In this document: piece by piece, positions 1 to 64,000 of the stretch | Position numbering within the stretch: position 1 is the first letter of the stretch | Layout of the letters: each line of letters starts with the position of its first letter | Assembly (NCBI GenBank): GCA_963851225.1 | Contig: CAWKON010000008.1 | Coordinates: 56,653 to 120,652, forward strand | Direction of reading: 5' to 3' | DNA from: an uncultured Alphaproteobacteria bacterium | GTDB taxonomy: Bacteria > Pseudomonadota > Alphaproteobacteria > Rhizobiales > Beijerinckiaceae | Length of the DNA: 64,000 nucleotides | Position numbers and translations under genes: made by a program | The notes under the pieces: generated by a model | What the model was told of the DNA's origin: nothing | Databases searched by the model: none | What the model saw: the letters and a program-made list of their open reading frames with translations, nothing else

Positions 1-1
1 T

Positions 2-1387
<1,386 letters not shown>

Positions 1388-1735
1388 GAGACGACATGCA
1401 AAATGCCGGGCAATTTGGGCCGAGGCCGCGACACTGTATTCGTCTCGTCACCCTCGTGGAGTGAGGTTCGATCGACCCGATTTTTCGCCGCCCGAGGCAA
1501 TCTCAAAATTCATTCTTCCATGACATTGTTTGCCAATGTCACATCCGAAATCAGGCGTTTAGGGATGCGTTTCCCAAGTATTTCGGAGAAAAACCAGATC
1601 TCCTTACGGTGCGGCCGTGGCCGTCCTATATCCCAGCTGGAGCGGTATCCTGGAAAAAACTCGTCGCGGGCGAGCGAAGCGGCTTCTTTGCGATGCTCGT
1701 CCCAAGCAATCCGGGATTTTGTTTTAAGCCTTTCG

Positions 1736-3229
1736 TCATTTACTCCATTCGGGCGTTCTTCCCGGATCAACCTTATTCCCGGGCGCTTTTTCTGCCTTGG
1801 TCTTGGCAGGACGTAACATAAACATCGGCACGTGGTCGCCCATGCCAACGACCGGCGAATTGTCGTCGTTGTGATGCCGACGCTCTGTGGGTACCACAGT
1901 GGACGGCTTCGGCGCAGGCTCAACGGCGGGAAGAGCGCCGTCTCGCTGTCGCGGACGGCTTGGCTTGGCGGTGGCGGGTTCACTCATGGTTTGTTGCCGG
2001 GAAGGACTCGCCCGCCCTCGCGCGCCGCCAGACTGCGCAGCGCGTCTCGTTCTCGCGCCGCGCGGCGCTTGCTCGCTGGTTTCACCTCCCTCGGGGAGAT
2101 TGGCGAGGCTTTCCCCCTCGAGCCAATCGATTTTTCGGGCGATCAGCCGCTCGATTTCAAAAATGTATTTTTGATCGGCGGCGGTAACGATCGAAAGTGC
2201 GACGCCGGTTTTGCCCGCTCGTCCCGTGCGGCCGATGCGATGGACATAATCCTCGGCGTGGGTTGGGACATCGAAGTTGAACACATGGCTTACGTCTGGA
2301 ATGTCGAGGCCGCGCGCCGCAACGTCCGAGCAAACGATTAGGTCCACTCCGCCGGTCTTGAATGCATCGAGGGAAACCATGCGGGCGCGCTGATCCATGT
2401 CGCCGTGCAAAACGCCAGCATTGAACCCATGTTTTTGCAAGGATTTATGGAGGATCGCCACGTCCCGTTTGCGATTACAAAAAATGATCGCGTTCTTGAA
2501 ATTAGCGGCGTTGCGGATCAAGCGGCGCAGGGTTTCGCGCTTGGCCGGGCCGCTTGACGAAGCCACCAGGCCTTGCGACGTGGTAACTAAGGTCGAGGCG
2601 GCGCGGCTCACCTCGATGCGAACCGGATTATGGAGAAAAGCTTCGGTGAGCCTCGTGATCTCCGGCGGCATGGTCGCCGAAAAGAACAAAGTCTGGCGGG
2701 TAAATGGCACCAGCTTGCAGATGCGTTCGATGTCAGGGATGAAACCCATGTCGAGCATCCGGTCGGCTTCGTCGATGACGAGAATTTCGATTCCTGTCAG
2801 AAGCAGCTTGCCGCGCTCGGAGAAATCCAGCAGCCGGCCCGGCGTCGCGATCAGCACGTCGGCGCCCCGCATGATCTTGGTTTCCTGATCGCCGAAGGAA
2901 ACCCCGCCGATCAAAAGCGCGACGTTGAGCTTGTGGTTGACGCCGTAGCGAATGAAACTTTCCTCGACCTGCGCTGCGAGCTCGCGAGTCGGCTCCAAGA
3001 TCAACGTGCGCGGCATTCGGGCCCGGGCGCGGCCCTTTTCCAGCCGCGACAACATCGGAAGCGTGAAGGCCGCGGTCTTGCCGGTGCCTGTTTGCGCGAT
3101 GCCGAGCACATCGCGTCCCGCGAGCACTTGAGGAATTGCTTCCGCTTGAATGGGAGTCGGCGTGAGGTATCCAGAGGCCTCGACGGCTTGGAGAATCTTT
3201 TCGCTGAGACCGAGTTCGCTAAATGTCAT
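1736..3229 (-). CDS. DEAD-box ATP-dependent RNA helicase (RhlE-like) with Arg/Ala-rich C-terminal tail
   Basis: Q-motif and Walker A are present (GYLTPTPIQAEAIP, AQTGTGKTAAF), as are the DEAD box (VIDEADRM), SAT and HRIGRTGRAG motifs. The start is placed at MTFSELGLS (complement of 3227..3229) rather than the upstream extension. Confidence 0.9.
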   Translation of the reverse strand: MTFSELGLSEKILQAVEASGYLTPTPIQAEAIPQVLAGRDVLGIAQTGTGKTAAFTLPMLSRLEKGRARARMPRTLILEPTRELAAQVEESFIRYGVNHKLNVALLIGGVSFGDQETKIMRGADVLIATPGRLLDFSERGKLLLTGIEILVIDEADRMLDMGFIPDIERICKLVPFTRQTLFFSATMPPEITRLTEAFLHNPVRIEVSRAASTLVTTSQGLVASSSGPAKRETLRRLIRNAANFKNAIIFCNRKRDVAILHKSLQKHGFNAGVLHGDMDQRARMVSLDAFKTGGVDLIVCSDVAARGLDIPDVSHVFNFDVPTHAEDYVHRIGRTGRAGKTGVALSIVTAADQKYIFEIERLIARKIDWLEGESLANLPEGGETSEQAPRGARTRRAAQSGGARGRASPSRQQTMSEPATAKPSRPRQRDGALPAVEPAPKPSTVVPTERRHHNDDNSPVVGMGDHVPMFMLRPAKTKAEKAPGNKVDPGRTPEWSK

Positions 3230-3931
3230 TCTGTTCCCAAAAACGGGCCGTAAACGAACCCGTAGCGCATGGCTTGGTCCTAACTGGGCCGCCGTGCTTT
3301 TGCGGGCGAGCTTCCGGCTTGCAACTGAAATACCCATCCAAGTTCACGCGACTTTCCGCGCGAACGGACATCGCGGCACGCCCCTTGGATGCCCCGACCG
3401 GGCAATTCTCTCCCAAGGATTGCTGAAAGCGTGCCCAGCGATTCAATCGACGGCTTGCTTTACTATCTCTTATTTCTTCCAAACGCAATGAACTTCCAAG
3501 CTTCCCGCGGCGGGTGGAAGCGAAAAACACAATTCCACGTGCGCTGAATTGCCGCGCCCCCGCGCCTGATTTGAATTCGATGCACGCTTGCCTTCTCCCT
3601 TATTGTTAATTGGTGGCGAGTTTGCGGTTTTGCCCGGTCGGCAGCATCGACAGCTTCATGGCACCGAAGATCATCCGCGTCATGGCCGGCAAAAAGTCAA
3701 TGATCAATCCCGCTTCGATCACCTCGAGTAGAACGACGATTAAGAGTACCAATCATGCGAATACCTCTAAATTGCCGGGCTCGGCTAGGCATCGAAGCTT
3801 AGCCGATGCTTGCCTGAAGGCACCGGCGGGTCAGAGCGCATTGTCAATGAACAAGTCCTGGTCCCGCGCTCAACACGGAAAGGCCGCCCACGGCCGGGGG
3901 CCTCGACCTCGCCCTGATCGGCAATTGCCGC

Positions 3932-5683
3932 GTGGCGGCGCTGCTCGATGTTCACGGCCGGATCCTCTGGTGGTGCTTTCCGCACTTCAATTCAAACCCA
4001 ATCTTCAGCCGCCTGCTTGCCGGCGACGAGGAAAAAGGGTTCTGCGATGTCGTTTTGGCCGATGTAGCCCGTTCCAAGTCCGGATATGTCAAGAATTCGG
4101 CGGTCGTCGAGACCGAACTTGAGGATCGCCAAGGAGGCCGGCTTCGCATATCCGATTTTGCTCCGCAATTCCGCCGCTTTGAGCGGATGTTCAGGCCACC
4201 GCAGCTTGTGCGTCGAATCTCGCCGATTGCCGGTCTGCCAAGAATATCGATTAGGATCCGGCCGACTCACGCCTATGGGCGCCCCGTCACCAACATCTCG
4301 CTGGGGTCAAACCACATTCGTTATGAGGGTTCGGGTTCGGTCTTGCGGGTTACGACCGATGTGCCGCTTTCCTACATTACCGAGGAAACAGTGTTCCCGC
4401 TTGTTCGGCCACTTACGCTGATCCTTGGACCGGACGAGCCGTTTCAGAGCGCTGTTGACGCCACCTGCCGTGAATTCGAGAAGCAAACGAATGATTATTG
4501 GCTAGGCTGGACGCGCTCGCTTGCCGTGCCGTTCGAATGGCAGGACGCGGTCATCCGCGCCGCAGTGACACTGAAACTCTGCAGCTTCGAGGAGACGGGC
4601 GGTATCGTCGCGGCTCACACCACGTCAATTCCCGAGGCGCCGAATAGCGGCCGCAACTGGGACTACCGGTTTTGTTGGCTTCGAGATGCGCATTTCGTCG
4701 TCCAGGCGCTGAACCGCCTCGGTGCAACCGACACCATGGAAGCCTACATCGACTATGTGACGACGGTTGCGGTGGATCGGGACGCACCTTTGCGGCCAGT
4801 TTATGCGATTGTTCCTGGCAGCGACCTCGGCGAGTGGACGACTCCCGATCTCGCCGGCTTCTTCGGACAGGGACCGGTCCGGATCGGAAATCTGGCGGCC
4901 ACGCAGAACCAACACGATGTCTACGGAAGTGTCATCCTCGCGGCAAGCCAGTTGTTTATCGATGACCGGTTGGCACGGTTGGGCGACGATGCGCTGTTTC
5001 AGCGCCTCGAGGCCTTGGGCGAACAGGCGCGGCGGGTCGCGCTGACGCCAGACGCCGGAATTTGGGAATATCGCGGGCGGGAGCGCATCCACACTCATTC
5101 CGCTGCACATTGCTGGGCAGCCTGTGACCGGTTATCGCAGATTGCCGCGCATCTGGGGATTGAAGGGCGCGCGGACTTCTGGCGGAGTCAAGCGGATGCG
5201 CTGCGCCAGCAGATCCTTGCCCGCGCGTGGAGCGAGACCAAAGGCGCTATAGTAGATGCGCTCGATGGAGAAGAGCTTGACGCGAGTGTGCTGCTCCTCG
5301 CCGAACTGGGTCTTGTACATCCGCAGGATCCCCGGTTCATCAGTACGTGTGAGGCCATCGGGAAGGAGCTTGATCGCAAAGGCTGGGTCATGCGATACGC
5401 CAATGACGACGGTTTTGGAGTGCCCGAGACGGCGTTCCTGGTCTGTACCTTGTGGTACATCGACGCGCTTGCCGCGATTGGCCGCAGGGATGAGGCGCGC
5501 GCACGCTTTGTCAATCTTCTCGATCACCGAAACGCGTTTGGTCTCCTATCCGAAGACATCCACCCGGGGACCGGCCTGCTGTGCGGAAATATCCCACAGA
5601 CCTACTCGATGGCAGCCATCATCATAACGGCCACGAGACTTTCTATTGGATGGGAGGACGCCTGGTCGCGCGTCTCATACTAG
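3932..5683 (+). CDS. glycoside hydrolase family 15 (glucoamylase/trehalase-like); conserved N-terminus extends upstream to ~3851 without a canonical start
   Basis: Carries the GH15 signature NWDYRFCWLRDAHFVVQALNRLG and an alpha/alpha-toroid-like C-terminal half. The reading frame upstream of the GTG at 3932 encodes TERPPTAGGLDLALIGNC, which resembles GH15 N-termini. Confidence 0.8.
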   Translation: MAALLDVHGRILWWCFPHFNSNPIFSRLLAGDEEKGFCDVVLADVARSKSGYVKNSAVVETELEDRQGGRLRISDFAPQFRRFERMFRPPQLVRRISPIAGLPRISIRIRPTHAYGRPVTNISLGSNHIRYEGSGSVLRVTTDVPLSYITEETVFPLVRPLTLILGPDEPFQSAVDATCREFEKQTNDYWLGWTRSLAVPFEWQDAVIRAAVTLKLCSFEETGGIVAAHTTSIPEAPNSGRNWDYRFCWLRDAHFVVQALNRLGATDTMEAYIDYVTTVAVDRDAPLRPVYAIVPGSDLGEWTTPDLAGFFGQGPVRIGNLAATQNQHDVYGSVILAASQLFIDDRLARLGDDALFQRLEALGEQARRVALTPDAGIWEYRGRERIHTHSAAHCWAACDRLSQIAAHLGIEGRADFWRSQADALRQQILARAWSETKGAIVDALDGEELDASVLLLAELGLVHPQDPRFISTCEAIGKELDRKGWVMRYANDDGFGVPETAFLVCTLWYIDALAAIGRRDEARARFVNLLDHRNAFGLLSEDIHPGTGLLCGNIPQTYSMAAIIITATRLSIGWEDAWSRVSY

Positions 5684-5767
5684 CCTCGAATTGGGGTTGC
5701 GATACCCGCCTCGTCAAGCAGGCGGGCGCATTGTTTGGGTAAAGGCAACTTGAAGCAGCGCGAGGCG

Positions 5768-6092
5768 TCTGGTTCGCAAAGCTCCCCTCGAATGTGCGAC
5801 ACCATGGTGATGCTCAAACCCCGCGGGGAGTGGCCTCCGGGAATTACCTACGAAAAGCCGATTTCGGAAATGGATGCGAAACTCCAGTTCCATGGGTCGA
5901 CCCACACGTAGGCCATGCCGGTCGAGAATCGTCTCGACATGGAGCTCACCGGAATCAAGACCCCTGTTGGCATCAAGATTCAAGGCCCGAGCCTGGAAGA
6001 TATCGAGGAACTGGGCGCGAGAGTGCTGCACATTCTCGGGATGATGCCAGAATTGAGTTCGGTCTGCTTAAATAGTAATCAAAATCTTGTTT
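5768..6092 (+). pseudogene. remnant of an HME-RND efflux pump gene (CzcA/CusA-like), ~100 aa in two frames
   Basis: Frame A reads DTMVMLKPRGEWPPGITYEKPISEMDAKL. Frame B reads MPVENRLDMELTGIKTPVGIKIQGPSLEDIEELGARVLHILGMMPEL. Both resemble CusA/CzcA periplasmic-loop sequence. Full-length RND proteins are ~1050 aa. Confidence 0.5.
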
Positions 6093-6198
6093 AGGCAAGA
6101 TAAAAAATTGGATTCGACAGTCTTAGAATTAATCAGGAACAAATTTGGCGTTGATGCGTTTAAGGCTTGGGTATGCTCAGACAAAGGTGGTCGTGCCC

Positions 6199-7858
6199 AT
6201 GGTTCACCTTGAACTTCTGTACAAGCCTGCCGCGATCAGCCGCGGGAAGCGGACGGTAGACTGGTCGTCGTCTCAAATCGCGTGCCTTTGCCGTCATCCT
6301 CGGTGGCGCCTGCGGCCGGTGGACTTGCGGTCGCGCTGGAGGCGGCGCTCAAGGCGCAGCGGAGGCCTCTGGTTCGGCTGGTCGGGCAAAACCAGCGAGG
6401 AGGGCGGGCCTCCGCTCCAATGCAGGACTGTTGGATCGCTCACCTATGCGGTATGCGACCTTTCGCGCCGCGATATCGAACAATATTATTGCGGCTTCGC
6501 CAACCGGACGCTTTGGCCGATTTGTCATTATCGCCTCGACCTCGCCAATCTGTCGGAATGCAACGCCGCCGCCTATTTCCGGGTGAACGAGCAATTTGCC
6601 CGTCAACTCCATAAGCTGCTGCGTTGCGATGATATTATTTGGGTGCATGATTATCATCTCATTCCCATGGCGCGTTTTCTGCGCCAGATGGGCTGCGCCA
6701 ACCGGATCGGTTTTTTTCTGCATATTCCCTGGCCGGGGCCGGAAGTCGCCAGCGCTTTGCCCGCCTATCAGCGGATCCTGCGCTCGTTTGGAGCCTATGA
6801 TGTCGTTGGTTTTCAGACCGAGACCGACGCCGGTAATTTCCGTGAATGCATCGTGAGCGCCAATGTCGGGCCGAGTTGCCGGTGGCGATTGGTGCGAGAT
6901 CGACGGCCGCCGGATGCAGGTCAGCGCGTTTCCAATCGGCATCGACAACGAGGCCTTCGCGCAAGAGGCACGTGCCGCCGAAAAAAATAGCACGGTCAAA
7001 CGCATGCTCGCGAGCCTCGATGGCCGCGACCTCGTCATCGGCGTCGATCGGCTTGACTATTCAAAGGGCTTGAGACAGCGCATGGCGGCGTTCGCGACTT
7101 TCCTCGAGCGTTCGCCGCAAGCGGCGCGGGCGCGCGTGACGATGCTGCAAATCACGCCAAAATCGCGCTCGGAAGTTCCCGAATATGCCCGTATGCAACG
7201 CGAATTGGAGGAAGAAGTCGGCCGCATCAATGGCAAACTCGGCGATGTCGATTGGACTCCGCTACGCTATATCAACAAATCCATGAGCCATTCGGTCCTC
7301 GCCGGACTTTATCGCATGTCCCGCATCGGCCTCGTCACGCCCTTGCGCGACGGCATGAACCTCGTCGCCAAGGAATATGTGGCGGCGCAAGCGCCAGATA
7401 ATCCCGGCGTGCTCGTCTTGTCGCAATTCGCCGGCGCCGCCCATGAACTAAAAAGCGCCTTGATCGTGAACCCCTACGATATCGAAGCCACCGCCGCCGC
7501 CATCGCGCGCGCCTTCGCCATGCCGCTCGGAGAACGCAAGGACCGATGGAACTCCTTGATGGCGGTGCTTCGCGCAAATAGCGTCCACGATTGGGCGTCC
7601 CATTTTCTTCAGGCTCTGGGCAATGAATACGAAAGCGGGGAGTTCGACAGGGCGCTGGACGGAGCCGGGTTTCCAGGGTCCGCCGGCTTGGGCCGGCTTA
7701 ACGCGATCGGAGCCGCTCCGCGCCGCGCTCCTATGTTCGTTCTTGATCAACCTGGGGCAGAAAGCCCAATTGAGCGAGCGCAGTTTCGCAAGGTCCTCCC
7801 TTTTTCACTGGTTTCGAGCATTGCGCGCGTACCTGCGCCCGGTCACTCGCTGGAATGA
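6199..7858 (+). pseudogene. otsA: alpha,alpha-trehalose-phosphate synthase OtsA, split over three reading frames (>=3 frameshifts near 6200-6260, ~6360 and ~6880)
   Basis: The N-terminus (RLVVVSNRVPLPSSSVAPAAGGLAVALEAALKA) is in frame 3. The middle (GGLWFGWSG...IIWVHDYHLIPMA...NRIGFFLHIPWPGPE...GFQTE) is in frame 1. The C-terminus (ERLDYSKGL...[20 protein letters not shown]...[13 protein letters not shown]) is in frame 2. The whole is collinear with E. coli OtsA. Confidence 0.85.
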
Positions 7859-7878
7859 GGCAAAGCCGCCGGCCACCG

Positions 7879-8637
7879 TTATGGAACTGACCCTCCTTCG
7901 TGACTCGCCAAAAGCAGGTGCAGCTCCGCCCGTACACTCGCCGGATCGGGCAGACGATAGCGTGCCTCGCTCGCAACGCCGGCGGGGCCTACCCGCACCG
8001 AAATTCCGCCTTGCGTATTGACAAACGAAAACCCGCTTTCGTCGGTCAAATCGTCGCCGATAAAGACCGGCTTGCGGCCGGAAAAAGGTGGCCTCGCCAG
8101 AAGGGCGGCGATGCCGTTGCCTTTGTCGTGGTGCACTTGCTTGAATTCGGCAACCATCTTGCCTTCCTGCACCGCAAGACCGGTTTGTCGCGCGAGGCTT
8201 TCGAGAAATTCCAACACTTCGCCTGCGAGTTCCGGCGTTTGCCTGAAATGCACCGCAAGTGCCGCACCTTTATCCTCCAGCATTAACCCCGGATGGGCCG
8301 CCATGAATTTCGCGAGAGGCAGCCGGACGCCATCCATCGCGACATCGGGCGGGCTTCCGCGTGACCTATCCGGAAACCGGACTTCCGCGCCATGCAGCCC
8401 GGCCGCGGCAAAAACGAGCGGCGCGAAAATACGATCGATGTCCTTGATCGTGCGCCCGCTGACGAGGGCAAGCGCCCCCCGTGTGGCACCGGCAAGCCCG
8501 GCGAGCAGCGTCCGTAATGGTTCATCTGCGATGACGTCCTCTGGGCGCGGCATAATTTCGAGGAGCGTGCCATCGGCATCGAGGAAATAAGCGCAGGAGG
8601 AAAGAGGCGCCATCCTCGCGAGATCGCCTAGCTGCAC
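7879..8637 (-). CDS. otsB: trehalose-6-phosphate phosphatase OtsB (HAD superfamily)
   Basis: Carries HAD motif I FLDADGTLLEI, GRT and a C-terminal GDDxTDE motif. It is convergent with otsA. Confidence 0.85.
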   Translation of the reverse strand: MQLGDLARMAPLSSCAYFLDADGTLLEIMPRPEDVIADEPLRTLLAGLAGATRGALALVSGRTIKDIDRIFAPLVFAAAGLHGAEVRFPDRSRGSPPDVAMDGVRLPLAKFMAAHPGLMLEDKGAALAVHFRQTPELAGEVLEFLESLARQTGLAVQEGKMVAEFKQVHHDKGNGIAALLARPPFSGRKPVFIGDDLTDESGFSFVNTQGGISVRVGPAGVASEARYRLPDPASVRAELHLLLASHEGGSVP

Positions 8638-8638
8638 C

Positions 8639-9079
8639 CTACCAAACCCCGGTGTTGGGCATGGACGTCCAGGGCTCGCGCTTTGGCAAGGGCGCGCCCT
8701 GTTGCAAAAGCTCGATTGAAATATTATCCGGCGAACGGATAAAGGCCATGTGCCCGTCGCGGGGCGGCCGGTTGATCGTGACGCCCGCCTTCATCAGTCT
8801 GTCACATGCCGCATAAATATCCTCTACGGCGTAAGCCAGATGACCGAAATTGCGGCCGCCGGTATAGTCCTCCTTGTCCCAATTATGGGTCAGCTCGATG
8901 AGCGGCGCCTGGAATTCCGTGGCGTGTTCCAAATCTCCCGGCGCGGCGAGAAACACGAGAGTGTAACGGCCGGCTTCATTCTCCATTCGCCGCATTTCGA
9001 CGAGCCCTAGCTTATTGACATAGAAATCGAGCGCTTGGTCAAGATCCGCGACACGGACCATGGTATGAAGAAATTCCAT
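8639..9079 (-). CDS. gloA: lactoylglutathione lyase (glyoxalase I)
   Basis: MEFLHTMVRVADLDQALDFYVNKLGL...IELTHNW...GHLAYAVEDIYAACDRL is collinear with E. coli GloA. The long ORF extension upstream of this Met is not supported by similarity. Confidence 0.8.
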   Translation of the reverse strand: MEFLHTMVRVADLDQALDFYVNKLGLVEMRRMENEAGRYTLVFLAAPGDLEHATEFQAPLIELTHNWDKEDYTGGRNFGHLAYAVEDIYAACDRLMKAGVTINRPPRDGHMAFIRSPDNISIELLQQGAPLPKREPWTSMPNTGVW

Positions 9080-9203
9080 TACTTTTCTCCAATTTGCCCG
9101 ACCGGGTGGCCGGGCAAACAAATGCCAAACATCCGTTCGCAATGTTATATAGCACTGAAGCGGGGCCGCGCCGCCTCTAGCGCGTGCTTGAGTTAACAAT
9201 TCG

Positions 9204-10624
9204 GTGAGCGCGCCATCTATGCCGGTAGAACGGGAAGCGACGATGAACGCGGCCGGCAGACTGAAAGAGCGCGCGGCGCTTGCTTCGATTGCGGTGAGTG
9301 CGTCGATGACCGCGGCAAAATTCGCCGCCGGGCTTGCCTCGGGGTCGCTCGCGGTGCTTTCCGAAGCTGGCCATAATCTCGCCGATGTGGCCGCCACCGC
9401 TCTCACCTATTTCGCTGTGAGGATCGCGAACAAGCCCGCCGACGAGGAACATCAATTCGGCCACGCCAAGGTCGAGGCATTGGCCGCTTTGGTCGAAACC
9501 GGCTTCCTGTTCGCGCTCGCCGTTTTTATCCTGATCGAAGCGATCGCACGGCTAGCAGGCCATGCCACGAAAATCGAGGCCAATTCTTTCGTCTTCGGTG
9601 TTTTGATTGCCTCGATCATCGTGGATTTGGCGCGTTGGCGTTCCCTGAAACGGATCGCCGCAACGACGAAAAGCGACGCGCTCGCCGCCGACGCATTGCA
9701 TTTTTCGAGCGATATCGTCAGCTCCGCCCTGGCGTTGTGCGGGATCACCGCCGCGCGTTACGGCTTTCCACAAGGCGACGCGCTGGCGGCCTTAGGGCTT
9801 GCGGTATTCATCGCGCGTGGCGGGCTGGCAGATTGGCCGGCGCACCGTCAACACTCTCGTTGACGCGGCGCCGAAGGGTCTTGCCTCGCAAATCAGGACG
9901 CTCGCGCAATCCGTTCCTGGCGTGGTCAAAGTCGAGACGCTCCGCCTGCGTCCGGCCGGAGCCGAGGTGTTCGGCGATATTGCCATCACCGTGTCGCGGA
10001 CCTTACCGCTTGAAAAAGCCGCCGCGATCGAGGCGAATGTCGCGGCGGCGATCGCGGCCCGGCATCCCGAGGTCGCCGTCACGGTCACGGCGCAGCCGGT
10101 CGCCCTCGACGACGAAACGATGCTCGAACGCATTCTTCTGATCGCGGCCAAACGCCGCGTTTCGATTCATCACGTCACCATTGCAGGAAATCGATGCGCG
10201 GACCGCGATCAGTTTCGACGTCGAACTCGACGGTCGTATGACGCATGGCAATGCACATGAGATCGTCTCTGGGCTCGAGAGCGAGATCGGCCGCGAACTC
10301 GGCCCCGGCATTGAAGTCGAAACCCATATCGAGCCGCTGGAACCGCGCCCATTGCAGGGTCACGACGCGCCTATGGAAATCACGCGCGGAAATCGCCCAT
10401 GCTTTCGCCAAAATGGCATCCCTAGCGGGACCAATTCGCGACGTGCACAGCGTCCGGGTGAGGACAACGCCGGACGGCCTGGTCGTCAACTACCATTGCC
10501 GGGTCAGCCCTTACCTCAGCGTCGACGAAGTGCACGAACATGTCGACGAGCTCGACCGGAAAATGCGCGCCGCTTTCCGGGCATCGTCAGAATCGTCGGC
10601 CACGCCGAGCCGTTGCGCGCATGA
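9204..10624 (+). pseudogene. cation diffusion facilitator (CzcD/FieF-like) metal efflux protein with C-terminal cytoplasmic domain; reading frame broken ~4 times
   Basis: The TM domain (SEAGHNLADVAATALTYFAVRIANKPADEEHQFGHAKVEALAA, HFSSDIVSS) is in frame 0. The C-terminal domain pieces lie in ORFs 9799.., 10181.. and 10245.. (VKVETLRLRPAGAEVFGDIAITV, HEIVSGLESEI, VHSVRVRTTPDGLVVNYHCRV). Confidence 0.75.
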
Positions 10625-10660
10625 GCGAAGATTTCGCCCGCGGCGCTGCCACCCTTTGCC

Positions 10661-11938
10661 ATGCTCGCTTCCCTGTTGCGGGCACGCCGCTTCGCGGGCT
10701 TGTTCTGGTGCCAGTTTTTTTCCGTCTTCAACGATAATTTCGTACGCAACATGCTCGCCATGCTGATCCTGTTCCGGCTCGGCGAAATTGGAGGCAGGCC
10801 CCCTGATCACGCTCGCGGTTGGCACGTTCATGGCTCCCTCGCTGTTTCTCTCCGGGCTTGGCGGCGAAATGGCGGACGCGCGATGACAAGGCGTGGCTTG
10901 CGCGGCGTCTCAAATTCGCGGAAATATTGGTTCAGACTGTCGCCGCCGCAGGGCCTCGCTCTCGCCTCGTTGCCGCTGCTTTATACCGCGCTTGTTCGGA
11001 CTTGGCGTGATCTCGGCTTTGTTCGGCCCGGTCAAATACGGTATTCTTCCCGACCTTCTCGCGAAACAGGAACTGCTCGCCGGCAACGCCCTCGTCGAGG
11101 CGGCAACATTCATCGCGATTTTTTTGGGGCTGATCGCGGGCGGCCTGTCCGCGAAGGGACGCGCGCCGGAAGGCACCGTTTTGCAGCTGATGGTCATTGC
11201 CATCGCTTGTTTCGCCGCCAGCCTTTTTATTCCCGCGGCAGCGCGCGCGGCGCCCGGTCTTCGCGCGAATCGCAATGTCTTCGCCTCCACCTTCGCGCTC
11301 CTGCGCGAGATCGCGCGAGACGCAACCTCTTTGGACACGCAGCGTGGCGGTCTCCTGGTTTTGGATGAGCGGCGCGGTGGCTCTCTCGCTGGTGCCGGTG
11401 GTCGTCCGCAACAAAACGGGAGGCGGCATCGAGGTCGAGACGGCGGTGAGCGCGCTCTTCGCGCTCGGCATCGGAACCGGCTCGCTTGCGGCGGCGGTAA
11501 TTGCCCGCGGGCGGATTTATTTGAAGCCGGTTCCGCTGGCCGCGCTCGGCATGGCGGCCTTTCTGATCGACCTCGGCGCCGCGACATTCTTCCTGCCGGT
11601 GGCAAAAGTTGAGGTGGGGCTTGCCGAATTTTTTTCATCTATGGCCGGGATCCGCATCGCCTGCGATGTCGCGGGGCTTGCCTGCGCCGGCGGACTTTTT
11701 GTCGTGCCTTTGTTTACCGCAATCCAGGCCGACGCGCCGAAAGACCGGCGCGCCGAGAATAGTCGGCGGCGTAAACATTTTAAATTCGGCTTTCATCGTT
11801 TTGGGGGTGCTCGCGACAGCCGTGCTGCAGAGCTCGCGCGTGGGCGTGACGGAGCCAGTGCTTCTCGCCGCGCTCGGCGTTTTGAACCTCGGCGCGGCGT
11901 TTTATGTGCGCAAGTCCGCGACGCAAGGCGTGGCCTGA
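10661..11938 (+). pseudogene. MFS transporter, lysophospholipid transporter LplT-like; split over >=4 frames
   Basis: The pieces MLASLLRARRFAGLFWCQFFSVFNDNFVRNMLAMLILF, FGPVKYGILPDLLAKQELLAGNALVEAATFIAIFLGL, LSLVPVVVRNK, GIGTGSLAAAVIARGRIYLKPVPLAALGM and RIVGGVNILNSAFIVLGVLA are consecutive but lie in different frames. Confidence 0.6.
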
Positions 11939-12207
11939 AGGCATACGTCCAGAGCGCGAAAATCGGTACGCATGATATTGAGAAGGGGCGCTGTTTTGAA
12001 ACGGAGCTGCCATTCGGCGACCGCCGCCTTGGCTGGAAAGCCGATACCCTCCGAACGTGAAATCGCCAACCCTGCCGCCTGCAGACGGCTTACGTGCGTT
12101 TGCGACCCCCGGCCTTGGGAGCACGGTAAACGACTGGAAATTGCTCCAATTTAACGAGTGGCCTTACCTTCTCCTGGCGAATTTTCTTGCTTACTGGAGG
12201 TTGCCCG

Positions 12208-12768
12208 CTATTGGGCGCGGACTCTGCGGCGCCAATCGGTCCAATCCACGATTTCAGAGGAAACAGTCTCTACGGCCGCACCAGGATCGAGATTCTCAAG
12301 CAGACCGACGAGGTTCATACTCGGGTGGCGTGCATTCGGTACGATCAGGGCATCAAACCCAAGGAACTGAGCAGCTGCGGCGATAGTCTGCGTAGCTGAA
12401 TAGTCGTAACTTTCGTACCGCCCGGTATTCACGCCGAGCCTATCGAGAGTCTGCAAGTTCGGAAGGCGCACGGCGCGCTCGGCGTGAATTGTCAACTCGT
12501 GCAGTTCGTGAACGAGCTTGCTCGGCCAGACCGGTTCCAGCGAGAGGCGGTGTGCGATTTCCGAGAGTGCGCCGTCGCGTTCGAGACTTGTGTAGAGCAC
12601 CTCGAATTCGCCTGTAGGGCTCCAGCGTCCATTGGCGGCGGATCCTCTAGCCGGGTTCCGGCCGCTGCGTATGATTCGCCATACTTGGCCGTCGAACGGT
12701 TGCGCGCCGATATCTTCAAGGGCGTCCAGTACAACCTTGTCGTGAACCCGCCGCCCCCGATCCCCCAT
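12208..12768 (-). CDS. RES-domain toxin (NAD+-targeting, MbcT/ParT-like)
   Basis: WRIIRSGRNPARGSAANGRWSPTGEFEVLYTSLERDGALSEIAHRL is typical of RES-domain proteins. The stop of the upstream antitoxin lies 1 nt from this ATG. Confidence 0.8.
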   Translation of the reverse strand: MGDRGRRVHDKVVLDALEDIGAQPFDGQVWRIIRSGRNPARGSAANGRWSPTGEFEVLYTSLERDGALSEIAHRLSLEPVWPSKLVHELHELTIHAERAVRLPNLQTLDRLGVNTGRYESYDYSATQTIAAAAQFLGFDALIVPNARHPSMNLVGLLENLDPGAAVETVSSEIVDWTDWRRRVRAQ

Positions 12769-12769
12769 C

Positions 12770-13108
12770 TCAGGTGTATGACCCCTGGTCCAAGCTCTCG
12801 ATAACTTCCAGCACCTTGTCGGTTCGTTGATCGTGGATCAGATCGATGGCACGTTGCCCGCCAAGGAGACGATGTTTCGCGTAAAGCCAGACCCGAATTT
12901 CTTCCGGGGTGTAAAGCTCCGATAACTGGTCCACCACGTATCTTAGGTCGGAGATGATTAGCTGCGTCTTCGGGTGCGGAAGTGCTGCCCCGGATGTCCA
13001 CCGAGATACGGTCGCCGGCGAAACGGCGGCGATGTTTGCAACATCCACGCCTTTCAATCCGCCCCGCTCTCGGAGGGTGTCGATGATTTGTGCGACCGCG
13101 CTAGTCAT
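12770..13108 (-). CDS. Xre-family antitoxin with DUF2384-type toxin-binding C-terminal domain (MbcA/ParS-like)
   Basis: N-terminal HTH (GVDVANIAAVSPATVSRW) and C-terminal VWLYAKHRLLGGQRAIDLI...VLEVIESLDQG motif. The start is taken at MTSAVAQII. Confidence 0.75.
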   Translation of the reverse strand: MTSAVAQIIDTLRERGGLKGVDVANIAAVSPATVSRWTSGAALPHPKTQLIISDLRYVVDQLSELYTPEEIRVWLYAKHRLLGGQRAIDLIHDQRTDKVLEVIESLDQGSYT

Positions 13109-13109
13109 G

Positions 13110-14398
13110 TCAGCGGCCCATGACCGCGTTGATTGAACTCGACCCACTCCGGAAGGTAAGCGGTCTGGATCGTGTCGGCTCGCAATCTCTTGCTTGAAGA
13201 TCGCCCAACGCGTCGCGCAGCCTGATCAGGCGCTTCTTCGCATCCAAGACGAGCTTGACGACTTTCTCATCGGGCAACTTAAGCTGGGTAATTTGGCGAG
13301 CCGACCTGACGGCAGGATCTATGTGACGTAGCACCAGATGCTCCGCACGACACGGTTCAGGCACTCGCGAGAGATCTTCGAGCTGGTGACTACGCCGGGT
13401 CAACATATGCGCGTCCGAATGCTCGATCTGATCTTCGCGACGGGGGCAGCAGCTGGTGTCCGTACAGCCGACACGTGGCTTTCCCCCTTTCACCGCGAAC
13501 ACCGCGTTAAGTTGTTCTTCGGTGAGATATCGATCGAGATCAGGAATGTAAATCCGAGTTCCAAGCCCTCCGCCTCCACTTGATTGAGGCCGTTTCCACT
13601 GATTAGCTTGAAAGCTCTCCTTTTGACAGACGCCGTGGCTGATACCCGCGACGGCTCCGAACGCAGCAGCAGCGAGCCCTGCGAAACCGCCGGCCGCGTC
13701 TGCGACCAACGGCCGCCCGGTCGCATGAAGGTCTCGGACGGACTGATATATGCCCGAGTGCCAGCTCCGGTCGCGGTCGCCCCAAACCCAGAAATCTTTA
13801 GCCAAACATTTTGGATGGGAAGATTTTCCACGACAGAGATGATTTTCTCACGCCCTCTCGGATCTCGAAGCAGGCTATTAGATGTGATCACTTGGTAGTC
13901 AATCGCGATGCCAGAGCCGCCATTCCGGTCGAGCTCCAGTCGCAACGCATCACAGAGTGTGCGATCAACGGCCCACCAATCGTCGTCCAATGTCTCGACG
14001 AGGTTGCTGGGAGCCAGCACTGCATCGACGCCGTGTTTGATCGCGAATTCTGCGATGAGACGGGCAGGGTTGAGATTGCTTCTGCGGCCGAAATCACTCG
14101 CTTTCCACGGAGTGTCCGCGTTGGCCCACGGCAGCTTCCTCACGCTGGAATCAAAGCCGCCAACTGTCGCCATCTCGGCAAAATTCGGATCCAGAACGGT
14201 CTCGCAACCGCTCGTCTTTAGTGCCTTAAGCAGCTCGATCTGTTTACCAATGTGTCCAGCGTCAAATACGAATTTATTAAACCTCAACTTTCCAGAAGCA
14301 TGCAGCGCTTCAATCCTGCGATGGCCCGTATGTCCGATTCGAAGGAATCCGCCAATGACAGAGGGCTGGGGGTGAAGGACGTGAACAGTGGCGACCAT
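13110..14398 (-). CDS. hypothetical ~430-aa protein, first gene of the Xre/RES operon (one frameshift ~13500-13800); C-terminal Cys cluster GCTDTSCC
   Basis: Two overlapping ORFs (13490..14398 and 13110..13805) read through collinearly. The stop overlaps the antitoxin start by 1 nt on the same strand. No domain is recognisable by eye. Confidence 0.5.
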
Positions 14399-14706
14399 GT
14401 TAATCTCCTGACCAAGCGATTATGTACGTTTTTGTTGCACAAATGTCAAGATATGAAACAAAAACGTAGACATCTCACCGTGCCAGCGTGACCGAGTTGT
14501 CCCACTTCGCCGCCGGTACAAGACGAGCCTTGATGGCCAAGTGCGGGGGAGGCGACACGAAAATGCTATTTTTGAATGGCTCAATGGGAAACGGAGCATC
14601 CACGCGATGAAACTGAAACGGGTGTCGTCAGCGAACTCGCGCACGGGACATCCTCGGCTATTTGCTACCCCTGGCGGCGCGGTTTTCGAGATGGAGGCGA
14701 GGTAAA

Positions 14707-16038
14707 ATGGCGGCCTTTGACGAGCTCATTCAGGAAATCGACCAGCGGTTCTCTCTCGGGCCAAAGGCCAATCTGCTTGTTCAAGAGATAGCCGGCTTAA
14801 TCACCGGACAGCCGGGCGGTATGGAAAGCTTCCTCGATAAGTTCAAGGCCGCCGGTTTCGCCACCGAGGTTAATTCCTGGTCGGCTGGAACTGAGATTGT
14901 CCCGCTTTTGGGACAAGAGGTAGAGCAGACGCTAGGCTCCGACACGATTAGCGAGATTGCCAAAAAAGCCGACATTAGCCAAAGCTTTGCTAGAACGATT
15001 ATGGGCGATGCAATACCCAAAATCGTCGTCCTGCTGGCAAAAGGCGAAGCAATCCCTCCCGCCGTTCCTGCTTCGGAATCGCTTGCCCTCGACTCGGCCA
15101 TCCCGCTTCCATCTTCCCCAGTCGAGGAAATCACGCAGCCTTCCCCCGTCGAGGAAATCACGCAGCCCGTAGCAGAGCAAATTCGACCGAGCATAACGGA
15201 CCGCTTTGCCGCAGCCCCGCAAAAACCGACGCCGCGCTTCAAGCAGCTTTTCCGCTATGGTTCCCGCGCGGCCCTGGCCACCGGTCTTTTTGGGATCGCG
15301 TGGTTGGCAGGGTCGTATTATTCCGGTGAACATTGGCCCTTTGACGCCATTAAGGCCCCGCCTGCCGCGACGCAAGAGAGTTTGGCGCGTACGGAGATGC
15401 TCCGCGCGACGCAAGAAATAACCGAGGACATCCGGGGTCTCAAAGCCGACGTAGAGGCCTTGCGCGCCGCGCAGAGCCAGTCCGGGAATGATGCCACCGC
15501 GCTCGAGGGCCTGAAGACGCGTCTGGATGCGGTGAAGGCCGAAACTGGCTCCTCGATCGCCGAGCTTACGAGTAAGGTCGAGAGCTTGCAGCGCGAGCCA
15601 GAGGCGAACCTGTCCCAAATTGTCGAGCGGCTCGACCGCATTGAGCACCAGATCGCGGGATCGCCCACGACCGCATCGATCGGCGCCACCGCCGCCCCAG
15701 GAAAGGCGGCCGCCGGAATTGCGGCGCAACAAAGAAAAATAGGCGGCCGCGGCGACGCGTTCGATCCGTCCAAAAATCCAACTGCCCCCGGAGCTCCCCA
15801 CCCGCTGGGTAGCCTTGCATCGGCGAGCACGCCGCATTTGCTCACGAATTGGGTTGTCCGTGATGTTTACAATGGGATTGCTCTCGTCGAGAGTCCGCGT
15901 GGCTCAATCGAGGTCTCGCCGGGAGAGATCATCCCTGGCGCGGGCACGGTGCAATCGATCGAAAGGCGCGGCGCCGGCTGGATTGTGATCACGAGTCGCG
16001 GCCTTATCGATTCCGACCGCACTAGTTTCCATCCCTGA
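14707..16038 (+). CDS. YidB/DUF937 N-terminal domain protein with PVEEITQ tandem repeat, one TM helix, coiled-coil region and C-terminal beta-rich domain
   Basis: The N-terminus (LDKFKAAGFATEVNSWSAGTEIVPLLGQEVEQTLGSDTISEIAKKADIS) matches the DUF937 pattern. A hydrophobic segment (ALATGLFGIAWLAGSYY) follows. A heptad-like region precedes a repetitive C-terminus. The RBS is GAGGTaaaATG at 14707. Confidence 0.6.
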   Translation: MAAFDELIQEIDQRFSLGPKANLLVQEIAGLITGQPGGMESFLDKFKAAGFATEVNSWSAGTEIVPLLGQEVEQTLGSDTISEIAKKADISQSFARTIMGDAIPKIVVLLAKGEAIPPAVPASESLALDSAIPLPSSPVEEITQPSPVEEITQPVAEQIRPSITDRFAAAPQKPTPRFKQLFRYGSRAALATGLFGIAWLAGSYYSGEHWPFDAIKAPPAATQESLARTEMLRATQEITEDIRGLKADVEALRAAQSQSGNDATALEGLKTRLDAVKAETGSSIAELTSKVESLQREPEANLSQIVERLDRIEHQIAGSPTTASIGATAAPGKAAAGIAAQQRKIGGRGDAFDPSKNPTAPGAPHPLGSLASASTPHLLTNWVVRDVYNGIALVESPRGSIEVSPGEIIPGAGTVQSIERRGAGWIVITSRGLIDSDRTSFHP

Positions 16039-16368
16039 TACCTGCCGCTCCTTGCGCCTCGTTGATATGCGTTCAATGCCTGCATCGAAGGAAGCAACAT
16101 GAAGTCGCACAGCCTCGGCGGCGGCCGGGCGGGGAAGCAATCGTGATACAGTTCCTTCGCGTGCTCCAAGAATTTTGATGGCATAAGAATTGTGCCGGCA
16201 GACCATTAAGGGGCTCGCGGACGTGGTCAAGGTTGCGCAGCGCCCACTGGGGGGACGAGATGAAACCGATGAACGTCCGGCAACAACGATCCCCGGACAT
16301 GAACAAGATTGACAAGTCCAAGGCCAGCGCTGGCGCCGCGAAGGCGCGCGCGGCAGACCGCCAAGCCA

Positions 16369-17920
16369 ATGCGCACCCGCCAATCGGCCGAGGCCAAATT
16401 TGCGGAGCTCAAACGCCGCTTGCTCGAAATCAACGATCTTGCGGCGGCGGGGGCGGTGCTCGGCTGGGACCAATCCACCTATATGCCGGAAGGCGGCGCT
16501 CCCGCGCGGGCACGACAAGGCGCAATGCTCAGCAGGCTCGCGCATGAAAAATCGGTCGATCCGGACTTAGGCAAACTGCTCGACGCGCTTGCATCCTATG
16601 CCGCCGGTTTGCCGTATGATTGCGATGAGGCAAGCCTGATACGGATCGCCCGGCGCGACTTCGAGAAGGCGATCAAGCTGCCGAGCGCCTATGTTGCCCG
16701 GGCGAGCGCGTTCGCTTCCGCTCTTATGATGCGTGGACGCGGGCGAGGCCAGCGAACGACTTTGCAACCATGCTGCCATTTTTGGAACAGGCGGTCGAAC
16801 TTAGCCGTGAATACGCTTGCTTTTTCGCGCCTTATAAGCATATCGCCGACCCTCTGATTGATGCCGCTGAGGAAGGCATGACGACTGCTGACAATCCGCT
16901 CTCTCTTTGCCGGACTGAGGAGCGAATTGATACCGATCGTGCGCGCCATTTCCGATCAGCCGGCTCCCAGCGACGATTGTCTGCGCGGTTCCTTCAGCGA
17001 GCAAAAGCAGCTCGATTTCAGCCTTTCCGTGGTCAAGCAGTTCGGCTACGATACCCACCGTGGAAGGCTCGACAAAACCCATCATCCTTTCTGCACAAAA
17101 TTCTCCGCAGGCGATGTCCGGATTACCACTCGCATCGACGAGAAGCATTTCGGCGATGCGCTATTTTCGACCATGCACGAAGCGGGTCATGCCCTGTACG
17201 AGCAAGGTGTCGCCGCTTCGCTTGAAGGCACGCCGCTAGGATCGGGAACATCCGCGGGCGTGCACGAGAGCCAGTCGCGGCTTTGGGAAAATGTCGCTGG
17301 CCGCGGCCGCCCGTTCTGGGAGCATTTTTACCCGGTTCTGCGGGATCGTTTTCCAGATCAGTTCCGGCGGACAGGATTCGAGACCTTTTACCGCGCGATC
17401 AACAAGGTGTGAACGCTCCTTGATCCGCACCGATGCCGACGAGGTCACCTATAATCTGCATATCATGATGCGTTTCGATCTGGAGCTGGAATTGCTCGAA
17501 GGCAAACTCCGCGTCAAGGATCTCCCCGAAGCCTGGCGCGCCCGCATGCAAGCCGATCTCGGCATTGCTCCCGGGGACGACCGAGATGGCTGTCTGCAAG
17601 ACGTGCATTGGTATGGCGGCACCGTCGGCGGCGGATTTCAGAGCTATACCATCGGCAATATTCTCAGCGCGCAGTTTTATGCCGCCGCGGTCAAAGCGCA
17701 TCCCGAAATTCCGCATGAAATTGCGAAGGGGGAGTTCGCATCGCTGCATGGCTGGCTCCGCGAACATCTCTACCAGCACGGGCGGAAGTTTCTGCCCGAT
17801 GAGCTTGTAGCGCGGGCGGCATCCGGCCCGATGAGCACAAAACCCTATCTAGCTTATCTTCACGCGAAATATGGCGAGCTTTACCGTCTAGATTTGGCTC
17901 CCCTTCCCGAACACTTATAG
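16369..17920 (+). pseudogene. M32 carboxypeptidase (Taq-like zinc carboxypeptidase), split over 4 ORFs (>=3 frameshifts)
   Basis: The pieces LGWDQSTYMPEGGAPARARQ, SYDAWTRARPANDFATMLPFLEQ, HHPFCTKFSAGDVRITTRIDE, the HEAGHALYEQG zinc motif and DVHWYGGTVGGGFQSYTIGNILSAQ are consecutive but lie in different frames. Confidence 0.8.
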
Positions 17921-18243
17921 AATTCCGTGCCTTGCGCCGCAGCCGGATTTTATGCGCGTCTTGGAAGACGTTCGCTTGCCGCATAGAATGGGACTCGTGA
18001 ACTTCGTGAACGTGGGCTTGGACAGTTTTGCAGCGTCCGCTTTGGAACTGCAATCGGCCGTCGTTAGCAGAGTGCAGCATTTCCTGGGATGCGCCATGGG
18101 CAGCCATATACGGTTGCCGCGGATAGCGCCGCGCGCAAGAAATTAAACCAATGCCGCGAAAAAGCCGCGTCACTTCATCAACGCGACCATCTCATTCTGT
18201 ATCTTCGGCCGCAAAAGCTCCGTTGGATCTCAGTCCCGCCGAA

Positions 18244-19902
18244 TTAATCGCCGCTTGGTTGCTGCAGCTTCTCCAGCGCCTGATCAATCGTGAAGCTCGC
18301 CGCCTTCTGCCGGGGAGGATAGTCCTTGAAGGTTGCCAGGAAGTTGCCAATATAGGTTTGTGCTGGGACCAGCATGAAAGCGTGGTCGAGCAGCCAGTCG
18401 TAGTAGGTGTTTGACGTGATATCCGCGCGCTCATAGGGGTCAAGCCGGAGATTATAGATCAGCGGCACGCGCAAATGGGTGAAAGGCTCCGACCATACCC
18501 GCAGGGTTCCTGGCGCCCTTTGTTCCGCGAAGACGAATTTCCAGTTGTCGTAGCGCAGAGCCGTCAGGTCGCCGTCATCGGAGAAATAGAAGAACTCCTT
18601 GCGCGGGTCCTTTTTCTCCTCTCCCGTGAGGTATGGCAAAAGATTATAACCGTCGAGATGGACCTTATAGGTCGTCTCTCCCGCCCTGTAACCGTTGAGC
18701 AGTTTTTCCTTGATATCGGGCACGCCCGCCATCGCAAGCAGCGTCGGCAGCCAATCGAGGTGCGACACGATCTCGTTCGACACGGAGCCAGGCTTGATCT
18801 TACCCGGCCAGCGAACCATCGCTGGTACCCGATAAGCGCCTTCCCAGTTCGAGTTCTTTTCGTTGCGGAAAGGCGTCATTGCCGCATCCGGCCACGAGTT
18901 CATGTGCGGGCCATTGTCGGTGGAATAAAAAACCAAGGTGTTCTCCTCGATCCCCAGTTCCTTCAGCTTGGCGAGCACCGTGCCAACGTTCTTGTCATGA
19001 TCGACCATCGTGTCGGCGTAAGGCCCGAGCCAGCGTCCGGTCTGACCTAAGCTCTCTGGCTTGGTATGGGTACGGAAATGCATATGGGTGAAATTCACCC
19101 AAAGGAAAACAGGCTTGCCGGCCTTCACCTGTTTTTCGAGGAAACCAGCCGAGCGCGCGGCGATGTCGTCGTCGATCGTCTCCATTCGCTTCTTGGTCAA
19201 AGGCCCGGTGTCTTCGATCTTCTGCGTTCCATCTGGATTGGCGAAGCTGTGAATTACTCCTCTAGGACCGAAGTTCTTACGGAAATTTGGAAAATCTGGA
19301 TCGTTTGGCTTCGGATAATCGGGAAGCTCCGGCTCTTCTTCGGCGTTGAGGTGATAAAGATTGCCGTAGAACTCGTCGAAACCATGCGCGGTCGGCAGCA
19401 TCTCATCCTTATCGCCGAGGTGATTTTTGCCAAACTGGCCGGTGGCATAGCCTTGAGCTTTCAGCAATTCGGCGATGGTTGGATCTTCCTTGCGCAGACC
19501 GAGATCGGCACCCGGCAGGCCGACTTTGCTGAGGCCGGTTCGGAACACGCTTTGTCCTGTGATGAACGCCGAACGACCCGCGGTGCAGCTCTGTTCTCCA
19601 TAATAATCGGTGAAGATCATCCCATCCGTGGCGATGGAGTCGATGTTGGGCGTGCGGTAGCCCATCAATCCATTGGTATAGGCACTAATGTCGGATTGAC
19701 CGATGTCGTCGCCCCAGATGATGACGATGTTGGGTTTGACCGAATCCTGAATCTTTGCGGGTGAAGGCGCCGGCGATGAAGCGCCGGCGGGTGCAGGCGG
19801 CGATTTCGTTTTCTTTGGCAGCTGCGCAAAAGCCGGCGAAGCCATCGCAGCGATGACGACGACGAGGATCTGCCATCTGACCAAACGATGTATTGACCCC
19901 AT
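18244..19902 (-). CDS. arylsulfatase (type I sulfatase) with Sec signal peptide; active-site motif C-T-A-G-R (Ala in place of the usual Pro)
   Basis: PNIVIIWGDDIGQSDIS...SCTAGRSAFITGQ is the sulfatase signature region. The signal peptide is MGSIHRLVRWQILVVVIAAMASPAFA. Length is ~550 aa. Confidence 0.85.
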   Translation of the reverse strand: MGSIHRLVRWQILVVVIAAMASPAFAQLPKKTKSPPAPAGASSPAPSPAKIQDSVKPNIVIIWGDDIGQSDISAYTNGLMGYRTPNIDSIATDGMIFTDYYGEQSCTAGRSAFITGQSVFRTGLSKVGLPGADLGLRKEDPTIAELLKAQGYATGQFGKNHLGDKDEMLPTAHGFDEFYGNLYHLNAEEEPELPDYPKPNDPDFPNFRKNFGPRGVIHSFANPDGTQKIEDTGPLTKKRMETIDDDIAARSAGFLEKQVKAGKPVFLWVNFTHMHFRTHTKPESLGQTGRWLGPYADTMVDHDKNVGTVLAKLKELGIEENTLVFYSTDNGPHMNSWPDAAMTPFRNEKNSNWEGAYRVPAMVRWPGKIKPGSVSNEIVSHLDWLPTLLAMAGVPDIKEKLLNGYRAGETTYKVHLDGYNLLPYLTGEEKKDPRKEFFYFSDDGDLTALRYDNWKFVFAEQRAPGTLRVWSEPFTHLRVPLIYNLRLDPYERADITSNTYYDWLLDHAFMLVPAQTYIGNFLATFKDYPPRQKAASFTIDQALEKLQQPSGD

Positions 19903-20004
19903 GAATTTTCTCCGTGCCGGTCTGGCCCCGACACCGAGTACGCTCAGATGCCAATGATCGCGCGTTCTTGACAAAATAGCAATTTTGCGAGGATTGTATG
20001 CGAA

Positions 20005-20997
20005 ATGGATGCTCGCCCGCTGAGGTCGGCGATCATGCTAGGCAAAACACTGGCGAAGGACTTGTCCGTCGGCGCCGCCGCATGCGGAAAGTCGAAGGTT
20101 CCGGTTTGCGTAAAATATGTTCAGATTCGCCCAATCATTTTCCAAATTGGCTTCGTCGCGGCTTGGATATCTGGATCGGCGTTGGCGATAGCCGACCCTT
20201 CCGGCGAAGACTCAAAGCAAGAACCTACTACCAGTCAAGATACTTCCGATGCATCGGATAGCACCAACAACGGCAGCGACATCACGCGGCCTCAAAATTC
20301 TTTCGAAATGCGTTTAAACGACCGGACCGCCGCGAGCCCCGCAAGCCAAACAAAGCGTGACACCCTGATCTTGCGGCTGAACAGCAAAGTGACCTTCGAT
20401 GATGGCTGGAAGCTCGCAGTTTTGGCGCAACTTCCCGTGGGGACGGTGTCGACGACGACGTTCGACCCTTTGGGTTCGGATCAGGTGTTCGGCGCCGGGG
20501 GGCCTGTATTTCAAGCCATAATCGCGCACGCGATCAACGAGCGCTGGGCCTTTGGCGTCGGCGCACGGCTTGTCGCGCGATCAATTAGCGACGATGTGGG
20601 CAATGAGAAATGGCAAATCATGCCTGGGTTTGGCGTGCGCTATTCAATCCTCGAATGGGGAACGGACAGCTATTTCGTACCAGCTGTGCGCTACGCAATG
20701 AGCTTTGCTGGCGATCCATCGGCACGAAGAATCAGTGAGCCGCAGTTCGCTCCGACTTTGAACATTGACTTGCCTGGGCGCTGGTTTCTTACGTTCTATC
20801 CGAGTTACGATATACGCATCAATTTTGGCGCTCCGAAAGCCGGACAAACGGGGCTGCTTTTTCTCCCCTTTGATGGTCTGATCGGCGTAAAATTGACAGA
20901 CAATCTGCAAATCTCTCTCGAAATCGGCGTGCCCATTATCAAGGAATATCCTGTCTACAACTTCAAGACCGAGGCGCGGGTCGTAGTGTCGTTCTGA
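20005..20997 (+). CDS. outer-membrane beta-barrel protein (putative MetA-pathway/phenol-degradation-type OM transporter family); start uncertain
   Basis: The signal-like segment is IIFQIGFVAAWISGSALA. Amphipathic beta-strand pattern. Ends in an aromatic residue (YNFKTEARVVVSF). A Ser/Asp/Thr-rich linker follows the signal peptide. Confidence 0.55.
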   Translation: MDARPLRSAIMLGKTLAKDLSVGAAACGKSKVPVCVKYVQIRPIIFQIGFVAAWISGSALAIADPSGEDSKQEPTTSQDTSDASDSTNNGSDITRPQNSFEMRLNDRTAASPASQTKRDTLILRLNSKVTFDDGWKLAVLAQLPVGTVSTTTFDPLGSDQVFGAGGPVFQAIIAHAINERWAFGVGARLVARSISDDVGNEKWQIMPGFGVRYSILEWGTDSYFVPAVRYAMSFAGDPSARRISEPQFAPTLNIDLPGRWFLTFYPSYDIRINFGAPKAGQTGLLFLPFDGLIGVKLTDNLQISLEIGVPIIKEYPVYNFKTEARVVVSF

Positions 20998-21182
20998 AGT
21001 TGCTGCCTTGTTCGACTACCGCTCCAAAGGCCCATTGCGGGCTCCCGTCGTCGCCGACCGGAACTCCGTCCTTTGGCTGAGGCCGGTGCAATACCAGCGT
21101 AGGCCGGCTGTGGCGGGGCGGTAGTCCAGTCTGCTGCCGTCGCTGTGTCCAAAGCTCATACGATTTCAACGGGAGGCGTCCA

Positions 21183-21575
21183 ATGACCTTCGATCGATTG
21201 CTATTCTGGTCCGGCGTCTGGAACGTCGCTCTCGGTCTCATCCTGATTACACCACCGATTACACATTTGCTCGGAATCCAAATCCCCAATCCCTTCTGGC
21301 CATGGATCGTTACGGGATTTCTCTGGTACACGTCTGCGACTCTCATTCTGAGTTCTCATGACGTAGGGAATTTCGCTACCGTCGTATATTGGGAGGCGTT
21401 ATTGCGCTTTTTTGCAGTGGCTGTCTTATGCATTTATGGATTCACATTTGTGGGCATATTACCGTCCGCATTGTTTGCGATCACAGACTTTGTTTGGGGC
21501 GTCATTTACATCATGGGATTGCGTCGCGTGACTGGACGCTCCCATCTATCGATCTTATTAAATCGCCGCGTTTAG
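21183..21575 (+). CDS. small integral membrane protein (4 predicted TM helices), hypothetical
   Basis: RBS GGGAGGcgtccaATG. Four hydrophobic ~20-aa segments. Confidence 0.5.
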   Translation: MTFDRLLFWSGVWNVALGLILITPPITHLLGIQIPNPFWPWIVTGFLWYTSATLILSSHDVGNFATVVYWEALLRFFAVAVLCIYGFTFVGILPSALFAITDFVWGVIYIMGLRRVTGRSHLSILLNRRV

Positions 21576-21665
21576 AGGCCGCAGATTAGACCTCACAATG
21601 CCGAACAAAGCACAAAATCCTAAACCTGCGCAGGCCTTCAGCTTTCACCGGCAACAATAGGATCC

Positions 21666-21926
21666 ATGATTAAACACGCGAAAATCTTAGCCGTGTTTAC
21701 GATATGGCTGGCGCTGCTGCCCGGCTACGCAGAACAGTCGAGCAACGCTGAAAGCCGGATCACGGCCATCGACATTGCGCTGGATCCGGACGCAACGATG
21801 ATCCAGCACGCGCAGGCGGACAATGCGCGCCTGCTTAAGGCTTATCCGCAAAAAGGCGAGGGCGTCCCGATAGAAGTGTCGAAAAAGGACCAGCCATGTC
21901 ACCTAATCCTTCCTTCTTTGGGGTAA
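21666..21926 (+). CDS. small secreted hypothetical protein (signal peptide ...LLPGYA|EQ)
   Basis: ORF with an N-terminal signal peptide. No similarity recognised. It overlaps the start of the downstream HAD gene. Confidence 0.3.
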   Translation: MIKHAKILAVFTIWLALLPGYAEQSSNAESRITAIDIALDPDATMIQHAQADNARLLKAYPQKGEGVPIEVSKKDQPCHLILPSLG

Positions 21927-22930
21927 GCCGCCGGGTCCTGCTTTCTGCGCTAGCGGCGATTCCGGCATTGTCCTAACCGCTCCTTCCCTTGTCGGCACGA
22001 GCGCGGACAAGGGCGTCCGGCAGCCTGCTGCACTCGTGGAACGACGGCGCTGCCAAGCAGGCAATCCTGAATTTCGTGACCGCGGTTACGAGGAAAGGTT
22101 CGCCAGATTTTGTGCCGCCCGCCAAGCGCATCGCGACGTTCGACAACGACGGAACGTTGTGGGTGGAACATCCGATGTACGTTCAAATGGCATTCGCGCT
22201 CGATCGTGGGAAGGCGATGGCTCCGCTCCATCCGGAATGGACGGATCTGCAGCCGTTCAAGGCGGCGCTTGAAGGTGACATGAAAACTCTCGCCGAATCT
22301 GGCGAACACGGGATGATGGTACTCGTCATGGCAACCCATGCTGGCATGACCAATGAGGAATTCCAAAAGATTGTCGTTGACTGGTTCGCGACAGCACGCG
22401 ACGCGAGATTCGAGCGCGCATACACCGAACTCTCATATCTGCCGATGATCGAGCTGCTCTCCTATCTGCGCGTCAACGGATTCAAGACCTATATCGTCTC
22501 GGGAGGCGGCATCGAGTTCATGCGCCCGTGGACCGAGCGTGTCTACGGTGTGCCGCCGGAGCAAGTTGTGGGCTCGTCGATCAAGACGAAATTCCAGATG
22601 CGTGACGGCAGGCCGGAGCTGTTCCGATTGGCTGAGATGAATTTCGTCGATGATAGGGCCGGCAAGCCGGTCGGCATCAATGAGTACATCGGGCGCCGCC
22701 CGATCGCGGCATTCGGCAATTCCGACGGCGATCTCGAAATGCTGCAATAGACGACGATGTCCGGGGGCCCCCGCCTTGGCCTGATCATCCATCACACCAA
22801 TGCGGAACGCGAATACGCCTACGATCGGAACACATCCTTCGGGCGCCTCGACAAGGCCCTGGACGCCGCAGCTATGAATAAATGGGTTGTGGTCGATATG
22901 AAGAACGACTGGAAGCGCATCTTTGCCTTC
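21896..22930 (+). pseudogene. HAD-superfamily hydrolase/phosphatase with twin-arginine (Tat) signal; in-frame TAA after the signal peptide and a frameshift near 22745
   Basis: MSPNPSFFGVSRRVLLSALAAIPALS is followed by a TAA stop. In the same frame come FDNDGTLW (HAD motif I), YIVSGG and GNSDGD (motif IV). The C-terminal block VDMKNDWKRIFAFE lies in another frame. Confidence 0.6.
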
Positions 22931-23149
22931 GAATAACTTAGGTGTTTGATCCCGGGCTTTGATGGTGCATCCTTGTCGCAAGTCTGGAAGGATGCGCTAT
23001 GGGACAAGTTCTGCGCGGATGCGTCACCACGACGGAGTGTGAAATTGCATGGAATAAGGACCCCGCTTTGGGGGTGATTTGCATCCAATCGGGACCCTGG
23101 GGCTGAGGGTCCACAGTGGCCTCCTTGATTCTGGGAGGCCGAGATTGGA

Positions 23150-24643
23150 ATGCTGGTTGTGGAAACGATCGCCAAGATTCGCCGGGCGTTTTTCGTTCAG
23201 AAGAAGTCGATCAAGGAGATTTGCCGGGACTTACGGGTATCGCGGAAGGTCGTGCGGAAGATCATCCGCTCGGATGCGACTGAGTTCCATTACGAACGCT
23301 CGTCGCAGCCGCTTCCCAAAATCGGCCCCTGGCGGGATCGGCTGGATCGCCTGCTGCTGGAGAATGAAGATAAGCCAGCACGCGAGCGGTTGACACTTGT
23401 TCGACTGTTCGAAGAACTACGGGGCTTTGGTTATGGCGGCAGCTACGACGCGGTCCGCCGCTACGCGATAAGCTGGCGCAAGGAGCGCGGCGCCGCGATG
23501 GTGCAGGCCTATGTGCCGCTCACCTTTGCGCCCGGCGAGGCCTACCAGTTTGATTGGAGCCATGAAATCGTTGTGCTGAACGGCGCAACGGTGACCGTGA
23601 AGGTGGCGCACATGCGGCTCTGTCACAGCCGCATGCTGTTCGTGCGTGCCTATCCGCGCGAGACCCAGGAGATGGTCTTTGACGCGCATGACCGCGCCTT
23701 TGCCTTTTTCAAAGGCAGCTGCGAACGCGGCATCTACGACAACATGAAGACCGCGGTGGAGACGATCTTCGCCGGCAAGGACCGGCAATACAATCGCCGC
23801 TTCCTTCAGATGTGCGGCCATTATCTCGTCGAGCCAGTGGCCTGCACGCCGGCTTCGGGCTGGGAAAAGGGTCAGGTCGAGAACCAAGTCGGCCTGGTGC
23901 GTGAGCGTTTCTTCACGCCGCGCCTGCGGTTCAAGAGCTATGAGGAGCTGAATGCCTGGCTCCTCGACAAATGTGTTGCTTACGCCAAGGCGCATCGTCA
24001 TCCAGAATGCGCCGACCACACGATCTGGGAGGTTTTCGAGGGAGAACGGCAAAAGCTCGTGCATCTGCGCGGCCGCTTCGACGGCTTTCATGCGGTGAGC
24101 GCGGCGGTGTCCAAAACCTGCTTGGTTCGCTTCGACAATAACAAATACTCGGTCAAGGCGAGCGCCGTTGGCCGCCCGGTCGAGCTCCACGCTTACGCTG
24201 ACCGGATCGTTATCCGCCAGGACGGGATCACCGTCGGGGAACATCGACGATGCTTTGGCCGCGAAGAGACAATCTATGATCCCTGGCATTACGTGCCGGT
24301 GCTGGCGCGCAAGCCCGGCGCTTTGAGGAATGGCGCGCCATTTAAGGACTGGGTCTTGCCGTCCGCTATGGAGAAAATCCGCCGCAAGCTCGCCGGCTCC
24401 GCCGATGGCGACCGGCAGATGGTGAAAATCCTCGCAGCGGTTCTCGATGACGGGCTGCCGGCGGTCGAGGCCGCTTGCGCTGAGGCATTGAGCGAGGGAG
24501 TCCATTCCGCCGATGTCATTCTCAACATTCTGGCGCGTCGACGTGATCCCGGCCCGCCGCTGACCATCCTCACCCCCGACGCTCTTAAACTCCAGCACGT
24601 TCCGCTCGCCGATTGTGCCCGATACGATCAACTGAGGAATTGA
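23150..24643 (+). CDS. istA: IS21-family transposase IstA
   Basis: N-terminal HTH, then [17 protein letters not shown] with DDE-type catalytic core. 497 aa. Confidence 0.9.
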
Positions 24644-24648
24644 GACTG

Positions 24649-25377
24649 ATGGAACGCACGCAAATCTTCGACCTCATGAGCGAACTCAAGCTCTTCGGCA
24701 TGAGGGGCGCCTATGATGACGTGATGGCGGCTGGCATCAAGCGGCAGCACGAGCCGCCGCAAATCGTCGGCGATCTTCTTCAAGCCGAAATCGCCGAAAA
24801 GCAGGCGCGGTCAATCAAATATCAGATGACCATCGCCAAACTCCCTCTGGCCAAGGACATCGATGATTTTGACTTCAACGGCGCGACCGTCAACGAAACT
24901 CTGGTGCGCGATCTGGCCCGAGGCGGTTTCGTCGCAAGCCAACGCAATGTCGTTCTTGTCGGAGGCACGGGAACCGGCAAGACGCATCTTGCCATTGCCA
25001 TCGCGCGAAGCTGCATCCGCGCCGGCCTGCGCGGCCGCTTCTTCAATACCGTTGATCTCGTCAATCGTCTGGAGGCCGAAGCCCGCGCCGGCCGGCAGGG
25101 CCGAATCGCCGATTACCTCACCCGCAAGGACTTCACCGTTCTCGACGAACTTGGCTATCTGCCCTTCGCTCAGGCTGGCGGGCAATTGCTCTTCCATCTC
25201 GTCAGTCAGCTCTACGAGCGCACCTCGGTCATCGTCACCACCAATCTGGCCTTCGGCGAATGGCCAAGCGTGTTCGGAGACGCCAAGATGACGACCGCGC
25301 TCCTCGACCGGCTTACTCATCATTGCGACATTGCCGAAACCGGAAATGAAAGCTGGCGCTTCAAAAATCGCGCCTGA
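24649..25377 (+). CDS. istB: IS21-family ATP-binding helper protein IstB
   Basis: Walker A ([12 protein letters not shown]), Walker B (LDELGY) and the typical IstB C-terminus. The start lies 6 nt after the istA stop. Confidence 0.9.
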
Positions 25378-25524
25378 TGCTCAAACCCTGCCTCACGCCA
25401 CCGCGCGCGCCCCGGCTGCGCAACTGACCAGCTCCGCCAAGGCGCGCGCTGCCGTTCCCGGCCGTCTCAAAGAGGGGTCCCTTTTGCATGCAAATCTAGG
25501 GTCCAGATTCCTTGCTGATTGACA

Positions 25525-25793
25525 CGACGGAGGCGGTCCGTCGAGCGATACAAAATAGTCAAGAGAGCTTAAGAGCACTCGCCAAGCACTACGGGATCAA
25601 TCAGGAGACCGCCGCCAAATGGAAGAACCGTGAGGCTGTCTCTAATCTGCAGTCGATGCGCAATTCGCGTGGAAACGATTTGGGAGCCTCGTGTCCGGCC
25701 ACTGGCACACTAAGCGTACAAACCGGCAAGCCTCAAAATCGCAGGCCGATTGCGGCAATCGGGCCTTGCAGCACTGCGTTGAAGCCGCTTTGA
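25525..25793 (+). pseudogene. 3' part of an IS-type HTH transposase/OrfA-like ORF interrupted by the IS21 element (5' part at 22999..23037)
   Basis: With the IS and one TSD copy removed, the ORF reads MGQVLRGCVTTTE|AVRRAIQNSQESLRALAKHYGINQETAAKWKNREAV... This is a helix-turn-helix transposase N-terminus. It is truncated after ~100 aa by the converging porin gene. Confidence 0.55.
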
Positions 25794-27527
25794 CGCAAAC
25801 CGCTGCCTTGCGAATAATCGACCTCCAACGCCCGGTATCCGATCATGCTCTGGCAATTCAGGCCGCCGAATTCGAAATTGTGCGCATAGCCGCCGAAAGC
25901 CTGCCAGCTGATCTTGCTGCCGACGCCGAAGCCGCCGATGTCTCCCTTGAGCTGGAATTCGCCACCCGACGCCAGTTGCTGCCGCACGCGAACGCCAACC
26001 AGCGGATCGACCCAGTTCAAATCGCCGGAACTGTCGATCGCCAATTGACCGGTCTGGCTCAGCCCGAGCGCCGGCACGTTGACAGATCCGGTGATATCGA
26101 GCCCCACATTGGCGCTGACGTTCCAGTAGCGAAGGCCAGCGAGCGCGTCGATGGCCGTGTAAGACGCGCCCCCATTCGACCAGCGCGCCAACTCGTAGGC
26201 GCCGCCGGCTTCGAGGATGGATTTTACCGTGAATTTCAGATGCCCGGTCGCGTCCGCCGTCAACGAGACGCCGGTGAACGGCGTGCGCAGCGCGAGGGCC
26301 GAACCCGAAGCCCGCAATTGCGCCCAGAAGAAGTCGCCATAAGCGGCGAATGGGCCGTTGCGCGCCTCGAATCGAGCGCCGAACTCCAGCGGAGGCGTGC
26401 TGACTTTGGTCAAGAGATCGATGAAGCTGAGGTTCGCGCCGATCGTCTCGCCGCGCGCCGTGACCGTGCCGTTGATACCGACCGCCCAGAGATAGGGAAG
26501 AACCGTCACCCGCCAGTCGCCGAAGGCCGGCCTTTCGGCGGCGAAGAATTGTGGCGCGACGAAGATTGGCGTCGCGGCGGATGCGTTTGCCGCGGGCTGT
26601 TGCCCTGCGAAGCGATAGTTGAGGCCGGCGCGAACGACGACGCCGTTGAATTGCGTCGAGCTGGAGATCGAATCGCCGACCTGTCCTGGGCCGACGATCG
26701 CCTGGTGGATCAGCGGGCCGCTGTTGGGAAACGCGACGTTTGCAACGCCGAGATCGTAATAGAGGAACTCCAGTTTCGCCGACAGTTCGCCGGTCAGCGC
26801 CGATTCCACTCCGCCGCCGACCGTCCAGCCGAGACGATTGTTGAAGAAGTCGCTCTTTGCGCCCGCAGACAATAGCAGCGAGGGCGTCAAAGATTGCCTG
26901 ACGGCCGTGCTTGTGGCGATGCCGCCGTAAGCGAGTCCGCCCGTCGCATAGAACAGCATCGTCGGAGTGAAGGCATAGCCGAGGCGGCCGCGGACCGTGC
27001 CGAAATATTCGAGGCTGCGGTTGACGGTGACGCTGGTCACCGCCACGAAGGGCGGAAAAACCGCCGCCGGCGTCACATTGGTGAAGCCGCCGCCGCCGCG
27101 AATGCCTGCGCCCTGGAGGTCGGCCTCAATACCCGCGACGAACCGGTCGGAGAATTGCCAATTGTAACCGGCCTGGCCGCCCGAAAAGAAGCCGTTCAAA
27201 CGCGTGCCGACGGAGCCTGTGGCGCCGCGCGCCGCCGCCGCCGCCCATAGGCTTGGCGAGCCAGGGATTACGGAAGAGTTCGAACAGATTGACCGCCGAC
27301 GTGCCGAAAGTGCTGCTGCCACGCCATGCGTAACCGGAATTGAACCCGATATAGAGCCCGCTCCAGCTGAATACCGGCGGCGCTTCGCTCGGGGAAAGAT
27401 CCGTGGCGAAAGCCGTCGCCGCGAACCCGGCGAAAGCGATGCCGCCGGCTATAAGCGACCGCGCCGCCATTCCGCAAATCGCGGGGTTGAGGAAAAGTGC
27501 GGCGCCCTTCAAAGACGAGGACCTCAT
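25733..27527 (-). CDS. large outer-membrane beta-barrel protein of the Omp25/Omp31/RopB family (two tandem barrel-like halves); one frameshift near 27230-27300
   Basis: Signal peptide and first strands (YIGFNSGYAWR) lie in ORF 27126..27527. The body is GGQAGYNWQFSDRFVAGIEADLQ...GTVRGRLGYAF...LFYATGGLAYG...LEFLYYDLG. The C-terminal residue is Phe. Confidence 0.7.
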
Positions 27528-27964
27528 CTCTTACCTCAATCGTATTCGCGTCAGTCGTGCACCGAACCATCAAGCGTCCGAGCACTGTGTCGCAATTATT
27601 GCGTTTTGAACCAGCGGCGCTATGCCTTCGATTGTAAAAGGGTCGATTTGAGTGCCAATGTGCCCTATTTGCAACATGGAAGGCTGCTCGCAGCTTCCAA
27701 CTTGTTCGTGGCTTCCGCCCTGCCGGAGAGGAAGCGAGCTACATCTCGGTGGTACCGGGATTAGCGAAATAGGTATCGAGCCCGGCGTTGACAAGCGTAT
27801 TCAAAAAGGCTTGTGCACCATTCACAGACCGTCTTTCTTGTTCGGCTCTGACGTGAGGCTTGGTGCGGGAAGGCTCCGGCTTTCGAAGTCGAAGTCATTT
27901 GCCCACACTCCTTCAATATTGGGGAGTACCAGTTCACAGTCTGCGGTTGCTGGTGCCTTAGGAA

Positions 27965-30315
27965 TTGCGACATATGATTTTTATCCGGTTCCAGGCCAAT
28001 TTCGCCATCGCCGCGGCGGCGACAGGTTTGTTGTCCGTCCACCCTACGAAAGCGGAACCGCAAACAGATGCATCTGCCACTTTCGTCGGCGCCGGGGCTT
28101 GCGCCGATTGTCATGCGGCCGAAACCGAGCGCTGGAGGACCTCGCATCACGCCCTTGCGATGCAAAAGGCCGAGGCAGCCACGGTCCTCGGCGATTTCGC
28201 CAACGCAACGCTAACCCATCACGGCGTCACGACGACGTTTTCCCGCGATGGCGAAAAGTTCATGGTGCGGACCGATGGACCGGACGGCGCGCTACACGAC
28301 TATGAAATCGCCTACACTTTCGGCGTCTATCCACTCCAGCAATATCTGATTGCCTTCCGGGGCGGCCGCTATCAAGCGCTCGGCATCGCGTGGGACAGCC
28401 GTCCCAAGGATCAAGGCGGCCAGCGTTGGTTCCATCTTTATCCGGAGCAAACCCCGCGAGCCGGCGACCGCCTTCACTGGACCGGGCGAGATCAAACGTG
28501 GAACTATCAGTGCGCGAGCTGCCATTCTACGGATTTGAAAAAGAACTATGATCTTGCCACCAATACCTATGCCACCCGTTGGAGCGATATAAACGTCGCC
28601 TGCGAGGCTTGCCACGGCCCCGGCTCCCGCCATGTTGCTTGGGCCGAGTCTCGAAAAGCCGAAAGCTCTGGACCGCCACAGGCGGAGCCAAATCCGCCGG
28701 AGACTGGCCGGATGGGGCTCACGGTCCGGCTTGACCCCTCCAACCACTATCAATGGCGGATGAACCCCGAAACGGGCATCGCCCAGCGCGTCGAACCATT
28801 GAACACCCAAGAGCTCGATGTGTGCGCAGGATGCCATTCACGCCGCAAGGTGATCGTAAAGGATCCGCCCGCAGGCGCTGCATTTCTTGATTCCTATTTG
28901 TCCGCATTGCTCGAGCCCAGCTTTTATCATGCCGATGGGCAGATCGATGGCGAAGTGTTCGAATATGGCTCGTTCATCCAGAGCCGCATGTATCTTGCCG
29001 GCGTCACTTGCTCCAATTGCCATGAGCCCCACAGTCTGGCGCTCCGCGTGCAAGGTAATGGACTCTGCGCGCAATGCCATCTGCCAGCGAAATTCGATGT
29101 CGCGGAGCACCATCATCACCCGCAAGGCAGCGCCGGCGCGCAATGCGTCAATTGCCACATGCCCTCGAAAACCTACATGGTGGTGGACGACCGGCGCGAT
29201 CATAGCATCCGTGTCCCCCGGCCTGATCTCGCGGCATCGACCGGTGCGCCCGACGCATGCTCGCAATGCCATGCTGGGAAGACGGCCGAATGGGCCGCGC
29301 AACACATCGCCGAATGGTTTCCGAACGGACGGCAGACGACCCCCCATTTTGGCGCCGCACTATACGCCGGACGAACCAGCGCCGCTGATGCGGAGTACCG
29401 TCTCGACGCGCTAATTGTTGATCAAGGCCAACCAGCCATCGCCAGAGCAAGCGCCTTGGCGTTGCTCGCTCCCTTTGCCACGCCCGCGTCCGAGACCACT
29501 ACTAAGGCAGCGATCGGTGATCCGGACCCGCTCGTTCGCGCGGCCGTCCCGCGCGCGTTGCCCGCGGCACTCACGCCTGCCATGGTGCAAGCGGCCGCAC
29601 CACTACTCAACGATCCGATCCGCGCGGTCCGCATTGAAGCGGCACGGGCGCTCGCTGGTAGCGACCAGCAATCGATGACACCCGAGCAGCAGACGGCTTT
29701 CGCCGCGGCTTACCTTGAATTGTTCGATGCTGAGATGATCGATGCCGACCGGCCGGAAGCACATCTGAAATCTTGGCCTGCTGGAGACAAGGCTTGGCCA
29801 CCGTACAGAGGCAGAGAACTCAATATCGGACGGCCTTGCAACTCGATCAAACCTTCACACCTGCGCTCGTCAATCTTGCCGATCTCGACCGCATGCGTGG
29901 TCTGAACCAAGACAGCGTCGAGCTTTTGCGCAAGGCTATGGCAGTCGAACCAGACAACGCGGACATCCATCACTCGCTTGGACTAGCGCTCGTTCGTCAG
30001 CACAATTACGCCGACGCGATTCCGGAATTGCGGCGAGCCAATGAGCTTGCGCCGGGCAATGCGCGCTACGCCTATGTCTACGCAATCGCGCTGAATTCGG
30101 TTGGCGCTGGCGCGTCGGCAATGGAGTTGCTTGAAGATACCCACAGACGCCACCCCACGGATAGGGATACGCTTCTCGCCCTAGTCTCCATCGCTCGGGA
30201 AGTTGGCGATTTCGCTACCGCGCTTGCCCACGCACGCGAACTTGCTGTGCTTTTTCCGGCCGACATGCAACTTCGCTTGCTGGTCATCGACCTCGAGAAG
30301 CGCCAAGCGCATTAA
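27965..30315 (+). CDS. secreted octahaem c-type cytochrome fused to a C-terminal TPR-repeat domain (frameshift near 29780)
   Basis: Signal peptide, then eight CXXCH motifs (CADCH, CASCH, CEACH, CAGCH, CSNCH, CAQCH, CVNCH, CSQCH). TPR-like repeats follow and continue in ORF 29773..30315. Confidence 0.75.
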
Positions 30316-30363
30316 AGTTTCACCAGCGCGTACTCCAGGCCGAAAGACCTAGCCGTAGCTAGA

Positions 30364-30763
30364 TCAGCCGCCGGCGCGAGACGTGTTCAGCGTCACGGCC
30401 GCGCGAATAAGAGCTTTCAATGCCTCCTCGTCTATCTCCTTGCCTTCGTGGAAATCGATGGCACGCCTGGTGTTGCCATCGAGGCTGGAGTTGAAGAGGC
30501 CTGAGGGGTCGTCAAGTGCGGCCCCCTTGGCAAAGGTCATCTTTACGACATTCTTGTAGGTCTCGCCCGTGCAGATCAATCCGTCGTGGTGACCACACCG
30601 GAACCCCTCTCCACTTCCACTCCTCGACCACCTCTGGGTCGGCTTGCTTGATCAAGGCGCGGAGCTGGGAGAGCATCTCGCCCCGCCAGTCGCCCAGCTC
30701 CCTGATCCTCTCGTCTATCATCTGAGATGGAGATTTTCGTTCCGGAGATCCGCTCTTACCCAT
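30364..30763 (-). CDS. DUF1801 (YdhG-like) domain protein, one frameshift near 30560
   Basis: WRGEMLSQLRALIKQADPEVVEEWKWRGVPVW and then GETYKNVVKMTFAKGAALDDPSGLFN are consecutive DUF1801 blocks in two frames. Confidence 0.6.
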
Positions 30764-31002
30764 GATGTTTCATCGCCGTCGTACACGCCACCAAGACCAT
30801 CCTGTGCCCGGCGCAAGCGCTCCTTCCCGAAACATGCTTCCATTCGACTATGCAGCGCAGACTTTTGTTTAACCTTGACCATAACCGTGCTATTATCTTC
30901 GCATGCTTTTTTTCCATGGATGAAATACTGCTCGCCGGCATGACAATGGACAAGCGATATTTACGGCCTTCTCGATGTCCGGTAGCCCACAGGTTCAACC
31001 GT

Positions 31003-32081
31003 ATGATTTCCTCTCCTGCTGCTGATAGCAGTGACACAGTTCTGCAAAAGATCACAGCGCAGAAGTCGCGCGCGGCGATCTTTTTAGTGCTTACGATCAA
31101 TCCCGACCCTGCGGATGCGGCCGCCGTTCTTACATTTGTGCCCGATCTTTCGACTCTCGTCCGTGCGGTCGGATTTGGCTATCCGGAAGCTGGTCTTTCC
31201 TGCGTCATGGGTTTTGGTTCGCAAGCATGGGATCGGCTATTTGACGGTGCCCCGCGGCCCTTGGAACTCCATCCCTTTCGCGAGTACCATGCCGGGCCCC
31301 GCCATGCCGTCGCAACTCCAGGAGATTTGCTTTTTCATATCCGCGCTGACCGCCTTGATCTCTGCTTCAATCTGGCCGCTCTTATCATGGAGCGTCTCAG
31401 GAATTCTGTTACTGTTGCTGATGAAGTGCAAGGCTTTCAATTCTACGATAACCGGGATCTGCTGGGCTTTGTCGACGGCACGGAAAACCCCGAAGATGGA
31501 GGAAGCGGTCGATGCCATATTGATCGGCACGGAAGATCCGGCCTTTACAGGCTCGAGCTATGTGATCGTTCAAAAATATCTGCACGATATAGGAGGTTGG
31601 AACTCGCTTCCCGTCGAGGTCCAGGAGCGCATCATTGGCCGCAAGAAATTGGAAAACACCGAACTCGACGCCACCGTAAAACCGACCTATGCGCATAATG
31701 CGTTGACGACGATTATCGAGAACGGTCAAGAAAAGAAGATCCTCCGCGAGAACCGGCCCTTCGGCCGCCCGGGCCAAGGCGAATTCGGGACTTATTTTAT
31801 CGGTTACGCGCGCTCTCCAAGCACGATTGAGCAGATGCTCGAAAATATGTTTATTGGGCGTCCGCCAGGCAATTATGACCGGCTGCTCGATTTCAGCCGC
31901 GCCGTTACGGGCACTTTGTTTTTCGTTCCAACAGGGACCTTTCTGGACAATCTTAGTGCAAACCAACCGGCGACTGTTACGTCGTCCTCGCGATCCCGCG
32001 GCGCAAGGCTCGGCACAAATCATTTCGCCGGTGCGCGACGGTTCGCTTGGCATCGGCTCTCTCAAAGGAAACTCCCGATGA
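31003..32081 (+). CDS. DyP-type (dye-decolourising) haem peroxidase, encapsulin cargo with C-terminal targeting peptide; two frameshifts (~31500, ~31960)
   Basis: DyP GXXDG motif (LLGFVDGTENP) and proximal His region are present. C-terminal targeting peptide ...SPVRDGSLGIGSLKGNSR* . The stop TGA overlaps the encapsulin ATG (ATGA). Confidence 0.8.
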
Positions 32082-32887
32082 ACAATTTACACCGCGAGCT
32101 AGCGCCAATCTCGGACGAGGCGTGGGCTCAGATTGAAGAAGAAGCATCGAGAACATTAAAGCGATATCTCGCCGCGAGACGCGTCGTCGATCTGCAAGGT
32201 CCAGCTGGTACAATGCTCTCCGCCGTCGGTACCGGTCATACACGTACAATTTCCGGCCCAGGTGACAGTGTGTTGACGCGCCAGCGCGAGGTGAAAGCGT
32301 TGGTTGAGGTACGTGTTCCATTCGAACTCGATCGTCAGCAGATCGACGATGTCGAACGCGGTGCCAATGATTCCGATTGGCAGCCCGTAAAAGATGCTGC
32401 GCGAAAAATGGCTTTCACCGAAGATCGCGCAATCCTCGAGGGCTATCCGGCAGCTGACATCATCGGCATTCGCCAAGGAACCAGCAACCCGGTCATGACT
32501 TTGCCTGCGGTCGTGCGTGGATATCCAGACGCCATTGCTCAGGCCTTAAGTCAGTTGCGGTTAGTCGGTGTCAATGGCCCTTATTCGGTCTTGCTAGGTG
32601 CCGACGCCTATACCAAGCTCGCCGAGTCAAGCGACAATGGTTATCCCATCCTACAGCATGTCCGGCGCTTGATCGAAACGGAGATCGTTTGGGCTCCTGC
32701 CATCGAAGGTGCTGTCGTCCTAACAACGCGTGGAGGCGATTTCGATCTCCACATTGGACAGGACATTTCGATTGGATATTTGAGCCATTCGAACTCAACC
32801 GTGCAGCTTTATCTGCAGGAAACTTTCACATTCCTGCTACTTACGACAGAAGCCTCGGTGACACTGATTCCAGGCACGGCGAATTAG
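32078..32887 (+). CDS. family 1 encapsulin nanocompartment shell protein (HK97 fold; linocin M18-like)
   Basis: 269 aa. MNNLHRELAPISDEAWAQIEEEASRTLKRYLAARRVVD...RVPFELDRQQIDDVERGANDSDW...PAIEGAVVLTTRGGDFDLHIGQD...LYLQETFTF is collinear with mycobacterial Cfp29/Enc. Confidence 0.9.
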   Translation: MNNLHRELAPISDEAWAQIEEEASRTLKRYLAARRVVDLQGPAGTMLSAVGTGHTRTISGPGDSVLTRQREVKALVEVRVPFELDRQQIDDVERGANDSDWQPVKDAARKMAFTEDRAILEGYPAADIIGIRQGTSNPVMTLPAVVRGYPDAIAQALSQLRLVGVNGPYSVLLGADAYTKLAESSDNGYPILQHVRRLIETEIVWAPAIEGAVVLTTRGGDFDLHIGQDISIGYLSHSNSTVQLYLQETFTFLLLTTEASVTLIPGTAN

Positions 32888-33721
32888 GGTCCGTACCCAA
32901 TTGAATTGAACCTCGCGTCATGATTTAAGCTCGTCAGGAGGGCTTGATTCGTGGCGGACAATTTCTGGCTCAGCGATGAGCAATGGGCGGCGATCGAGCC
33001 GCATCTCCCGATGGTCCACACCGGACCTGAACGCAAGGACGATCGCCGCGTCATCAGCGGGATCATCCATCGGTTGCGCGAGGGCTGCCGTTGGCGTGCG
33101 CTTCCCGACGAATATGGGCCGTATACGACGGCCTTCAACAGATACAACCGCTGGAGCCGACGCGGTCTTTGGCAACGGATCTTCGCGGCGCTGGTTGCCG
33201 GCGGCGATCCCCCAGCGCTCACGATGATCGACAGTTCGGCGGTCAAGGCGCATCGCTCGGCGAGCGGCGCCAGAAAAAGGGGGCGCAAAATCAAGCCATT
33301 GGCCGCTCGCGCGGCGGGCGCACGACAAAAATCCATGCGCTCGTCGACGAAGAAGGCCGTCCGCACGCCTTCCTGCTGACCGGCGGACACGTCGCCGACA
33401 TCAAGGGCGCCGCGGCCTTGCTCGCGGCGACAGCGCCAAGCGAACGGTTGATCGGCGACAAAGGCTACGACGCGGATCATTTGCGCCTGTTCCTGCAAAC
33501 ACGCGGCACGACGCCGGTCATTCCCAACAAAATCAACCGCAAGACCCTCTTCCCGTTCGACGCCGAACTTTATCGCCTGCGCAACGTCATCGAGAGAACC
33601 TTCTGCCGGTTGAAAGACTTCCGGGCCATCGCCACCCGATACGACAAACCGCTCGGAAATTTCTTGCCGGCCTGTGCCTCGTCGCCGCGGTCGGCTATTG
33701 GCTCTAATTGAGTCCAGACCC
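32887..33721 (+). mobile_element. IS5-family (IS427-group) insertion sequence, ~835 bp, TA target duplication
   Basis: Imperfect terminal inverted repeats GGGTCCGTACCCAATTG and CTAATTGAGTCCAGACCC. TA occurs at both borders. The left border overlaps the G of the encapsulin TAG stop. Confidence 0.75.
32951..33711 (+). CDS. IS5/IS427-group transposase expressed by programmed -1 frameshift (orfA 32951..33379, orfB 33091..33711)
   Basis: orfA carries the HTH (DEQWAAIEPHLP...RLREGCRWRALPDEYGP). orfB carries the DDE region (LTGGHVADIKGAAALL...DKGYDADHLR...RNVIERTFCRLKDFRAIATRYDK). The slippery A5G5 run lies at ~33273 within the overlap. Confidence 0.8.
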
Positions 33722-35168
33722 TAGCACTACTTTGGCAGTTTGGTTTCGACGGCGTTGGCGAGGAGTTTCTCACGGTGGGGGCATCGCCTGGGTGGAGGCC
33801 GTGCGAAGAGGTCGAGGATGGCTTGCCTGATGGCCGGCATGCTTGGTTGTGGCGGCGGCCCCCCAATTCTTTTTTTTCCGTCCCGCTGCTTTGAGGCGGC
33901 GGGATTGGAGGAAGGCATAGGCGATCATGGTCATCAAGGCGTGCCGGTGTAACCCGGTCCAGGATCGGCCTTCGAAGTGGTCGAGGCCAAGTTCCTCCTT
34001 GAGCTGCTGATGCGCCTGCTCACAGACCCATCTGGCTTTGATCGTGGCGGCGAGCATCTTGAGGCTCGCATCGGCTGGTAAGTTCGACACATAGTATTTT
34101 CGCTCGCCAGTCGACCGGCGTTCGCCGACGAGCCAGACCTCGTCGCCCGGCATGCACTGCATACGATTATCGAGCATGCGGTGCTTATGGCCATCCGCAA
34201 CGCGGACACGGCGGGCCGCGAAGAGACATGTCAGCCGACCTTTGGTGCCTCGCCGCCAGCTGACCTTTTGCCATTTCCCACCGGCCAACAACGCTTCAGC
34301 AGAGACCGGGGGCTGATCAGGGATGTGGTATTTGCGGGGCTTTCCGGCCTTCGCGACGGGGAAGATCAGGGCAACGTCGGCGGGATAGACGTTCTGGGCG
34401 GGCGACAGACCCACCGCCCACAGCAGACCGCGCTCGCTCAAGGCCTGACGGAAAAGCCCGCTGGAGCCGTACCCTGAATCGGCAAGCACACAACCGAAGC
34501 GCGCACCGGAGGCGATGACGCGATCGATCTCCGCGACCGCAATTTCCGTCTTTGTCAGAGCAGTCTGTCTATCCTTCGGCACACCGGCTCGCGCCATGCG
34601 CTCAGGATCATCTGTCCAGCTCTCGGGCAGGAATAGCCGCAGGCCCACCATCACCGGCACCTCGCGCGACGCTAACGTTACCGAGACCAGCGACTGACAG
34701 TTGGCAGTCTTTCCAAGCGACGAGGCATATTGTGGCGCGACGCCAACCGAGTGGCGTCCCTTCTTGGGCAACGCCGTATCATCGATGACAAGAAACCCCG
34801 CCTCATCGCCAACCAGGCCATCTGCCTCCTTCAACAGGGCAGCCTCGAGTGGAGCACTGTCCCAAACTCCGGCAGCGACGAAATGATGAAGCTGGTCGTA
34901 GCCGACCTCGCCAGCGCGCGCCGCCATCGGCTGAACGCTCTTGCGGTCTCCTGGACCAATCAAACCCGCGACATAGAAAGGGCACATCCGCGCCCGCGTC
35001 TTGTGCCGTAACGCCGCGACAAACGGCGCAAGCCAGCGATCGAGATCGACTTGCCAGTCCACGTCCATTGATCGGCCCTCCAAGCCGACCTCTCATGAAT
35101 CACGCAAAACCTCCCTTGGGAATCCAAAAAACTCGCCCATCCCTAAAAATCTGCTAAAGTAGTGCTAA
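33722..35168 (-). mobile_element. IS701-like (IS4 superfamily) insertion sequence, ~1.45 kb
   Basis: 17-bp terminal inverted repeats TAGCACTACTTT(G/A)GCAG at 33722.. and, as reverse complement, at ..35168. A single DDE transposase ORF lies inside. Confidence 0.7.
33770..35068 (-). CDS. IS701-family DDE transposase
   Basis: MDVDWQVDLDRWLAPFVAALRHKTRARMCPFYVAGLIGPGDRKSVQPMA is a typical IS701-type N-terminus. 432 aa and intact. Confidence 0.7.
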   Translation of the reverse strand: MDVDWQVDLDRWLAPFVAALRHKTRARMCPFYVAGLIGPGDRKSVQPMAARAGEVGYDQLHHFVAAGVWDSAPLEAALLKEADGLVGDEAGFLVIDDTALPKKGRHSVGVAPQYASSLGKTANCQSLVSVTLASREVPVMVGLRLFLPESWTDDPERMARAGVPKDRQTALTKTEIAVAEIDRVIASGARFGCVLADSGYGSSGLFRQALSERGLLWAVGLSPAQNVYPADVALIFPVAKAGKPRKYHIPDQPPVSAEALLAGGKWQKVSWRRGTKGRLTCLFAARRVRVADGHKHRMLDNRMQCMPGDEVWLVGERRSTGERKYYVSNLPADASLKMLAATIKARWVCEQAHQQLKEELGLDHFEGRSWTGLHRHALMTMIAYAFLQSRRLKAAGRKKKNWGAAATTKHAGHQASHPRPLRTASTQAMPPP

Positions 35169-35185
35169 TGCGTCAGCAGCAGACG

Positions 35186-36463
35186 TTACGCGAAGGCTTG
35201 GCTAATGTCGGCGATAAGATCGTCAGGATGCTCGATCCCGATCGATATACGAACCAATGACGGAGTTATTCCGATTTCACGACGGGCCTGTTCCGTGAGC
35301 CCGGAATGCACTGTCGTCTCGGGATGACAAATCAAGGATTCCGTTCCGCCCAGACTGACCGCCAATTTGAATACTTGAAGGCGATTGAGGAAAGCGAACG
35401 CCTCCGCTTGATTTCCTTTGACGTCGAAGGAGAACGTCGAGCCGGCCGAACTGGACTGCCGCTCCATCAACTTTCGCGTGGGATGATCGTTGGGAAGCAA
35501 GGGCGGATAATGGACGCACGCCACCTTGGGGTGACTGGCGAGAAAGTTCGCCACGGTCGCGGCATTGCTGGCCGCTCGCCTCATCCGAAGCGAAAGTGTC
35601 TCCAGAGAGCGCGCCAACATCCAGCACGAATGCGGATCGAGCTGCGTGCCGATGGCGCTGCGCATCGCGCGAATGGGCTTCAGATCTGCGGCAGAGCCTA
35701 GAATTGCGCCGCCAATGAGGTCGCTATGACCACCAACATATTTCGTGAGAGAATAGAGCGACAAATCAGCGCCATGTCGGAGAGGCGATTGAAACACAGG
35801 CCCGAGGAGCGTGTTGTCGCAACAGACAATGGGTCGCGAGCCTTGGCTGCGTGTGATGTCGTCCGCAATTCGACTGACCAGCGCGATGTCGACGAGGCTG
35901 TTCATCGGATTTGACGGCGTCTCGATAAAAATCATTGCGATGCGCCCATCGGCACGGGCGCGCTTGGCGGTCGCGCGAATTTTTTTCTCGTTGAGTCCGT
36001 CTGCAAAGCCGACGCCTTTGACACCAAAGGGCGCAAGGGTCTTATCGATGAGAACTTCCGTGCCGCCATAAAGTGGCCGGCTATGTAAGACCGTTTCGCC
36101 CGGTCGCACATAAGCAAGCATCAGCGTGATGATGGCCGCCATGCCGGAAGCAAACACTAGCCCGCTTTCCGCCTTTTCGTGGATCGCGAGCCGATCCTCG
36201 ACGATTTCCAGGTTCGGATGATTGAAGCGAGAATAAACGAGGCCGGTTTCTCCTTCGACCGGAGGCGCGCGGCGTCCAGCCATATAGTCGAAAAAATCGC
36301 GACCCTGTTCTGCTGTTTGGAAGACGAAGGTAGAAGTCAGAAACACCGGCGGCTTGACCGACCCTTCCGAGAGACGAGGATCATACCCGTATCCGAGCAT
36401 CAGCGTTTCGGCATTCAACTCGTGTTCGCCAATTTTAATTTGGTGATAGCGCGCGGTGGCCAT
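35186..36463 (-). CDS. PLP-dependent Cys/Met-metabolism enzyme (cystathionine gamma-synthase/beta-lyase/methionine gamma-lyase family)
   Basis: PLP-lysine motif [15 protein letters not shown], plus GMAAI and ETPSNP blocks. The start is taken at MATARYH. Confidence 0.8.
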
Positions 36464-36756
36464 GGCAATTCCTTTCGAAAGGTATCGGGCAACCCTTGCC
36501 GACTGTTCACCGTTCGACACGGGAGAAGGTAGAGAACTCACCGATCATTTCCTACGGCCAGTGCCGCAGGTCGTGGCTGCAGGATTAGCGCGCACAGTGT
36601 GACTGACTAACTCCTTGGATTTTGATATAGGTTCGATAATGCCAATGCCTTCAAAATTTTCTACGCCCGCAATGCATTGCTCTGTCTGCCACGTTGCTTG
36701 ATTGATCAAGGCTTGCTGGAGCGAACTGGTTCTGTGCTAGATTGGACGGGTCCGAA

Positions 36757-38130
36757 ATGCTTGAGACTGTAGCGAACGAACACGATCCGGGCGTGACTTC
36801 TGAGCAGGCACCAAAAAAAGACGTGCCACTTCACGAAATCGTGATCGTCGGTGGTGGAGCTGGGGGATTGGAACTTGCTACGGGCCTGGGCAACACGCTT
36901 GCAAGGAAAAGGAAGGCGCGGGTTACGCTCGTCGACAAAGCGCGTGCGCACCTCTGGAAGCCGCTTCTACACTCCGTGGCAGCCGGCAGCCTCGATTTTG
37001 ACGAGCATGCGCTCGATTATCTTGCCCAAGCGCATTGGCATGATTTTGGCTATCGCTTTGGAGAAGTGATCGGACTCGATCGCAGCCGCAAACAGATCCA
37101 ACTTGCGGCGACACATGATGAGGAGGGCATCGAGATCACTCCACCGCGATCGATACACTATGACACGTTGGTCATCGCGATCGGCAGCATCACGAACGAT
37201 TTCGGTACGCCTGGAGTGAGCCGGCATGCCATCGCCCTTGAGACACCCGACCAGGCGATGCAGTTCAACCATCGACTTGTCAACGCGTGCATTCGCGCAG
37301 ATGCGCAGCCCCATCCGGTGCGTCCGGGACAGCTCCACGTCGCCATCGTCGGCGCGGGCGCGACTGGAACCGAGCTGGTGGCTGAGCTCCATCGGACCAC
37401 GCGCGAGGTCGTCGCCTTTGGCCTCGACCGCATCGATCCAGAAAGAGATATTCATATCACTCTGATTGAGGCTGCCGATCGAATCCTTCCCGCATTGCCA
37501 CCGCGGATATCCGATGCCACGTTCGGGCTGTTGAAGAGCCTCCGCGTCGATGTAAGGACGAACTCAAAAGTAACTGAGGTTCGCGCTGACGGTGTACAAC
37601 TTGCCGATGGCGGATTCATTCCTTCCGAACTTGTGATCTGGTGCGCCGGTGTGAAGGGCCCGGATGTCCTCAGCCGATTGGATGGTCTCGAGACCAACCG
37701 GATAGGCCAACTCGTCGTCACCCCGACTCTTCAGACCACTCACGATCCCGATATTTTTGCGATCGGCGATTGCGCGGCCTGTCCTCAGCCAAGCGGCGAC
37801 GGAGACGTCCCACCACGGGCTCAGGCCGCCCATCAACAGGCGTCGCATCTCATCAGGCAGCTTCCGCGGTGGCTGAGAGGAGAACCGCTAAAACCCTACG
37901 TCTATCGCGACTTCGGCTCGCTTGTTTCGCTCGGTCGGAGCACCGTCGGAAATCTGATGGGATTTCTCGTCGGGAGGAGTTTTTTCATCGAAGGCTACTT
38001 CGCGCGTTTGATGTATCGTTCCCTCTACAAGATGCACGAGGCTGCCCTGTACGGAATCCCGAACGTGATACTCGGAACAATTGCCCGAAGCTTTGGCCGG
38101 CGTAACGCGCCCGTGGTGAAGCTTCATTAG
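36757..38130 (+). CDS. ndh: type II NADH dehydrogenase (NDH-2)
   Basis: Two GXGXXG dinucleotide folds (IVIVGGGAGGLELA and VAIVGAGATGTELV) and AIGDCA near the C-terminal membrane-anchoring region. Confidence 0.85.
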   Translation: MLETVANEHDPGVTSEQAPKKDVPLHEIVIVGGGAGGLELATGLGNTLARKRKARVTLVDKARAHLWKPLLHSVAAGSLDFDEHALDYLAQAHWHDFGYRFGEVIGLDRSRKQIQLAATHDEEGIEITPPRSIHYDTLVIAIGSITNDFGTPGVSRHAIALETPDQAMQFNHRLVNACIRADAQPHPVRPGQLHVAIVGAGATGTELVAELHRTTREVVAFGLDRIDPERDIHITLIEAADRILPALPPRISDATFGLLKSLRVDVRTNSKVTEVRADGVQLADGGFIPSELVIWCAGVKGPDVLSRLDGLETNRIGQLVVTPTLQTTHDPDIFAIGDCAACPQPSGDGDVPPRAQAAHQQASHLIRQLPRWLRGEPLKPYVYRDFGSLVSLGRSTVGNLMGFLVGRSFFIEGYFARLMYRSLYKMHEAALYGIPNVILGTIARSFGRRNAPVVKLH

Positions 38131-38365
38131 AGCGTATCCCGAATAAATAGACCCAAATTCCGATCAGCACCGGAGAAGCCCGCAGGAATATATAGCGACA
38201 ACGCAGCAGCAACAATGTGCGAAACTGGGGCGATAGCCGTGCGACATTGTTGCGGCGTTGTCGCCCATCAACTGCTATTCTATAAAGGTATCGTCAGTAG
38301 TGAGATGGTTCATCAGCAAATTCTATCCGCATGTGAGCCTCGAATTTTAGGGAAGAGTGCAGGCT

Positions 38366-38728
38366 ATGACCAAGATCCCCTATGAAATCCCCGCCGAAAT
38401 CCGTGACTTGACCGCGAAAACCGTCGAGGAGGCCCGCAAGGCCTTCGGAAGTTTTATTGAGGCTGCTCATAAGGCAACCGCGCAGGCGGAAGACACCGCA
38501 ACCGCCCTGCAATCGAGCGCCAAGGACGTCAGCGCAAAGGCACTCAGCTTTACCGAGGCGAATTTGAAGGCGGCGTTCGATCACGCCCAGAAGCTCATTC
38601 AAGCGAAGGATCCCCAAGAAATCCTCGCCCATCAGTCCGAATATGTGAAGAAGCAGCTCGCCGCAATGGAGGAGCATGCGAAGGAGCTAGGCACCGCTAT
38701 CCTGAAAGCCGTGAAGCCGGACAAGTAA
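38366..38728 (+). CDS. phasin (PHA granule-associated protein)
   Basis: ~120-aa all-helical Ala/Lys/Glu-rich protein (MTKIPYEIPAEIRDLTAKTVEEARKAFGSFIEAA...), typical of alphaproteobacterial phasin family. Confidence 0.75.
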   Translation: MTKIPYEIPAEIRDLTAKTVEEARKAFGSFIEAAHKATAQAEDTATALQSSAKDVSAKALSFTEANLKAAFDHAQKLIQAKDPQEILAHQSEYVKKQLAAMEEHAKELGTAILKAVKPDK

Positions 38729-38890
38729 TCACGCCCTTCGTCTTGTAAGGACGAACTCAATGGCAATCCCGCGCCAGAGTGATGAGCTGCTGGCAGCGGA
38801 GGAGTTCCTCGCGAGTATAATTATCCTGTCGCGTATTTGAACTTTAGCAAGTTGATCGAGGCAATCATTCATTCTGAAAGGGACGCTACA

Positions 38891-39910
38891 ATGACCGGTC
38901 CGGCGACACAACAACCCACGCCGCAGTTGTTCTTTCAGACAATCAACTCGTATCAACGCACCGAAGCATTGAAGGCCGCGATCGAGCTCGAAGTCTTCAC
39001 GGAGATTGGAAAAGGCAGCTCCGCCGTTCCGGAGATTGCTAAGCGATGCCAAACGTCAGAACGAGGCATGCGCATCCTTTGCGACTATCTGTGCATCATG
39101 GGATTTCTCGCGAAAGACGGCGGGCGTTACAATTTGACTCAAGACACCGCCGTGTTTCTTGATAAGCGCTCGCCGGCATACCTCGGAGGTGCGATCGATT
39201 TTCTGCTGTCGCCCATGCTGACGGACGGATTTAAGGATCTGGCTGCGGTGGTCAGAAAGGGTGGCGCCGTTATCTCCGAGGAAGGCATGGTCGCTCCGGA
39301 GCATCCTATCTGGGTGAAGTTTGCCCGCGCGATGGCCCCGATGATGGCGATGCCTTCGCAATTGATGGCCAAACTGGTGGACGAAAAGGCGGATCGAAAT
39401 CTGAAGATTCTTGATATCGCCGCCGGCCATGGATTGTACGGAATCGCCTTTGCGAAAAACAATCCGCGGGCAGAAATCGTCGCGTTGGATTGGGCGCCCG
39501 TGTTGGAAGTCGCGAAAGAGAACGCGCGCAATGCCGCGGTTAGCGATCGTTACAGTACGATTGAAGGCAGCGCGTTTGATGTCGACTATGGCAGCGGGTA
39601 CGATCTGGTGCTGCTGACGAACTTCTTGCACCACTTCGACATGGTCACTTGCGAAACATTGCTCCGCAAGGCAAAGGCAGCCCTCGCTGACGGCGGTCGC
39701 GCTGTGACATTAGAGTTTGTGCCGAACGAGGATCGAATCTCGCCGCCGGAGGCTGCGGGGTTTAGCATGGTGATGCTTGGTGGGACCCCGAGCGGCGACG
39801 CTTACACTTTTACCGAGTTAGAACGGATGTTCAGCAACGCCGGATTTGCGCGCAGCGAAATTCATCCTTTGCCACCGTCGATTGAGCAGGTGGTGATCTC
39901 GCATAAGTAG
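38891..39910 (+). CDS. class I SAM-dependent O-methyltransferase (family 2, N-terminal dimerisation/wHTH + Rossmann MT domain)
   Basis: SAM motif [16 protein letters not shown], motif [10 protein letters not shown], and an N-terminal wHTH region ([19 protein letters not shown]). Confidence 0.8.
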
Positions 39911-40136
39911 TTGTTACTTCCTTTGGAGACTGTCCGGCCAAGACCCGCGCAAGCTATAATATTCGAGCGGATTGTTATGGCGGTCCGGATGCGGCACCAT
40001 GCAGTTCGCCGCAGGCTTCGCAGCGCCCCTCGACTTTTTGGAGGCACCGTTATTTCGTGGCCAGTGAAGACACGCCGCCTGTTACCATCCTGGCGAAAAG
40101 AGGCTCACTTCTTTAGGATCACGATCTGATTTGTCT

Positions 40137-40304
40137 CTACGGCAGCGTCGCAATGATGGTAGTGACTGCCGCCAATTGAGCATTCAGAGCCGTCTCCAAC
40201 TCCTGGAAGGCGGCCTTGATTTCCGATGGCGTCCCGCAACTGCATTGATCGACGAGCTGAGCGACGACGCTATTGATTTTGTCCGTAATGGTTTCTGTTG
40301 CCAT
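40137..40304 (-). CDS. candidate small protein (55 aa) MATETITDKINSVVAQLVDQCSCGTPSEIKAAFQELETALNAQLAAVTTIIATLP
   Basis: A perfect SD (GAGGAGGtcaaaATG) lies 6 nt upstream. Below the 60-aa ORF-track cutoff. Helical, with a CxC motif. Confidence 0.35.
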   Translation of the reverse strand: MATETITDKINSVVAQLVDQCSCGTPSEIKAAFQELETALNAQLAAVTTIIATLP

Positions 40305-40668
40305 TTTGACCTCCTCTGAATAACCCCTAACTACAGGACTAGATTGGGCGCCCCATTGCGAGGAAAGGAGCTAACTGCGCAAACCGCTAAAGCACGAACT
40401 TTAGCTCGCGTGCTTGACAGAATCGATTCGCTTTTCAAACTCCCCGCCCTGAGACGAATGACGCGTTGTGACGTTAAGGAAACGGCTTTGCCAATCCCAG
40501 AAGGCGGGGTTTCGTGATATGAACGAGGCTGGGTCTATTTTGGGACAAGGCAAGGAAACCCTTCGCGCCACGATTGGGGACGAAACGGCAACATTTAATC
40601 CCGTGCCCACTGATCAGGCGCGGGCACCAAGTAAAAAACATAATACAATCAAAGATTTACAAATCAAC

Positions 40669-40744
40669 TGGCTCCCTGAGCAGGACTCGAACCTGCGACC
40701 GATCGATTAACAGTCGATTGCTCTACCAACTGAGCTATCAGGGA
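40669..40744 (-). tRNA. tRNA-Asn (anticodon GTT), CCA encoded
   Basis: Reverse complement TCCCTGATAGCTCAGTTGGTAGAGC..CGACTGTTAATCGATCG..GGTTCGAGTCC..TCAGGGAGCCA folds as a cloverleaf with anticodon loop CTGTTAA. Confidence 0.9.
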
Positions 40745-40896
40745 TTAGCGTGATGACGCGCCGCGCATATAGCAAGCCCGCGCCGCCTTTGCAAAGCGCC
40801 AACGGCCGCGGCTTCGGCTTTTGCTGGCCGGGAGCGCGCGCCTTGCGGTAAAACCTCATCCTTTGTATAGGCGGGGGCCCCTCTCGTGGCGGCAGA

Positions 40897-40970
40897 GGCC
40901 TCGTGGCGGAATGGTTACGCAGAGGACTGCAAATCCTTCCATCCCGGTTCGATTCCGGGCGAGGCCTCCA
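40897..40970 (+). tRNA. tRNA-Cys (anticodon GCA), CCA encoded
   Basis: GGCCTCGTGGCGGAATGGTTACGCAGAGGACTGCAAATCCTTCCATCCCGGTTCGATTCCGGGCGAGGCCTCCA has acceptor, D, anticodon (CTGCAAA loop) and T arms. Confidence 0.9.
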
Positions 40971-40981
40971 AACAAACGCCT

Positions 40982-43336
40982 TCAGCCGATCGCGGCCTTG
41001 CGCAGCCGCAGGGCGTTGCCGATCACGCTGACAGAGGAGAGCGACATCGCGGCGGCCGCGATGACCGGCGACAGCAGAATGCCGAAGGCCGGGTAAAGCA
41101 CACCGGCGGCGACCGGAACTCCGGCGGCATTGTAAACAAACGCAAAGAAGAGATTTTGCCTTATGTTGCGCATCGTCGCCTGGGAGAGGTGGCGCGCCCG
41201 CAGGATACCCCGCAGATCGCCCTTAAGCAGGGTGACACCCGCACTCTCAATCGCGACATCGGTGCCAGTGCCCATGGCGATGCCGACGTCGGCAGCGGCA
41301 AGCGCCGGGGCGTCGTTGACGCCATCGCCGGCCATGGCAACGATGCGGCCTTGCGCGCGCAAATCTTCGACCACAGCACTCTTCTTGTGAGGCAAAACGC
41401 CCGCCGTGACATCCGCGATGCCGAGCCGGCGTGCCACTGCCTCGGCGGTGGTCTTATTGTCGCCGGTAAGCATGACCACGCGCACGCCTTCGCTTTGCAG
41501 CGCCTTGATCGAATCGGGCGCCCCCGGCTTAACCGGATCGGCGATGGCGAGGAGCCCGGAAGTCTTGCCATCGACGCCCATGAAGACGACGGTGGCACCA
41601 TCTTTCCGCAAAGCGTCCGCCTCTTCGGCAAGCTCTTTCGTACTGATGCCGCTCGCATCGAGAAAACCGGCATTGCCTATCGTAAGTTTACGGCCATCAA
41701 CCTCGCCCAAAACCCCTTTTCCAGCAGGCGCGTCGAACCCTAATGGCTCGGATAATTCGAGCTTGCGCTCCTTCGCCGCTTCGACGATCGCGACCAGCAA
41801 GCGGATGTTCGCTGGCCCGCTCCAGGCTTGCGGCAAGCCGCAAAAATTCGTCCTCGCCAAGGCCCGCCAAGAGTCCGGATCGCCACGACCTTCGGCTTGC
41901 CTTCGGTAAGGGTGCCGGTCTTGTCTACGACGAGCGTGTCGATCTTTTCCATGCGCTCCAGCGCCTCGGCGTTCTTGATGAGGACGCCCAATTGCGCGCC
42001 GCGTCCAACTCCAACCATGATCGACATCGGCGTTGCGAGGCCGAGCGCGCAGGGGCACGCAATAATCAAGACCGAGACGGCGGCGACGAGCCCGTGGGCG
42101 AAGCGCGGCTCTGGGCCAAGGATCGCCCATGCGGCAAAGGCGGCAACGATGTGGCGATCACCAGGGGCACGAACCAGGCGGCGACCTGATCGGCAAGGCG
42201 CTGGACCGGCGCGCGGCTGCGTTGCGCCTTCGCCACCAGTCTGCACGATTTGCGAGAGCAGCGTATCGCGTCCGACCTTTTCCGCGCGCATGATGAATGA
42301 GCCGGTTTGGTTCAACGTGCCGGCGATGACCTTGGCGCCCGCGTCCTTGCCGACCGGCATGGATTCGCCAGTGACGAGCGACTCGTCGATCGTCGCGCGC
42401 CCTTCGAGAATCGCTCCATCGACCGGCACTTTTTCGCCCGGCCGCACCCGCAGGCGGTCGCCAACAGCGATCGCATCGAGCTGTACTTCTTCGTCGCTCC
42501 CGTCATTGCGGACGCGCCGCGCGCTCTTTGGTGCGAGGTTAAGAAGCGCTTTGATCGCGTTGGAGGTTTGCTCGCGCGCCCGGAGTTCCAGTACCTGGCC
42601 GAGCAGGACAAGAACAGTGATGACCGCGGCGGCCTCGAAATAGATCGCGACCGCGCCGCCGGCGCCTTGGAATGCTTCCGGAAAAAGACCCGGGGCCATT
42701 GTCGCGGCGGTGCTGTAAACCCAAGCAACGCCGGTTCCCATGCGCGATCAGCGTGAACATATTTAGATTGCGTGTTGCGAGCGATCGCGCGCCGCGCTCA
42801 AAAAACGGCCAGCCCGCCCAAAGAACGACGGGCGTGGCAAGAACAAACTGTACCCAATTCGATGTCTCCTGCGAGATCAGCCTGTGAAGATTGAAGAGAT
42901 GACCGCCCATCTCCAAAACCACCACCGGCAGACTGAGCGCGAGCGCGATCCAGAAACGCCTCGTCATTTCGGCAAGTTCGGGATTTGGACCCGCATCCGT
43001 GTTCGTTACATCGGGTTCGAGCGCCATGCCGCAAATCGGACAATGGCCGGGGCCGGTTTGGCGGATCTCTGGATGCATGGGGCAGGTGTAGATGGCGCTT
43101 TCCGGCACTGGCGCCGGCGGTTTCGGCTGCGCGCCTAATGAAGGACACAGGGTTGGCGGCGAATTTTGTTTTGCACCCCTGGCCGCAAAAATAATAGGTA
43201 TGGCCGCCGTATTCGGCGCTGTGCTTGGCGCTGTGCAGGATCGACAGTCCATGCCGCAAACCGGATCCTTTTCTAATTGCGTGGCCTCGCCACCTTTGCC
43301 TGACTGTGCGTGCGGGTGATCATGATGATCGTGCAT
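40982..43336 (-). pseudogene. P1B-type heavy-metal (Cu/Zn-type) translocating ATPase with His-rich/TRASH-type N-terminal metal-binding domains; frame broken >=2-3 times
   Basis: N-terminus MHDHHDHPHAQ, DPVCGM, YTCPMHPEIRQ..CPICGM. The CPC transduction motif ([13 protein letters not shown]), DKTGTLT, GDGVNDAPAL and the C-terminal TMs are spread over ORFs 42539..43336, 41740..42741 and 40982..42130. Confidence 0.8.
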
Positions 43337-43518
43337 CGATCTGCTCCAGGAGGTTCATGCCGGACCGGCGGTCCGCGCAGGGCGACGAATGCAACGGGGA
43401 ATGTTGCTGGCTTGGACCTGAGATTTAATGGCGCTCTCCCAATGTTCCAAGAGACAGCACTCGATAGTCGAATTTTTTGGTGTGCCGGCTAGCCTTCTGC
43501 TGGGCCAAAACTTTAACC

Positions 43519-44197
43519 TTAGCGCCCGCAACTGGGTAAAGCGGCGAGCACCTCCCGACCGAGGATACGTTGTTCTTTCGGCCAGCTCCAAAAATCGCCT
43601 TGGTGCGAGATCGCATCCGCGAGTCTTTGCCGGTAGGCTTCCTTCGTCATTTCGACCGCGCCGAGCGAAGCAAGATGCGGCGTTACGAATTGCGCGTCGA
43701 GCAGGCGGAACCCGCCCTTCGCCAAACGCGCAACGAGATGCACGAGGGCGACTTTCGAGGCGCCGGTTTTGCGGTGAAACATGCTTTCGCCGAAAAACGC
43801 CGCGCCGAGGTGAACGCCGTAGAGCCCGCCAACTAGCGTTCCATCCGCCCAGCTTTCCACGGTATGGACACGGCCTTCATCGAAGAGCTGGCGATAAAGC
43901 AGTTTAATCCGGCCATTGATCCATGTCGATCTCGCGGCCTCATGCGAGGCAGCGCATCCGTCGATCACGGCATCGAAATCGCAATCGATCTCTGATCTCG
44001 AAACGATCGGAGCGGATCGTCTTGGCGAGGCTCTTCGATACGATTAGGCCATCGAGCGGGATAATTCCGCGCTCGTCCGGATCGACCCAGAAAAGATTTT
44101 GGTCGAAAGCGCTTTCCGCCATCGGAAATAGGCCGATGGAATAGGCGCGGAGCACAATATCGCCGGTGATTTCGAATTGGTCGCGGGGACGGCTCAT
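43519..44197 (-). CDS. aat: leucyl/phenylalanyl-tRNA--protein transferase (one frameshift near 43950)
   Basis: [31 protein letters not shown] in ORF 43940..44197. [33 protein letters not shown] in ORF 43519..43968. Confidence 0.8.
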
Positions 44198-44340
44198 CGG
44201 ACAAGATTGAGCGCGCTGGCCGGCGCCGTCAAGCGCGGGTGAGGAAGCCGCGCGGATTTACTGCTTGCCCCCGCGCTTGACAAAAGCATGACCATGCTCT
44301 TTTCCCAGGCTGCGCGGGCAGGTCCGACGGAGCTTTAGCC

Positions 44341-44668
44341 ATGATGGTCTCGACGACGAATGATATAACAGGCTATCAAGATCGCCCGGCATCTCGGCAT
44401 CGTCCGCGGCATCACGGTTCGCTCGCGCAGCGTCGTCGGCAATTTGGTCGGCGGCCTTCAGTCCATGTTCGGCGGCCAGATCGGCGCTTATTTGGAACTT
44501 GCCGAAACCTCGCGGCAGGAGGCCTTCGATCACATGTGCGCCCATGCCACCCAGGCAGGCGCCAATGCGGTTGTTGGGATGCGCTACGACGCCAACGAAA
44601 TCATGGACGGAATTACCGAAGTCCTCGCCTATGGAACCGCGGTTTGGGTCGAGCCTCACGCGGGATAA
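44341..44668 (+). CDS. YbjQ/DUF74 (UPF0145) family protein, frameshift near 44385
   Basis: N-terminus MMVSTTNDITGYQ. The C-terminal part GQIGAYLELAETSRQEAFDHMCAHATQAGANAVVGMRYDANEI matches YbjQ. Confidence 0.6.
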
Positions 44669-44713
44669 CCGGCAACGGCCAGAGCCGATTTCGCAAATTC
44701 AAGAAACCCCGCG

Positions 44714-45247
44714 ATGTTGTCCACCATCGTCTTTTGCGAGGACAAGCCCACGAGCCCGTCTGGCCGCGAATTGGCCGGGCTTTTGGCGCGCACGCTGGCT
44801 TGCCTGGTGACGGCCAAGGTCGAAGGCCTGCTCGGCGACGTCCGGATCGCGGGACCGGCGCGGAACGGCCTTAGCGCTGTCGCCAATCACGCGGGCTGCG
44901 CCCTGATCGAGGCGGAAGACGAGGCGGAGTGGACTTACCTCGCCGTGCAAGCGGCGCGCGGCCCCGATGTTTTTCTGCTTTGTTGCGGGCGGGCTCCTGA
45001 GGCGGGGTTTATCGAGGAAGCCGGCAATTTCTTGGCGGCAAACAGCAAGGCTCAATCGCGTGCCGCTTGGTTGCGCGCGACCCCAGAGAATATCATCGAA
45101 CAGGTTTTCCCTCCCGCGGCACCGCTCGTCGGCCTGATCGCGCAGCGCAGTCTTCTTTTGCGCGCGCCGCGCGGCGGCTTTCAAAAGCTCGCGCGCAGCA
45201 TCGGCCCCGCCGCGACTTTTCAGACGCGGGCGCGCCGGATTGGCTGA
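44714..45247 (+). CDS. hypothetical protein (177 aa)
   Basis: Coding-like composition. The antisense ORF looks spurious. No family recognised. Confidence 0.3.
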   Translation: MLSTIVFCEDKPTSPSGRELAGLLARTLACLVTAKVEGLLGDVRIAGPARNGLSAVANHAGCALIEAEDEAEWTYLAVQAARGPDVFLLCCGRAPEAGFIEEAGNFLAANSKAQSRAAWLRATPENIIEQVFPPAAPLVGLIAQRSLLLRAPRGGFQKLARSIGPAATFQTRARRIG

Positions 45248-45318
45248 CTGGTCTCTTGCTAGTTATGCCCCGAGGTGCTGGGCCAGTAGAAATTGGTTAG
45301 GCCGCATCGGCGAGAAAT

Positions 45319-46479
45319 TCAGGTTTTCGCGCGCCAGCGTTGCCAGAAGCTGATCTTTTTGTCCGAAAGGTCCGGCGCGCTGACTGCGGGCGCCGGCACG
45401 GCCGCCGGGACAAGTTGCGTTAGATGATATTGCCGCGTGGTAAACCGGATGACGACGCCAATCGCGGCGGCGAGCGGCACCGCAATAAGCAAGCCCACGA
45501 AGCCAAACAGATAGCCGAACGCGGCAATGGCGAACATCACCCAGACAGGGTTGAGCTGGACTCGCGCGGCGATGAGATAGGGAGAAAGCACATAGTCCGC
45601 GATCGCCTGGCCGGCAAAGAAAATCCCGAACACAACCGGAATCATCGTCCAAACTGGCCAGAACTGGAGCACCGCCACGCAAAGCGACAGCACAAGTCCC
45701 GTGAATGACCCGAGATAGGGAATGAAACTAATCAGACCGGCGGCGAGCCCGATCAGAATTCCATGGTTGAGACCAATCAACCGCAGCGCAAGAGCATAAA
45801 AGATGGCGAGGATGAGGCAGATCGTCCCCTGCCCGCGCAGAAATCCGGCGATCGTGTCATCGAGCTCGCCGGTCAGCGCCAAAACGGTCTCACGCTGCGC
45901 CGCGGGAATTGAACGCTCGATCGTAGCGATCAGGCGTTTCCAATCAATGAGCAAATAGATGGTGACAATCGGGGTCACCACCAGAAGGGAGAAAATCGAC
46001 ATCAGCGCCTGGCTGTCCGACCATAACGAGCGCAAAACGCTGGGAATCCAATCGGCGGCCATCGCTGTGAGCTCGCCCGCCGAATGCTCGGCTTCGCTCA
46101 GTTCTTGGCCGATGATCTTGCGCAACCATGGGCGGCTCGGGTCATTGGCGAGGGCTTGTAATTGGCCGATGTACTGGGGAACCTTTTCGATAAAATCCGC
46201 AATCTCCGTGCCAAGGAGAGGGGTGACGAGCACCATCACTCCGGCGACACCAATAATGAACAGTCCGACAATGCCAAGCGTCGCAATGGTGCGGTTCACC
46301 CCAAGCCGTTCGAACCATTCGACAACCGGGTCGAGCAGATAGGCGAGGGCGATCCCGGCCACAAACGGCAGCAGGATTTCGCGCAAGAGCACGACCAACA
46401 TAAGAATGGCCGCCAGCGCCGCAAGCCACAGCACGGAAGGCCGCACCGCGGTCACGGGCTTACATTCTGGCAGTAGCAA
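45319..46479 (-). CDS. AI-2E family transporter (PerM/YhhT-like, UPF0118)
   Basis: 386 aa with ~8 TM helices and AI-2E family conserved blocks (LLPFVAGIALAYLLDP, GFLRGQGTICLILA). Confidence 0.8.
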   Translation of the reverse strand: MLLPECKPVTAVRPSVLWLAALAAILMLVVLLREILLPFVAGIALAYLLDPVVEWFERLGVNRTIATLGIVGLFIIGVAGVMVLVTPLLGTEIADFIEKVPQYIGQLQALANDPSRPWLRKIIGQELSEAEHSAGELTAMAADWIPSVLRSLWSDSQALMSIFSLLVVTPIVTIYLLIDWKRLIATIERSIPAAQRETVLALTGELDDTIAGFLRGQGTICLILAIFYALALRLIGLNHGILIGLAAGLISFIPYLGSFTGLVLSLCVAVLQFWPVWTMIPVVFGIFFAGQAIADYVLSPYLIAARVQLNPVWVMFAIAAFGYLFGFVGLLIAVPLAAAIGVVIRFTTRQYHLTQLVPAAVPAPAVSAPDLSDKKISFWQRWRAKT

Positions 46480-47026
46480 TGCTTATACATAATGGCTAGC
46501 CGCGTTAATCGAGCGTGTGCCCGAGGACAAATTTCGCCGATCGATCCAGGATGTCAATATTGAATTTTGTCCCGCGAAAAAATGTTCGGCCGGAAAGCTC
46601 GCCTTGAGGCGAAATTCGCTGCGTGGCCGCCCTTGTGTTTTTCGGGGCAAAGTGTTGGACTTGATGTCGGCGTCGATTGCGGCTTTCAATCTATCTGGTT
46701 AGGGAAGGTATTGGGAGCGAGATAAGGGGTCTTGCGAGTTTTATTCCCATTCGATGCCACGGCATTCGGGCACCTATTTTGGCAGCCATCCGAGCGCGCG
46801 CCGCTGCACGCGCGGCCAGTGCGGCGCCTGCGGCCTTGGGTCAACGGTTCTTACCCAATCGCAGGCGAAGCCCCGGTATTCACGCTTCCGGCGCGGCCTC
46901 TTGCGCCTGACGCGCCGCGCTCAAGCATCGCCGCCCTTGCGCCGCCCGCCGCAAGCCCATAGATGAAACTGAAGGATCCCCCTCCCCTGCCTAGGCCGTG
47001 CCGGGCGTGTTTTCTGAGAGCTTTTC

Positions 47027-47599
47027 ATGCAAGATCACCGGTCCGGACGGGAAGGGTGGCACGCAACCACGATCGTCATGGTCAAGAAAGGCAGCCGCAC
47101 GGTCATCGGCGGCGACGGCCAAGTCTCGATCGGGCAAACCATCGTCAAGGGCAACGCGAAAAAAGTGCGCAGGCTCGCCAAGGGCGAAGTGATCGGCGGC
47201 TTTGCCGGCGCCACCGCCGATGCCTTCACCTTGTTCGAGCGGCTTGAGGCGAAGCTCGACCAATATCCGGGCCAACTCATGCGGGCTTGCGTCGAACTCG
47301 CCAAGGATTGGCGCACCGACCGTTATTTGCGCCGGCTCGAGGCGATGATGCTCGTCGCCGACGCCGAGGCGGCTCTCGTTTTGACCGGCACCGGCGATGT
47401 GCTTGAACCGGAGTCGACCGGCGATGGAAGCGTGATGGGAATAGGCTCTGGCGGAAATTATGCGCTGGCGGCCGGCCGGGCGCTGCTTGCAACGGATCTC
47501 GACGCCGAGGCGATCGCCCGCCGCGCGCTCGAAATCGCGGCCGGCATTTGCGTTTATACCAACGATCATTTCGTGCTCGAATCGATTGCCTCGAAATGA
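47027..47599 (+). CDS. hslV: ATP-dependent protease subunit HslV (with alphaproteobacterial N-terminal extension before the catalytic TTIV)
   Basis: [40 protein letters not shown]...GIGSGGNYA is collinear with HslV. Confidence 0.9.
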
Positions 47600-47625
47600 C
47601 CGCGCGGCAACAGGAAAGCCTTCAT

Positions 47626-48939
47626 ATGACCGATTTTTCTCCGCGTGAGATCGTCTCCGAACTCGACCGTTTCATCGTCGGGCAGAAGGATGCCAAGCGC
47701 GCCGTGGCGATCGCGCTCGCGCAACCGCTGGCGCCGCCTGCGCCTCGAAGGGGCGATGCGCGAGGAGGTGCTGCCGAAGAACATTTTGATGATCGGGCCG
47801 ACCGGCTGCGGCAAGACCGAGATTTCCCGCCGCCTGGCCAAGCTCGCCGGCGCGCCTTTTCTCAAAGTCGAGGCGACGAAATTCACCGAGGTCGGCTATG
47901 TCGGCCGCGATGTCGAGCAGATCGTCCGCGATCTCGTCGAGACCGCGATTACGCATGGTGAAGGAAGAAAAGCGCAAGGCGGTTTCCGCGCGCGCCCAGC
48001 TCGCGGCGGAAGAGCGGGTCCTCGATGCTCTCGTCGGCACCACGGCGTCGGCGTCCACGCGCGACAGCTTCCGCAAGAGGCTGCGGGCGGGCGAACTCGA
48101 CGACAAGGAAATCGAGATCGAGATCGCCCAAGCCTCGCCGTCAATGCCGATGTTCGAATTGCCGAACATGCCGGGCTCGGCGATCGGCGCGATTTCGATC
48201 GGCGATATTTTCGGCAAGGCGCTCGGCAATCGCGCAAAACCGCGCCGCACCACGGTCAAGGATGCCTACGCCCCCTTGATCGTCGAGGAAAGCGACAAGA
48301 TGATCGACCAGGACCAGATCGTTCAGGAGGCGATCCGCGAGGTCGAAAACAATGGAATCGTCTTTCTCGACGAGATCGACAAGATTTGCGCGCGCGAAGG
48401 GCGCGGCGGCGGCGGCGATGTCTCGCGCGAGGGCGTGCAACGCGATCTGCTGCCGCTTGATCGAAGGCACGACGGTCGCGACCAAGCATGGCGCGGTGAA
48501 GACCGATCACATTTTGTTCATCGCGTCGGGCGCCTTCCATGCGTCGAAACCCTCGGACCTCTTGCCCGAATTGCAAGGGCGGCTGCCGATCCGGGTCGAG
48601 CTCTCGCCCTTGAACGAGGACGATTTCCGCCGCATCCTCACCGAAACCGAGGCAAGCCTCATCAAGCAATATGAAGCGCTCCTGCGCACCGAAGGGGTCG
48701 AGCTTTCATTTACGCCCGAAGCGATCAATGCGGTGGCGCGGATCGCGGTGCAGGTCAATTCCTCGGTCGAAAATATCGGCGCGCGGCGGTTGCAGACGGT
48801 GATGGAACGCGTGCTCGACGAGGTGAGCTTTACCGCGTCCGACCGTTTCGGCGAGACGGATCGAAATCGACGCGCGTTCGTCGAGAAGAACATCGGCGAT
48901 CTCGCCAGGAACACCGATCTGAGCCGGTTCATTCTTTGA
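47626..48939 (+). pseudogene. hslU: ATP-dependent protease ATPase subunit HslU, split over 4 frames (>=3 frameshifts)
   Basis: [31 protein letters not shown], then [79 protein letters not shown] and the C-terminal [14 protein letters not shown] are in consecutive ORFs of different frames. The start lies 27 nt after the hslV stop. Confidence 0.85.
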
Positions 48940-49050
48940 CGCTTTGACGTTCGTGGCGACTTTTGGCATAGGCTCATTTGCCGCTGCTGCTGCGTGCGAC
49001 GTGCGCGTTGCGCGAGAGTAATGTTTTGAGGCGCCGGGAGTCCCTCTGAC

Positions 49051-50089
49051 ATGGCAAAATTTCGTTGAACGGGTTTTTTCCGGCGTGCAGCCGACGGGCA
49101 ATCTGCATCTTGGAAATTATCTCGGCGCGATCACCAAATTCGTCGAGCTGCAAAAGACCCATGATTGCATCTATTGCGTCGTCGATCTGCACGCGATCAC
49201 GCTGCCGCAAAAGCCGGAGGAATTGAAGGCGAGCATCAGGGAAGTCACGGCCGCCTTCATCGCCTGCGGCATCGATCCCAAAAAACATATCGTGTTCAAC
49301 CAGAGCCAGGTTGCCGAACATGCCGAGCTCGCCTGGGTGTTCAATTGCGTGGCGCGCATCGGCTGGCTCAACCGCATGACGCAATTCAAGGAGAAGGCGG
49401 GCAAGGACCGCGAGAACGCCTCCGTCGGGCTTTATGCCTATCCTTGTCTGATGGCCGCCGATATTCTTGTCTATCGCGCGACCCATGTCCCGGTCGGCGA
49501 GGACCAAAAGCAGCATCTCGAACTCGCCCGCGACATCGCGCAGAAATTCAATCTCGATTTTGCCGCCTCGATCGCGGCGCATGGGTCATGGCGAGGCGTT
49601 CTTCCCCTTGCCCGAGCCGCTGATCCAGGGGCCGGCCACGCGAGTGATGAGCTTGCGCGACGGCTCCAAGAAAATGTCGAAGTCGGACCCGTCGGACTAT
49701 TCGCGGATCAATCTTTCCGACGATGCCGACACGATCGCCCAAAAAGTCCGCAAGGCGAAGACCGATCCGGACGCGCTGCCGTCTGAAGTCGAAGGGCTCA
49801 AGCAGCGCCCCGAAGCCGAAAATCTCATCGGCATTTTTGCCGCGCTCAATGGCGAGACGAAAGCAGGATGTGCTTGAGGACTTTCGGCGGCGGCAATTTC
49901 TCGGCCTTCAAATCGGCGCTGGTCGATCTCGCGGTGGCCAAACTCGGCCCGATCGGCGCCGAGATGAAACGCCTCAAGGGCGATCCCGCCTTTATCGACG
50001 GCGTTCTCGCCGATGGCGCGGCGCGCGCCCGCGCGATCGCGGCCAAGAACATGGCGTGTGTGAAGGATATTTTGGGCTTCGTGCGGTAA
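49051..50089 (+). pseudogene. trpS: tryptophan--tRNA ligase TrpS, >=3 frameshifts (one 5 nt after the ATG in an A4 run, others ~49570 and ~49865)
   Basis: ATGGCAAAAT then frame change gives MA(N)[23 protein letters not shown] (HIGH-type motif). KMSKS is present in ORF 49467..49877. The C-terminus is in ORF 49868..50089. Confidence 0.8.
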
Positions 50090-50104
50090 CACGATGCTCC
50101 CGGC

Positions 50105-51881
50105 TCACGCCTTCGCTTCCAGGCCTTCGAGATCGGCGATCATTTCTTCGATCATGTTCAGCCCGATCTGCCAAAAGGCGGGATCGCGCGCGTCGAGCCC
50201 GAAAGGCGCGAGCAACTCGGCATGATGTTTCGTGCCTCCCGCCGAAAGCATGGCGAGATAGCGTTCGGCAAAACCTTCCCGCGCGCCCTGATAGACGCCA
50301 TAGAGCGAATTGACGAGACAATCGCCGAACGCATAGGCGTAGACATAAAAGGGCGAATGGATGAAATGCGGAATATAGGCCCAATAGGTCTCGTAATCGG
50401 CTCCAAGCTCGATCGCGGGCCCGAGGCTTTCGGCCTGCTCGCTCATCCATAGAGCGCAGATCTGCGTCCGCCGTCAGCTCGCCGTTGCGCCGTTCGAGAT
50501 GCAGCTTGCGTTCGAACGAATAAAACGCGATCTGCCGCACCACCGTGTTCAGCATGTCCTCGACCTTGGCGGCGAGCATGGCGCGGCGCTGCGCGACATT
50601 CGCCGTGCGCAGAAGCAGGGCGCGGAAACGTCAGCATTTCGCCGAAGACCGAAGCGGTCTCGGCCAAGGTCAGCGGCGTCGGCGCCATCAGCGCGCCATT
50701 CGGGCCGGCCAGAACCTGATGCACGCCGTGGCCGAGTTCATGCGCGAGCGTCATCACGTCGCGCGGCTTGCCCTGGTAATTCAGCAGCACGTAAGGATGC
50801 GCGGAAGGCACGGTCGGATGCGCGAAGGCGCCCGGCTGCTTGCCTGGCCGCACCGGCGCGTCGATCCAGCGCTCGTCGAAGAAGCGCTTGGCGATCCCCG
50901 CCATTTTCGGCGAGAAAGCGTCATAGGCGTCGAGCACAGTGTCGCGCGCCTCGTCCCAAGGATAGATTTTCGGCGCGACATCCGGGCAGCGGCGCATTGC
51001 GGTCCCAATGCTTGAGCGCCGTCTTGCCGAACCATTTGGCCTTGAGCTTGTAATAGCGGTGCGAGAGGCGCGGATAGGCGGCGCGCACGGCGCCGGCCAG
51101 CGCATCGACGACTTCGCGCTCGACGCGGTTGGCGAGATGCCTTGCGTCCGCCACGTCCTGAAAACCGCGCCAGCGGTCGGAAATCTCCTTGTCCTTCGCC
51201 AGGGTGTTGGTGACAAGGGCGAAAACGTCCGCAGATTTTCCTTCAAGCCCGCGCCGAACGCGATCGCCGCCTTTTCGCGGGTCTTCTCATGCGGGTCCTG
51301 CATCAGATTGAGCACCGGCTCGATCGCCAGCTGCCTCGCCATCGACGTTGAAGCGCAGGCTCGCGATCGTCTCGTCGAACAGCCGGTTCCAGGCGCCGTA
51401 GCCGGTGATCGATTTTTCGTGGAACAATTGCTCGAGCTTATCGTCGAGCTGATAGGGCTTGCCCTTGCGGATGTCTTCGAGCCAGGGCCGGTAATGCTTG
51501 AGCGGCGCCGGCCGCCAGTTTGGTCGCGAGCGCGTCGTCGAGCCGGTTCAGTTCGAGTTCGAAGAACAGAAGATCGGAGGACGCGTCGGTGATTTTTTCC
51601 TGCGTGTCGCCATAGAATTTCATCCGCGCCGGGTCGGTGGTGTCGCCCGAATAGACGAGCCCGGCATAGGACATGATGCGCCCGAGCAGCTCTTCCAGCG
51701 CCTCGTAGCGCTTGATCGCCTCGAGAAGCTCCGCGCCGGAGCCTTTCTTGGCGAGCGCTTCGAGCTTGCCCTTGTAGGCGACGTTGAAACTCTTGCATTC
51801 GGTCCCGGCCTTGGCGAGATCGTCCGCGAAGGCGCGGGACTCCATGGAAGGATAGAGGTCTTCGAGGTTCCACTCGGGCAA
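50105..51881 (-). pseudogene. pepF: oligoendopeptidase F (M3B family), highly fragmented across frames
   Basis: N-terminal block PEWNLEDLYPSMESRAFADDLAKA (ORF 51438..51881). C-terminal block YETYWAYIPHFIHSPFYVYAYAFGDCLVNSLY (ORF 50105..50446). The long 510-aa ORF in between is an out-of-frame Arg-rich read. Confidence 0.6.
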
Positions 51882-52129
51882 TGAGCCAAGATCCGGCCGC
51901 GTGCTTTGGCTTCGCGGCGCTTTTTGGTTTGGGGCGAAACATGCTGAGGGATTTGCTGGTGCTCTTGCGCGTCATGGAACGATCCTATTGTGGGATTGCT
52001 GTCATAGCGAGCAAGGCTCCCGCGAACAACCTTTGCCGCTGGGAATGTTTTTCGACCGGCGGGCGAGGTGTGCTGCATAGCTGGTCCGGATCCAAATGAA
52101 AGCGCGGCTTGCCCCTGTGCAATTCTTCC

Positions 52130-52236
52130 TGTGAAGGTCACGCAGCATAAAAAATTTACCCAATTGGGAGCTGTCTTGCGATCCGGATTGGCGTAATCTT
52201 TGCCGCGTTCCCGCATGGAGGAAGAGGAGGTTAGTC
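52130..52236 (+). promoter_or_regulatory. conserved cassette leader, copy 1: sigma54-like -24/-12 element TGGCGT-N5-TTGCC (GG 52190-91, GC 52202-03) and strong SD GGAGGAAGAGGAGG
   Basis: About 100 nt are near-identical to the leaders at 54290 and 56456 (..GCATAAAAATTTACCCAATTGGGAGCTGTCTTGCGATCCGGATTGGC..). Only this copy has GG-N10-GC spacing. Confidence 0.4.
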
Positions 52237-52734
52237 ATGACGGATGGCCATCAGGATTGCAGCGAGGCAAGGACTTCGCTCCACGGCGAAGCGAAACGCA
52301 AGATTTTACGAGGGCTTGTCCTAAAGGCTGTGGCCGCGAGTTTTGCGGCCTGGGCGATGACCTTGCCGGCCCTGGCCCAGCTGGCTGCGCCCGTCTATGT
52401 CACGGGGTCTGCCGCTGCTACAATTACGGTCACTTTCACGGTGGCTCCTCCTACGGGGTCCACGGTTTCTTGCAGCCTGGCGCTGCTCAGCAGTGATCCG
52501 CGCGCGCCGTCCGACAGCGCCTCCGTTACCTCGACGGTGAGCGGCTCGACCGCGACATGCACAGTAACGGTGAACTATAGATGGCGCCTTACGAGCACGA
52601 GCCTCTCCACGGATACGATGACGATTGGTTATTCGGTCCAGGGGCCGGTTGCGACCAGCTCGGGACTTGTCAACATCATTCCGATGCCCGCCAACGGCAC
52701 GCATTTGACTCAGAGTTTCGCGGTTACCCAGTAA
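52237..52734 (+). CDS. cassette copy 1, small secreted beta-rich protein (165 aa; signal peptide ...AMTLPALA|QLAAP), unknown family
   Basis: The ORF is preceded by the SD. The first ~95 codons are nearly identical at the nucleotide level to those of 54412.. and 56576.. . The mature part is Thr/Ser/Val-rich (TITVTFTVAPP...CTVTVNYRWRLTSTS). Confidence 0.8.
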   Translation: MTDGHQDCSEARTSLHGEAKRKILRGLVLKAVAASFAAWAMTLPALAQLAAPVYVTGSAAATITVTFTVAPPTGSTVSCSLALLSSDPRAPSDSASVTSTVSGSTATCTVTVNYRWRLTSTSLSTDTMTIGYSVQGPVATSSGLVNIIPMPANGTHLTQSFAVTQ

Positions 52735-52788
52735 TCGGGCATCAAAGACCTATCCCAGGGTTCCAGTCGGGAGAGGGAGCTAACTTCC

Positions 52789-53916
52789 ATGCATTATTTG
52801 CGCGCTGCTGTCGCCCTGGTGGCGGCTATGACATTCTCAATGACGGCCCTTGGCGAGAGGCGTACGGCCATTGCGGTATTCACAGGGCCGAGCGGCGGCG
52901 TCGCGCCGCCGGACGGTGCACCGCCCTGTGTCTCGACGTTCTGCACATCGATACCAACAAGATACAAAAACACGTTCATTATCGGCATAACGGAGTACGA
53001 GACGACCTACCCTTGCTTTTACATAGATCATGGCCAGTGGACTCCGGGAACCAACATCCAACCTATTGACAAAGGAACGCCTGCTGGGACGGTAGACGTT
53101 TCGGAATTGGCTATCGTAGGTCCAACACCGCCCGGATGCACTGCTGCAGGGGGGCCGTATTTGTATGCTCCGCTTTATTTTGATTGGACCCTTCACAAGA
53201 ATTTAACCTGGTATTTAGGTTACGGCCCAACGGCTTTCTTTCAATCGAATTGGTATACAAAGGACGGTTGGAATTTGCCGTACTCGTTCCAGATTACCGT
53301 GCCGGTAGTGCGTCCAATTGGCGAGACAATCTCGTTTAAGGGTTTTACGGGGGTTATCGGTAACGGCTTAGTAGGCCAATGGCTACAGACACTCACGCCG
53401 CCGACCGACGATCCGAGTTTCGATTTTACTGGAGAGACTGTCCAAGAGGATTTATCCGCTTCTATTGGCAACTGCCTATCTCCACCCGCCAAACTGGTCC
53501 CCCTAGCAGGCACGACAAGGCCCCCTAGTACTTTCCCGGTAGAGAATGGCCCGCCCGGCCAATGGGTTGACGGGGTCGGCTTCGGTGACGAAGCTGATTC
53601 AGCATGTGCCGTTCTATATAATTTCTGCTATCAGCCATCGGGTTGTTTGATGACCAGAACGCAAACGACGGCCATAAAGTCCGACGCCGATTTCGCTGAT
53701 GCCTTTACCAAGTATGGCGGCGTCAACCGCTTGACGGCAGGTCTGCTTGGCAGAATCCTACCAGTCGCCCTGCCATTCCAAAGCCCACAAGGTTTCGGCA
53801 GGATTTTCTCAAGTCGACAATCCACCGAATCCCTAAGCAGTCAATCAGTCAAGAGCAACTTAACTCTAATCTCCACGTCCGTTTGCAAAAATCTTGTTCT
53901 GACGAACTGCAAATAG
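52789..53916 (+). CDS. cassette copy 1, large secreted Cys-rich protein (375 aa; signal MHYLRAAVALVAAMTFSMTALG), unknown family
   Basis: Shares with copies 2 and 3 the signal peptide and the motifs IGITEY, VRPIGET, PPTDDPxFDFTGET and NGPPG. The rest has diverged. Confidence 0.8.
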   Translation: MHYLRAAVALVAAMTFSMTALGERRTAIAVFTGPSGGVAPPDGAPPCVSTFCTSIPTRYKNTFIIGITEYETTYPCFYIDHGQWTPGTNIQPIDKGTPAGTVDVSELAIVGPTPPGCTAAGGPYLYAPLYFDWTLHKNLTWYLGYGPTAFFQSNWYTKDGWNLPYSFQITVPVVRPIGETISFKGFTGVIGNGLVGQWLQTLTPPTDDPSFDFTGETVQEDLSASIGNCLSPPAKLVPLAGTTRPPSTFPVENGPPGQWVDGVGFGDEADSACAVLYNFCYQPSGCLMTRTQTTAIKSDADFADAFTKYGGVNRLTAGLLGRILPVALPFQSPQGFGRIFSSRQSTESLSSQSVKSNLTLISTSVCKNLVLTNCK

Positions 53917-54289
53917 ATGTTGATTACAATTGTTAGAGTCTGTCCGGAAACATCCAGCCGGATTGCAAGGTTTCCGGAGCATGAGGCGAATTGAGGCGAG
54001 GCGCGAGCAATCTGAGTGCCCTCCCGATTGAGGATCTTCCATTCATGGCCTGATCTTGGCCTGCAATGAATGGCGGAATCCGACCTGATGACGTTGTCCC
54101 CAAGTTTGATCCAGGCGCGACTACAATACCGTGCGGCCACGTTCTCGTATCGGCAGGCTGAGGTCAGCCCGCCCATGCCGCCCAATTCTCACCGCAACGG
54201 GCCAAGGCGCTACGCTGCTCGATGGCTCCGCGCCCTGGCCCGTTGCTATGTCTGGACCCAAATGTAAGCCCGTCCTGCCCCTGTGCGGA

Positions 54290-54411
54290 TCTTCCTGCGA
54301 AGCTCTAGGTGGTCACACAGCATAAAAATTTACCCAATTGGGAGCTGTCTTGCGATCCGGATTGGCATAACCTCCTCCGTGTTCCCCGCATGGAGGAAGA
54401 GGAGGTTAGTC
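54290..54411 (+). promoter_or_regulatory. conserved cassette leader, copy 2, with SD-sequestering hairpin (AACCTCCTC 54369-77 pairs with GAGGAGGTT 54399-407)
   Basis: A 9-bp perfect stem occludes the Shine-Dalgarno sequence 6 nt upstream of the ATG. The anti-SD arm is absent from copy 1. Confidence 0.45.
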
Positions 54412-54909
54412 ATGTCGGATGGCCATCAGGATTGCAGCGAGGCAAGGTCTTCGCTCCACGGCGAAGCCAAACGCTATTTTTCACGCGGGCTTATCCTAAG
54501 AGCCTTAGCCGCGAGTTTCGCGGCCTGTGCGATGACCTTGCCGGCCCTGGCCCAGCTGGCTGCGCCCGTGTATGTCACGGGGTCTGCCGCCGCTACAATT
54601 ACGGTCACTTTCACGGTGGCTCCTCCTGCAGCGTCCACCGTTTCTTGTGGCTTGTCGTTGATCAGCAACGATCCACGTACCCCGGCCGACAGCTCAACCG
54701 TAACCGTCACGGTGACGGGTTCGACCGCGATCTGTACAGTAACGGTGAACTATAGATGGCGCCTTACGAGCACGAGCGTTTCCACGGATACGATGACGAT
54801 TGCTTATTCGGTTCAGGGGCCGGTTCAGAACAGCTTTGGCCTTGTCAACATCATTCCAATGCCCGCCAACGGCACGCATTTAAGTCAGAGTTTCGGTGTC
54901 ACGCAGTAA
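54412..54909 (+). CDS. cassette copy 2, small secreted protein (165 aa), paralogue of 52237..52734
   Basis: MSDGHQDCSEARSSLHGEAKRYFSRGLILRALAASFAACAMTLPALAQLAAPVYVTGSAAATITVTFTVAPP... Confidence 0.8.
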   Translation: MSDGHQDCSEARSSLHGEAKRYFSRGLILRALAASFAACAMTLPALAQLAAPVYVTGSAAATITVTFTVAPPAASTVSCGLSLISNDPRTPADSSTVTVTVTGSTAICTVTVNYRWRLTSTSVSTDTMTIAYSVQGPVQNSFGLVNIIPMPANGTHLSQSFGVTQ

Positions 54910-54948
54910 TCAGGCGTCGAGGGGCAATCCGAGGTTGAGGTAACTTCC

Positions 54949-56040
54949 ATGCATTATTTGCGCGCTGCTGTCGCCCTGGTGGCGGCCGTGATGTTTTCAC
55001 TGAGTGCCGCTGGCCAGGCGCCTCCGGCCGCTAAAATCGGGTCGACCTCCGGCAAGGCGGTGGCCATCCGGGCATTGTCCCCGAACCCAGTGGGCGGCAT
55101 CAATCCTTTGGCCGGCACCATGGTGAAACGACAAACGGAAACGTTCATAGCGGGCATCGCGGAGATCAATCCTGATACCTGCGCATTTATAAATTCTGGC
55201 TCGTGGACCTTCACCCTGAATCCAACGTTTGGGAAGACCACCTGGAGAGTTGAATCTGGCACGTCAGCAACGGGTCAACCATGTGCTGGCCATACATATA
55301 ATTTTGCTAAAATATTTTACACGTGGACCGCTCATAACAATCACACCACAACGCCAAATCAAGGACCAACTGATATTTTTAACGCGACTTGGACGACCCC
55401 TGACGGGATGTTTAACGATCCGTTCGTGTTCAATATTATTACGAATCCAGTGCGTCCAAAGGGCGAGACCACTGCATTGCAAAGTTGGCAAGACTCCTTT
55501 GGTATATGGAAGGTAACGCTCGTATGCTGCGCCCCGCCAGATGATGACGATGCGGCGTTCGATTTCACGGGCGAAACGGTGAACGAGGTTTTCCTAAGTG
55601 ACCAAAACTCGTGTCCAGGTAACGCATCCGTTAACCCGAGCATGGGAACAGTAAATAATGGACCACCAGGTAGTTTTCATGACAAAATTGGGTTTGATCC
55701 GTGCGTCGTACATTATGCTCGATGTTTAATGAAAGCTGGTTGTGGGTTCGTAGTTAAGCAGCAGATGGAAATAAATTCTCCAGCAGATCCAGCTAATACA
55801 TTTTTTTCTTATGGAACTGCGCCAAATACTTTGAGTTCAAGAGTTGAGGGTGGTATTATCGTCAATCTTGCCGGCAAGTTGACCTCTAGGAGCGGGGTAG
55901 GCCAAATAACATCTCAAAGGAGCACGCCCCTAAGCCCGTTCACTCCGGCGCACCATGACTTTCCGAGCGACAAAGCTTCGTGTTTTGCGAAAGCCCAGGA
56001 TCTTCAGTTCTACCTAGCGATGCTAGATAAACGATGCTGA
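54949..56040 (+). CDS. cassette copy 2, large secreted Cys-rich protein (363 aa), paralogue of 52789..53916
   Basis: The signal peptide MHYLRAAVALVAAVMFSLSAAG and the motifs VRPKGET, PPDDDDAAFDFTGET and NGPPG are conserved. Otherwise it is <35% identical by eye. Confidence 0.8.
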   Translation: MHYLRAAVALVAAVMFSLSAAGQAPPAAKIGSTSGKAVAIRALSPNPVGGINPLAGTMVKRQTETFIAGIAEINPDTCAFINSGSWTFTLNPTFGKTTWRVESGTSATGQPCAGHTYNFAKIFYTWTAHNNHTTTPNQGPTDIFNATWTTPDGMFNDPFVFNIITNPVRPKGETTALQSWQDSFGIWKVTLVCCAPPDDDDAAFDFTGETVNEVFLSDQNSCPGNASVNPSMGTVNNGPPGSFHDKIGFDPCVVHYARCLMKAGCGFVVKQQMEINSPADPANTFFSYGTAPNTLSSRVEGGIIVNLAGKLTSRSGVGQITSQRSTPLSPFTPAHHDFPSDKASCFAKAQDLQFYLAMLDKRC

Positions 56041-56099
56041 GTCCAAACGGTCAGACGGGTAGCGGGAGCGTCACGGGGGAAAATCTTAAGCGATGGTGG

Positions 56100-56455
56100 A
56101 CGGAACCGCTTTAGCGGGATCTCCCCACGACCCCTGTTGGAAGGAACAGCCTTCCGAAAGGATGGCGGCCATGTCCTGGATTACAAAATAAACTGCCAGA
56201 TAAAGCTTTGGTATGAACCTGCCGCACGGGCGCTTGATCGCCGGCCGGCCAGAGCAACGCGCCATTCATTTCAAGGCGGCGATTTGGAGCCAGACCCGCC
56301 TCGCCGATCATGTTTGACATCCAATGAATGGCGGAATCTGGCCTCGGCCGAAGCGCCATCGGACATGTGCGAGCGCCGGTCTTACAGATTGAACGAGAGA
56401 TTACCGTGTGCTGTCTCGTAAGGTTTTGGCCGACAATCGTATCAAAATGCGGGCC
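56100..56455 (+). repeat. ~350-bp conserved non-coding repeat 3' of cassette copy 2 (copies also at 58380..58733, partial at ~54040-54085)
   Basis: Shared blocks CCCCACGACCC, TCCGAAAGGAT and TTGACATCCAATGAATGGCGGAATCTGGCCTCGGCCGAAGCGCCATCGGACATGTGCGAGCGCCGGTCTTACAGATTGAACGAGAG, ending ..CAATCGTATCAAAATG. Confidence 0.6.
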
Positions 56456-56575
56456 TTCCTGCGAAGATCTAGGTAGTGAAGCAGCATAAAAATTTACCCA
56501 ATTGGGAGCTGTCTTGCGATCCGGATTGGCATAACCTCCTCCGTGTTCCCCGCATGGAGGAAGAGGAGGTTAGTC
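56456..56575 (+). promoter_or_regulatory. conserved cassette leader, copy 3, with SD-sequestering hairpin (56533-41 with 56563-71)
   Basis: Identical to the copy-2 leader over ~115 nt. Confidence 0.45.
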
Positions 56576-57073
56576 ATGTCGGATGGCCATCAGGATTGCA
56601 GCGAGGCAAGGTCTTCGCTCCACGGCGAAGCCAAACGCTATTTTTCACGCGGGCTTATCCTAAGAGCCTTAGCCGCGAGTTTCGCGGCCTGTGCGATGAC
56701 CTTGCCGGCCCTGGCCCAGCTGGCTGCGCCCGTGTATGTCACGGGGTCTGCCGCCGCTACAATTACGGTCACTTTCACGGTGGCTCCTCCTACGGGGTCC
56801 ACTGTTTCTTGTAACCTGGCGTTGGTCAGTAATGATCCGCGCGCGCCGTCCGACAGCGCCTCCGTTACCTCGACGGTGAGCGGCTCGACCGCGACCTGTG
56901 TAGTAACGCTGAACTACAGATGGCGCCTCACGAGCACAAGCCTCTCCACGGATTTGATGACGATTGGTTATTCGGTCCAGGGGCCGGTTGCGACCAGCTC
57001 GGGACTTGTCAACATCATTCCAATGCCGGCCGACGGTACGCATTTGAGTCAGAGTTTCGGGGTCACCCAGTAA
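56576..57073 (+). CDS. cassette copy 3, small secreted protein (165 aa)
   Basis: The N-terminal half is identical to copy 2. The mature region is closer to copy 1 (APPTGSTVSC...NYRWRLTSTSLSTD). Confidence 0.8.
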   Translation: MSDGHQDCSEARSSLHGEAKRYFSRGLILRALAASFAACAMTLPALAQLAAPVYVTGSAAATITVTFTVAPPTGSTVSCNLALVSNDPRAPSDSASVTSTVSGSTATCVVTLNYRWRLTSTSLSTDLMTIGYSVQGPVATSSGLVNIIPMPADGTHLSQSFGVTQ

Positions 57074-57125
57074 TCGGGCGTCGAGTACTAATCCGAGGTT
57101 TCTAATCGGGACGGAGCTAACTTCC

Positions 57126-58349
57126 ATGCATTATTTGCGCGCTGCTGTCGCTCTCGTGGCGGCTATGACGTTCTCTTCAATGGCTTTTGGCGAGACGCGT
57201 CCGGCGATTGCGATATTCTCGGCGCCGGATGGCCCTAGGGCGCTAGCCATCGAACCCTCAAACACCCCCAGTTCGGCCACCTACTCCACAAGCATTGCAA
57301 GATATACCCCCGTGCCCACGTTGATTATCGGCATAACCGAGTACGATCCATTGAACTGCAAATGGCTAGATTTGGCAAGTGGACCGACCCCAACTCGTCT
57401 CTTAAACCTGTATTCAAAGGGAAGCCTGCTGGGCCGGTAGGCTACCAGAGAACTTTTGCAGGCACATTACCGAGCACCACGCCTTGCCCTGGACTGGCAG
57501 TTACTTATCTCGCAATAGATTTTTCGTGGATGGCTCATTACAATCAAACCGGATTAGGATCAGGCGTTGCTCCACCTCCATGTAAAACAACAAATCCAGT
57601 GTGCCCAACGGCTGTTTTTCAAGGAGAATGGACCACGAAGGACAAAATGTTTGATATAGTGTACAGCTTCCAAGTTAGCGTGGATGTGGTGCGTCCAATT
57701 GGCGAGACGACTAACTGGCAGGGTTGGTCGGGATGGTTCGGTAGCGGCCTCGTGGGCCAATGGGCGGCGACGCTCAAGCCTCCAACCACAGATCCGGATT
57801 TCGATTTTACAGGGGAGACGACACAAGAAAGATTTTCTAATAAAAAAGACACCTGCGCTCTTAAAACGACTACAAAAAATAACATTCCACTGGGAAACGT
57901 AACAAGTCCCGGCAAGAACTTTCCGGTAATGGATGGCCCGCCTGGTAAGTATATTGACGGAGTTGAGCGTCGGTGGTGACGATCCGCAATCAGTATGTTC
58001 CGTACTCTGTCATTTCATCACAAATCCAGCTGGTTGCTTTCTCTCAGTACAGCAGCAGATGAGCATTATGTCCCCGGCCGATACGGCCTTTGTCAAATAT
58101 CCCGCCGTTAATATCCTCGAAGCTGGCAGCATCGGCTCAATCACCTCCGCGTTCCTAGTCCTAAAGCCCTCACAAGGCCACGCCACCGTAACATCAAATC
58201 GCTATCCCATTTCTGGCCCACGCCCTGAACCAATGAGCCATCCAAGCGGCGATCTCGACCTGAGCAATTGTACTAGTATTAGGATTCCTCTTCCTACTAA
58301 ACCTGTTACTTCTAGAAACTTTAATTTTCCCCAAGATTGTAGTAAATAG
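57126..58349 (+). pseudogene. cassette copy 3, large secreted Cys-rich protein, reading frame broken twice (~57400, ~57960)
   Basis: ORFs 57126..57440, 57362..57979 and 57933..58349 are consecutive. Conserved motifs include IGITEY, VRPIGETTNWQGW, PPTTDPDFDFTGET and DGPPGKYIDGV. Confidence 0.7.
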
Positions 58350-58379
58350 ATGTAGCTTGCATTTTATAGAGTAGGGGAG

Positions 58380-58733
58380 CGCACAGGGGGATAGCCGGTT
58401 TTCCCACGACCCTTGAGTTGGATGCGCTGAATATCCGAAAGGATATCGGCCACGCCCAGGATTACAAAAATGCGGCCAGAGAAAGCTTCGGTCTAATCAT
58501 GCCGGGCGGGGGCGTGATTGCCGGCCCGCCAGCGCAGCGCACCATTCATCACGAGCCAACGAGTCTGGTAAGCGGGCCCGCCTCGCCGATCATGCTTGAC
58601 ATCCAACGAATGGCGGAATCCGGCCTCGGCCGAATCGCCATCGGACATGTGCGAACGCCGGTCTTACAGATTGAACGAGAGACCGCCGTCTGATGCCTTG
58701 TAAGGTTTTTGCCCCGATCGTACCAAAATGTTT
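58380..58733 (+). repeat. 3' cassette repeat, copy after cassette 3, abutting the IS5-family element
   Basis: ~85% identical to 56100..56455 with small indels. Its last bases CGATCGTACCAAAATG coincide with the start of the IS terminal inverted repeat. Confidence 0.6.
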
Positions 58734-59905
58734 CGAGACCTGGGTGCGGGGGTTTCTTATTTTGTTGTTTGACGCGGCTTTGGCGATTTGCCGGGTTGGA
58801 AGCACTGCGGCTGGAAAATTCTGGTTGAGCTGCGGCCGCCCCGCTTCTCGCGGGCTTTGCCGCGGAGCGCTTTTGCCGCCGCTCAGGCGGTTTGCAGCCG
58901 GAGGGAGCGCTTCATATTGTAAGCGATGGCGGCAAGACGCACTTGCAATCTGGCTTTGGCCAAGCCCATCCACCGCATCGCGCGAAAGTGATAACTGCGC
59001 TTCCAGGTGCCAAAAATTTTTTCAATGCGCGGCCGGATGGGCTTGAGCGGGCGATTATGTTCTTTGAGCGCTTCGGCCTTGAGCCAGCGATGGCCCTTGC
59101 GCAAGAGCTTCGCGGTCCCGCCCTTCGCTTCGATCGCCGCCCCGGCCGAGAGCGCATCATAGGCCTTGCCGCCATAGACCTCGCCCGGATCATCGGGAAT
59201 GATCGAAGGAGCAATGTTGACATCGGCCTCGTTGGCGGGCGCCGTCTCAACCTCGCGGATGATTCCCGTGTCCTTACCGGCGGCAATATGCGCCTTATAG
59301 CCATGCATGGGCGCGCGGCTCTTGTGCTTGGCCCAGGCGGCTTCGTGATCGCCCTTGGACGCCGGGCCAATCACCGCCGCATCGATCAGCGCGCCTTTGC
59401 GGACAGCGGCGCCTTTGGCTTCGAGATCGCGCGCGATTGCTTCAAACAAGCTCTTGTCGAGATCCTGCGCTAAAAGCAGGCGGCGGAAGCGCACAAAGGC
59501 GGTGCGCCCGGGGGGGTCTTCCTCGCGGGCAAAGCCGCAAAAGCGGCGGAAGCTCGCGCGGTCCGCGAGCGCTTCTGCCAGCATCACATCGGAAAGATCA
59601 TACCAGCTTGCGATGAGCAGCGCCTTGAACATCGAAAACGGCGGCCAAGCCTTTTCGCCCATTGCCGGAGCATAAAGCCCGGTCAAGGTGCGGCCCGCGG
59701 GCTCCCAATCGATCAAGGTCAAAAGCGCATCAAGGCTCGTTGGCCGCACAGCCCTTGCGCCGAAACGAAAACTCTCCTGCCCGATCTGCCGCAGCGCCAT
59801 GATCACCTCCAATCTCATTCGATGAAATGGAATCATAGACCGCAGTCCGCGACAAGCATTCGCAGAAACTTGCGCACAGGTCTCGAAACATTTCGGTACG
59901 ATTGG
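58722..59905 (-). mobile_element. IS5-family insertion sequence (~1.18 kb) with ~30-bp terminal inverted repeats
   Basis: Inverted repeats ATCGTACCAAAATGTTTCGAGACCTGGGTGCG (58722..) and, as reverse complement, CAATCGTACCGAAATGTTTCGAGACCTGTGCGC (..59905). A single transposase gene lies inside. Confidence 0.7.
58883..59836 (-). CDS. IS5-family DDE transposase (317 aa)
   Basis: MIPFHRMRLEVIMALRQIG...LIDWEPAGRTL...WPPFSMFKALLIASWYDLSDVMLAEAL...RFCGF and C-terminal DDE region. The start is taken at MIPFHR; the longer ORF reads through the inverted repeat. Confidence 0.8.
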   Translation of the reverse strand: MIPFHRMRLEVIMALRQIGQESFRFGARAVRPTSLDALLTLIDWEPAGRTLTGLYAPAMGEKAWPPFSMFKALLIASWYDLSDVMLAEALADRASFRRFCGFAREEDPPGRTAFVRFRRLLLAQDLDKSLFEAIARDLEAKGAAVRKGALIDAAVIGPASKGDHEAAWAKHKSRAPMHGYKAHIAAGKDTGIIREVETAPANEADVNIAPSIIPDDPGEVYGGKAYDALSAGAAIEAKGGTAKLLRKGHRWLKAEALKEHNRPLKPIRPRIEKIFGTWKRSYHFRAMRWMGLAKARLQVRLAAIAYNMKRSLRLQTA

Positions 59906-60431
59906 CGAAAAGCGGCGGCGGCGCGCTGCTGGCGGCGTTTGATGCGCGAACGTGTGCCCAGTGTAAGATTGGCACGAATGAGCGTGCCGGAGAAGTGCCG
60001 AGGCCAAGCCCAGCGTTTGATACCGGCCGGTTTTCAAAAATGGAAAACTTTTGCACCTGAATTCTGCACCGAGAAAGTCTTTAAAAATCAAACGCCGATT
60101 TTTGGTGCAATAATCTTGCAGACTGCGAGAAAACTCACCCACGCGAGCGGCAATTGATGGATTTCAGCCGATTTCGGCGGTTCTCGTCCATCACAGGCTC
60201 GCCGAGGCGCAAAAATTTGGTCAAGACGAACCACTTCTCGGCAAAATCCTAGTTTTCACACGGTCTGCTTGAATTTTGCACCAAATGAAACGCGTAACGC
60301 GTTTGACGCGCGTCGTCGCCGCGAGCCTTTGCAAGAAGGAAAATTCTAGCCGCGTGGACTCGCTCCAGGATTTATGGCCTTGCGTCCCGATGTAGGTAGC
60401 ACCAAATGAGGTTGACGCTACAGGGAGTCAA

Positions 60432-61000
60432 ATGTTCACAAGATACAGTTTCCCACAGCGCTATAGTCCAGCTGCTCAGTTTTTTTCCACTGGAGTTCCG
60501 TGCTGCTCGTCGGCTTTGCTTGGGTGGTAGGAGACTTTGGTGATGACCTGCCGAAAGGCAGCTTCCGTGAACTCGGCGAATTCATCCACGTCTCAGCCGG
60601 ACAATTAATTGTCGCTTTGCTCGTAATGCGTCTCGTGTGGCGCGTAATCACTCCGCCGCCACTACCAGAGGCGACGCCTCTGGGACTATGGACAGATCGT
60701 GGCGGCAGGGTCATGCATTTTATGCTTTACGCGCTGCTTGCGGCAGTCCCGATTGCGGGCATCGTGACGCTGTTCGCGGGCGGTGATGGCTTGCCGCTGT
60801 TCGGCTACGGCGAAATTCCTTCGCCTTGGCTCAAAGACGAGGCGTTCGAACAAAACGCCAAGGAAATCCACGAGACGTTGGCAAATGCGCTGATTATTTT
60901 AGCGATGTTCCACGCAAGCGCGGCACTTGTCCATCATTTTTATTTCAAGGACAGAACACTTAAACGAATGTTGCCCAGCGGTTTCGACAAGCACGCGTGA
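60432..61000 (+). CDS. cytochrome b561 family protein (CybB-like), frameshift in a T7 run at ~60472
   Basis: MFTRYSFPQRYS (frame 0) then FFHWSSVLLVGFAWVV... (frame 2) reproduces the CybB N-terminus M..KYS..Q..HW. His ligands in the TM helices. Restoring T8 in cagtttttttcc gives QFFFHW. Confidence 0.7.
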
Positions 61001-61218
61001 CGAGGCTGCCACAACCACCGTTGTGGAACGGTGCTTTTTTGTTGATTTATGACACAGAGTCTTGCGCGGCTGTTCCCTTCAGCCCAGTGTCGCCTTTATG
61101 CATCACAAGCTGGCATGACGAGAAACGCTTGTACGACGAAACGCCTTTCTGGCCCTCGGCCAGTGATATTCTCCGGGACTGGGCCGCGCGCGTGGCAGAT
61201 GCAGTTCGCTGCGGCACA

Positions 61219-61870
61219 ATGATCGAACACACCGCCTTCCCTATTGATCCGGTGCTGTTTTACACCTTTTTGATTGCTGCCGTGCTGATCGAAATCACGC
61301 CGGGCCCGAACATGGCCTATCTGGTCACATTAGCGATGACGCGCGGTCGCACCGCCGGATTGGCGACGGTCGCTGGAATTACGATCGGCCTTGCGGTCTA
61401 TATGGTGACGGCGGCCTTTGGCCTCACCGGAATTTTTTTGCTCTACCGTCCTGCCTATGACGCATTGCGCTTTCGCTGGCGTCGCGTATTTACTCTGGCT
61501 CGCCGTAGAAACTTGGCGTAGCGCGGATGGCGGCGAAGCCGGCGATTTTACGGAATTGTCCTGCCCGCAATTTGCGATGCGCGGCTTTCTCATCAACATT
61601 CTTAATCCGAAAGCCGCGGTGTTCTACATCGCGTTGCTGCCCTCTTTTATCCAAGCCGAACATGCCGGGCCGCGCACACAGGCGCTGCTGTTGGGCTCTG
61701 TTCACATTGTTATCAGCATCGCCGTGCATCTGTTGCTGGTTCTGCTCGCAGTAAGGCTCGGCGGCTTCGTCGCCATGGGCACCGGAGGCTCCGTCCTTAT
61801 GCGCCGGATTTTTGCGGTGCTGTTGGCGGGCGTGGCGGCGTCGCTGACCTATGAGACGAGAGCCGTTTGA
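61219..61870 (+). CDS. LysE/RhtB-family amino-acid exporter, frameshift near 61450
   Basis: N-terminal block LIEITPGPNMAYLVTLAMTRGRTAGLATVAGITIG. C-terminal half LINILNPKAAVFYIALLPSFI... is in ORF 61418..61870. Confidence 0.7.
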
Positions 61871-62084
61871 ACACGAATTGAGCGCTCTGGCCGTATACGC
61901 GCAAGCCACATAAGATCATGTGTTCATGGTCGGCCTACTCTGACGACCGCTCCCGTTCTTGGCAGCCATTTGGATGATGTCACCACGCATGACGCTTGAG
62001 GGCCTGTTCCAAAAGCCTCGCCCTAACGCTTAGAGACGACCTTTCAGGCCTCCTCAGAGTGAGGGCGAGGCTTTTGAACAGGGG

Positions 62085-62994
62085 CTAAGGATCGAAAAAA
62101 CCGGCGGGGATTTGGGCCGTGAGTTCTCGCCCGGCCGCTTCTCCGAGCGATGCCGCCTCGGCCACTGGCCCAGACACCGCTGTCTCGAAAAACCTCCGAA
62201 CCATCGGGCTTTAGCACGATGGCGTGAAAATCGACGTTGCCCGCTTCGACCCGCGCATGTGCGCCGATCGGCGTCTTGCAGGAGCCATCGAGAACCCTCA
62301 AAAATGCGCGCTCCGCCGTAAGTGCCATCCCCGTTACCGCGTCGAGAACCGGGGCAAGGAGTGCCCGCGTGGAATCGTCGCTGGTCCGAATAGTGATGGC
62401 AATCGCGCCCTGACCCGCCGCCGGAACAAATTCTCGCACGTCGAGCACGCTCGTTGCCGCCGCCTCGAGGCCGAGGCGCTTCAATCCAGCAAGCGCCAGT
62501 AGCGTGGCGGCAGCTTCCCCCTTCGCGACCTTGGCGAGGCGCGTCTCGACGTTGCCGCGCAACAGCGCGATCTGCAGGTCCGGCCGCAGCCGCTTGACCA
62601 TGGCAGCCCGTCGAAACGAAGCGGTGCCGACAATGCTGCCAGCGGGAAGCTTGAGCGGATGCGGTGCGTGCGAAGAAATCCATGCGTCGCGCACATCTTC
62701 GCGAGGAAGATAACCGCAGATTTCGATTCCCGTTGGTAAAAATGTCGGCAAATCCTTCGCCGAATGCACGGCCATTTCGATACTGCCGGAAGCCAAGGCA
62801 AGGTCGAGCTCCTTGGTAAAAAGCCCTTTGCCACCGGCTTCGCTCAACGGCACGTTGAGAAACATGTCGCCGCTGGTTTTGATGGTGGCGATCTCAATGG
62901 CCGCTGGATCGAGGCCATGCGCCGCCATGAGGCGATCCTTGAGCTCACGCGCCTGCGCCAGCGCCAAGGGGCTGCCCCGCGTCCCTAGTCTCAC
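62085..62994 (-). CDS. hemC: hydroxymethylbilane synthase (porphobilinogen deaminase), frameshift near 62180 affecting the last ~30 codons
   Basis: MRLGTRGSPLALAQA...AVHSAKDLP...GTASFRRAAMVKRLRPDL and the cofactor-binding Cys region. The true C-terminus VSGPVAEAASLGEAAGRELTAQIPAGFFDP* is in an alternate frame ending at 62085. Confidence 0.8.
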
Positions 62995-63212
62995 GGGAAG
63001 GGCAATTCCTAATCGCGATGCGGAGGCAGGAATCGGCGGATTTCCTTATTGGTTGCATGTCTCTATAAGTTGAAGAGTAATGCGGCTGGCGGCGAATACC
63101 AAATTTCTTCGCCAAATGCCAAGCGAGTGTTTTTGATTAGGCAAATATGCGATTGACGGCCCACGTAGGATGCGGGAAAAGATTCTGCAGTAGCGGACGC
63201 ATCGCCTAGGAG

Positions 63213-63758
63213 TTGTCACGGCATATGGTCAAAGCACCCCTGCCACCAGATAAAAACGACGCCCGCGCACCTGATCGTAACAACATTTGGTTTTCGGCGC
63301 CGGCGTTATGGACCGTTATCGGTAGTCTAGTAACAGCTGCCATTGGCGCGGCTATAACAGGGTATTGGAATAATTCACTTGAGCACGAAAAATTCGTCTC
63401 TAATACTAAGTTTGAGCGGCGTAAATTCAAATCTGAGTTGATACAAAAGGCTTTGGAAGGGGACGACGATAGCAAAAAAGCCAGTCGCCTAACATTCCTA
63501 GCGAAAGCCGGTCTAATCGACGACTACAGCAAAGAAGTTCTAAACACACTCCCAACCTTCCTCGGAGCAGCTATAAGAGATCATATTACCACAGTGGGAG
63601 AGGTCAAGAAAGTCTTCCACCAAATTGGTTTGCATACAGGTCCGATAGATGAAGTAGCAGACGAGGCCTTTCGTAAGGAGGTAGTAGAATTCCAGAGTTC
63701 GAGGGGCCTCCCACCGGACGGATACGTCGGCAAGGATACCTATGCAAAACTGAGCTAG
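63213..63758 (+). CDS. membrane-anchored protein with C-terminal peptidoglycan-binding (PG_binding_1-like) domain; a second PG-binding repeat follows in-frame after a TAG stop (to 63990)
   Basis: One TM helix (IWFSAPALWTVIGSLVTAAIGAAITGYW), then EAFRKEVVEFQSSRGLPPDGYVGKDTYAKLS*. After the amber codon comes ...DENFRKEIEKFQENNNIPVDGYMGSPLTYSKL. The region is AT-rich relative to the window. Confidence 0.5.
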   Translation: MSRHMVKAPLPPDKNDARAPDRNNIWFSAPALWTVIGSLVTAAIGAAITGYWNNSLEHEKFVSNTKFERRKFKSELIQKALEGDDDSKKASRLTFLAKAGLIDDYSKEVLNTLPTFLGAAIRDHITTVGEVKKVFHQIGLHTGPIDEVADEAFRKEVVEFQSSRGLPPDGYVGKDTYAKLS

Positions 63759-64000
63759 GCATGGCTGGGGCACTTCAAAAAAGATTTTCTCACGGTTCGA
63801 GAGGCCCAGAACGTCCTTGCCCATCTTGATCCAAGTCTGCATACAGGTCCGCTCAATGATGTGGCAGACGAAAACTTTCGCAAGGAGATAGAAAAGTTCC
63901 AGGAGAATAATAATATTCCAGTGGACGGATACATGGGTAGCCCACTTACCTATTCTAAACTGAGGGAGGCGTATCCCAATTACCACGAGTAGAATTAGCC

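Follow-up and report, generated by a model that had tools for sequence, protein, structure and literature searches.

The window, a stretch of 64,000 nucleotides, has ~53 frame-breaking lesions that split 20 of its conserved genes, all lying between 3.8 and 63 kb, across reading frames. Very probably these are functional genes split by consensus errors, about 50 spurious single-base indels, in an unpolished long-read contig of a metagenome-assembled genome (MAG). On the best reading of the data, the sequence of the window faithfully reproduces a public contig of 178 kb that belongs to a Methylocella-like (Beijerinckiaceae) MAG. The genes called publicly on this source contig (178,275 bp) are truncated in the same way, as the fragments P0001, P0241, P0362, and P0368; the breaks thus belong to the deposited record. 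An earlier note had named 18 conserved genes as split across frames, and all 18 are; the long neighboring genes that it described as intact (sulfatase, IS21, encapsulin, AI-2E, helicase, and ThiC) are so. A GH15 gene, absent from that list and with its break outside the range then considered, is also broken.

Frame Breaks in Individual Genes

Sixteen genes and GH15 were aligned to intact orthologues in close relatives. The porin, the third cassette large protein, cytochrome b561, LysE, and hemC have no close reference and were analyzed by their reading frames, Pfam matches of the stitched protein, or paralogues. Events are given in window coordinates, with +1 for an inserted and -1 for a missing base. 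The compared coding sequence of 27,858 bp holds 45 frame-breaking events (1.6 per kb), with as many as seven lesions within one 1.3-kb gene and four in the essential gene trpS. Stitching the frames of OtsA, CDF, M32, DyP, b561, and LysE gives one full-length Pfam match each, spanning the junctions.

The GH15 glucoamylase/trehalase-like gene (3847 to 5683, + strand) has an inserted A at 3853, in codon 3, relative to an intact 611-residue orthologue in the relative L013; its remainder is intact and so reads as a 583-residue open reading frame (ORF) from a downstream GTG. In otsA (6199 to 7858, + strand) there is a -1 at 6250, a +1 at 6358 and at 6867, and a compensated -1/+1 pair at 6406/6416; the 552-residue orthologue (P0121) is intact, and the stitched protein matches Pfam Glyco_transf_20 in a single stretch (27-471/473). 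The CDF cation-efflux gene (9219 to 10624, + strand) has a +1 at 9816, 10183, and 10380 and a -1 at 10578, and the MFS (lplT-like) gene (10621 to 11938, + strand) has seven +1 events (10631, 10785, 10882, 10954, 10992, 11328, and 11753); both orthologues in L013 are intact (467 and 436 residues, respectively). The M32 carboxypeptidase gene (16269 to 17920, + strand) carries a +1 at 16356, 16889, and 17409 and a -1 at 16720. Its L013 orthologue is intact at 549 residues and the stitched protein matches Peptidase_M32 (2-489/489), whereas the public fragment P0001 has 166 residues.

One +1 near 27227, within (GGC)n sequence of high GC content, breaks the porin-like outer-membrane beta-barrel gene (25733 to 27527, - strand), as judged from the frames, a reading of the sequence, and Pfam OMP_b-brl. 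The multihaem cytochrome-TPR gene (27974 to 30315, + strand) has a +1 at 29768, where GAATC becomes GAAATC, and a +1 at 29816/7; homologues have 780 to 791 residues (P0361 among them), as against public calls of 643 and 140 residues (P0241 and P0362). DUF1801 (30364 to 30721, - strand) has a +1 at 30590, and the encapsulin cargo DyP peroxidase (30975 to 32081, + strand) a +1 at 30986, 31498, and 31989. Their orthologues in L014 are intact (118 and 367 residues), and in the stitched DyP both Dyp_perox_N and Dyp_perox_C are full length.

The copA P-type ATPase gene (40982 to 43336, - strand) has seven frame-breaking events, at 41793, 41868, 42148 (-1), 42237-42244 (net +1, at a GAGTC site), 42743, 43139, and 43235+43250; an Illumina orthologue in L007 is intact (782 residues). 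The Leu/Phe-tRNA protein transferase gene aat (43519 to 44197, - strand; intact orthologue, 225 residues) has a +1 at 43990 within GAATC and a compensated pair at 43930/43937. In ybjQ (44341 to 44668, + strand) there is a +1 at 44375-44377; the 108-residue orthologue is intact in L007 and L015. For hslU (47626 to 48939, + strand; intact orthologue, 436 residues), a +1 is found at 47719, 47954, and 48457, with a compensated pair at 48857/48874, and for trpS (49051 to 50089, + strand; intact orthologue, 344 residues) at 49056-59 (A3 to A4), 49583, 49863, and 49872, with a compensated pair at 49312/49314. The M3 oligoendopeptidase gene pepF (50105 to 51942, - strand; intact orthologue, 609 to 620 residues) has seven frame-breaking events (50467, 50612-50629, 50976-50984, 51222 [+2], 51337, 51507, and 51891) as well as compensated pairs. 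The window's pepF allele is unusually diverged.

The third copy of the cassette large secreted protein (57126 to 58349, + strand) runs through frames 1, 3, and 1 in tblastn searches with its two intact paralogues as queries, with a -1 near 57360-57375 and a +1 near 57965-57975. Cytochrome b561 (60432 to 61000, + strand) has one -1 between 60467 and 60487, and the stitched protein matches Ni_hydr_CYTB (8-178/179). The LysE-type exporter gene (61219 to 61870, + strand) has one +1 near 61470-61480 (CGCTTTCGCTGG), with the stitched protein matching LysE (5-192/193), and hemC (62085 to 62994, - strand) has one +1 near 62166-62170; its true stop is at 62085, and in the long ORF the match to Porphobil_deamC is cut at 51/74.

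Insertion Bias Outside Homopolymers

The earlier note had favored homopolymer miscalls as the source of the breaks. When indels are set against homopolymer length, however, all 76 homopolymers in the compared genes that are 5 nt or longer are free of them, and a run of three or more is extended by only 1 of 52 one-base insertions, no more than under random placement (4.7%). The added base is unlike both of its neighbors in 36 of the 52 insertions in the compared genes, where random insertion predicts 54%. We took deletions at least as frequent as insertions to be the mark of Nanopore homopolymer-type consensus error; here one-base insertions exceed deletions 52:14 in the compared genes (p = 3e-6), the frame-breaking events there are 41 net plus against 4 net minus (n = 45), and over all lesions one-base insertions predominate by about 8:1. 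An excess of insertions, between 4:1 and 10:1 on these counts, is the reverse of the homopolymer-deletion signature.

Three observations do fit homopolymer-length miscalls. The trpS break lies in an A4 run, as the earlier note had it, and the Illumina relative has AAA; a few events lengthen runs of 2; and the interval of the -1 in b561 includes a T7 run (60480-60486), which, judged from the sequence, is the likely site. The earlier placement of the b561 break in T7 is thus consistent with the interval, and an original T8 would fit it. A T7 run in LysE, at 61433, is read in frame and is not the break site. Overall, we regard it as very unlikely that the frame breaks stem from miscalled homopolymer lengths (454, Ion Torrent, or uncorrected R9-type Nanopore). 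The earlier inference of homopolymer-prone technologies (454, Ion Torrent, or uncorrected nanopore) is as unsupported as the mechanism, the homopolymer examples cited for it being the exceptions. To our knowledge, a strong insertion bias in nonrepetitive context is the textbook consensus-error signature of no platform, which counts against an artefact.

Selective Constraint and Near-Identical Contigs

Three relatives at 94 to 97% nucleotide identity, one of them an Illumina MAG, lack the window's lesions, and their orthologues are full length in every comparable gene. Once the indels are taken out, the approximately 5,600 codons of the broken genes are free of in-frame stops, and 71% of differences fall at third codon positions (70% for window-private substitutions); pN/pS is 0.135 in broken genes vs. 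0.171 in intact neighbors. No larger out-of-frame deletion was found among the lesions, which are one-base indels only. Likewise, no excess of random substitutions was found alongside the indels; this counts against an artefact.

Contigs assembled from the public run ERR11630394 provide an independent comparison at 99.3 to 99.9% identity to the window (L008, L015, and L017). Four of five testable window insertions are missing there: the C at 9816 (L008, 99.5% identical), 43990 (L015, 99.3% identical), 44375/7, where YbjQ is intact, and 29817. The fifth, at 29768, is present in L017, which lacks the insertion at 29817; shared by the window and an independent contig, it could be real. The ERR11630394 contigs bear suspicious changes of their own, which we counted against an artefact reading.

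Real indels would imply recent, extensive pseudogenization, driven for example by a frameshift mutator or by relaxed selection together with an expansion of IS elements. Several IS elements lie inside the window, the breaks exist in the deposited record, and the contig that shares the 29768 insertion also has a TAA at 29821. Against this stand the absence of both nonsense codons and larger out-of-frame deletions, a pN/pS of broken genes that is not raised, the hit on trpS, and the 4 of 5 testable insertions missing from near-identical contigs. Four to seven indels per gene also predict tens of neutral substitutions across all codon positions, which are absent. Indel mutation in bacteria is biased toward deletion, and a +1 bias in random context runs against it. 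We therefore consider pseudogenization highly improbable. The earlier preference for a sequencing or assembly artefact over gene decay is well supported, at the level of sequence comparison, by intact orthologues in relatives, absent nonsense codons, normal purifying selection, several lesions in single genes (trpS among them), and the four testable insertions missing from near-identical contigs. Its reservation about some genuine decay could still apply at single sites such as 29768, with no positive support.

A Methylocella-like environmental strain with dozens of very recent real +1 frameshifts, trpS and hemC included, is extremely improbable; it would call for either a tolerated form of recoding or a mutational process, so far unknown, that favors insertions. 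In a weaker version, at least the cytochrome-TPR lesion at 29768 could be a genuine population-level frameshift. Programmed recoding (+1 ribosomal frameshifting, bypassing, or RNA editing) that tolerates the extra bases has a negligible probability. Nothing specific speaks for it: within the window only the IS5-family transposase at 32951-33711 carries a classical -1 slippery run and fits the class of programmed ribosomal frameshifts. No common motif was found at the sites (GANTC, GATC, and all 3- to 6-mers were tested), neither relatives nor near-identical contigs conserve the sites, and their density reaches seven per gene. We know of no bacterial precedent for up to seven frameshift sites in one gene.

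Clustering of Lesions and Their Proposed Origin

The lesions are grouped in kilobase-scale patches; 13 of 26 genes are free of events, as compared with 6.2 expected (P = 4e-5). They fall in those parts of the window that depart from a near-identical co-occurring strain: mismatches to the near-identical contigs number 14 in 912 bp of broken stretches vs. 3 in 4,112 bp of clean sequence (p = 1.5e-8, with boundaries drawn post hoc). Beside 9816, five of six mismatches fall at third codon positions and are thus real strain differences.

A minority of events, about 10% of the total, is linked to GANTC. An indel lies within 3 nt at 5 of 59 GANTC sites, about threefold the 1.5 expected (p = 0.019). 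Such sites are hit recurrently across assemblies (copA GAGTC, aat GAATC, cytochrome-TPR GAATC, and M32 GAGTC); the copA site is affected in both the window and contig_41187, and the GAGTC-like site in M32 shows four different indel states across four other ENA contigs.

Spurious consensus indels could have arisen as follows. The source contig would derive from a long-read-only soil metagenome assembly (Nanopore, Flye with one round of Medaka), like its closest ENA relatives, which are Flye-named, Nanopore-only contigs of the Microflora Danica type. The error-rich patches may reflect low effective read depth or a pile-up that mixes two near-identical strains, and under either condition the consensus step would retain false insertions; a minority of errors would be systematic miscalls at methylated GANTC sites. 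Other Flye-named ENA contigs, compared with Illumina sequence, likewise contain one-base insertions outside homopolymers. MFD long-read MAGs are Nanopore-only, with assembly by Flye and a single Medaka round, and those of low coverage reportedly bear signs of Nanopore error (PMC12313526); near-finished Nanopore genomes need about 40x coverage (PMC9262707). In soil, frameshift truncations are commoner in ONT than in HiFi assemblies (PMC13087279), and both GANTC-linked and polishing-introduced errors are on record (PMC12392509).

Comparison with Known Systems

Bacteria that recently became host-restricted or underwent IS expansion have genomes rich in genuine pseudogenes, which resemble the window in that many split genes adjoin several IS elements. 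The window differs in having no nonsense mutation, raised dN/dS, or deletion bias, in the hit on an essential gene, and in lesions that are missing from near-identical sequences. Modification-mediated Nanopore errors (PMC10687267; PMC12392509) share with the window the enrichment at GANTC (CcrM) and the same sites hit differently in independent assemblies; the published errors, however, are mostly substitutions, whereas those of the window are indels.

Truncated gene calls in Nanopore-only metagenomes, as seen in IDEEL-type tests (Sereika et al. 2022, PMC9262707; PMC12313526; PMC13087279), are described mainly as homopolymer indels. In the window, for which we infer the technology, homopolymers are clean and the insertions are context-free and in patches. 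The likeness lies in one-base indels that split conserved genes while the orthologues are intact, and in truncated products deposited in public protein sets; the closest relatives of the window, moreover, are Flye-named ENA contigs of just such a catalogue (MFD, PMC12313526).

Conserved Genes Are Split across Reading Frames

The earlier note, made from the sequence alone, held that at least 20 conserved genes are split across frames, probably by indel sequencing errors. Twenty-six reference genes, intact in relatives and totaling 27,858 bp, were aligned one by one to the window, and 13 of them are broken there: GH15 (at codon 3), otsA, CDF, MFS/lplT-like, M32, DUF1801, DyP, copA, aat, ybjQ, hslU, trpS, and pepF. 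Two insertions break the frame of the cytochrome-TPR gene, and five more broken genes have no close reference (porin-like, the third cassette large protein, cytochrome b561, LysE, and hemC). The breaks in these five rest on frame analysis, Pfam searches with stitched proteins, the truncation of the HemC C-terminal domain, and tblastn with paralogues, which traces the third cassette large protein through frames 1-3-1. Once stitched, OtsA, CDF, M32, DyP, b561, and LysE each give a single end-to-end Pfam match. With ∼20 broken genes and ∼53 frame-breaking events in the window, the proposed splitting is borne out by alignment, Pfam, frames, and tblastn; the break counts given for otsA, CDF, and hslU (three, four, and three) are correct, and the genes named as intact are indeed so. 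For trpS the claim of a broken gene stands, with four breaks found rather than one. Scoring of ORFs by GC3 and codon usage alone was too weak to tell sense from antisense ORFs, and a free Viterbi gene finder, which fused adjacent genes and over-called shifts, served as a guide only.

The window has a G+C content of 58% and, from 3.8 to 52.7 kb, is collinear with three relatives except for IS elements and a small island. These relatives are contig_41187 (a 314,632-bp ENA contig of assembly ERZ25039497; loci L006, L013, and L014), DATBQJ010000152.1 (a contig of an Illumina/megahit Methylocella sp. metagenome-assembled genome [MAG]; L001/L007), and a contig of MAG MFD06714.bin.2.130 (L002). Nucleotide identity to the three is 93 to 96%, which together with the collinearity identifies the organism as a Methylocella-like member of the Beijerinckiaceae. 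Truncated products of the window occur in a large public protein collection, all on one 178,275-bp contig (NCBI and ENA); among them are a 166-aa M32 fragment (P0001), cytochrome-TPR pieces of 643 and 140 aa (P0241 and P0362), and a 331-aa OtsA piece (P0368). The frame breaks are thus part of the public record and no later addition, and synthetic or planted corruption of the window is rejected, since identical fragments exist as public gene calls.

The only frame change in the window that we read as genuinely programmed belongs to an IS5-family transposase element (32951 through 33711, + strand) made up of a DUF4096 OrfA and, in the −1 frame, a DDE OrfB; the OrfA/OrfB overlap carries a GAAAAAGGGGG run at ∼33272 through 33282 and, judged from its sequence, is a classical programmed −1 frameshift arrangement. 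Genes for a DyP peroxidase and an encapsulin (Linocin_M18; 30975 through 32887, + strand) overlap by 4 nt, a classic cargo-shell operon. The region from 12000 through 14500, which lies in an island missing from the collinear contig_41187, holds a RES toxin (12208 through 12768, − strand) paired with a Xre-MbcA-ParS antitoxin (12770 through 13147, − strand), and an adjoining two-frame ORF pair (300 + 230 aa; 13110 through 14398) that has no Pfam match. A YidB-like gene (14707 through 16038) encodes a low-complexity, Ala/Pro-rich protein. Three tandem cassettes (52237 through 58349, + strand), versus the single one seen at the relatives' loci, each encode secreted proteins of ∼165 and ∼365 aa with a near-identical signal peptide (MHYLRAAVALVAA...); the copies are 33 to 46% identical, and a Pfam search of the cassette proteins gave no match.

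Single-Base Insertions Predominate outside Homopolymers

Relative to the references, the compared genes carry 52 one-base insertions versus 14 one-base deletions (binomial P = 3 × 10−6), as well as one 2-nt insertion. Ten insertion/deletion pairs or triplets lie no more than 20 nt apart, most of them restoring the frame; with these grouped, 45 frame-breaking events remain in the compared genes (38 of +1, 3 of +2, and 4 of −1), and the tally for the whole window is ∼47 net insertions versus 6 net deletions. Two in-frame deletions in the YidB-like gene relative to contig_41187 (9 and 45 nt, at 15355 and 15729) look like natural length variation.

Homopolymer miscalling, to which the breaks had been ascribed, and the sequencing platforms inferred from it are not supported by the sequence context. 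The added base is unlike both neighbors in 36 of 52 insertions (54% for random insertion), and runs of one and two bases are extended by 12 and 3 insertions, respectively. A single insertion (trpS, A3 to A4) extends a run of at least three, where random insertion would give 4.7%, and all 76 reference homopolymers of 5 nt or longer in the compared genes are free of indels. In LysE the T7 run leaves the frame undisturbed, and the break lies ∼40 nt downstream of it. The b561 break is a −1 whose feasible interval includes a T7 run, and the T8 proposed there in the earlier note is plausible. GATC, CCWGG, GCGC, other palindromes, and all 3- to 6-mers were searched for at insertion sites, and none is significantly enriched. 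An 8:1 excess of insertions in nonrepetitive context, with no substitutions alongside, is predicted by no consensus-error model known to us.

Broken Genes Remain under Purifying Selection

Once the indels are taken out of the window and the reference frame is followed, no in-frame stop occurs in the ∼5,600 codons of the 13 broken genes. These genes have a pN/pS of 0.135 (versus 0.171 for the 13 intact genes), and third codon positions hold 71% of their differences. Across 40 to 52.7 kb, a three-way comparison of the window, the Illumina MAG, and L002 places 70% of the window-private substitutions in broken genes at third positions; pepF excepted, changes at first and second positions reach no higher density in these genes than in clean ones. 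pepF itself (50105 through 51942, − strand) has a pS of 0.29 versus ∼0.1 in its neighbors and 167 window-private substitutions, mostly third-position, and may be a recombined allele. The lack of stops, the low pN/pS, and the third-position bias thus give no sign of relaxed selection or of a rain of random substitutions; random substitution errors accompanying the indels are rejected, as the private substitutions fall mostly at third positions. Genes with four to seven frameshifts each, trpS included, cannot be old pseudogenes.

Near-Identical Contigs Lack Most Testable Insertions

We compared the window with four short contigs from the Logan assembly of run ERR11630394. L008 (window 8638 through 10029, 99.5% identity) is without the C at 9816; L015 (43772 through 46140, 99.3%) is without the insertions at 43990 and 44375/7 and encodes an intact YbjQ of 108 aa; L017 (29254 through 30475, 99.5%) is without the insertion at 29817 and has that at 29768; and L016 (37492 through 38754, 99.9%) aligns gap-free over a clean stretch. 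An essentially identical population thus lacks four of the five insertions that could be tested. L017 also has TAA in place of CAA at 29821. JGI metagenome contigs, scanned for exact patterns spanning two copA insertion sites, gave no match. The absence of stops, the purifying selection, and these near-identical contigs support sequencing errors rather than biology, the reading favored in the earlier note: these are ordinary genes, almost certainly intact in the organism, and their frame breaks are an artefact of an unpolished consensus from a long-read metagenome.

Insertions Cluster in Strain-Variable Stretches

The events are overdispersed, with 13 of 26 genes free of any event versus 6.2 expected (P = 4 × 10−5; chi-square Monte Carlo P = 0.019). 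Clean stretches of 2 to 5 kb, including 6.9 to 9.8, 18.1 to 21, 32 to 41.8, and 44.4 to 47.6 kb, alternate with dirty ones that have one event per 100 to 500 bp; encapsulin is error-free versus three insertions in the adjoining DyP. Mismatches to the Logan contigs number 14 in 912 bp of dirty versus 3 in 4,112 bp of clean sequence (Fisher P = 1.5 × 10−8, with boundaries drawn post hoc), so that the insertion patches coincide with strain-variable stretches. Beside 9816 the window has six private mismatches, at which L008 agrees with the more distant L013; five of the six are at third codon positions, so these are real strain differences rather than noise. Where the assembled strain is identical to one that co-occurs with it, or the sequence is multicopy (as in intact IS elements), ample concordant reads would yield a clean consensus; where strains differ, low effective depth or a mixed pile-up could allow false insertions to be kept.

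A Minor Component Lies at GANTC Sites

GANTC is the target of the CcrM methyltransferase in Alphaproteobacteria. In the compared genes, 5 of 59 GANTC sites have an indel within 3 nt versus 1.5 expected (P = 0.019); the enrichment appears when all indels are counted per motif site, not among isolated insertions. A GAGTC site in copA is damaged in both the window and contig_41187 and clean in the Illumina MAG, and GAATC sites in aat are changed in different ways in the window and L015. For M32 site comparison only, we used four nonsyntenic ENA contigs of another species from three assemblies (L009 through L012). In each of the four, M32 is interrupted at one common place, with four indel states (+T, +T, +G, and −2) at a GAGTC-like site near position 1112, which looks like a systematic miscall, probably methylation-linked. 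Methylation-tied Nanopore errors, with GANTC among the motifs, are documented (PMC10687267, PMC12392509). This component accounts for roughly one-tenth of events.

The insertion at 29768 in the cytochrome-TPR gene (GAATC to GAAATC, an added A), common to the window and L017, has two readings, a systematic miscall at a CcrM site or a genuine lesion, which would be the only one among those listed. The GANTC pattern points to long-read data in run ERR11630394 as well, in which case 29768 would be a systematic miscall.

Likely Origin and Significance

Contigs with Flye-style names, deposited as part of the Microflora Danica long-read catalogue, are the closest relatives. The catalogue is Nanopore-only, was assembled with Flye --meta --nano-hq, and received one round of Medaka polishing; for MAGs of lower coverage, its authors noted signs of Nanopore errors (PMC12313526). 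Near-finished Nanopore genomes require ∼40× coverage (PMC9262707), and in soil, frameshift truncation is more frequent in ONT than in HiFi assemblies (PMC13087279). We infer that the source of the window is of the same data type as these relatives. Other Flye-named contigs also carry one-base nonhomopolymer insertions, at lower density (L006 versus the Illumina L007). Contig_41187 has breaks of its own in the sulfatase, copA, cytochrome-TPR N-terminus, and HAD hydrolase genes (L013, 19902 through 21343; L014, 10001 through 12157; L006, 3959 through 6113), the sulfatase having lost one base in each of two short runs (AAA to AA at window position 18482 and CCC to CC at 19204); all but copA are intact in the window. 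Recurring thus in sibling contigs, the pattern looks like a pipeline signature.

The breaks have no biological significance, and their practical value lies in database hygiene. Naive annotation of the MAG would yield ∼20 false pseudogenes, essential genes among them, and public protein collections already contain fragments of OtsA, M32, the cytochrome, and others from the source contig. The error signature, context-free one-base insertions in strain-variable patches plus GANTC sites, is unlike the target of homopolymer-aware correction tools. Most of these errors would escape such tools but would be repaired by reference-guided frameshift correction or by polishing with short reads.

Follow-up and report, generated by a model that had tools for sequence, protein, structure and literature searches.

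RES-Xre pairs are among the commonest toxin-antitoxin (TA) modules and have been studied in relation to persistence, to the maintenance of plasmids, and, more recently, to defence against phages, while their triggers are, to our knowledge, largely unknown. In a stretch of 64,000 nucleotides from an uncultured alphaproteobacterium classified within the Beijerinckiaceae (here referred to as the window), a pair of this kind is preceded by a third and larger gene, which raises the questions of whether this gene is part of the system and, if so, what its product does there. The window has a G+C content of 58%, and an Rfam scan of it returned two tRNAs only.

The cassette takes up only 2.3 kb. Table 1 shows the positions of its features. 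As originally predicted, the three genes share one strand, in the 5'-to-3' order large gene, Xre antitoxin, and RES toxin. We placed the antitoxin start at the ATG at 13108, following the 112-aa gene calls of the homologues. The stop codon of the large gene (TGA, 13110 to 13112) does not overlap with this start, as had been proposed, but lies one nucleotide before it (TGAcATG), and the junction between antitoxin and toxin has the same 1-nt spacer (TGAgATG). The tight coupling that the overlap was taken to indicate did hold, since relatives within the alphaproteobacterial clade have stop/start spacers of 0 to 4 nt or an ATGA overlap and the arrangement is thus conserved.

Table 1. Features of the three-gene cassette (positions within the window)
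Feature	Position	Strand	Details
RES-domain toxin, MbcT-like	12208-12768	-	186 aa; predicted NAD+ phosphorylase
Xre/MbcA/ParS-type antitoxin, MbcA-like	12770-13108	-	112 aa; HTH and C-terminal toxin-binding domain
Large (third) gene	13110-14398	-	429 codons; TGT-like predicted fold; 1-nt deletion between 13745 and 13744
Cys/His cluster GCTDTSCC...HSDAH	13404-13469 (13446-13469 and 13404-13421)	-	C312, C317, C318, H331 (P0001 numbering)
Shine-Dalgarno AGGAG of large gene	14405-14409	-	6 nt before ATG at 14398
Promoter-like elements	14419-14449	-	TTGACA 14444-14449, 17-nt spacer, TACATA/TACATAAT 14419-14426; read by eye
Candidate operator, 15-nt inverted repeat	14425-14468	-	arms 14425-14439 and 14454-14468, 93% complementary; brackets -35 box

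TTGAC or TTGAT was found between the arms of the inverted repeat, at the same position, in most relatives. Of 54 related loci, 26 had the operator core (TTTCA-N13-14-TGAAA, with one mismatch, TGCAA, in the window copy) 55 to 91 nt upstream of the large-gene ATG; the background frequency was 0.8% of 210-nt windows. The motif was absent from the distant clade (33 to 38% identity). A sigma-70 and terminator scanner called nothing between 12000 and 14800; the promoter-like elements were missed by this consensus-based program because the -10 box matches only three positions out of six. Xre-RES systems autoregulate through promoter palindromes (PMC12204516), and the palindrome found here resembles these sites; the plasmid and genomic-island setting does not differ from theirs either.

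The two downstream genes could be assigned. The toxin matched the Pfam RES model (E value of 3.5e-17; 63 bits versus a cut-off of 23) and, with an E value of 0.0046, MbcT (6fkg_A), with the equivalents of the catalytic residues R47, Y58, E69, and S126 kept in the alignment (for the roles of these residues in MbcT, see PMC6436930). For the antitoxin, the match to MbcA (6fkg_C) covered the full length (E value of 4.5e-15), sub-threshold Pfam matches to Xre_MbcA_ParS_C and to HTH models covered both domains, and the NCBIfam model Xre_ParS_antitoxin matched over the full length, also below threshold. In PADLOC-DB 2.0, only weak HTH-type matches to the Xre protein were obtained, with none for the RES toxin or the large protein. 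The closest known pair is MbcA/MbcT of Mycobacterium tuberculosis (Rv1990c/Rv1989c), an NAD+ phosphorylase system in which macromolecular ADP-ribosylation was not detected (PMC6436930). As in MbcTA and other RES-Xre pairs (ParST, NatRT, and the Xre-RES pair of P. putida), the antitoxin is encoded ahead of the toxin. The original description of a standard type II pair was right as to both domain types. RES-Xre pairs are bicistronic, whereas nearly all members of this clade have a 429-codon gene standing between promoter/operator and antitoxin, an arrangement seen in about 60 related loci and in the window.

In order to judge this linkage, it matters that the loci were collected by searching with the large protein alone. 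Xre and then RES followed directly downstream of the large gene in 50 of the 52 genomic loci having downstream DNA. The same order was found in all four plasmids inspected (from Nitratireductor, Gordonia, Dinoroseobacter, and Roseivivax) and in six of seven metagenomic places, the seventh having only a 78-aa RES fragment. The original prediction of a true third operon member is thus borne out by the gene neighbourhoods; it had named homologues occurring mostly without TA neighbours as evidence to the contrary, and the opposite was found. The linkage was nearly invariant down to 29 to 35% identity and across phyla, with hosts in the Proteobacteria, Binatia, and Actinomycetota, and the identities of the three proteins to their window copies were correlated across 41 loci (Pearson coefficient of 0.93 for both pairs). 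Beyond Xre and RES, there were no other conserved neighbours in the loci examined.

The search in the reverse direction gave a similar picture. The clade has a RES toxin that diverges from those of known RES-Xre systems, and the window copy matched proteins in only 16 of 72,556 plasmids at an E value of ≤1e-3; 14 of these 16 carry the large gene. The remaining two, both from Pannonibacter, are the only two-gene form among the plasmids matched and have the same pair, with the same candidate operator motif preceding Xre. Given that pair and candidate operator exist there without the large gene, the large protein is probably an accessory and not the neutraliser of the toxin.

In the window, the large gene is divided into two ORF pieces (13490 to 14398 and 13110 to 13805), which were joined in a tblastn search with P0001, a 429-aa homologue with 82% identity. 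The single frame break reported originally was traced by DNA alignment to one missing base, which in the homologues is the G of the Glu219 codon. No further stops were present, and the dN/dS ratio relative to the related locus L001 (0.12 overall) was 0.125 for the part preceding the break and 0.121 for the part following it, that is, purifying selection was undiminished downstream. For all three genes, the ratio was in the range of 0.10 to 0.18. The Peptidase_M32 and MFS-like genes near the cassette are also frame-broken. In other places, broken or partial copies of the large gene occur (L005, L039, L049, L050, L056, and L057), and in L023 and L052 there are breaks in Xre and RES as well. We consider the break in the window copy to be probably recent or an assembly error; given the frame-broken neighbours and the breaks in Xre and RES elsewhere, an assembly error fits better than specific decay.

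These observations bear on one alternative, namely, that the large gene is unrelated cargo beside a TA module, or a dead pseudogene in a window with an ordinary two-gene module. The frame break, the damaged copies in other loci, and the two-gene version would all agree with it. However, it does not account for a nearly invariant, co-diverging association across phyla or for the equal constraint on both sides of the break, and the frame breaks also affect neighbouring genes in the window and the TA genes of other loci, so we regard it as quite improbable. The large gene is a real gene, far beyond chance. A word index returned 189 homologues, nearly all of ca. 429 aa, and 961 cluster representatives were obtained at an E value of ≤1e-3. 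Longer members (up to 555 aa) were considered as domain fusions, but this was rejected, as they look like mis-called starts. Wherever members are named, the name is "hypothetical protein."

The surroundings of the cassette were mobile in character, with repABC, integrases, IS elements, an ICE, VapBC, and a pair encoding a UvrD helicase and an ATP-binding protein. Among the cultured hosts are Sphingomonas adhaesiva DSM 7418, Dinoroseobacter shibae, Nitratireductor thuwali, Aminobacter aminovorans, Mesorhizobium huakuii, and Gordonia sp. No homologue of the large protein appeared in the phage collection or among IMG/VR viral contigs, and there was no PADLOC match; a role in defence is a conjecture.

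What, then, is the large protein? At the sequence level, the original statement that its product has no assignable motif was correct, since scans against Pfam, NCBIfam, and PADLOC gave no match. The structure model (pLDDT, 86.7; pTM, 0.88) predicted a (beta/alpha)8 barrel with the topology of tRNA-guanine transglycosylase (TGT) and a C-terminal subdomain. TGT was the top match in Foldseek, with an alignment of about 420 columns, although barely separated from a GH10 xylanase (E values of 1.7e-5 and 5.8e-5, respectively). By prediction only, we place the protein in the TGT superfamily. Profile methods did not recover this relationship: the Pfam TGT model (PF01702) matched none of 48 family members even at an E value of ≤10, hmmsearch found nothing linking the family to TGT, and hhalign against either E. 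coli TGT alone or an 8-member TGT alignment built from phage-collection records gave probabilities of <1%. One hhalign segment, PLIAD234ATGG against PILTD89SGG of TGT, was too weak (probability of 0.13%) and was not relied on. The best match in a profile search of PDB sequences was an unrelated oxidase (E value of 0.44), and in a fold search of viral models in BFVD, all matches were either uncharacterised phage proteins or weak ones with a TGT annotation. The predicted fold suggests an enzyme rather than the chaperone-like component or regulator that had been among the possibilities named at first.

Conservation was evaluated in 220 family members. The Cys/His cluster mentioned in the original prediction is present and takes the form of a putative metal motif (C312-x4-C317-C318-x12-H331) with all four residues conserved in 95 to 97% of members. 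In the model, it comes after the barrel and a beta-hairpin, and the zinc subdomain of TGT follows in the same order; we consider the cluster to be a probable zinc site on these predicted grounds. D70 (99%), D/E234 (99%), D145 (97%), W91 (100%), and G256 (100%) were also highly conserved, with the carboxylates of D70 and D/E234 lying at the predicted barrel mouth. The family has a median pI of 9.2 and a net charge of +7 from residue 291 to the end. Together, the conservation at the barrel mouth and in the Cys3-His cluster and the basic C-terminal half suggest that the protein is likely active and directed to nucleic acid.

In TGT enzymes, the Asp of strand 3 is the general acid/base and that of strand 8 the nucleophile, and a strand-4 Asp reads the guanine or 7-deazaguanine base. 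Judging by strand order only, D70 corresponds to the strand-3 residue, and the acidic D/E234 falls on strand 7. In a comparison by eye with E. coli TGT, the strand-8 nucleophile position is occupied by S/A/C254-H255-G256, without an Asp, and the base-recognising position on strand 4 by Pro130. The chemistry may therefore differ from that of TGT, or ligand binding may be all that the protein does. Compared with TGT (Z. mobilis 3unt/1q2r) and QTRT2, the likeness thus consists of the barrel followed by the hairpin and a Cys/His-bearing helical region, together with the conserved Asp ending strand 3. The differences are an identity of 8% with no profile-level similarity, another metal motif (CxCxxC...H in TGT), the apparently replaced strand-8 and strand-4 residues, and the setting, TGT being a housekeeping enzyme and the large gene part of a mobile TA cassette.

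The apparent loss of the nucleophile also fits a rather unlikely alternative, in which the protein has no catalytic role and serves as a scaffold or regulator that binds Xre, RES, or their complex and sets the release of the toxin, as in the analogous couples Cap10-CdnD and QTRT2-QTRT1. Translational coupling suggests co-production in stoichiometric amounts, and a precedent exists in Cap10, which belongs to the TGT family and has been reshaped so that it binds a protein partner and holds it inactive. Two elements look suitable for docking, a glycine-rich loop with near-invariant G276 to G278 (pLDDT of <50 at residues 274 to 278) and the C-terminal tail (FRGG...GR), also of low confidence in the model, with F416-R417 and G428 conserved. 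Nevertheless, the invariance of D70, D/E234, D145, and W91 at the barrel mouth would be expected of a site that is active or binds a ligand more than of one in decay, and the family keeps the Cys3-His cluster and the basic C-terminal half while Cap10 has no zinc site.

The apparent replacement of the recognition residue can be read in another manner as well, since the base recognised is then probably neither guanine nor 7-deazaguanine. RES toxins and TGT enzymes both work at the N-glycosidic bond of ribose C1', and there is an arms race around the products of RES over the reconstitution of NAD+, so that the large protein might cleave or exchange this bond in NAD+-related nucleotides (NMN, NaMN, ADPR-1''-phosphate, or nicotinamide riboside), deepening the depletion or rebuilding NAD+ to allow recovery. 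We find this improbable: it draws on chemical analogy, the basic C-terminal half with its zinc cluster resembles the polynucleotide-binding part of TGT, and a protein that rebuilt NAD+ would in effect be an additional antitoxin, yet the pair also occurs where the large gene is absent.

Some RES toxins, such as ParT, ADP-ribosylate a target rather than degrade NAD+. For a toxin of this type, the large protein could be a repair or eraser enzyme, that is, a second antitoxin reversing a nucleic acid modification made by RES, as DarG does for DarT; an enzyme acting on glycosidic bonds could remove a modified base, and the first position in the operon would let it be made before the toxin. The pair is, in contrast, closest to MbcTA, with its NAD+ phosphorylase activity, and the two-gene version of Pannonibacter shows that the toxin gene can be kept with Xre and no further protein, which makes this reading very improbable.

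In order to put the cassette into perspective, we compared it with other systems. Cap10, from type IV CBASS, and DpdA, from the Dpd DNA modification system, are precedents for TGT-family proteins in defence. Cap10, which has lost the zinc site, has a CD-NTase and the QueC-like Cap9 as its partners, and DpdA acts with other dpd genes and preQ0 (PMC10164549); the partner here is instead an NAD+ phosphorylase TA pair. No QueC-like, CD-NTase, dpd (dpdB to dpdK), or 7-deazaguanine synthesis genes were found among the annotated or Pfam-labelled neighbours of eight loci. Tripartite TA systems, including TAC, share a third protein accompanying a type II pair and three genes that are co-transcribed or, here, predicted to be so (PMC3581621, PMC9098466). 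In this cassette, however, the third component is large, has an enzyme-like predicted fold, and is encoded first, which sets it apart from small SecB-like chaperones and from additional repressors; it matched no chaperone family in Pfam or NCBIfam and appears dispensable for keeping the toxin gene. The antiphage aRES proteins share the RES-domain NAD+ phosphorylase chemistry in phage conflict but were rejected as equivalents, as they stand alone with no antitoxin or other gene in the operon, and GndRX was rejected as a two-gene system. No three-gene RES-Xre system or TGT-like partner was found in the literature searched, which mostly excluded subscription journals.

The explanation that we prefer, and to which we give about an even chance, is that of a self-contained, horizontally transferred three-gene cassette under one promoter in which the large protein is an active accessory enzyme or ligand-binding module beside an NAD+-depleting pair. 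By analogy with known Xre-RES systems, the Xre-RES complex would bind the palindrome and repress the whole operon, while Xre would block the RES active site. Once freed, RES would phosphorolyse NAD+ to nicotinamide and ADP-ribose-1''-phosphate, and growth would stop. Our best guess for the large protein is that it may act on nucleic acid, either by flipping out a base in the manner of TGT or by N-glycosidic chemistry, adding a sensing or second-effector arm to the pair. Less probably, the cassette could represent a new tripartite TA/defence class in which a highly diverged TGT-superfamily enzyme performs a base-flipping, exchange, or glycosidic reaction, with nucleic acid, a nucleobase attached to a protein, or a nucleotide derived from NAD+ as the substrate, and thereby gates or complements an MbcT-type NAD+ phosphorylase. 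If true, a queuosine-pathway fold would have been recruited independently into conflict systems for the third time, the earlier cases being DpdA and Cap10, and for the first time in connection with NAD+ depletion.

The association of the large gene with Xre and RES points to an undescribed three-part system. A conserved protein with an enzyme-like predicted fold under the same candidate operator offers a tangible way to approach what triggers a RES-Xre system or what its output is, and given the cultured hosts and the small size of the cassette, the idea is directly testable. The analysis also defines a sizeable protein family lacking a Pfam, NCBIfam, or PADLOC model, which its predicted fold places near enzymes exchanging bases in tRNA and in DNA. 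If its members are active, the range of TGT-type chemistry would be wider and would be linked to NAD+ depletion.

All genes of the cassette lie on the minus strand of the window, in an arrangement (see the table) that the original prediction had described as a three-gene operon in which the stop of a large first gene overlapped the antitoxin start. The operon was correct as described, but its strand had been left unstated and the supposed overlap is really a 1-nt spacer. The G+C content of the region (window 12200-14600) was 0.53 to 0.60, slightly below that of the flanks (0.60 to 0.65), which is consistent with horizontal acquisition. Divergent from the cassette is a gene (14662-16038, plus strand) for a 458-aa protein that combines a YidB-like domain at its N terminus with two tandem copies of a short peptide (SPVEEITQP) and a weak, subthreshold match to a Syntaxin profile at residues 245-318. 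Searches of the 64 kb with Rfam and ARAGORN gave no match beyond a divergent pair of tRNA genes, tRNA-Asn (GTT) and tRNA-Cys (GCA), about 150 nt apart (40669-40970).

Positions of the cassette genes and their putative control elements in the window, with a two-gene control locus
Feature	Position	Strand	Remarks
Candidate operator, 15-nt inverted repeat	arms 14425-14439 and 14454-14468	-	93% complementary; within AT-rich leader
Perfect TTGACA (-35-like)	14444-14449	-	bracketed by the inverted-repeat arms
TACATA(AT) (-10-like)	14419-14426	-	17 nt after TTGACA
AGGAG (Shine-Dalgarno)	14405-14409	-	precedes large gene ATG at 14398
Large gene	ATG 14398, TGA 13110-13112	-	interrupted by 1-nt deletion
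Xre antitoxin, 112 codons	ATG 13108, TGA 12770-12772	-	starts one base after large gene TGA
RES toxin, 186 codons	ATG 12768, end 12208	-	starts one base after antitoxin TGA
Two-gene Xre-RES version with motif	L070 (Pannonibacter phragmitetus plasmid p.BB_1) 3400-4564		natural control

The large gene is split between two ORFs (13490-14398 and 13110-13805) that differ in frame and that its closest homologue, P0001 (429 aa, 82% identical), joined in tblastn between GTRAYI and (E)SVRDLH. Alignment of the DNA with four homologous loci showed that one base is missing between 13745 and 13744, where the homologues carry a G belonging to a Glu codon. The gene is under purifying selection on both sides of the break (dN/dS against the related locus L001 of 0.125 upstream and 0.121 downstream), and the 210 codons downstream contain no further stops. 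Frame breaks were also found in related loci, many of them from long-read MAGs, either in Xre/RES (L023 and L052) or in the large gene (L005, L039, L049, and L050). Neighboring plus-strand genes of the window are broken as well. A Peptidase_M32 (carboxypeptidase Taq) gene (16309-17412) has stop-separated ORFs in the same frame covering profile positions 2-103 and 175-336, with the middle part apparently in another frame (ORF 16770-17225), suggesting two compensating frameshifts within ca. 200 nt. An MFS-like membrane protein gene (10661-12060), convergent with the RES gene, seems to be scattered across overlapping ORFs in all of three frames (10661-11368, 10893-11612, and 11197-12060), which again points to frequent frame breaks in the window. 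Three overlapping ORFs in different frames (9799-10766) match the ZT_dimer domain of cation diffusion facilitator zinc transporters and represent either tandem domains or more breaks. Together, the even dN/dS, the lack of downstream stops, the broken neighbors, and the breaks in related loci argue against an old pseudogene; the most economical reading of the sequence would be that the deletion arose very recently or is an artifact of sequencing or assembly.

Patterns built from the large protein only were used to scan 185,579 species, each represented by a single genome, yielding 54 loci with 33 to 61% identity in Alpha-, Beta-, and Gammaproteobacteria, Binatia, and others. Downstream DNA was present for 52 of these loci, and in 50 of them tblastn placed Xre, followed by RES, directly 3' of the large gene; the other two are fragmentary copies that keep Xre. 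On the Binatia chromosomal loci L056 and L057 (ca. 6001-6932), fragments of the TGT-like gene are followed by Xre, with no RES at an E value of ≤0.01; these are probably decayed copies. The full gene order was present in six of seven metagenomic places, whereas in the seventh (the contig of another homologue, P0065) the large gene was accompanied by just a 78-aa RES fragment, with no antitoxin called. The large gene was also carried by 14 plasmids of cultured bacteria, with hosts including Nitratireductor, Aminobacter, Mesorhizobium, Rhizobium, Roseivivax, Dinoroseobacter, and the actinomycete Gordonia; all four plasmids inspected had the large gene, an Xre/MbcA/ParS antitoxin, and a "RES family NAD+ phosphorylase," in that order. 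In the reverse test, the RES toxin of the window matched only 16 of 72,556 plasmids (E ≤ 1e-3), 14 of which were the large-gene plasmids. Across 41 loci, the three proteins covaried in their identity to the window copies (Pearson 0.93 for both pairs), partly as an effect of two clades. These neighborhoods support the large gene as a genuine third member of the operon, as originally predicted, and the alternative that it is unrelated cargo or a pseudogene appears quite improbable.

No other conserved neighbor was found in the flanks, which include repABC, recombinases/integrases, IS elements, VapBC, and a UvrD-helicase and ATP-binding-protein pair, or else ICE genes (TraG, SSB, and Toprim) or plain housekeeping genes. 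The cassette thus behaves as an autonomous mobile three-gene unit. On the Dinoroseobacter shibae plasmid pDSHI06 (L061, 7235-10379), the UvrD-helicase-domain and ATP-binding proteins lie directly downstream of the cassette, forming a pair that recalls Gabija (GajB/GajA); on the upstream side are an IS91 transposase and an integrase.

A motif TTTCA-N13-14-TGAAA, its arms enclosing TTGAC/TTGAT, was found 55 to 91 nt upstream of the large gene ATG in 26 of the 54 loci, against a background of 0.8% of 210-nt windows. Of the 27 loci above 40% identity, 22 have it by our own count, and the others, like the window, carry versions with one mismatch. It was absent from the 33 to 38% identity clade, which presumably uses another site. 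Since inverted repeats of this kind mediate the autorepression of Xre-RES promoters by Xre-RES complexes in P. putida and P. aeruginosa (PMC12204516), the conserved repeat would place the large gene inside an autoregulated transcription unit. Two Pannonibacter plasmids carry a same-clade Xre-RES pair (42% toxin identity) with TTTCA-N13-TGAAA upstream and no trace of the large gene. Evidently, the pair can be maintained alone, which speaks for the large protein being an accessory and against its being the neutralizing factor; that it acts as an eraser-type second antitoxin seems highly improbable.

The RES toxin matches Pfam RES (E = 3.5e-17), and its sole significant PDB match was MbcT of M. 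tuberculosis (E = 0.0046). The antitoxin aligned with MbcA over its whole length (E = 4.5e-15) and, at scores below the curated cutoffs, with NCBIfam Xre_ParS_antitoxin and the Pfam toxin-binding and HTH domains. In the alignment, the toxin keeps the equivalents of MbcT R47 and Y58 (essential for toxicity), E69 (partial contribution), and S126 (dispensable) (PMC6436930). Given that the NAD+ phosphorylase MbcT releases nicotinamide and ADP-ribose-1''-phosphate (PMC6436930), the window toxin probably has the same activity. The large protein might be an enzyme acting on NAD+-derived nucleotides, although we regard this as improbable.

Neither the large protein nor 48 relatives matched any Pfam, NCBIfam, or PADLOC model, and a profile search of all PDB sequences was empty. 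It nevertheless belongs to a sizeable, well-conserved family: a word-index search gave 189 matches, almost all of 425 to 435 aa and "hypothetical protein" wherever the source named them, and exhaustive profile searching recovered 961 cluster representatives at an E value of ≤1e-3 (321 at ≤1e-30). The AlphaFold2 model of P0001, from a 48-sequence alignment, was confident (pLDDT, 86.7; pTM, 0.88); in it, eight beta-alpha units (ca. 16-256) are followed by a beta-hairpin (282-293) and, at the C terminus, by a helical region (294-403). In a first comparison of the model, all other barrels scored 14.2 or less. The top Foldseek match, too, was TGT (E = 1.7e-5; TM of about 0.45 to 0.5 over about 420 columns), with a GH10 xylanase close behind (E = 5.8e-5). 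With hhalign, the probability against E. coli TGT or an eight-member TGT alignment was below 1%. Since sequence methods show no link, the assignment to the TGT fold is structural and drawn from the predicted model, and we consider it reasonably strong, if short of proof.

Over 220 full-length members (P0001 numbering), the most conserved residues were D70 (99%), W91 (100%), P130 (97%), D145 (97%), G256 (100%), and R351 (99%); C312, C317, C318, and H331 were each kept in 95 to 97%, and position 234 was acidic in 99%. Comparing by eye the strand order of the model with the E. coli TGT sequence, D70 ends strand 3, as does the general acid/base Asp (TDSGG motif) of TGT, and a Cys3-His set follows the hairpin, like the TGT Zn site but with different spacing. 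In contrast, the nucleophile Asp (DMFD) is replaced by S/A/C-H-G on strand 8, and the Asp reading guanine/preQ1 by a Pro ending strand 4. The protein is basic (median pI, 9.2), with a net charge of ca. +7 concentrated from residue 291 to the end. Conservation and charge suggest a functional pocket and a polyanion-binding surface, while the residue pattern does not suggest guanine or 7-deazaguanine specificity. The 274-278 loop (pLDDT of <50) contains the nearly invariant glycines G276-G278, and the 410-429 tail, whose last ten residues were modeled with low confidence, has conserved F416-R417 and a terminal Gly; together (window about 13110-13170 and 13560-13580), they may be docking or flexible catalytic elements.

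What the analysis establishes is the gene arrangement and its linkage, together with purifying selection, a conserved candidate operator, and a predicted fold. Going by the family literature, Xre would repress the operon and block RES, and freed RES would deplete NAD+. Our best guess, more speculative, is that the TGT-fold protein is an active accessory enzyme or ligand-binding module, serving as sensor or second effector, which might engage nucleic acid much as TGT does, through base flipping or glycosidic chemistry; we give the explanation as a whole about an even chance. A Cap10/QTRT2-like scaffold binding Xre or RES is rather unlikely. Conflict systems offer TGT-fold precedents in DpdA and in Cap10, the latter holding an NDG-modified CD-NTase; a QueC-like or deazaguanine gene accompanies the Cap10 and DpdA systems, whereas none accompanies this cassette. 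In the searchable literature, neither a three-gene RES-Xre system nor the large-protein family turned up, and the aRES defense proteins differ in being stand-alone. The cassette would thus represent a RES-Xre module extended by a previously unrecognized family predicted to belong to the TGT superfamily, and because cultured hosts exist, the biochemical role of the third protein is directly testable.

Follow-up and report, generated by a model that had tools for sequence, protein, structure and literature searches.

The DyP-encapsulin locus

The 64,000-nucleotide stretch of DNA analysed here (hereafter the window) carries what is, judged by its sequence, an ordinary two-gene operon encoding a DyP-type peroxidase and a family-1 encapsulin in a Methylocapsa-like alphaproteobacterium. 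The closest genome hit is Methylocapsa polymorpha, with 91% amino-acid identity, a lineage unlike the hosts of the solved DyP encapsulins. Look-ups of the exact encapsulin, IS701 transposase and PLP-enzyme proteins gave no record for any of the three. Two mobile elements are placed exactly at the stop codon of the shell gene and leave the encapsulin protein unaltered. The features are as follows (positions in the window, strand where applicable, and the data used for the assignment).

31003..32081, plus strand: DyP-type (B-type, encapsulin-associated) peroxidase cargo gene; Dyp_perox_N, Dyp_perox_C and TIGR01413, matching two large pieces
31498, plus strand: first DyP frame break, one extra base (G in GATGGAGG); alignment to the IS-free loci L081 and L082, and the reference-free frame scan, which switches at 31498
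31989, plus strand: second DyP frame break, one extra base (C in CCTCGCG); alignment to the IS-free loci L081 and L082
32037..32063, plus strand: targeting peptide GSLGIGSLK, within the last 14 residues, ...DGSLGIGSLKGNSR; corrected translation
32078..32887, plus strand: family-1 encapsulin shell gene, 269 aa, intact; NF041155 encap_f1 and Pfam Linocin_M18
32885..32886: left TA target duplication of the IS5-family element, the first two bases of the stop codon; direct reading and inverted-repeat pair
32887..33721, plus strand: IS5-family, IS427-group insertion sequence, 835 bp; NF033580 (both halves), DUF4096 and DDE_Tnp_1
33721..33724: left 4-bp target duplication of the IS701-like element, CTAG, the C of which is the last base of the right inverted repeat (IRR) of the IS5-family element; comparison with 10 copies
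33722..33723: right TA target duplication of the IS5-family element; direct reading and inverted-repeat pair
33725..35164, minus strand: IS701-family insertion sequence, 1440 bp, ends CACTACTTTGGCAG / CTGCTAAAGTAGTG; NF033540 and Pfam DDE_5, with the ends set from 10 plasmid copies
35165..35168: right 4-bp duplication, CTAA, one base off the left copy (CTAG); comparison with 10 copies
35169..35185: what is left of the spacer separating the convergent encapsulin and PLP-enzyme genes; BLAST against L081
35186..36541, minus strand: convergent gene for a PLP enzyme of the cystathionine gamma-synthase family (listed as context, outside the system); NF005455, 673.8 bits

The shell protein matches NF041155 encap_f1 over its full length (348.8 bits with a cut-off of 100 bits; model positions 1-261 of 261) and Pfam Linocin_M18 (PF04454, HK97 fold) with an E value of 4.5e-97, and it is 99% identical to P0001, which likewise has 269 aa and the same C-terminus, ...LIPGTAN. 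The shell gene is thus intact, as originally predicted, and these matches together with those to the DyP domains bear out the identification of a family-1 encapsulin with a DyP cargo. Solved relatives of the shell are 9i8d, 8u50, 6i9g and 7boj (E values 1e-107 to 1e-112). The stop codon is TAG (32885-32887); in six of seven close orthologues the native stop is TAA with a C before it.

The cargo gene lies directly upstream, and the predicted overlap of the DyP TGA with the encapsulin ATG is read as ATGA at 32078-32081; the gene pair with this 4-nt overlap is conserved in five orthologous loci (L081, L082, L083, L096 and L097). As assembled, the DyP gene is 1079 nt long and split over three frames, of which the first (31003 to about 31497) encodes Dyp_perox_N, the second (about 31498 to about 31988) Dyp_perox_C and the third (about 31990 to 32081) the C-terminal residues listed above. 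Both DyP domains and the GXXDG motif (as GFVDG) are present, and the reading frame, interrupted twice, becomes intact when the bases at 31498 and 31989 are removed, which gives 1077 nt (358 aa). With these two single-base removals the C-terminus, ...GSLGIGSLKGNSR, fits the GSLxIGSLK consensus drawn from 1193 encapsulin-associated DyPs (PMC10960027), in keeping with the canonical targeting peptide expected from the outset. The best solved DyP relatives are the encapsulin-associated 8u4z and 7bok (E values 1e-119 to 1e-125).

By homology to the solved DyP systems, GSLGIGSLK would dock the DyP haem peroxidase onto the inner face of the HK97-fold shell, and the shell protein would assemble into a T=1 particle of about 24 nm enclosing this cargo. 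As in Klebsiella pneumoniae (8u50/8u4z), Mycobacterium smegmatis (7boj/7bok) and Brevibacterium linens (6i9g), DyP is encoded upstream and the shell downstream, and shell size is alike in the window and in the solved DyP encapsulins (265-269 aa). The K. pneumoniae DyP-encapsulin operon is likewise flanked by transposases (PMC10960027). Unlike in the solved systems, the IS elements in the window abut the stop codon itself; as far as can be told from the sequence, nothing differs functionally.

On the 3' side, BLAST of the IS-free locus L081 aligns its positions 1-4003 with 28872-32883 of the window and 4120-5222 with 35173-36275, and about 110 nt of the L081 spacer have no counterpart in the window. 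This figure refers to a single orthologue, the native spacer being known from L081 only, and L082, L094, L096 and L097 have different downstream genes. The difference may have predated the insertions as a polymorphism, have arisen afterwards by deletion or have been caused by the IS elements. In the IS-free L081 spacer we detected neither an intrinsic terminator nor an unusually stable structure (folding z-score -0.1). The suggestion that mobile DNA had replaced the 3' UTR and terminator therefore holds insofar as the IS elements take up the sequence 3' of the shell gene, starting at its stop codon, and about 110 nt are missing, but is unsupported with respect to a terminator.

Frame breaks in the cargo gene and its neighbours

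The two frame breaks that had been noted in the cargo gene are present in the sequence, but they are not specific to the cargo, since there is an excess of single-base insertions across the window. In the comparison with IS-free orthologous loci, which had been suggested as a check, the bases that break the DyP frame are extra bases absent from both L081 and L082. All nine indels in the 4-kb alignment to L081 are +1 insertions in the window, several of them not at homopolymers; four fall in non-coding DNA and three within two neighbouring genes. Relative to L082 there are eight gaps, which again are without exception +1 insertions in the window and lie at or near the positions found with L081. 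Further along, three genes (hslU, one for a class-I (W/Y) tRNA synthetase and one for a CDF transporter) each appear as successive fragments matching the same Pfam models, and hslU and the synthetase gene, both essential and single-copy, have several breaks each. From hslU to 51.9 kb, single-base gaps in alignments with the metagenome contigs L099, L100 and L105 are almost all insertions in the window, most of them seen relative to two or three contigs (beyond about 50.1 kb relative to L105 only). Finally, a reference-free frame scan of the window gave about 30 same-strand frame switches, about 22 of which are of the +1 type. Extra bases lie, among other places, at 29768, 29816, 30590, 31498, 31989, 47718, 47954 and 48457.

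Breaks of the same +1 kind affect neighbouring genes as well as hslU and the tRNA synthetase gene. Both breaks in DyP are therefore most likely single-base insertion errors of the assembly, and the cargo gene is in all likelihood intact in the organism. With the two bases removed DyP is stop-free, and 340 of its 358 residues (95%) are identical to those of the intact L081 DyP; dN/dS is 0.22 and the gene has no other lesion.

It appears improbable that the frameshifts are real, in which case the cargo gene would be a pseudogene, leaving an orphan and possibly empty shell, and the genome would be one in which IS elements expand and genes decay. The breaks do stand in the given sequence, IS elements are present at the locus, and several neighbouring genes are broken too, as in decaying genomes; yet real decay would yield deletions besides insertions, whereas the breaks are exclusively +1 insertions, include non-coding DNA and lie in several cases off homopolymers. 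Repeated breakage of two essential single-copy genes, and a DyP dN/dS as low as that given above in a gene free of other lesions, also argue against decay.

The second break joins the middle DyP frame to the encapsulin frame and so generates a spurious 590-aa ORF (31115-32887). Cargo-shell fusions occur naturally in other encapsulin systems (Pyrococcus furiosus), which we counted, together with the absence of a stop between the two frames, in favour of a genuine DyP-encapsulin fusion. Owing to the first break, such a fusion would include no more of DyP than its C-terminal half, and in the five orthologous loci DyP has an unbroken reading frame of 356-367 aa, complete with a stop codon and a targeting peptide of its own. 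This applies equally to programmed recoding at the two breaks, for which a slippery motif was looked for at both sites and was absent. Given also that the same +1 insertions occur throughout the window, both fusion and recoding are very hard to credit.

The insertions are clustered, and none falls from 31990 to about 38100, where both IS elements and three long genes are situated. Such clustering would not result from an error process acting uniformly, and in this respect counts against an artefact.

The two insertion sequences and their order of insertion

The IS5-family element has ends GGGTCC...GACCC, with inverted repeats matching at about 15 of 18 positions, and a TA duplication on each side. 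It has an orfA (32951-33379) and, in the -1 frame, an orfB ending at 33711; a run of A5G5 lies at about 33271-33280. The two halves of the element match NF033580 with 127.7 and 150.1 bits. This agrees with the published description of IS5/IS427 elements, i.e. about 0.8-0.9 kb, terminal inverted repeats, a 2-bp duplication and two overlapping ORFs, with the DDE transposase produced by a -1 frameshift (PMC3281130). The length is within that of the group (832-865 bp), and IS1248, ISPaes1 and ISPpa6 (Paracoccus, IS427) share with the element inverted repeats of about 18 bp, 2-bp direct repeats and the -1 frameshift ORF pair. A close copy was not found in the plasmid collection, the best match being from Aminobacter with 69% nucleotide identity. 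Ends of the type GGG...CCC with a TA duplication were seen in three copies, and the related copies in L084 and L180 are also flanked by TA duplications.

The transposase gene of the IS701-family element (33770-35083, minus strand) matches NF033540 with 417 bits (cut-off 150 bits) and, as in the IS701 family, the element encodes a single DDE_5 transposase, of about 432 aa. Its ends were defined from ten plasmid copies, 75-93% identical and found on Mesorhizobium, Lichenicola, Methylocystis and other alphaproteobacterial plasmids. All ten have the ends CACTAC...GTAGTG and a direct 4-bp CTAR duplication, which is CTAG in eight and CTAA in two. The window copy has inverted repeats matching at 13 of 14 positions (17 of 20 with the flank) and differs from the other copies in a one-base mismatch between its duplications (G33724 and A35168; 3/4 matching) and in one change in the right inverted repeat (CTGCTAAAG compared with the consensus CTGCCAAAG). 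The terminal inverted repeats of both elements occur only at the locus within the window (0 chance matches expected), and a search of the window for further copies of either element found none.

With the ends defined in this way, the original prediction that the IS701 repeat begins TAGCAC and supplies the TAG stop is not upheld. Since two of the copies are bordered by CTAA at either end, TAG cannot be part of the IS701 inverted repeat and is flank or duplication; the present stop consists of the native TA and the first G of the IS5 inverted repeat (IRL base 1). Likewise, insertion of an IS427-group element into a TA with duplication of that TA was correctly predicted (TA at 32885-6 and 33722-3), but the TA does not belong to the IS701 end.

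We also considered IS701 ends of the form GCAC...GTGC with duplication of TA only, where TTAG...CTAA would represent a perfect TTAA target and the native stop would be TAA. This was ruled out by L090 and L092, in which CTAA on both sides represents a direct 4-bp duplication.

The arrangement of the elements can be accounted for by the following course of events. The native stop, TAA or TAG after a pyrimidine, would have formed a YTAR site, the preferred target of both elements. The IS427-group element would have entered the TA of this stop codon and duplicated it, and because the element starts with G, the stop would have been rebuilt as TAG with the protein unchanged. The right end of the IS5-family element, its TA and the next purine would then have made up a new C-TA-R site, which the IS701-family element would have entered with its usual 4-bp duplication, and one base would later have changed in one of the two duplication copies.

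The alternative order was that originally proposed, in which the IS701-like element came first, entering at the shell gene's end and supplying the stop, and the IS5-family element then nested in the TA of the junction. In its favour, C-TAA, as found in the orthologues, offers IS701 a perfect target, CTAA on the right would be as expected for the duplication, and IS427-type elements do enter the TA of YTAR sites such as that offered by an IS701 CTAR duplication. Since the duplication copies differ, every order of insertion needs at least one extra point change; with IS5 first there is one mismatch (CTAG and CTAA), whereas IS701 first needs two. Conceptual excision of the IS5-family element leaves the IS701 flanks TTAG (left) and CTAA (right), which match at 2/4 positions, while all ten other copies have perfect duplications. 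The TAG, moreover, lies outside the IS701 terminal repeat. A Mesorhizobium INR15 plasmid (L084) has the same architecture, T-TA[IS5]TA-G[IS701]CTAG, with T and not C to the left of the IS5-family element. There the duplication is perfect (CTAG/CTAG) only on the assumption that an IS5 was already in place and contributed its terminal C to the IS701 target, and hence only IS5 first fits. On these grounds we regard IS701 first as the less likely order for the window, and infer IS5 first, followed by IS701, as the more parsimonious order.

At the window itself the choice of order turns on only one substitution of parsimony. Two other composites were tried as further tests of the order: the IS5-family neighbour in L091 (Roseovarius) could not be delimited, and that in L088 (Paracoccus) is interrupted by IS110.

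Stop codons as possible sites for TA-duplicating elements

Taken together, a standard operon, insertion of the IS5-family element before the IS701-family element, and frame breaks due to assembly errors form a joint reading of the locus that we consider quite probable. Neither the apparent cargo pseudogene nor the apparent 590-aa fusion ORF should be accepted as it stands, the window having many single-base insertion errors. DyP with encapsulin is a known system, and the locus adds one more orthologue of the commonest encapsulin cargo class, here in a soil or peat alphaproteobacterium, so that little is gained for encapsulin biology.

With respect to the mobile elements, the copies compared give an empirical definition of the ends of this IS701 clade and of its 4-bp target, CTAR. 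They likewise define how it recurrently lies next to IS427-type ends, the IS5::CTAG::IS701 junction being shared by the window, Mesorhizobium INR15 and Paracoccus liaowanqingii. Tentatively, and with the chances roughly balanced, we propose that IS427-group elements (TA duplication, GGG...CCC) and this IS701 clade (CTAR) regenerate each other's targets and pile up at YTAR sites, which in GC-rich genomes, where CTAG is depleted 4-fold, would disproportionately be stop codons. As the G at the start of the IS5-family element always rebuilds TAG from TAA or TAG, such insertions would leave no trace in the protein and might be retained at the ends of genes. The locus is an example of how an element that duplicates TA can sit in a stop codon and leave the encoded protein as it was.

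An intact shell gene that has lost its native 3' flank

The product of the ORF at 32078-32887 spans the full NCBIfam equivalog for family-1 encapsulin shell proteins (NF041155; 348.8 bits, positions 1-261 of 261) and also matches Pfam Linocin_M18 (E 4.5e-97). Upstream lies a DyP-type peroxidase gene split among three reading frames, its TGA overlapping the encapsulin ATG as ATGA at 32078-32081.

Features of the operon and its 3' flank
31003 to about 31497: DyP piece 1; Dyp_perox_N match, TIGR01413 positions 3-156
about 31498 to about 31988: DyP piece 2; Dyp_perox_C match, TIGR01413 positions 161-322
about 31990 to 32081: DyP piece 3; C-terminal end ...DGSLGIGSLKGNSR
32078-32887: encapsulin shell ORF, 269 aa (ORF listing and direct reading)
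32885-32887: encapsulin stop codon TAG
32887-33721: IS5-family element, 835 bp; ends GGGTCC...GACCC, TA on each side
33725-35164: IS701-family element, revised; flanks CTAG (33721-33724) and CTAA (35165-35168)
33770-35083, minus strand: IS701-family transposase (NF033540, 417 bits)
35186-36541, convergent: cystathionine gamma-synthase-family (PLP-enzyme) gene, the last of the features 3' of encapsulin

Among solved structures the closest are T=1 encapsulins loaded with DyP, from K. pneumoniae (8u50/8u4z), M. smegmatis (7boj/7bok) and B. linens (6i9g), and the DyP peptide GSLGIGSLK agrees with the GSLxIGSLK motif shown to mediate DyP loading (PMC10960027); by homology, the system would be expected to load DyP into a shell of about 24 nm.

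Many 269-aa encapsulins were found by protein search, among them one (P0001) that is 99% identical and has the same C-terminus, ...LIPGTAN. P0001 is encoded on L081, a contig from a JGI soil metagenome that has the gene order of the window without any IS: DUF1801 (minus strand), DyP (358 aa), encapsulin (269 aa) and the convergent PLP-enzyme gene. L081 1-4003 is 95.8% identical to window 28872-32883, and L081 4120-5222 is 98.5% identical to 35173-36275. The L081 shell gene ends in GCG AAC TAA, followed by a 125-nt spacer, and from this end and the common C-terminus the predicted shell protein of the window is of native length, in line with the original prediction that the shell gene is intact. 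Of seven close orthologues, six have a C directly before a TAA stop.

The proposed loss of the native 3' flank is borne out, but the further claim that mobile DNA replaced a terminator is unsupported, since a terminator-like hairpin was looked for in the L081 spacer and not found, its folding energy being ordinary (z -0.1). About 110 nt of this encapsulin/PLP-gene spacer (L081 4004-4119, 116 nt) have no counterpart in the window (compare 35165-35172), which may reflect a deletion, an IS-mediated event or polymorphism. The downstream genes differ among other close orthologues (L082, L094 and L097), and the DUF1801 gene, divergent from dyp, keeps its position in L081, L082, L083 and L096.

Frame breaks in the DyP gene and across the window

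Global alignment of the window with L081 revealed nine indels in 4 kb, every one a single extra base in the window.

Extra bases relative to L081
29768, 29816: multihaem-cytochrome/TPR gene (27965-30315, plus strand), split by both
30590: DUF1801 gene (30364-30763, minus strand), split there
30835, 30843, 30907, 30984: DUF1801-DyP spacer, non-coding
31498, 31989: DyP gene, its two frame breaks

Against a second independent contig, L082, whose coverage excludes 29768 and 29816, all eight gaps were likewise single extra bases in the window, at the L081 positions or within a few bases of them, with one more insertion at 30824. Several of the insertions are not homopolymer extensions. With 31498 and 31989 removed, the DyP gene is stop-free and encodes 358 aa, 340 of them identical to the L081 DyP (dN/dS 0.22 after correction, vs 0.07 for the encapsulin gene). 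A 590-aa ORF at 31115-32887, considered as a cargo-shell fusion, was rejected, since it results from the second extra base.

The two breaks are present as originally noted, but they are not peculiar to the cargo gene. In hslU (47645-48939) at least three ORFs cover successive stretches of AAA_2; a class-I (W/Y) tRNA synthetase gene (49085-49877) falls into two, and a CDF transporter gene elsewhere in the window is also split. The breaks in hslU and the synthetase gene trace to single extra bases relative to metagenome contigs L099, L100 and L105: the window has +1 insertions at 47718, 47954, 48457, 48857, 49056, 49581, 49863 and 49872, against one single-base deletion; further +1 insertions beyond about 50.1 kb were seen vs L105 only. 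A reference-free codon-model scan counted about 30 direct frame switches without a change of strand, of which about 22 are of +1 type, and recovered 31498 and 29767. Real frameshifts in the DyP gene would account for its two breaks and keep a small residual probability; against them, and pointing to assembly error, essential genes are broken repeatedly, the changes are almost exclusively insertions, and non-coding DNA is hit too. Such errors probably stem from low-coverage long reads, which would also explain why the IS elements were assembled in context. They are clustered, with none seen between 31990 and about 38100.

Blocks rich in same-strand frame switches, mostly +1 (6800-18300, 29700-32000, 38700-51900 and 60900-61500), alternate with clean ones (1-6400, 18300-29700 and 32000-38700), a pattern consistent with patchy single-base insertion errors. 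Segments 51900-58900 and 60000-64000 have lower G+C (54-55% vs 58-62%) and are called non-coding by a codon model trained on local genes; they may be foreign or differently composed.

Termini and insertion order of the two IS elements

The IS5 element matches the IS427 group of its family (Paracoccus table, PMC3281130) in size, IR length, 2-bp duplication and two overlapping ORFs. The ORFs match NF033580 (127.7 and 150.1 bits) and stand in a -1 relation around an A5G5 run; NCBI annotates related copies as 758-nt (frameshifted) CDSs. The GGG...CCC ends and TA duplications recur in related copies from Mesorhizobium (L084) and Aminobacter (L180), which lie at T-TA-G and C-TA-A sites.

The ends of the IS701 element were set from ten other copies (75-93% identity) on alphaproteobacterial plasmids, all of which start CACTACTTTGGCA and finish TGCCAAAGTAGTG. 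Each lies between two direct copies of a 4-bp sequence, which is CTAG for eight elements and CTAA for the other two. Since CTAA...CTAA is direct and not inverted, the four bases are target duplication and not terminal repeat. The TAG that had been read as the IS701 terminus is therefore flank. The inverted repeats that had been noticed are real; they occur nowhere else in the window, nor would they be expected to by chance. Within 14 nt the right end departs twice from the ten-copy consensus, at 35155 (right IR CTGCTAAAG vs CTGCCAAAG) and 35168 (duplication CTAA vs CTAG), both changes being C:G to T:A.

The left copy of TA and the first G of the IS5 IRL together form the present stop codon. 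In the original, nested order, with IS701 first, removal of IS5 and one TA leaves IS701 flanks of TTAG (left) and CTAA (right), i.e. two mismatches, whereas IS5-first leaves CTAG vs CTAA, one mismatch; no order works without one or more later point changes (G33724 or A35168). The architecture is shared by the Mesorhizobium sp. INR15 plasmid (L084), CTCT-TA[IS5]TA-G[IS701]CTAG-AATG, where the base left of IS5 is T and not C; a perfect IS701 duplication there requires counting the terminal C of an IS5 already in place. The Paracoccus liaowanqingii plasmid (L088) has the same IS5-end::CTAG::IS701 junction. On these flanks and junctions we lean, with some reserve, towards IS5 first and the elements side by side. 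IS5 would have entered the stop codon at the TA of a Y-TA-R sequence; its terminal C, together with the TA and the next purine, would have given IS701 a CTAR site to insert into. In either case both elements are uninterrupted, and the shell protein is not altered.

By inference, the IS5 transposase, which has the orientation of dyp-enc, could receive read-through transcription, and the IS701 transposase shares the orientation of the PLP gene, whose end is 18 nt away.

Stop codons as targets and relation to known systems

A GGG-ended, TA-duplicating element entering the TA of TAA or TAG always restores TAG. CTAG is four-fold under-represented in the window (57 observed vs 236 expected from base composition), so it is natural that stop codons make up part of the available targets.

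An IS427-type right end (GAGTCYRGACC), CTAG and an IS701-like left end adjoin in L084 (NZ_CP045497.1, 69290-71570) and L088 (NZ_CP040762.1) as in the window, and in a Roseovarius copy (L091) an IS5-family gene lies beside the other end of the IS701-like element. Our data suggest that the two IS types target each other recurrently.

The system is a new orthologue of a well-known one, adjoining members of two known IS families, and transposases also flank the DyP-encapsulin operons of K. pneumoniae (PMC10960027). What is new, and only mildly so, is that IS427-type ends and this IS701 clade would restore targets for one another, and that the stop codon is preserved on insertion.

What the first reader, a model, noticed from the sequence alone, without database searches (positions are those of the whole stretch)
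52130..58733. Three tandem, diversified copies of a two-gene secreted-protein cassette with a conserved leader: candidate undescribed system
A ~2.16-kb unit recurs three times head-to-tail. Each unit has a ~120-nt leader, a ~165-aa secreted beta-rich protein, a ~365-aa secreted Cys-rich protein and a ~340-bp 3' repeat. The leaders, signal peptides and first ~30 mature residues are almost identical at the nucleotide level. The mature domains have diverged strongly, and the small and large proteins have different closest paralogues between copies. This is the pattern expected for gene conversion at the 5' ends plus diversifying selection on exported domains, as in phase/antigenic-variation or contingency loci. 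Neither protein resembles a family I can name. The large proteins share only short motifs (IGITEY, VRP[IK]GET, PPTDDPxFDFTGET, NGPPG, C-terminal Cys pairs). Copy 3 has frame breaks. An IS5-family element abuts the array.
Basis: seen in the sequence. Interest (0 to 1): 0.85.

Follow-up and report, generated by a model that had tools for sequence, protein, structure and literature searches.

The report
Tandem secreted two-gene cassettes, swapped alleles
Three side-by-side copies of an uncharacterised two-gene operon for exported proteins sit here in an uncultured peat-soil bacterium; a near-constant small gene is paired with three anciently diverged versions of a large gene, which looks like recombinational stacking of old alleles rather than on-the-spot antigenic variation.

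Summary
The repeat is real. There are three head-to-tail units with a period of 2160-2177 bp. Each unit has a conserved leader, a 165-aa exported beta-sandwich protein and a ~365-407-aa exported, Cys-containing protein made of several beta-sandwich domains. An IS5-family element abuts the array.

- The ~300-nt 3' repeat is shared only by units 2 and 3.
- The small proteins are not strongly diverged (82-89% identity, dN/dS ~0.3).
- The frame breaks in copy 3 are two single-base indels. The same assembly has essential genes (trpS, hslU) broken the same way, so sequencing error is the likely cause.

Neither protein matches Pfam, NCBIfam, PADLOC, PHROGs or PDB sequences. The fold searches return only generic Ig-like sandwiches. 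The small-then-large pair is strictly conserved in about 20 loci from Methylocella-like MAGs and peat metagenomes, and it has no conserved neighbours.

The three large genes belong to three old lineages (36-44% identity to each other, dS 0.9-2.1). Each has a closer relative elsewhere (62-80%). The leader, small gene and large-gene signal peptide are homogenised within this genome (dS 0-0.35). No hallmark of phase variation was found.

Best reading: a polymorphic exported module of unknown function, probably a binding or surface protein, whose large-gene cassettes are exchanged and stacked through conserved flanks. The protein families are new, the evolutionary mode is known, and interest is moderate.

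The parts
52084..52236 (+). Leader of unit 1. It contains the 10-bp palindrome CCCAATTGGG (52159-52168), a sigma-54-like TGG-N8-TTGC motif (52165-52179) and a strong Shine-Dalgarno sequence GGAGGAAGAGGAGG (52217-52230).
   Evidence: The leader is 82-92% identical to the leaders of units 2 and 3. It is conserved in L001, L007, L008 and L010.
52237..52734 (+). Small gene 1. It encodes a 165-aa precursor with a long n-region, a hydrophobic core and an ALA|Q cleavage site. The mature part is a 7-stranded beta-sandwich with two invariant Cys.
52789..53916 (+). Large gene 1. It encodes 375 aa with a Sec signal peptide and 10 Cys. The protein is almost entirely beta. Its lineage is closest to P0002 (62%).
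53917..54250 (+). Spacer after large gene 1. It is mostly unique sequence, shares only 32 nt with the 3' element of units 2 and 3, and contains a 17-bp-stem hairpin at 54194-54246.
54250..54411 (+). Leader of unit 2. It has the same palindrome (54333-54342), the TGG-N8-TTGC motif (54339-54353) and the Shine-Dalgarno sequence (54392-54405). It is predicted to form a hairpin that sequesters the SD and the AUG.
54412..54909 (+). Small gene 2 (165 aa). It is 82% identical to copy 1 and 87% identical to copy 3.
54949..56040 (+). Large gene 2 (363 aa). It belongs to a different old lineage, closest to P0095 (80%), L012 and L008 (52-53%), and is only 36% identical to copies 1 and 3.
56102..56449 (+). 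3' element of unit 2. A conserved core of about 90 nt (56102-56188) is followed by the longer repeat shared with unit 3.
   Evidence: The repeat is 82% identical over 297 nt to 58434-58730. The core is also conserved downstream of large genes in L007, L011, L004 and L001. There is no Rfam match and no covariation support.
56448..56575 (+). Leader of unit 3, identical to the leader of unit 2 over most of its length. Palindrome at 56497-56506, TGG-N8-TTGC at 56503-56517, Shine-Dalgarno sequence at 56556-56569.
56576..57073 (+). Small gene 3 (165 aa). Its 5' third is identical to copy 2. The remainder is closest to copy 1.
57126..58349 (+). Large gene 3. It reads through as about 407 aa once two single-base indels (near 57373 and 57962) are corrected. 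It is 72% identical to P0012 and 69% identical to the large protein of L010.
   Evidence: Indels of the same kind break essential genes elsewhere in the window.
58374..58730 (+). 3' element of unit 3, with its core at 58374-58469.
58708..59911 (-). IS5-family insertion sequence that abuts and slightly overlaps the end of the last 3' element. Synteny with the related locus L001 ends here.
   Evidence: Transposase with DUF772 + DDE_Tnp_1. 40-nt inverted repeats. The genes downstream of the array in L001 are absent from the window.

Best explanation
SHOWN
- The region holds three head-to-tail copies of a self-contained operon. Its order is leader, small exported beta-sandwich protein, large exported disulfide-containing multi-beta-sandwich protein, then a conserved 3' element in units 2 and 3.
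- The small-then-large pair is an obligate gene pair in an uncultured Methylocella-like alphaproteobacterial lineage from peat and acid soils. It has no conserved neighbours and no described family.
- The three large genes are three old allelic lineages. They are not recent duplicates that diverged in place.
- The leader, the small gene and the signal peptide of the large gene are kept nearly identical within this genome by recombination or gene conversion.
- Across genomes the large-gene type is reassorted relative to the small gene.
- At the same chromosomal site, next to pepF, related MAGs carry one unit, or one unit plus a decayed second unit, with different large-gene types.

INFERRED
- The conserved 5' module, and where present the 3' element, act as homology arms. 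Large-gene cassettes are swapped, duplicated and deleted through them. This genome has stacked three specificities.
- Both products are exported by Sec and fold in the periplasm or outside the cell with disulfides.
- I propose that the small protein is a constant partner (scaffold, anchor or chaperone-like subunit), and that it works with an interchangeable large binding protein (adhesin-, lectin- or receptor-like). In this model the conserved central/C-terminal core carries the common activity and the variable N-terminal part and loops set specificity.
- Each unit is probably controlled on its own by a 5' UTR hairpin that occludes the Shine-Dalgarno sequence and the start codon.
For: Anatomy.

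No known family: Pfam, NCBIfam, PADLOC and PHROGs; PDB sequence profiles.

Obligate pair: in every locus with enough sequence the small gene is directly followed by a large gene on the same strand. Flanking genes are shared only between close relatives.

Narrow distribution: 4 loci among the representatives of 185,579 species, all MAGs labelled Methylocella sp. or uncultured Alphaproteobacteria, plus 16 metagenome loci.

Old lineages of the large gene: paralogue identity is 36-44% against 62-80% to proteins from other samples. dS is 0.9-2.1 for the mature large genes, 0.18-0.35 for the small genes and 0 for the 5' segment shared by units 2 and 3.

Reassortment: L010 and L011 have small proteins 70% identical but large proteins 32% identical. 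L010 and unit 3 have small proteins 64% identical but large proteins 69% identical.

Same site, different content: the window, L001/L006, L007 and L008 all lie next to pepF. L001 retains the last 47 nt of a second small gene in front of its second large gene.

Composition: the large genes have about 50% GC against a background of about 61%.

Exported nature: signal peptides with AxA/AxG cleavage sites are conserved in both families. Ten Cys are present in large protein 1, and several Cys columns are invariant.

Leader hairpin: 80.8% of cells are paired, against 37-53% in slid controls. Seven pairs change on both sides (25 of 500 shuffles reach this). The covariation score is 0.281 against 0.235 (7 of 500 shuffles). 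Fold z-scores are -2.5 to -3.3 for units 2 and 3.
Against: - The function is not shown. No ligand, partner contact or localisation was tested, and fold matches are non-specific.
- The invariant polar residues of the large family (R58, R175, E216, E220, D212, D261, Q292, D301, with E179 nearly invariant) fit an enzyme or a metal site as well as a binding site.
- The small genes could owe part of their similarity to purifying selection (dN/dS about 0.3) rather than to conversion alone.
- Support for the leader hairpin is modest. The structure was derived from one of the aligned sequences, unit 1 folds differently, and L001 gives z -0.5.
- The 3' element is missing from unit 1, so it is not required.
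Confidence: 0.5

Rival explanations
1. Contingency or antigenic-variation locus. Gene conversion at conserved 5' ends together with diversifying selection would generate variants of an exposed protein in situ, with switching between copies.
For: The 5' ends are conserved and there is a clear conversion tract between units 2 and 3. The proteins are exported. The large genes are highly polymorphic.
Against: There are no simple-sequence repeats and no invertible-promoter repeats. There are no promoter-less silent cassettes, since all three units have a full leader, SD and AUG. The large-gene lineages predate this genome, because closer relatives exist elsewhere. dN/dS is below 1 and dS is saturated. 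Most relatives carry a single pair.
Confidence: 0.12
2. Polymorphic secreted effector used in competition between bacteria, with stacked or orphan modules as in CDI or Rhs arrays. The small protein would be an accessory or export factor.
For: The large alleles vary between strains at one chromosomal site. A truncated large gene and a decayed unit are present in L001 and L007. The variable gene has lower GC. An IS lies at the edge of the array.
Against: No toxin, peptidase or nuclease domain was detected. No variable immunity gene lies downstream. The partner gene is upstream, exported and conserved, which is the opposite of an immunity protein. No dedicated secretion system lies nearby. There is no PADLOC hit.
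Confidence: 0.12
3. Extracellular or periplasmic enzyme (for example acting on a polysaccharide or envelope polymer) or metal-binding protein. The conserved central/C-terminal core would be catalytic or a metal site. The variable N-terminal sandwich would be a substrate-targeting module, and the small protein an accessory.
For: Invariant charged and polar residues cluster in the motifs VRPxGE, FDFxGE..E, D..G and Q.M.I..AD. The same core of about 150 aa (profile positions 179-325) recurs at the C-terminus of TIG- or PKD-containing proteins in other soil bacteria (610 hits at E < 1e-3). Beta-helix proteins flank the pair in L022.
Against: There is no similarity to any enzyme family or solved enzyme fold. 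The small protein has almost no His or Met and no metal-binding motif. The core is a beta-sandwich-like region, not a recognisable catalytic fold.
Confidence: 0.15
4. Assembly artefact: a single copy expanded in error, or a chimera of strains.
For: The assembly is error-prone. Units 2 and 3 share a 100% identical 300-nt stretch.
Against: The three large genes are 36-44% identical, and each matches a different independent lineage elsewhere. Related MAGs also show more than one unit at this site. Unit junctions are ordinary sequence with intact leaders.
Confidence: 0.03

Closest known systems
Multigene families of surface or secreted proteins under concerted evolution, with cassette exchange through conserved flanks (allele replacement at polymorphic surface-protein loci)
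   Same: The 5' module (leader, small gene, signal peptide) is conserved and homogenised, and a partly conserved 3' element brackets a highly polymorphic exported gene. Alleles are old and are reassorted between genomes. Copy number varies at a fixed chromosomal site.
   Different: Both proteins are of unknown families. The constant partner is a separate upstream gene rather than a constant domain. No switching machinery is present: no SSRs, invertase or silent copies.
Uncharacterised secreted proteins of soil bacteria (for example Terracidiphilus, Acidobacteriota) with TIG or PKD domains followed by the same C-terminal core
   Same: They share a core of about 150 aa (profile positions 179-325), with motifs such as PT.ETT.F.GW, W.QT, DTCWF, WG.D.VGW, YYR..GRAPCG and QQM.
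   Different: Those proteins have other N-terminal domains. They are followed by two different conserved genes: a secreted protein of about 270-294 aa, which is fused to the large-like protein in P0142, P0146, P0165 and P0166, and a PEP-CTERM-like protein of about 180 aa. They have no upstream small sandwich gene. None of those partners occurs in the window.
Chaperone-usher fimbrial operons and fimbrial subunit/adhesin pairs
CDI/Rhs orphan toxin-immunity arrays
   Same: Both are tandem stacked polymorphic modules with conserved 5' homology, include truncated copies in relatives, and are associated with an IS.
   Different: There is no toxin domain and no cognate variable immunity gene. The conserved partner is exported and lies upstream. 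No T5SS or T6SS context is present.

Membership tests
Chaperone-usher fimbriae | Outer-membrane usher (PF00577) and PapD-like periplasmic chaperone (PF00345) encoded with the subunits | tested here: not met
   No Pfam or NCBIfam match for any cassette protein. The pair occurs alone in unrelated genomic contexts with no conserved neighbour.
Chaperone-usher fimbriae | Pilin subunit with an incomplete Ig fold (missing G strand) and a match to a fimbrial family | tested here: not met
   The model is a complete 7-strand sandwich with pLDDT 85-94. No fimbrial Pfam hit was found.
Spore-coat-protein-U / Csu-type pili (PF05229) | SCPU domain match | tested here: not met
   No hit at E <= 1 for the three window small proteins, and none at E <= 0.1 in the scan of all 32 small-family members.
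Phase-variable contingency locus | Hypermutable simple-sequence tract in the promoter or coding region | tested here: not met
   Tandem Repeats Finder returns 0 arrays in 51800-59000 at minimum score 30.
Phase-variable contingency locus | Invertible promoter flanked by inverted repeats, with a nearby recombinase | tested here: not met
   The only sizeable inverted repeats are the IS ends, a small terminator-like hairpin and short chance-level matches elsewhere. None brackets a leader, and there is no invertase.
Antigenic variation by gene conversion (expression site plus silent cassettes) | One expressed copy and promoter-less partial donor cassettes | tested here: not met
   All three units carry a full leader, SD, AUG and signal peptides.
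Antigenic variation by gene conversion (expression site plus silent cassettes) | Variants generated within the lineage | tested here: not met
   Each large gene has a closer relative in another sample than in its own genome. dS is 0.9-2.1.
Polymorphic toxin-immunity modules (CDI/Rhs-like) | Recognisable toxin domain, and a downstream immunity gene that co-varies with it | tested here: not met
   No toxin domain was found. No ORF downstream of the large genes has a family match or is conserved at the protein level. The partner gene is upstream and conserved.
PEP-CTERM / exosortase substrates | C-terminal PEP motif, transmembrane helix and basic tail | tested here: not met
   The window proteins end in a Cys-bounded loop (large) or in VTQ (small). 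A PEP-CTERM-like tail is seen only in a neighbouring gene of distant acidobacterial relatives.
Pfam DUF6931 | Match over the family's domain in most members | tested here: not met
   Only 2 of 32 small-family members match. The match covers residues 7-75, which is the signal-peptide region and the start of the mature domain, not the beta-sandwich.
Sigma-54-dependent promoter | -24 GG and -12 GC elements at the correct spacing, conserved, plus an enhancer-binding protein | tested here: inconclusive
   TGGGAGCTGTCTTGC is conserved in U1-U3, L001, L007, L008 and L010, with a variable middle. However, the minimal pattern occurs 17 times in the window against 10.7 expected. No activator gene lies nearby.

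The most novel reading that the evidence does not exclude
This may be a previously undescribed two-component exported module. A constant small beta-sandwich subunit would present or activate interchangeable large 'specificity' subunits drawn from a pool of ancient alleles that recombine through conserved flanks. Possible roles are kin or partner recognition, attachment to peat polymers or hosts, or acting as a phage-receptor or decoy layer. The module would be evolutionarily tied to a wider unnamed superfamily that in Acidobacteriota is wired to PEP-CTERM-type partners. Each unit would be gated by its own SD-sequestering leader.
Probability: 0.2. Interest if true: 0.75.

Novelty: new variant of a known kind. 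Interest (0 to 1): 0.5.

Why it matters
This locus is a clean natural example of allele stacking in an environmental bacterium. A constant gene and regulatory leader are homogenised, while the adjacent exported gene keeps deep allelic lineages that move between genomes.

The analysis defines two unnamed protein families. It also defines a wider unnamed C-terminal domain with more than 600 detectable relatives in soil bacteria. That wider domain shows gene-fusion and operon links to other unknown exported proteins.

These families belong to abundant peatland Beijerinckiaceae and Acidobacteriota, whose surface biology is almost unstudied. If the large proteins are specificity determinants, they would be handles for studying strain-level interactions in peat microbiomes.

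There is also a practical caution. Frame breaks in long-read MAGs such as this one must not be read as pseudogenes.

Tried and rejected
- Pfam, NCBIfam, PADLOC and PHROGs scans of all cassette proteins gave no real hits.
- The DUF6931 hit on two small-family members covers only the signal-peptide region and the start of the mature domain, so I rejected it.
- PDB sequence-profile searches found nothing.
- Rfam gave no match to the leader or the 3' element, either at gathering thresholds or at E <= 1.
- RNAalifold on the 3' core gave no covariation support.
- megablast against plasmids, and tblastn of large protein 1 against plasmids and phages, found no match. The viral-contig scan found no relatives.
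- The first genome-contig scan, with a single protein, found nothing. The exact look-up of the window's own proteins also failed.
- I tested whether the small protein is homologous to the PEP-CTERM-like neighbour of distant relatives. It is not (hhalign probability 0.4%).
- I tested whether the partner proteins of distant relatives occur in the window. They do not.
- The sigma-54 promoter idea is kept only as a lead, because the minimal motif is common by chance.
- The whole-gene dN/dS test for positive selection on the large genes is uninformative, because dS is saturated.

Full report
**1. The observation**

The ORF list and the repeat search confirm three head-to-tail units. The leader and small-gene segments start 2175 and 2164 bp apart. 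The starts of the large genes are 2160 and 2177 bp apart.

The small ORFs are at 52237-52734, 54412-54909 and 56576-57073, each 165 aa. The large ORFs are at 52789-53916 (375 aa) and 54949-56040 (363 aa). The third large gene spans 57126-58349 in three reading frames.

A unit-by-unit DNA alignment gives the following identities:
- Leader and small gene: 73-100%.
- Units 2 and 3: 100% identical from about 54337/56501 for about 300 nt.
- First ~100 nt of the large gene (signal peptide): conserved.
- Mature part of the large gene: 35-55%, with a few more conserved stretches around the shared motifs.

BLAST of the spacers shows that the leader (about 125-160 nt) is shared by all three units. The ~300-nt 3' repeat is shared only by units 2 and 3 (56153-56449 and 58434-58730, 82% identity). 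Unit 1 shares only 32 nt with it.

The neighbouring element is an IS5-family IS. Its transposase carries DUF772 and DDE_Tnp_1 domains, and it has 40-nt terminal inverted repeats at 58708-58747 and 59872-59911.

**2. Quality of the sequence**

A syntenic relative (L001, from an ENA long-read assembly) has intact hslV-hslU-trpS ... pepF immediately upstream of its own cassette. I ran tblastn of those proteins against the window. In the window:
- hslU is split over four frame segments.
- trpS is split over two.
- pepF is split over about five.
- The Leu/Phe-tRNA-protein transferase gene is split over two.

trpS is essential, so these are assembly indels and not pseudogenes.

The closest genome records are Microflora Danica MAGs with "contig_N" names. 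That project used deep Nanopore sequencing of soils (PMC12313526, found). Assigning the window itself to that project is my inference.

Large gene 3 aligns end to end with P0012 (68-69% identity) once two single-base indels are allowed. One is a missing base in ATTTGG near 57373. The other is an extra G near 57962. Copy 3 therefore cannot be called a pseudogene.

A collapsed or expanded repeat artefact is excluded, because the large genes are only 36-44% identical to each other.

**3. What the proteins are**

No cassette protein matches Pfam, NCBIfam, PADLOC or PHROGs. Profiles of both families find nothing in PDB sequences.

*Large family.* There were 35 hits, aligned as A1. The protein has a standard signal peptide and several invariant Cys. 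Its invariant or nearly invariant motifs are RY, VPVVRPxGE, FDFTGE..E, D.VG, C.....Q.M.I..AD and TS.R. A C-terminal Cys-bounded loop is present in most members.

**4. Distribution and context**

A profile-guided scan covered the representative genomes of 185,579 species. It found only four loci. All are MAGs labelled Methylocella sp. or uncultured Alphaproteobacteria.

The metagenome scan added 16 loci. By their sample names these come largely from peat and bog datasets, which is my inference.

In every locus with enough sequence, the small gene is followed directly by a large gene on the same strand.

Flanking genes are shared only among close relatives:
- The window, L001/L006, L007 and L008 lie next to pepF.
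- L004 and L011 lie next to aroA-cmk.
- Other loci lie elsewhere.

The pair is therefore a self-contained module. No relatives were found in phage, plasmid or viral-contig collections.

**5. Evolution of the array**

Identity matrices and an NJ tree of 68 large proteins place the three window copies in three separate deep clades. Their nearest relatives come from other samples:

| Copy | Nearest relative(s) | Identity |
|---|---|---|
| Unit 1 | P0002 | 62% |
| Unit 2 | P0095 | 80% |
| Unit 3 | P0012 / L010 | 72% / 69% |

The three small proteins, by contrast, are 82-89% identical to each other and 45-78% identical to those of more distant loci.

Nei-Gojobori estimates:

| Region | dS | dN/dS |
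|---|---|---|
| Small genes | 0.18-0.35 | 0.25-0.36 |
| Units 2 vs 3, leader plus signal-peptide codons | 0 | not defined |
| Units 2 vs 3, rest of small gene | 0.32 | 0.36 |
| Large-gene signal peptides | 0.18-0.60 | not computed |
| Mature large genes | 0.9-2.1 | below 1 but unreliable (dS saturated) |

The 5' module therefore shares a much more recent ancestry than the large-gene bodies. This indicates concerted evolution or cassette replacement, not in-place diversification.

Across genomes the large-gene type is reassorted relative to the small gene. L010 and L011 have small proteins 70% identical and large proteins 32% identical. L010 and unit 3 have small proteins 64% identical and large proteins 69% identical.

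At the orthologous pepF site:
- L008 has one unit, with a different large-gene type.
- L001 and L007 have one unit with a truncated large gene, then the last 47 nt of a second small gene, then an intact second large gene of yet another type.

Multi-unit arrays therefore form and decay at this site.

The large genes have about 50% GC against a background of about 61%.

A core of about 90 nt lies downstream of the large-gene stop codon. It is conserved in units 2 and 3 and in L007, L011, L004 and L001. Together with the 5' module it brackets the variable gene. It has no Rfam match and no covariation support for a structure.

**6. The leader**

The leader is conserved at the DNA level in L001, L007, L008 and L010. 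It contains:
- the palindrome CCCAATTGGG;
- an overlapping TGG-N8-TTGC motif, whose TGG and TTGC are invariant while the middle varies;
- a very strong Shine-Dalgarno sequence.

The minimal sigma-54 pattern is frequent by chance: 17 observed against 10.7 expected. I keep it only as a lead.

In units 2 and 3 the 5' UTR folds into a long hairpin that pairs an anti-SD stretch (UAACCUCCUCC) with the SD, and pairs the start codon region as well (z -2.5 to -3.3).

Across 11 distinct leaders, including divergent ones, 80.8% of cells are paired, against 37-53% in slid controls. Seven pairs change on both sides (25 of 500 shuffles reach this). The covariation score is 0.281 against 0.235 (7 of 500 shuffles).

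This gives moderate support for translational occlusion. Two caveats apply. The structure was derived from one of the aligned sequences, and unit 1 folds differently.

**7. Wider relatives**

The exhaustive profile search found 610 proteins at E < 1e-3. The distant ones match only profile positions about 179-325. That segment lies at the C-terminus of proteins of 280-780 aa, some of which carry TIG or PKD domains. One of them is annotated as a Terracidiphilus hypothetical protein.

In two such loci (L026, L028) the gene is followed by two conserved genes:
- a secreted protein of about 270-294 aa;
- a protein of about 173-190 aa with a PEP-CTERM-like tail.

In P0142, P0146, P0165 and P0166 the first of these partners is fused to a large-like protein.

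Neither partner occurs in the window or in the Methylocella-type loci. The small protein is not homologous to the PEP-CTERM-like protein.

The large protein therefore belongs to a broad, unnamed superfamily of exported proteins in soil bacteria. Different lineages combine it with different exported partners.

**8. Interpretation**

*Shown:*
- a strict two-gene exported module, triplicated here;
- old, reassorting large-gene alleles;
- a homogenised 5' module;
- variation in copy number and gene content at one site;
- no hallmarks of phase variation.

*Inferred:*
- The conserved flanks serve as recombination arms.
- The products act in the envelope or outside the cell.
- The small protein is a constant partner for interchangeable large binding proteins.
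- Each unit is gated by its leader hairpin.

The rivals are a contingency locus, a polymorphic effector, an enzyme or metal-binding protein, and an assembly artefact. They are weighed in the structured fields. None can be excluded on function except the artefact.

**9. Verdict**

The structure is real. The protein families are unnamed and narrowly distributed. The evolutionary pattern is interesting, but the mode is a known one: concerted evolution combined with allele stacking.

I rate the interest as moderate (0.5) and the novelty as a new variant of a known kind, with function unknown.

Noticed in passing
window 47600-51900 (hslU, trpS, pepF) and 43525-44197: Housekeeping genes, including essential trpS, are split over several reading frames relative to an intact relative. 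About 10 frame shifts occur in about 6.5 kb. This indicates an error-prone (probably Nanopore-only) assembly. Any 'pseudogene' call in this window is unsafe.
   Followed up: yes
window 58708-59911: A complete IS5-family element (40-nt inverted repeats, DUF772 + DDE_Tnp_1 transposase) is inserted at the end of the third 3' element. Synteny with L001 and L007 (their downstream genes SRAP, BNR, ThiS ...) is lost beyond it. The IS may therefore mark a rearrangement.
   Followed up: partly
L026 6001-8764; L028 6001-9006; proteins P0142, P0146, P0165, P0166: In Acidobacteriota-type relatives the shared C-terminal core sits in a conserved three-gene operon with a secreted protein of about 280 aa and a PEP-CTERM-like protein of about 180 aa. 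In several proteins the 280-aa partner is fused to the large-like protein. None of these families is in Pfam.
   Followed up: partly
window 52159-52179, 54333-54353, 56497-56517: A perfect 10-bp palindrome CCCAATTGGG overlaps a sigma-54-like TGG-N8-TTGC motif in every leader. It is conserved in L001, and conserved with substitutions in L007, L008 and L010. It could be an operator and/or a -24/-12 promoter.
   Followed up: partly
window 56102-56188 and 58374-58469; also L007 ~13330-13420, L011 ~4770-4860, L004 ~11200-11290, L001 ~13300-13390: A conserved non-coding core of about 90 nt lies just downstream of the large-gene stop codon and contains a GAAA-loop hairpin. It has no Rfam match and no covariation support, and its function is unknown.
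   Followed up: partly
window 54194-54246: A hairpin with a 17-bp stem (94% complementary) and a 19-nt loop lies between large gene 1 and the leader of unit 2. It is a possible terminator or insulator specific to unit 1.
   Followed up: no
L001 11985-12076 (same in L006, L007): The last 47 nt of a small gene survive in front of the second large gene, and the first large gene is truncated (305 aa). This is a decayed two-unit array at the same pepF-adjacent site.
   Followed up: yes
window 52800-53900, 55000-56000, 57200-58400: The large genes have about 50% GC against about 61% in flanking housekeeping DNA. The small genes are close to the background value.
   Followed up: partly
window 40672-40744 (-) and 40897-40967 (+): Two divergently oriented tRNA genes are the only Rfam gathering-level hits in the window.
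   Followed up: no
L022 4568-5491, 8146-8994, 9141-10127; L018 4384-5319: In a more distant metagenomic lineage (ERZ500994) the pair is flanked by paralogous right-handed beta-helix proteins. This may be a hint of an extracellular polysaccharide-related neighbourhood.
   Followed up: no
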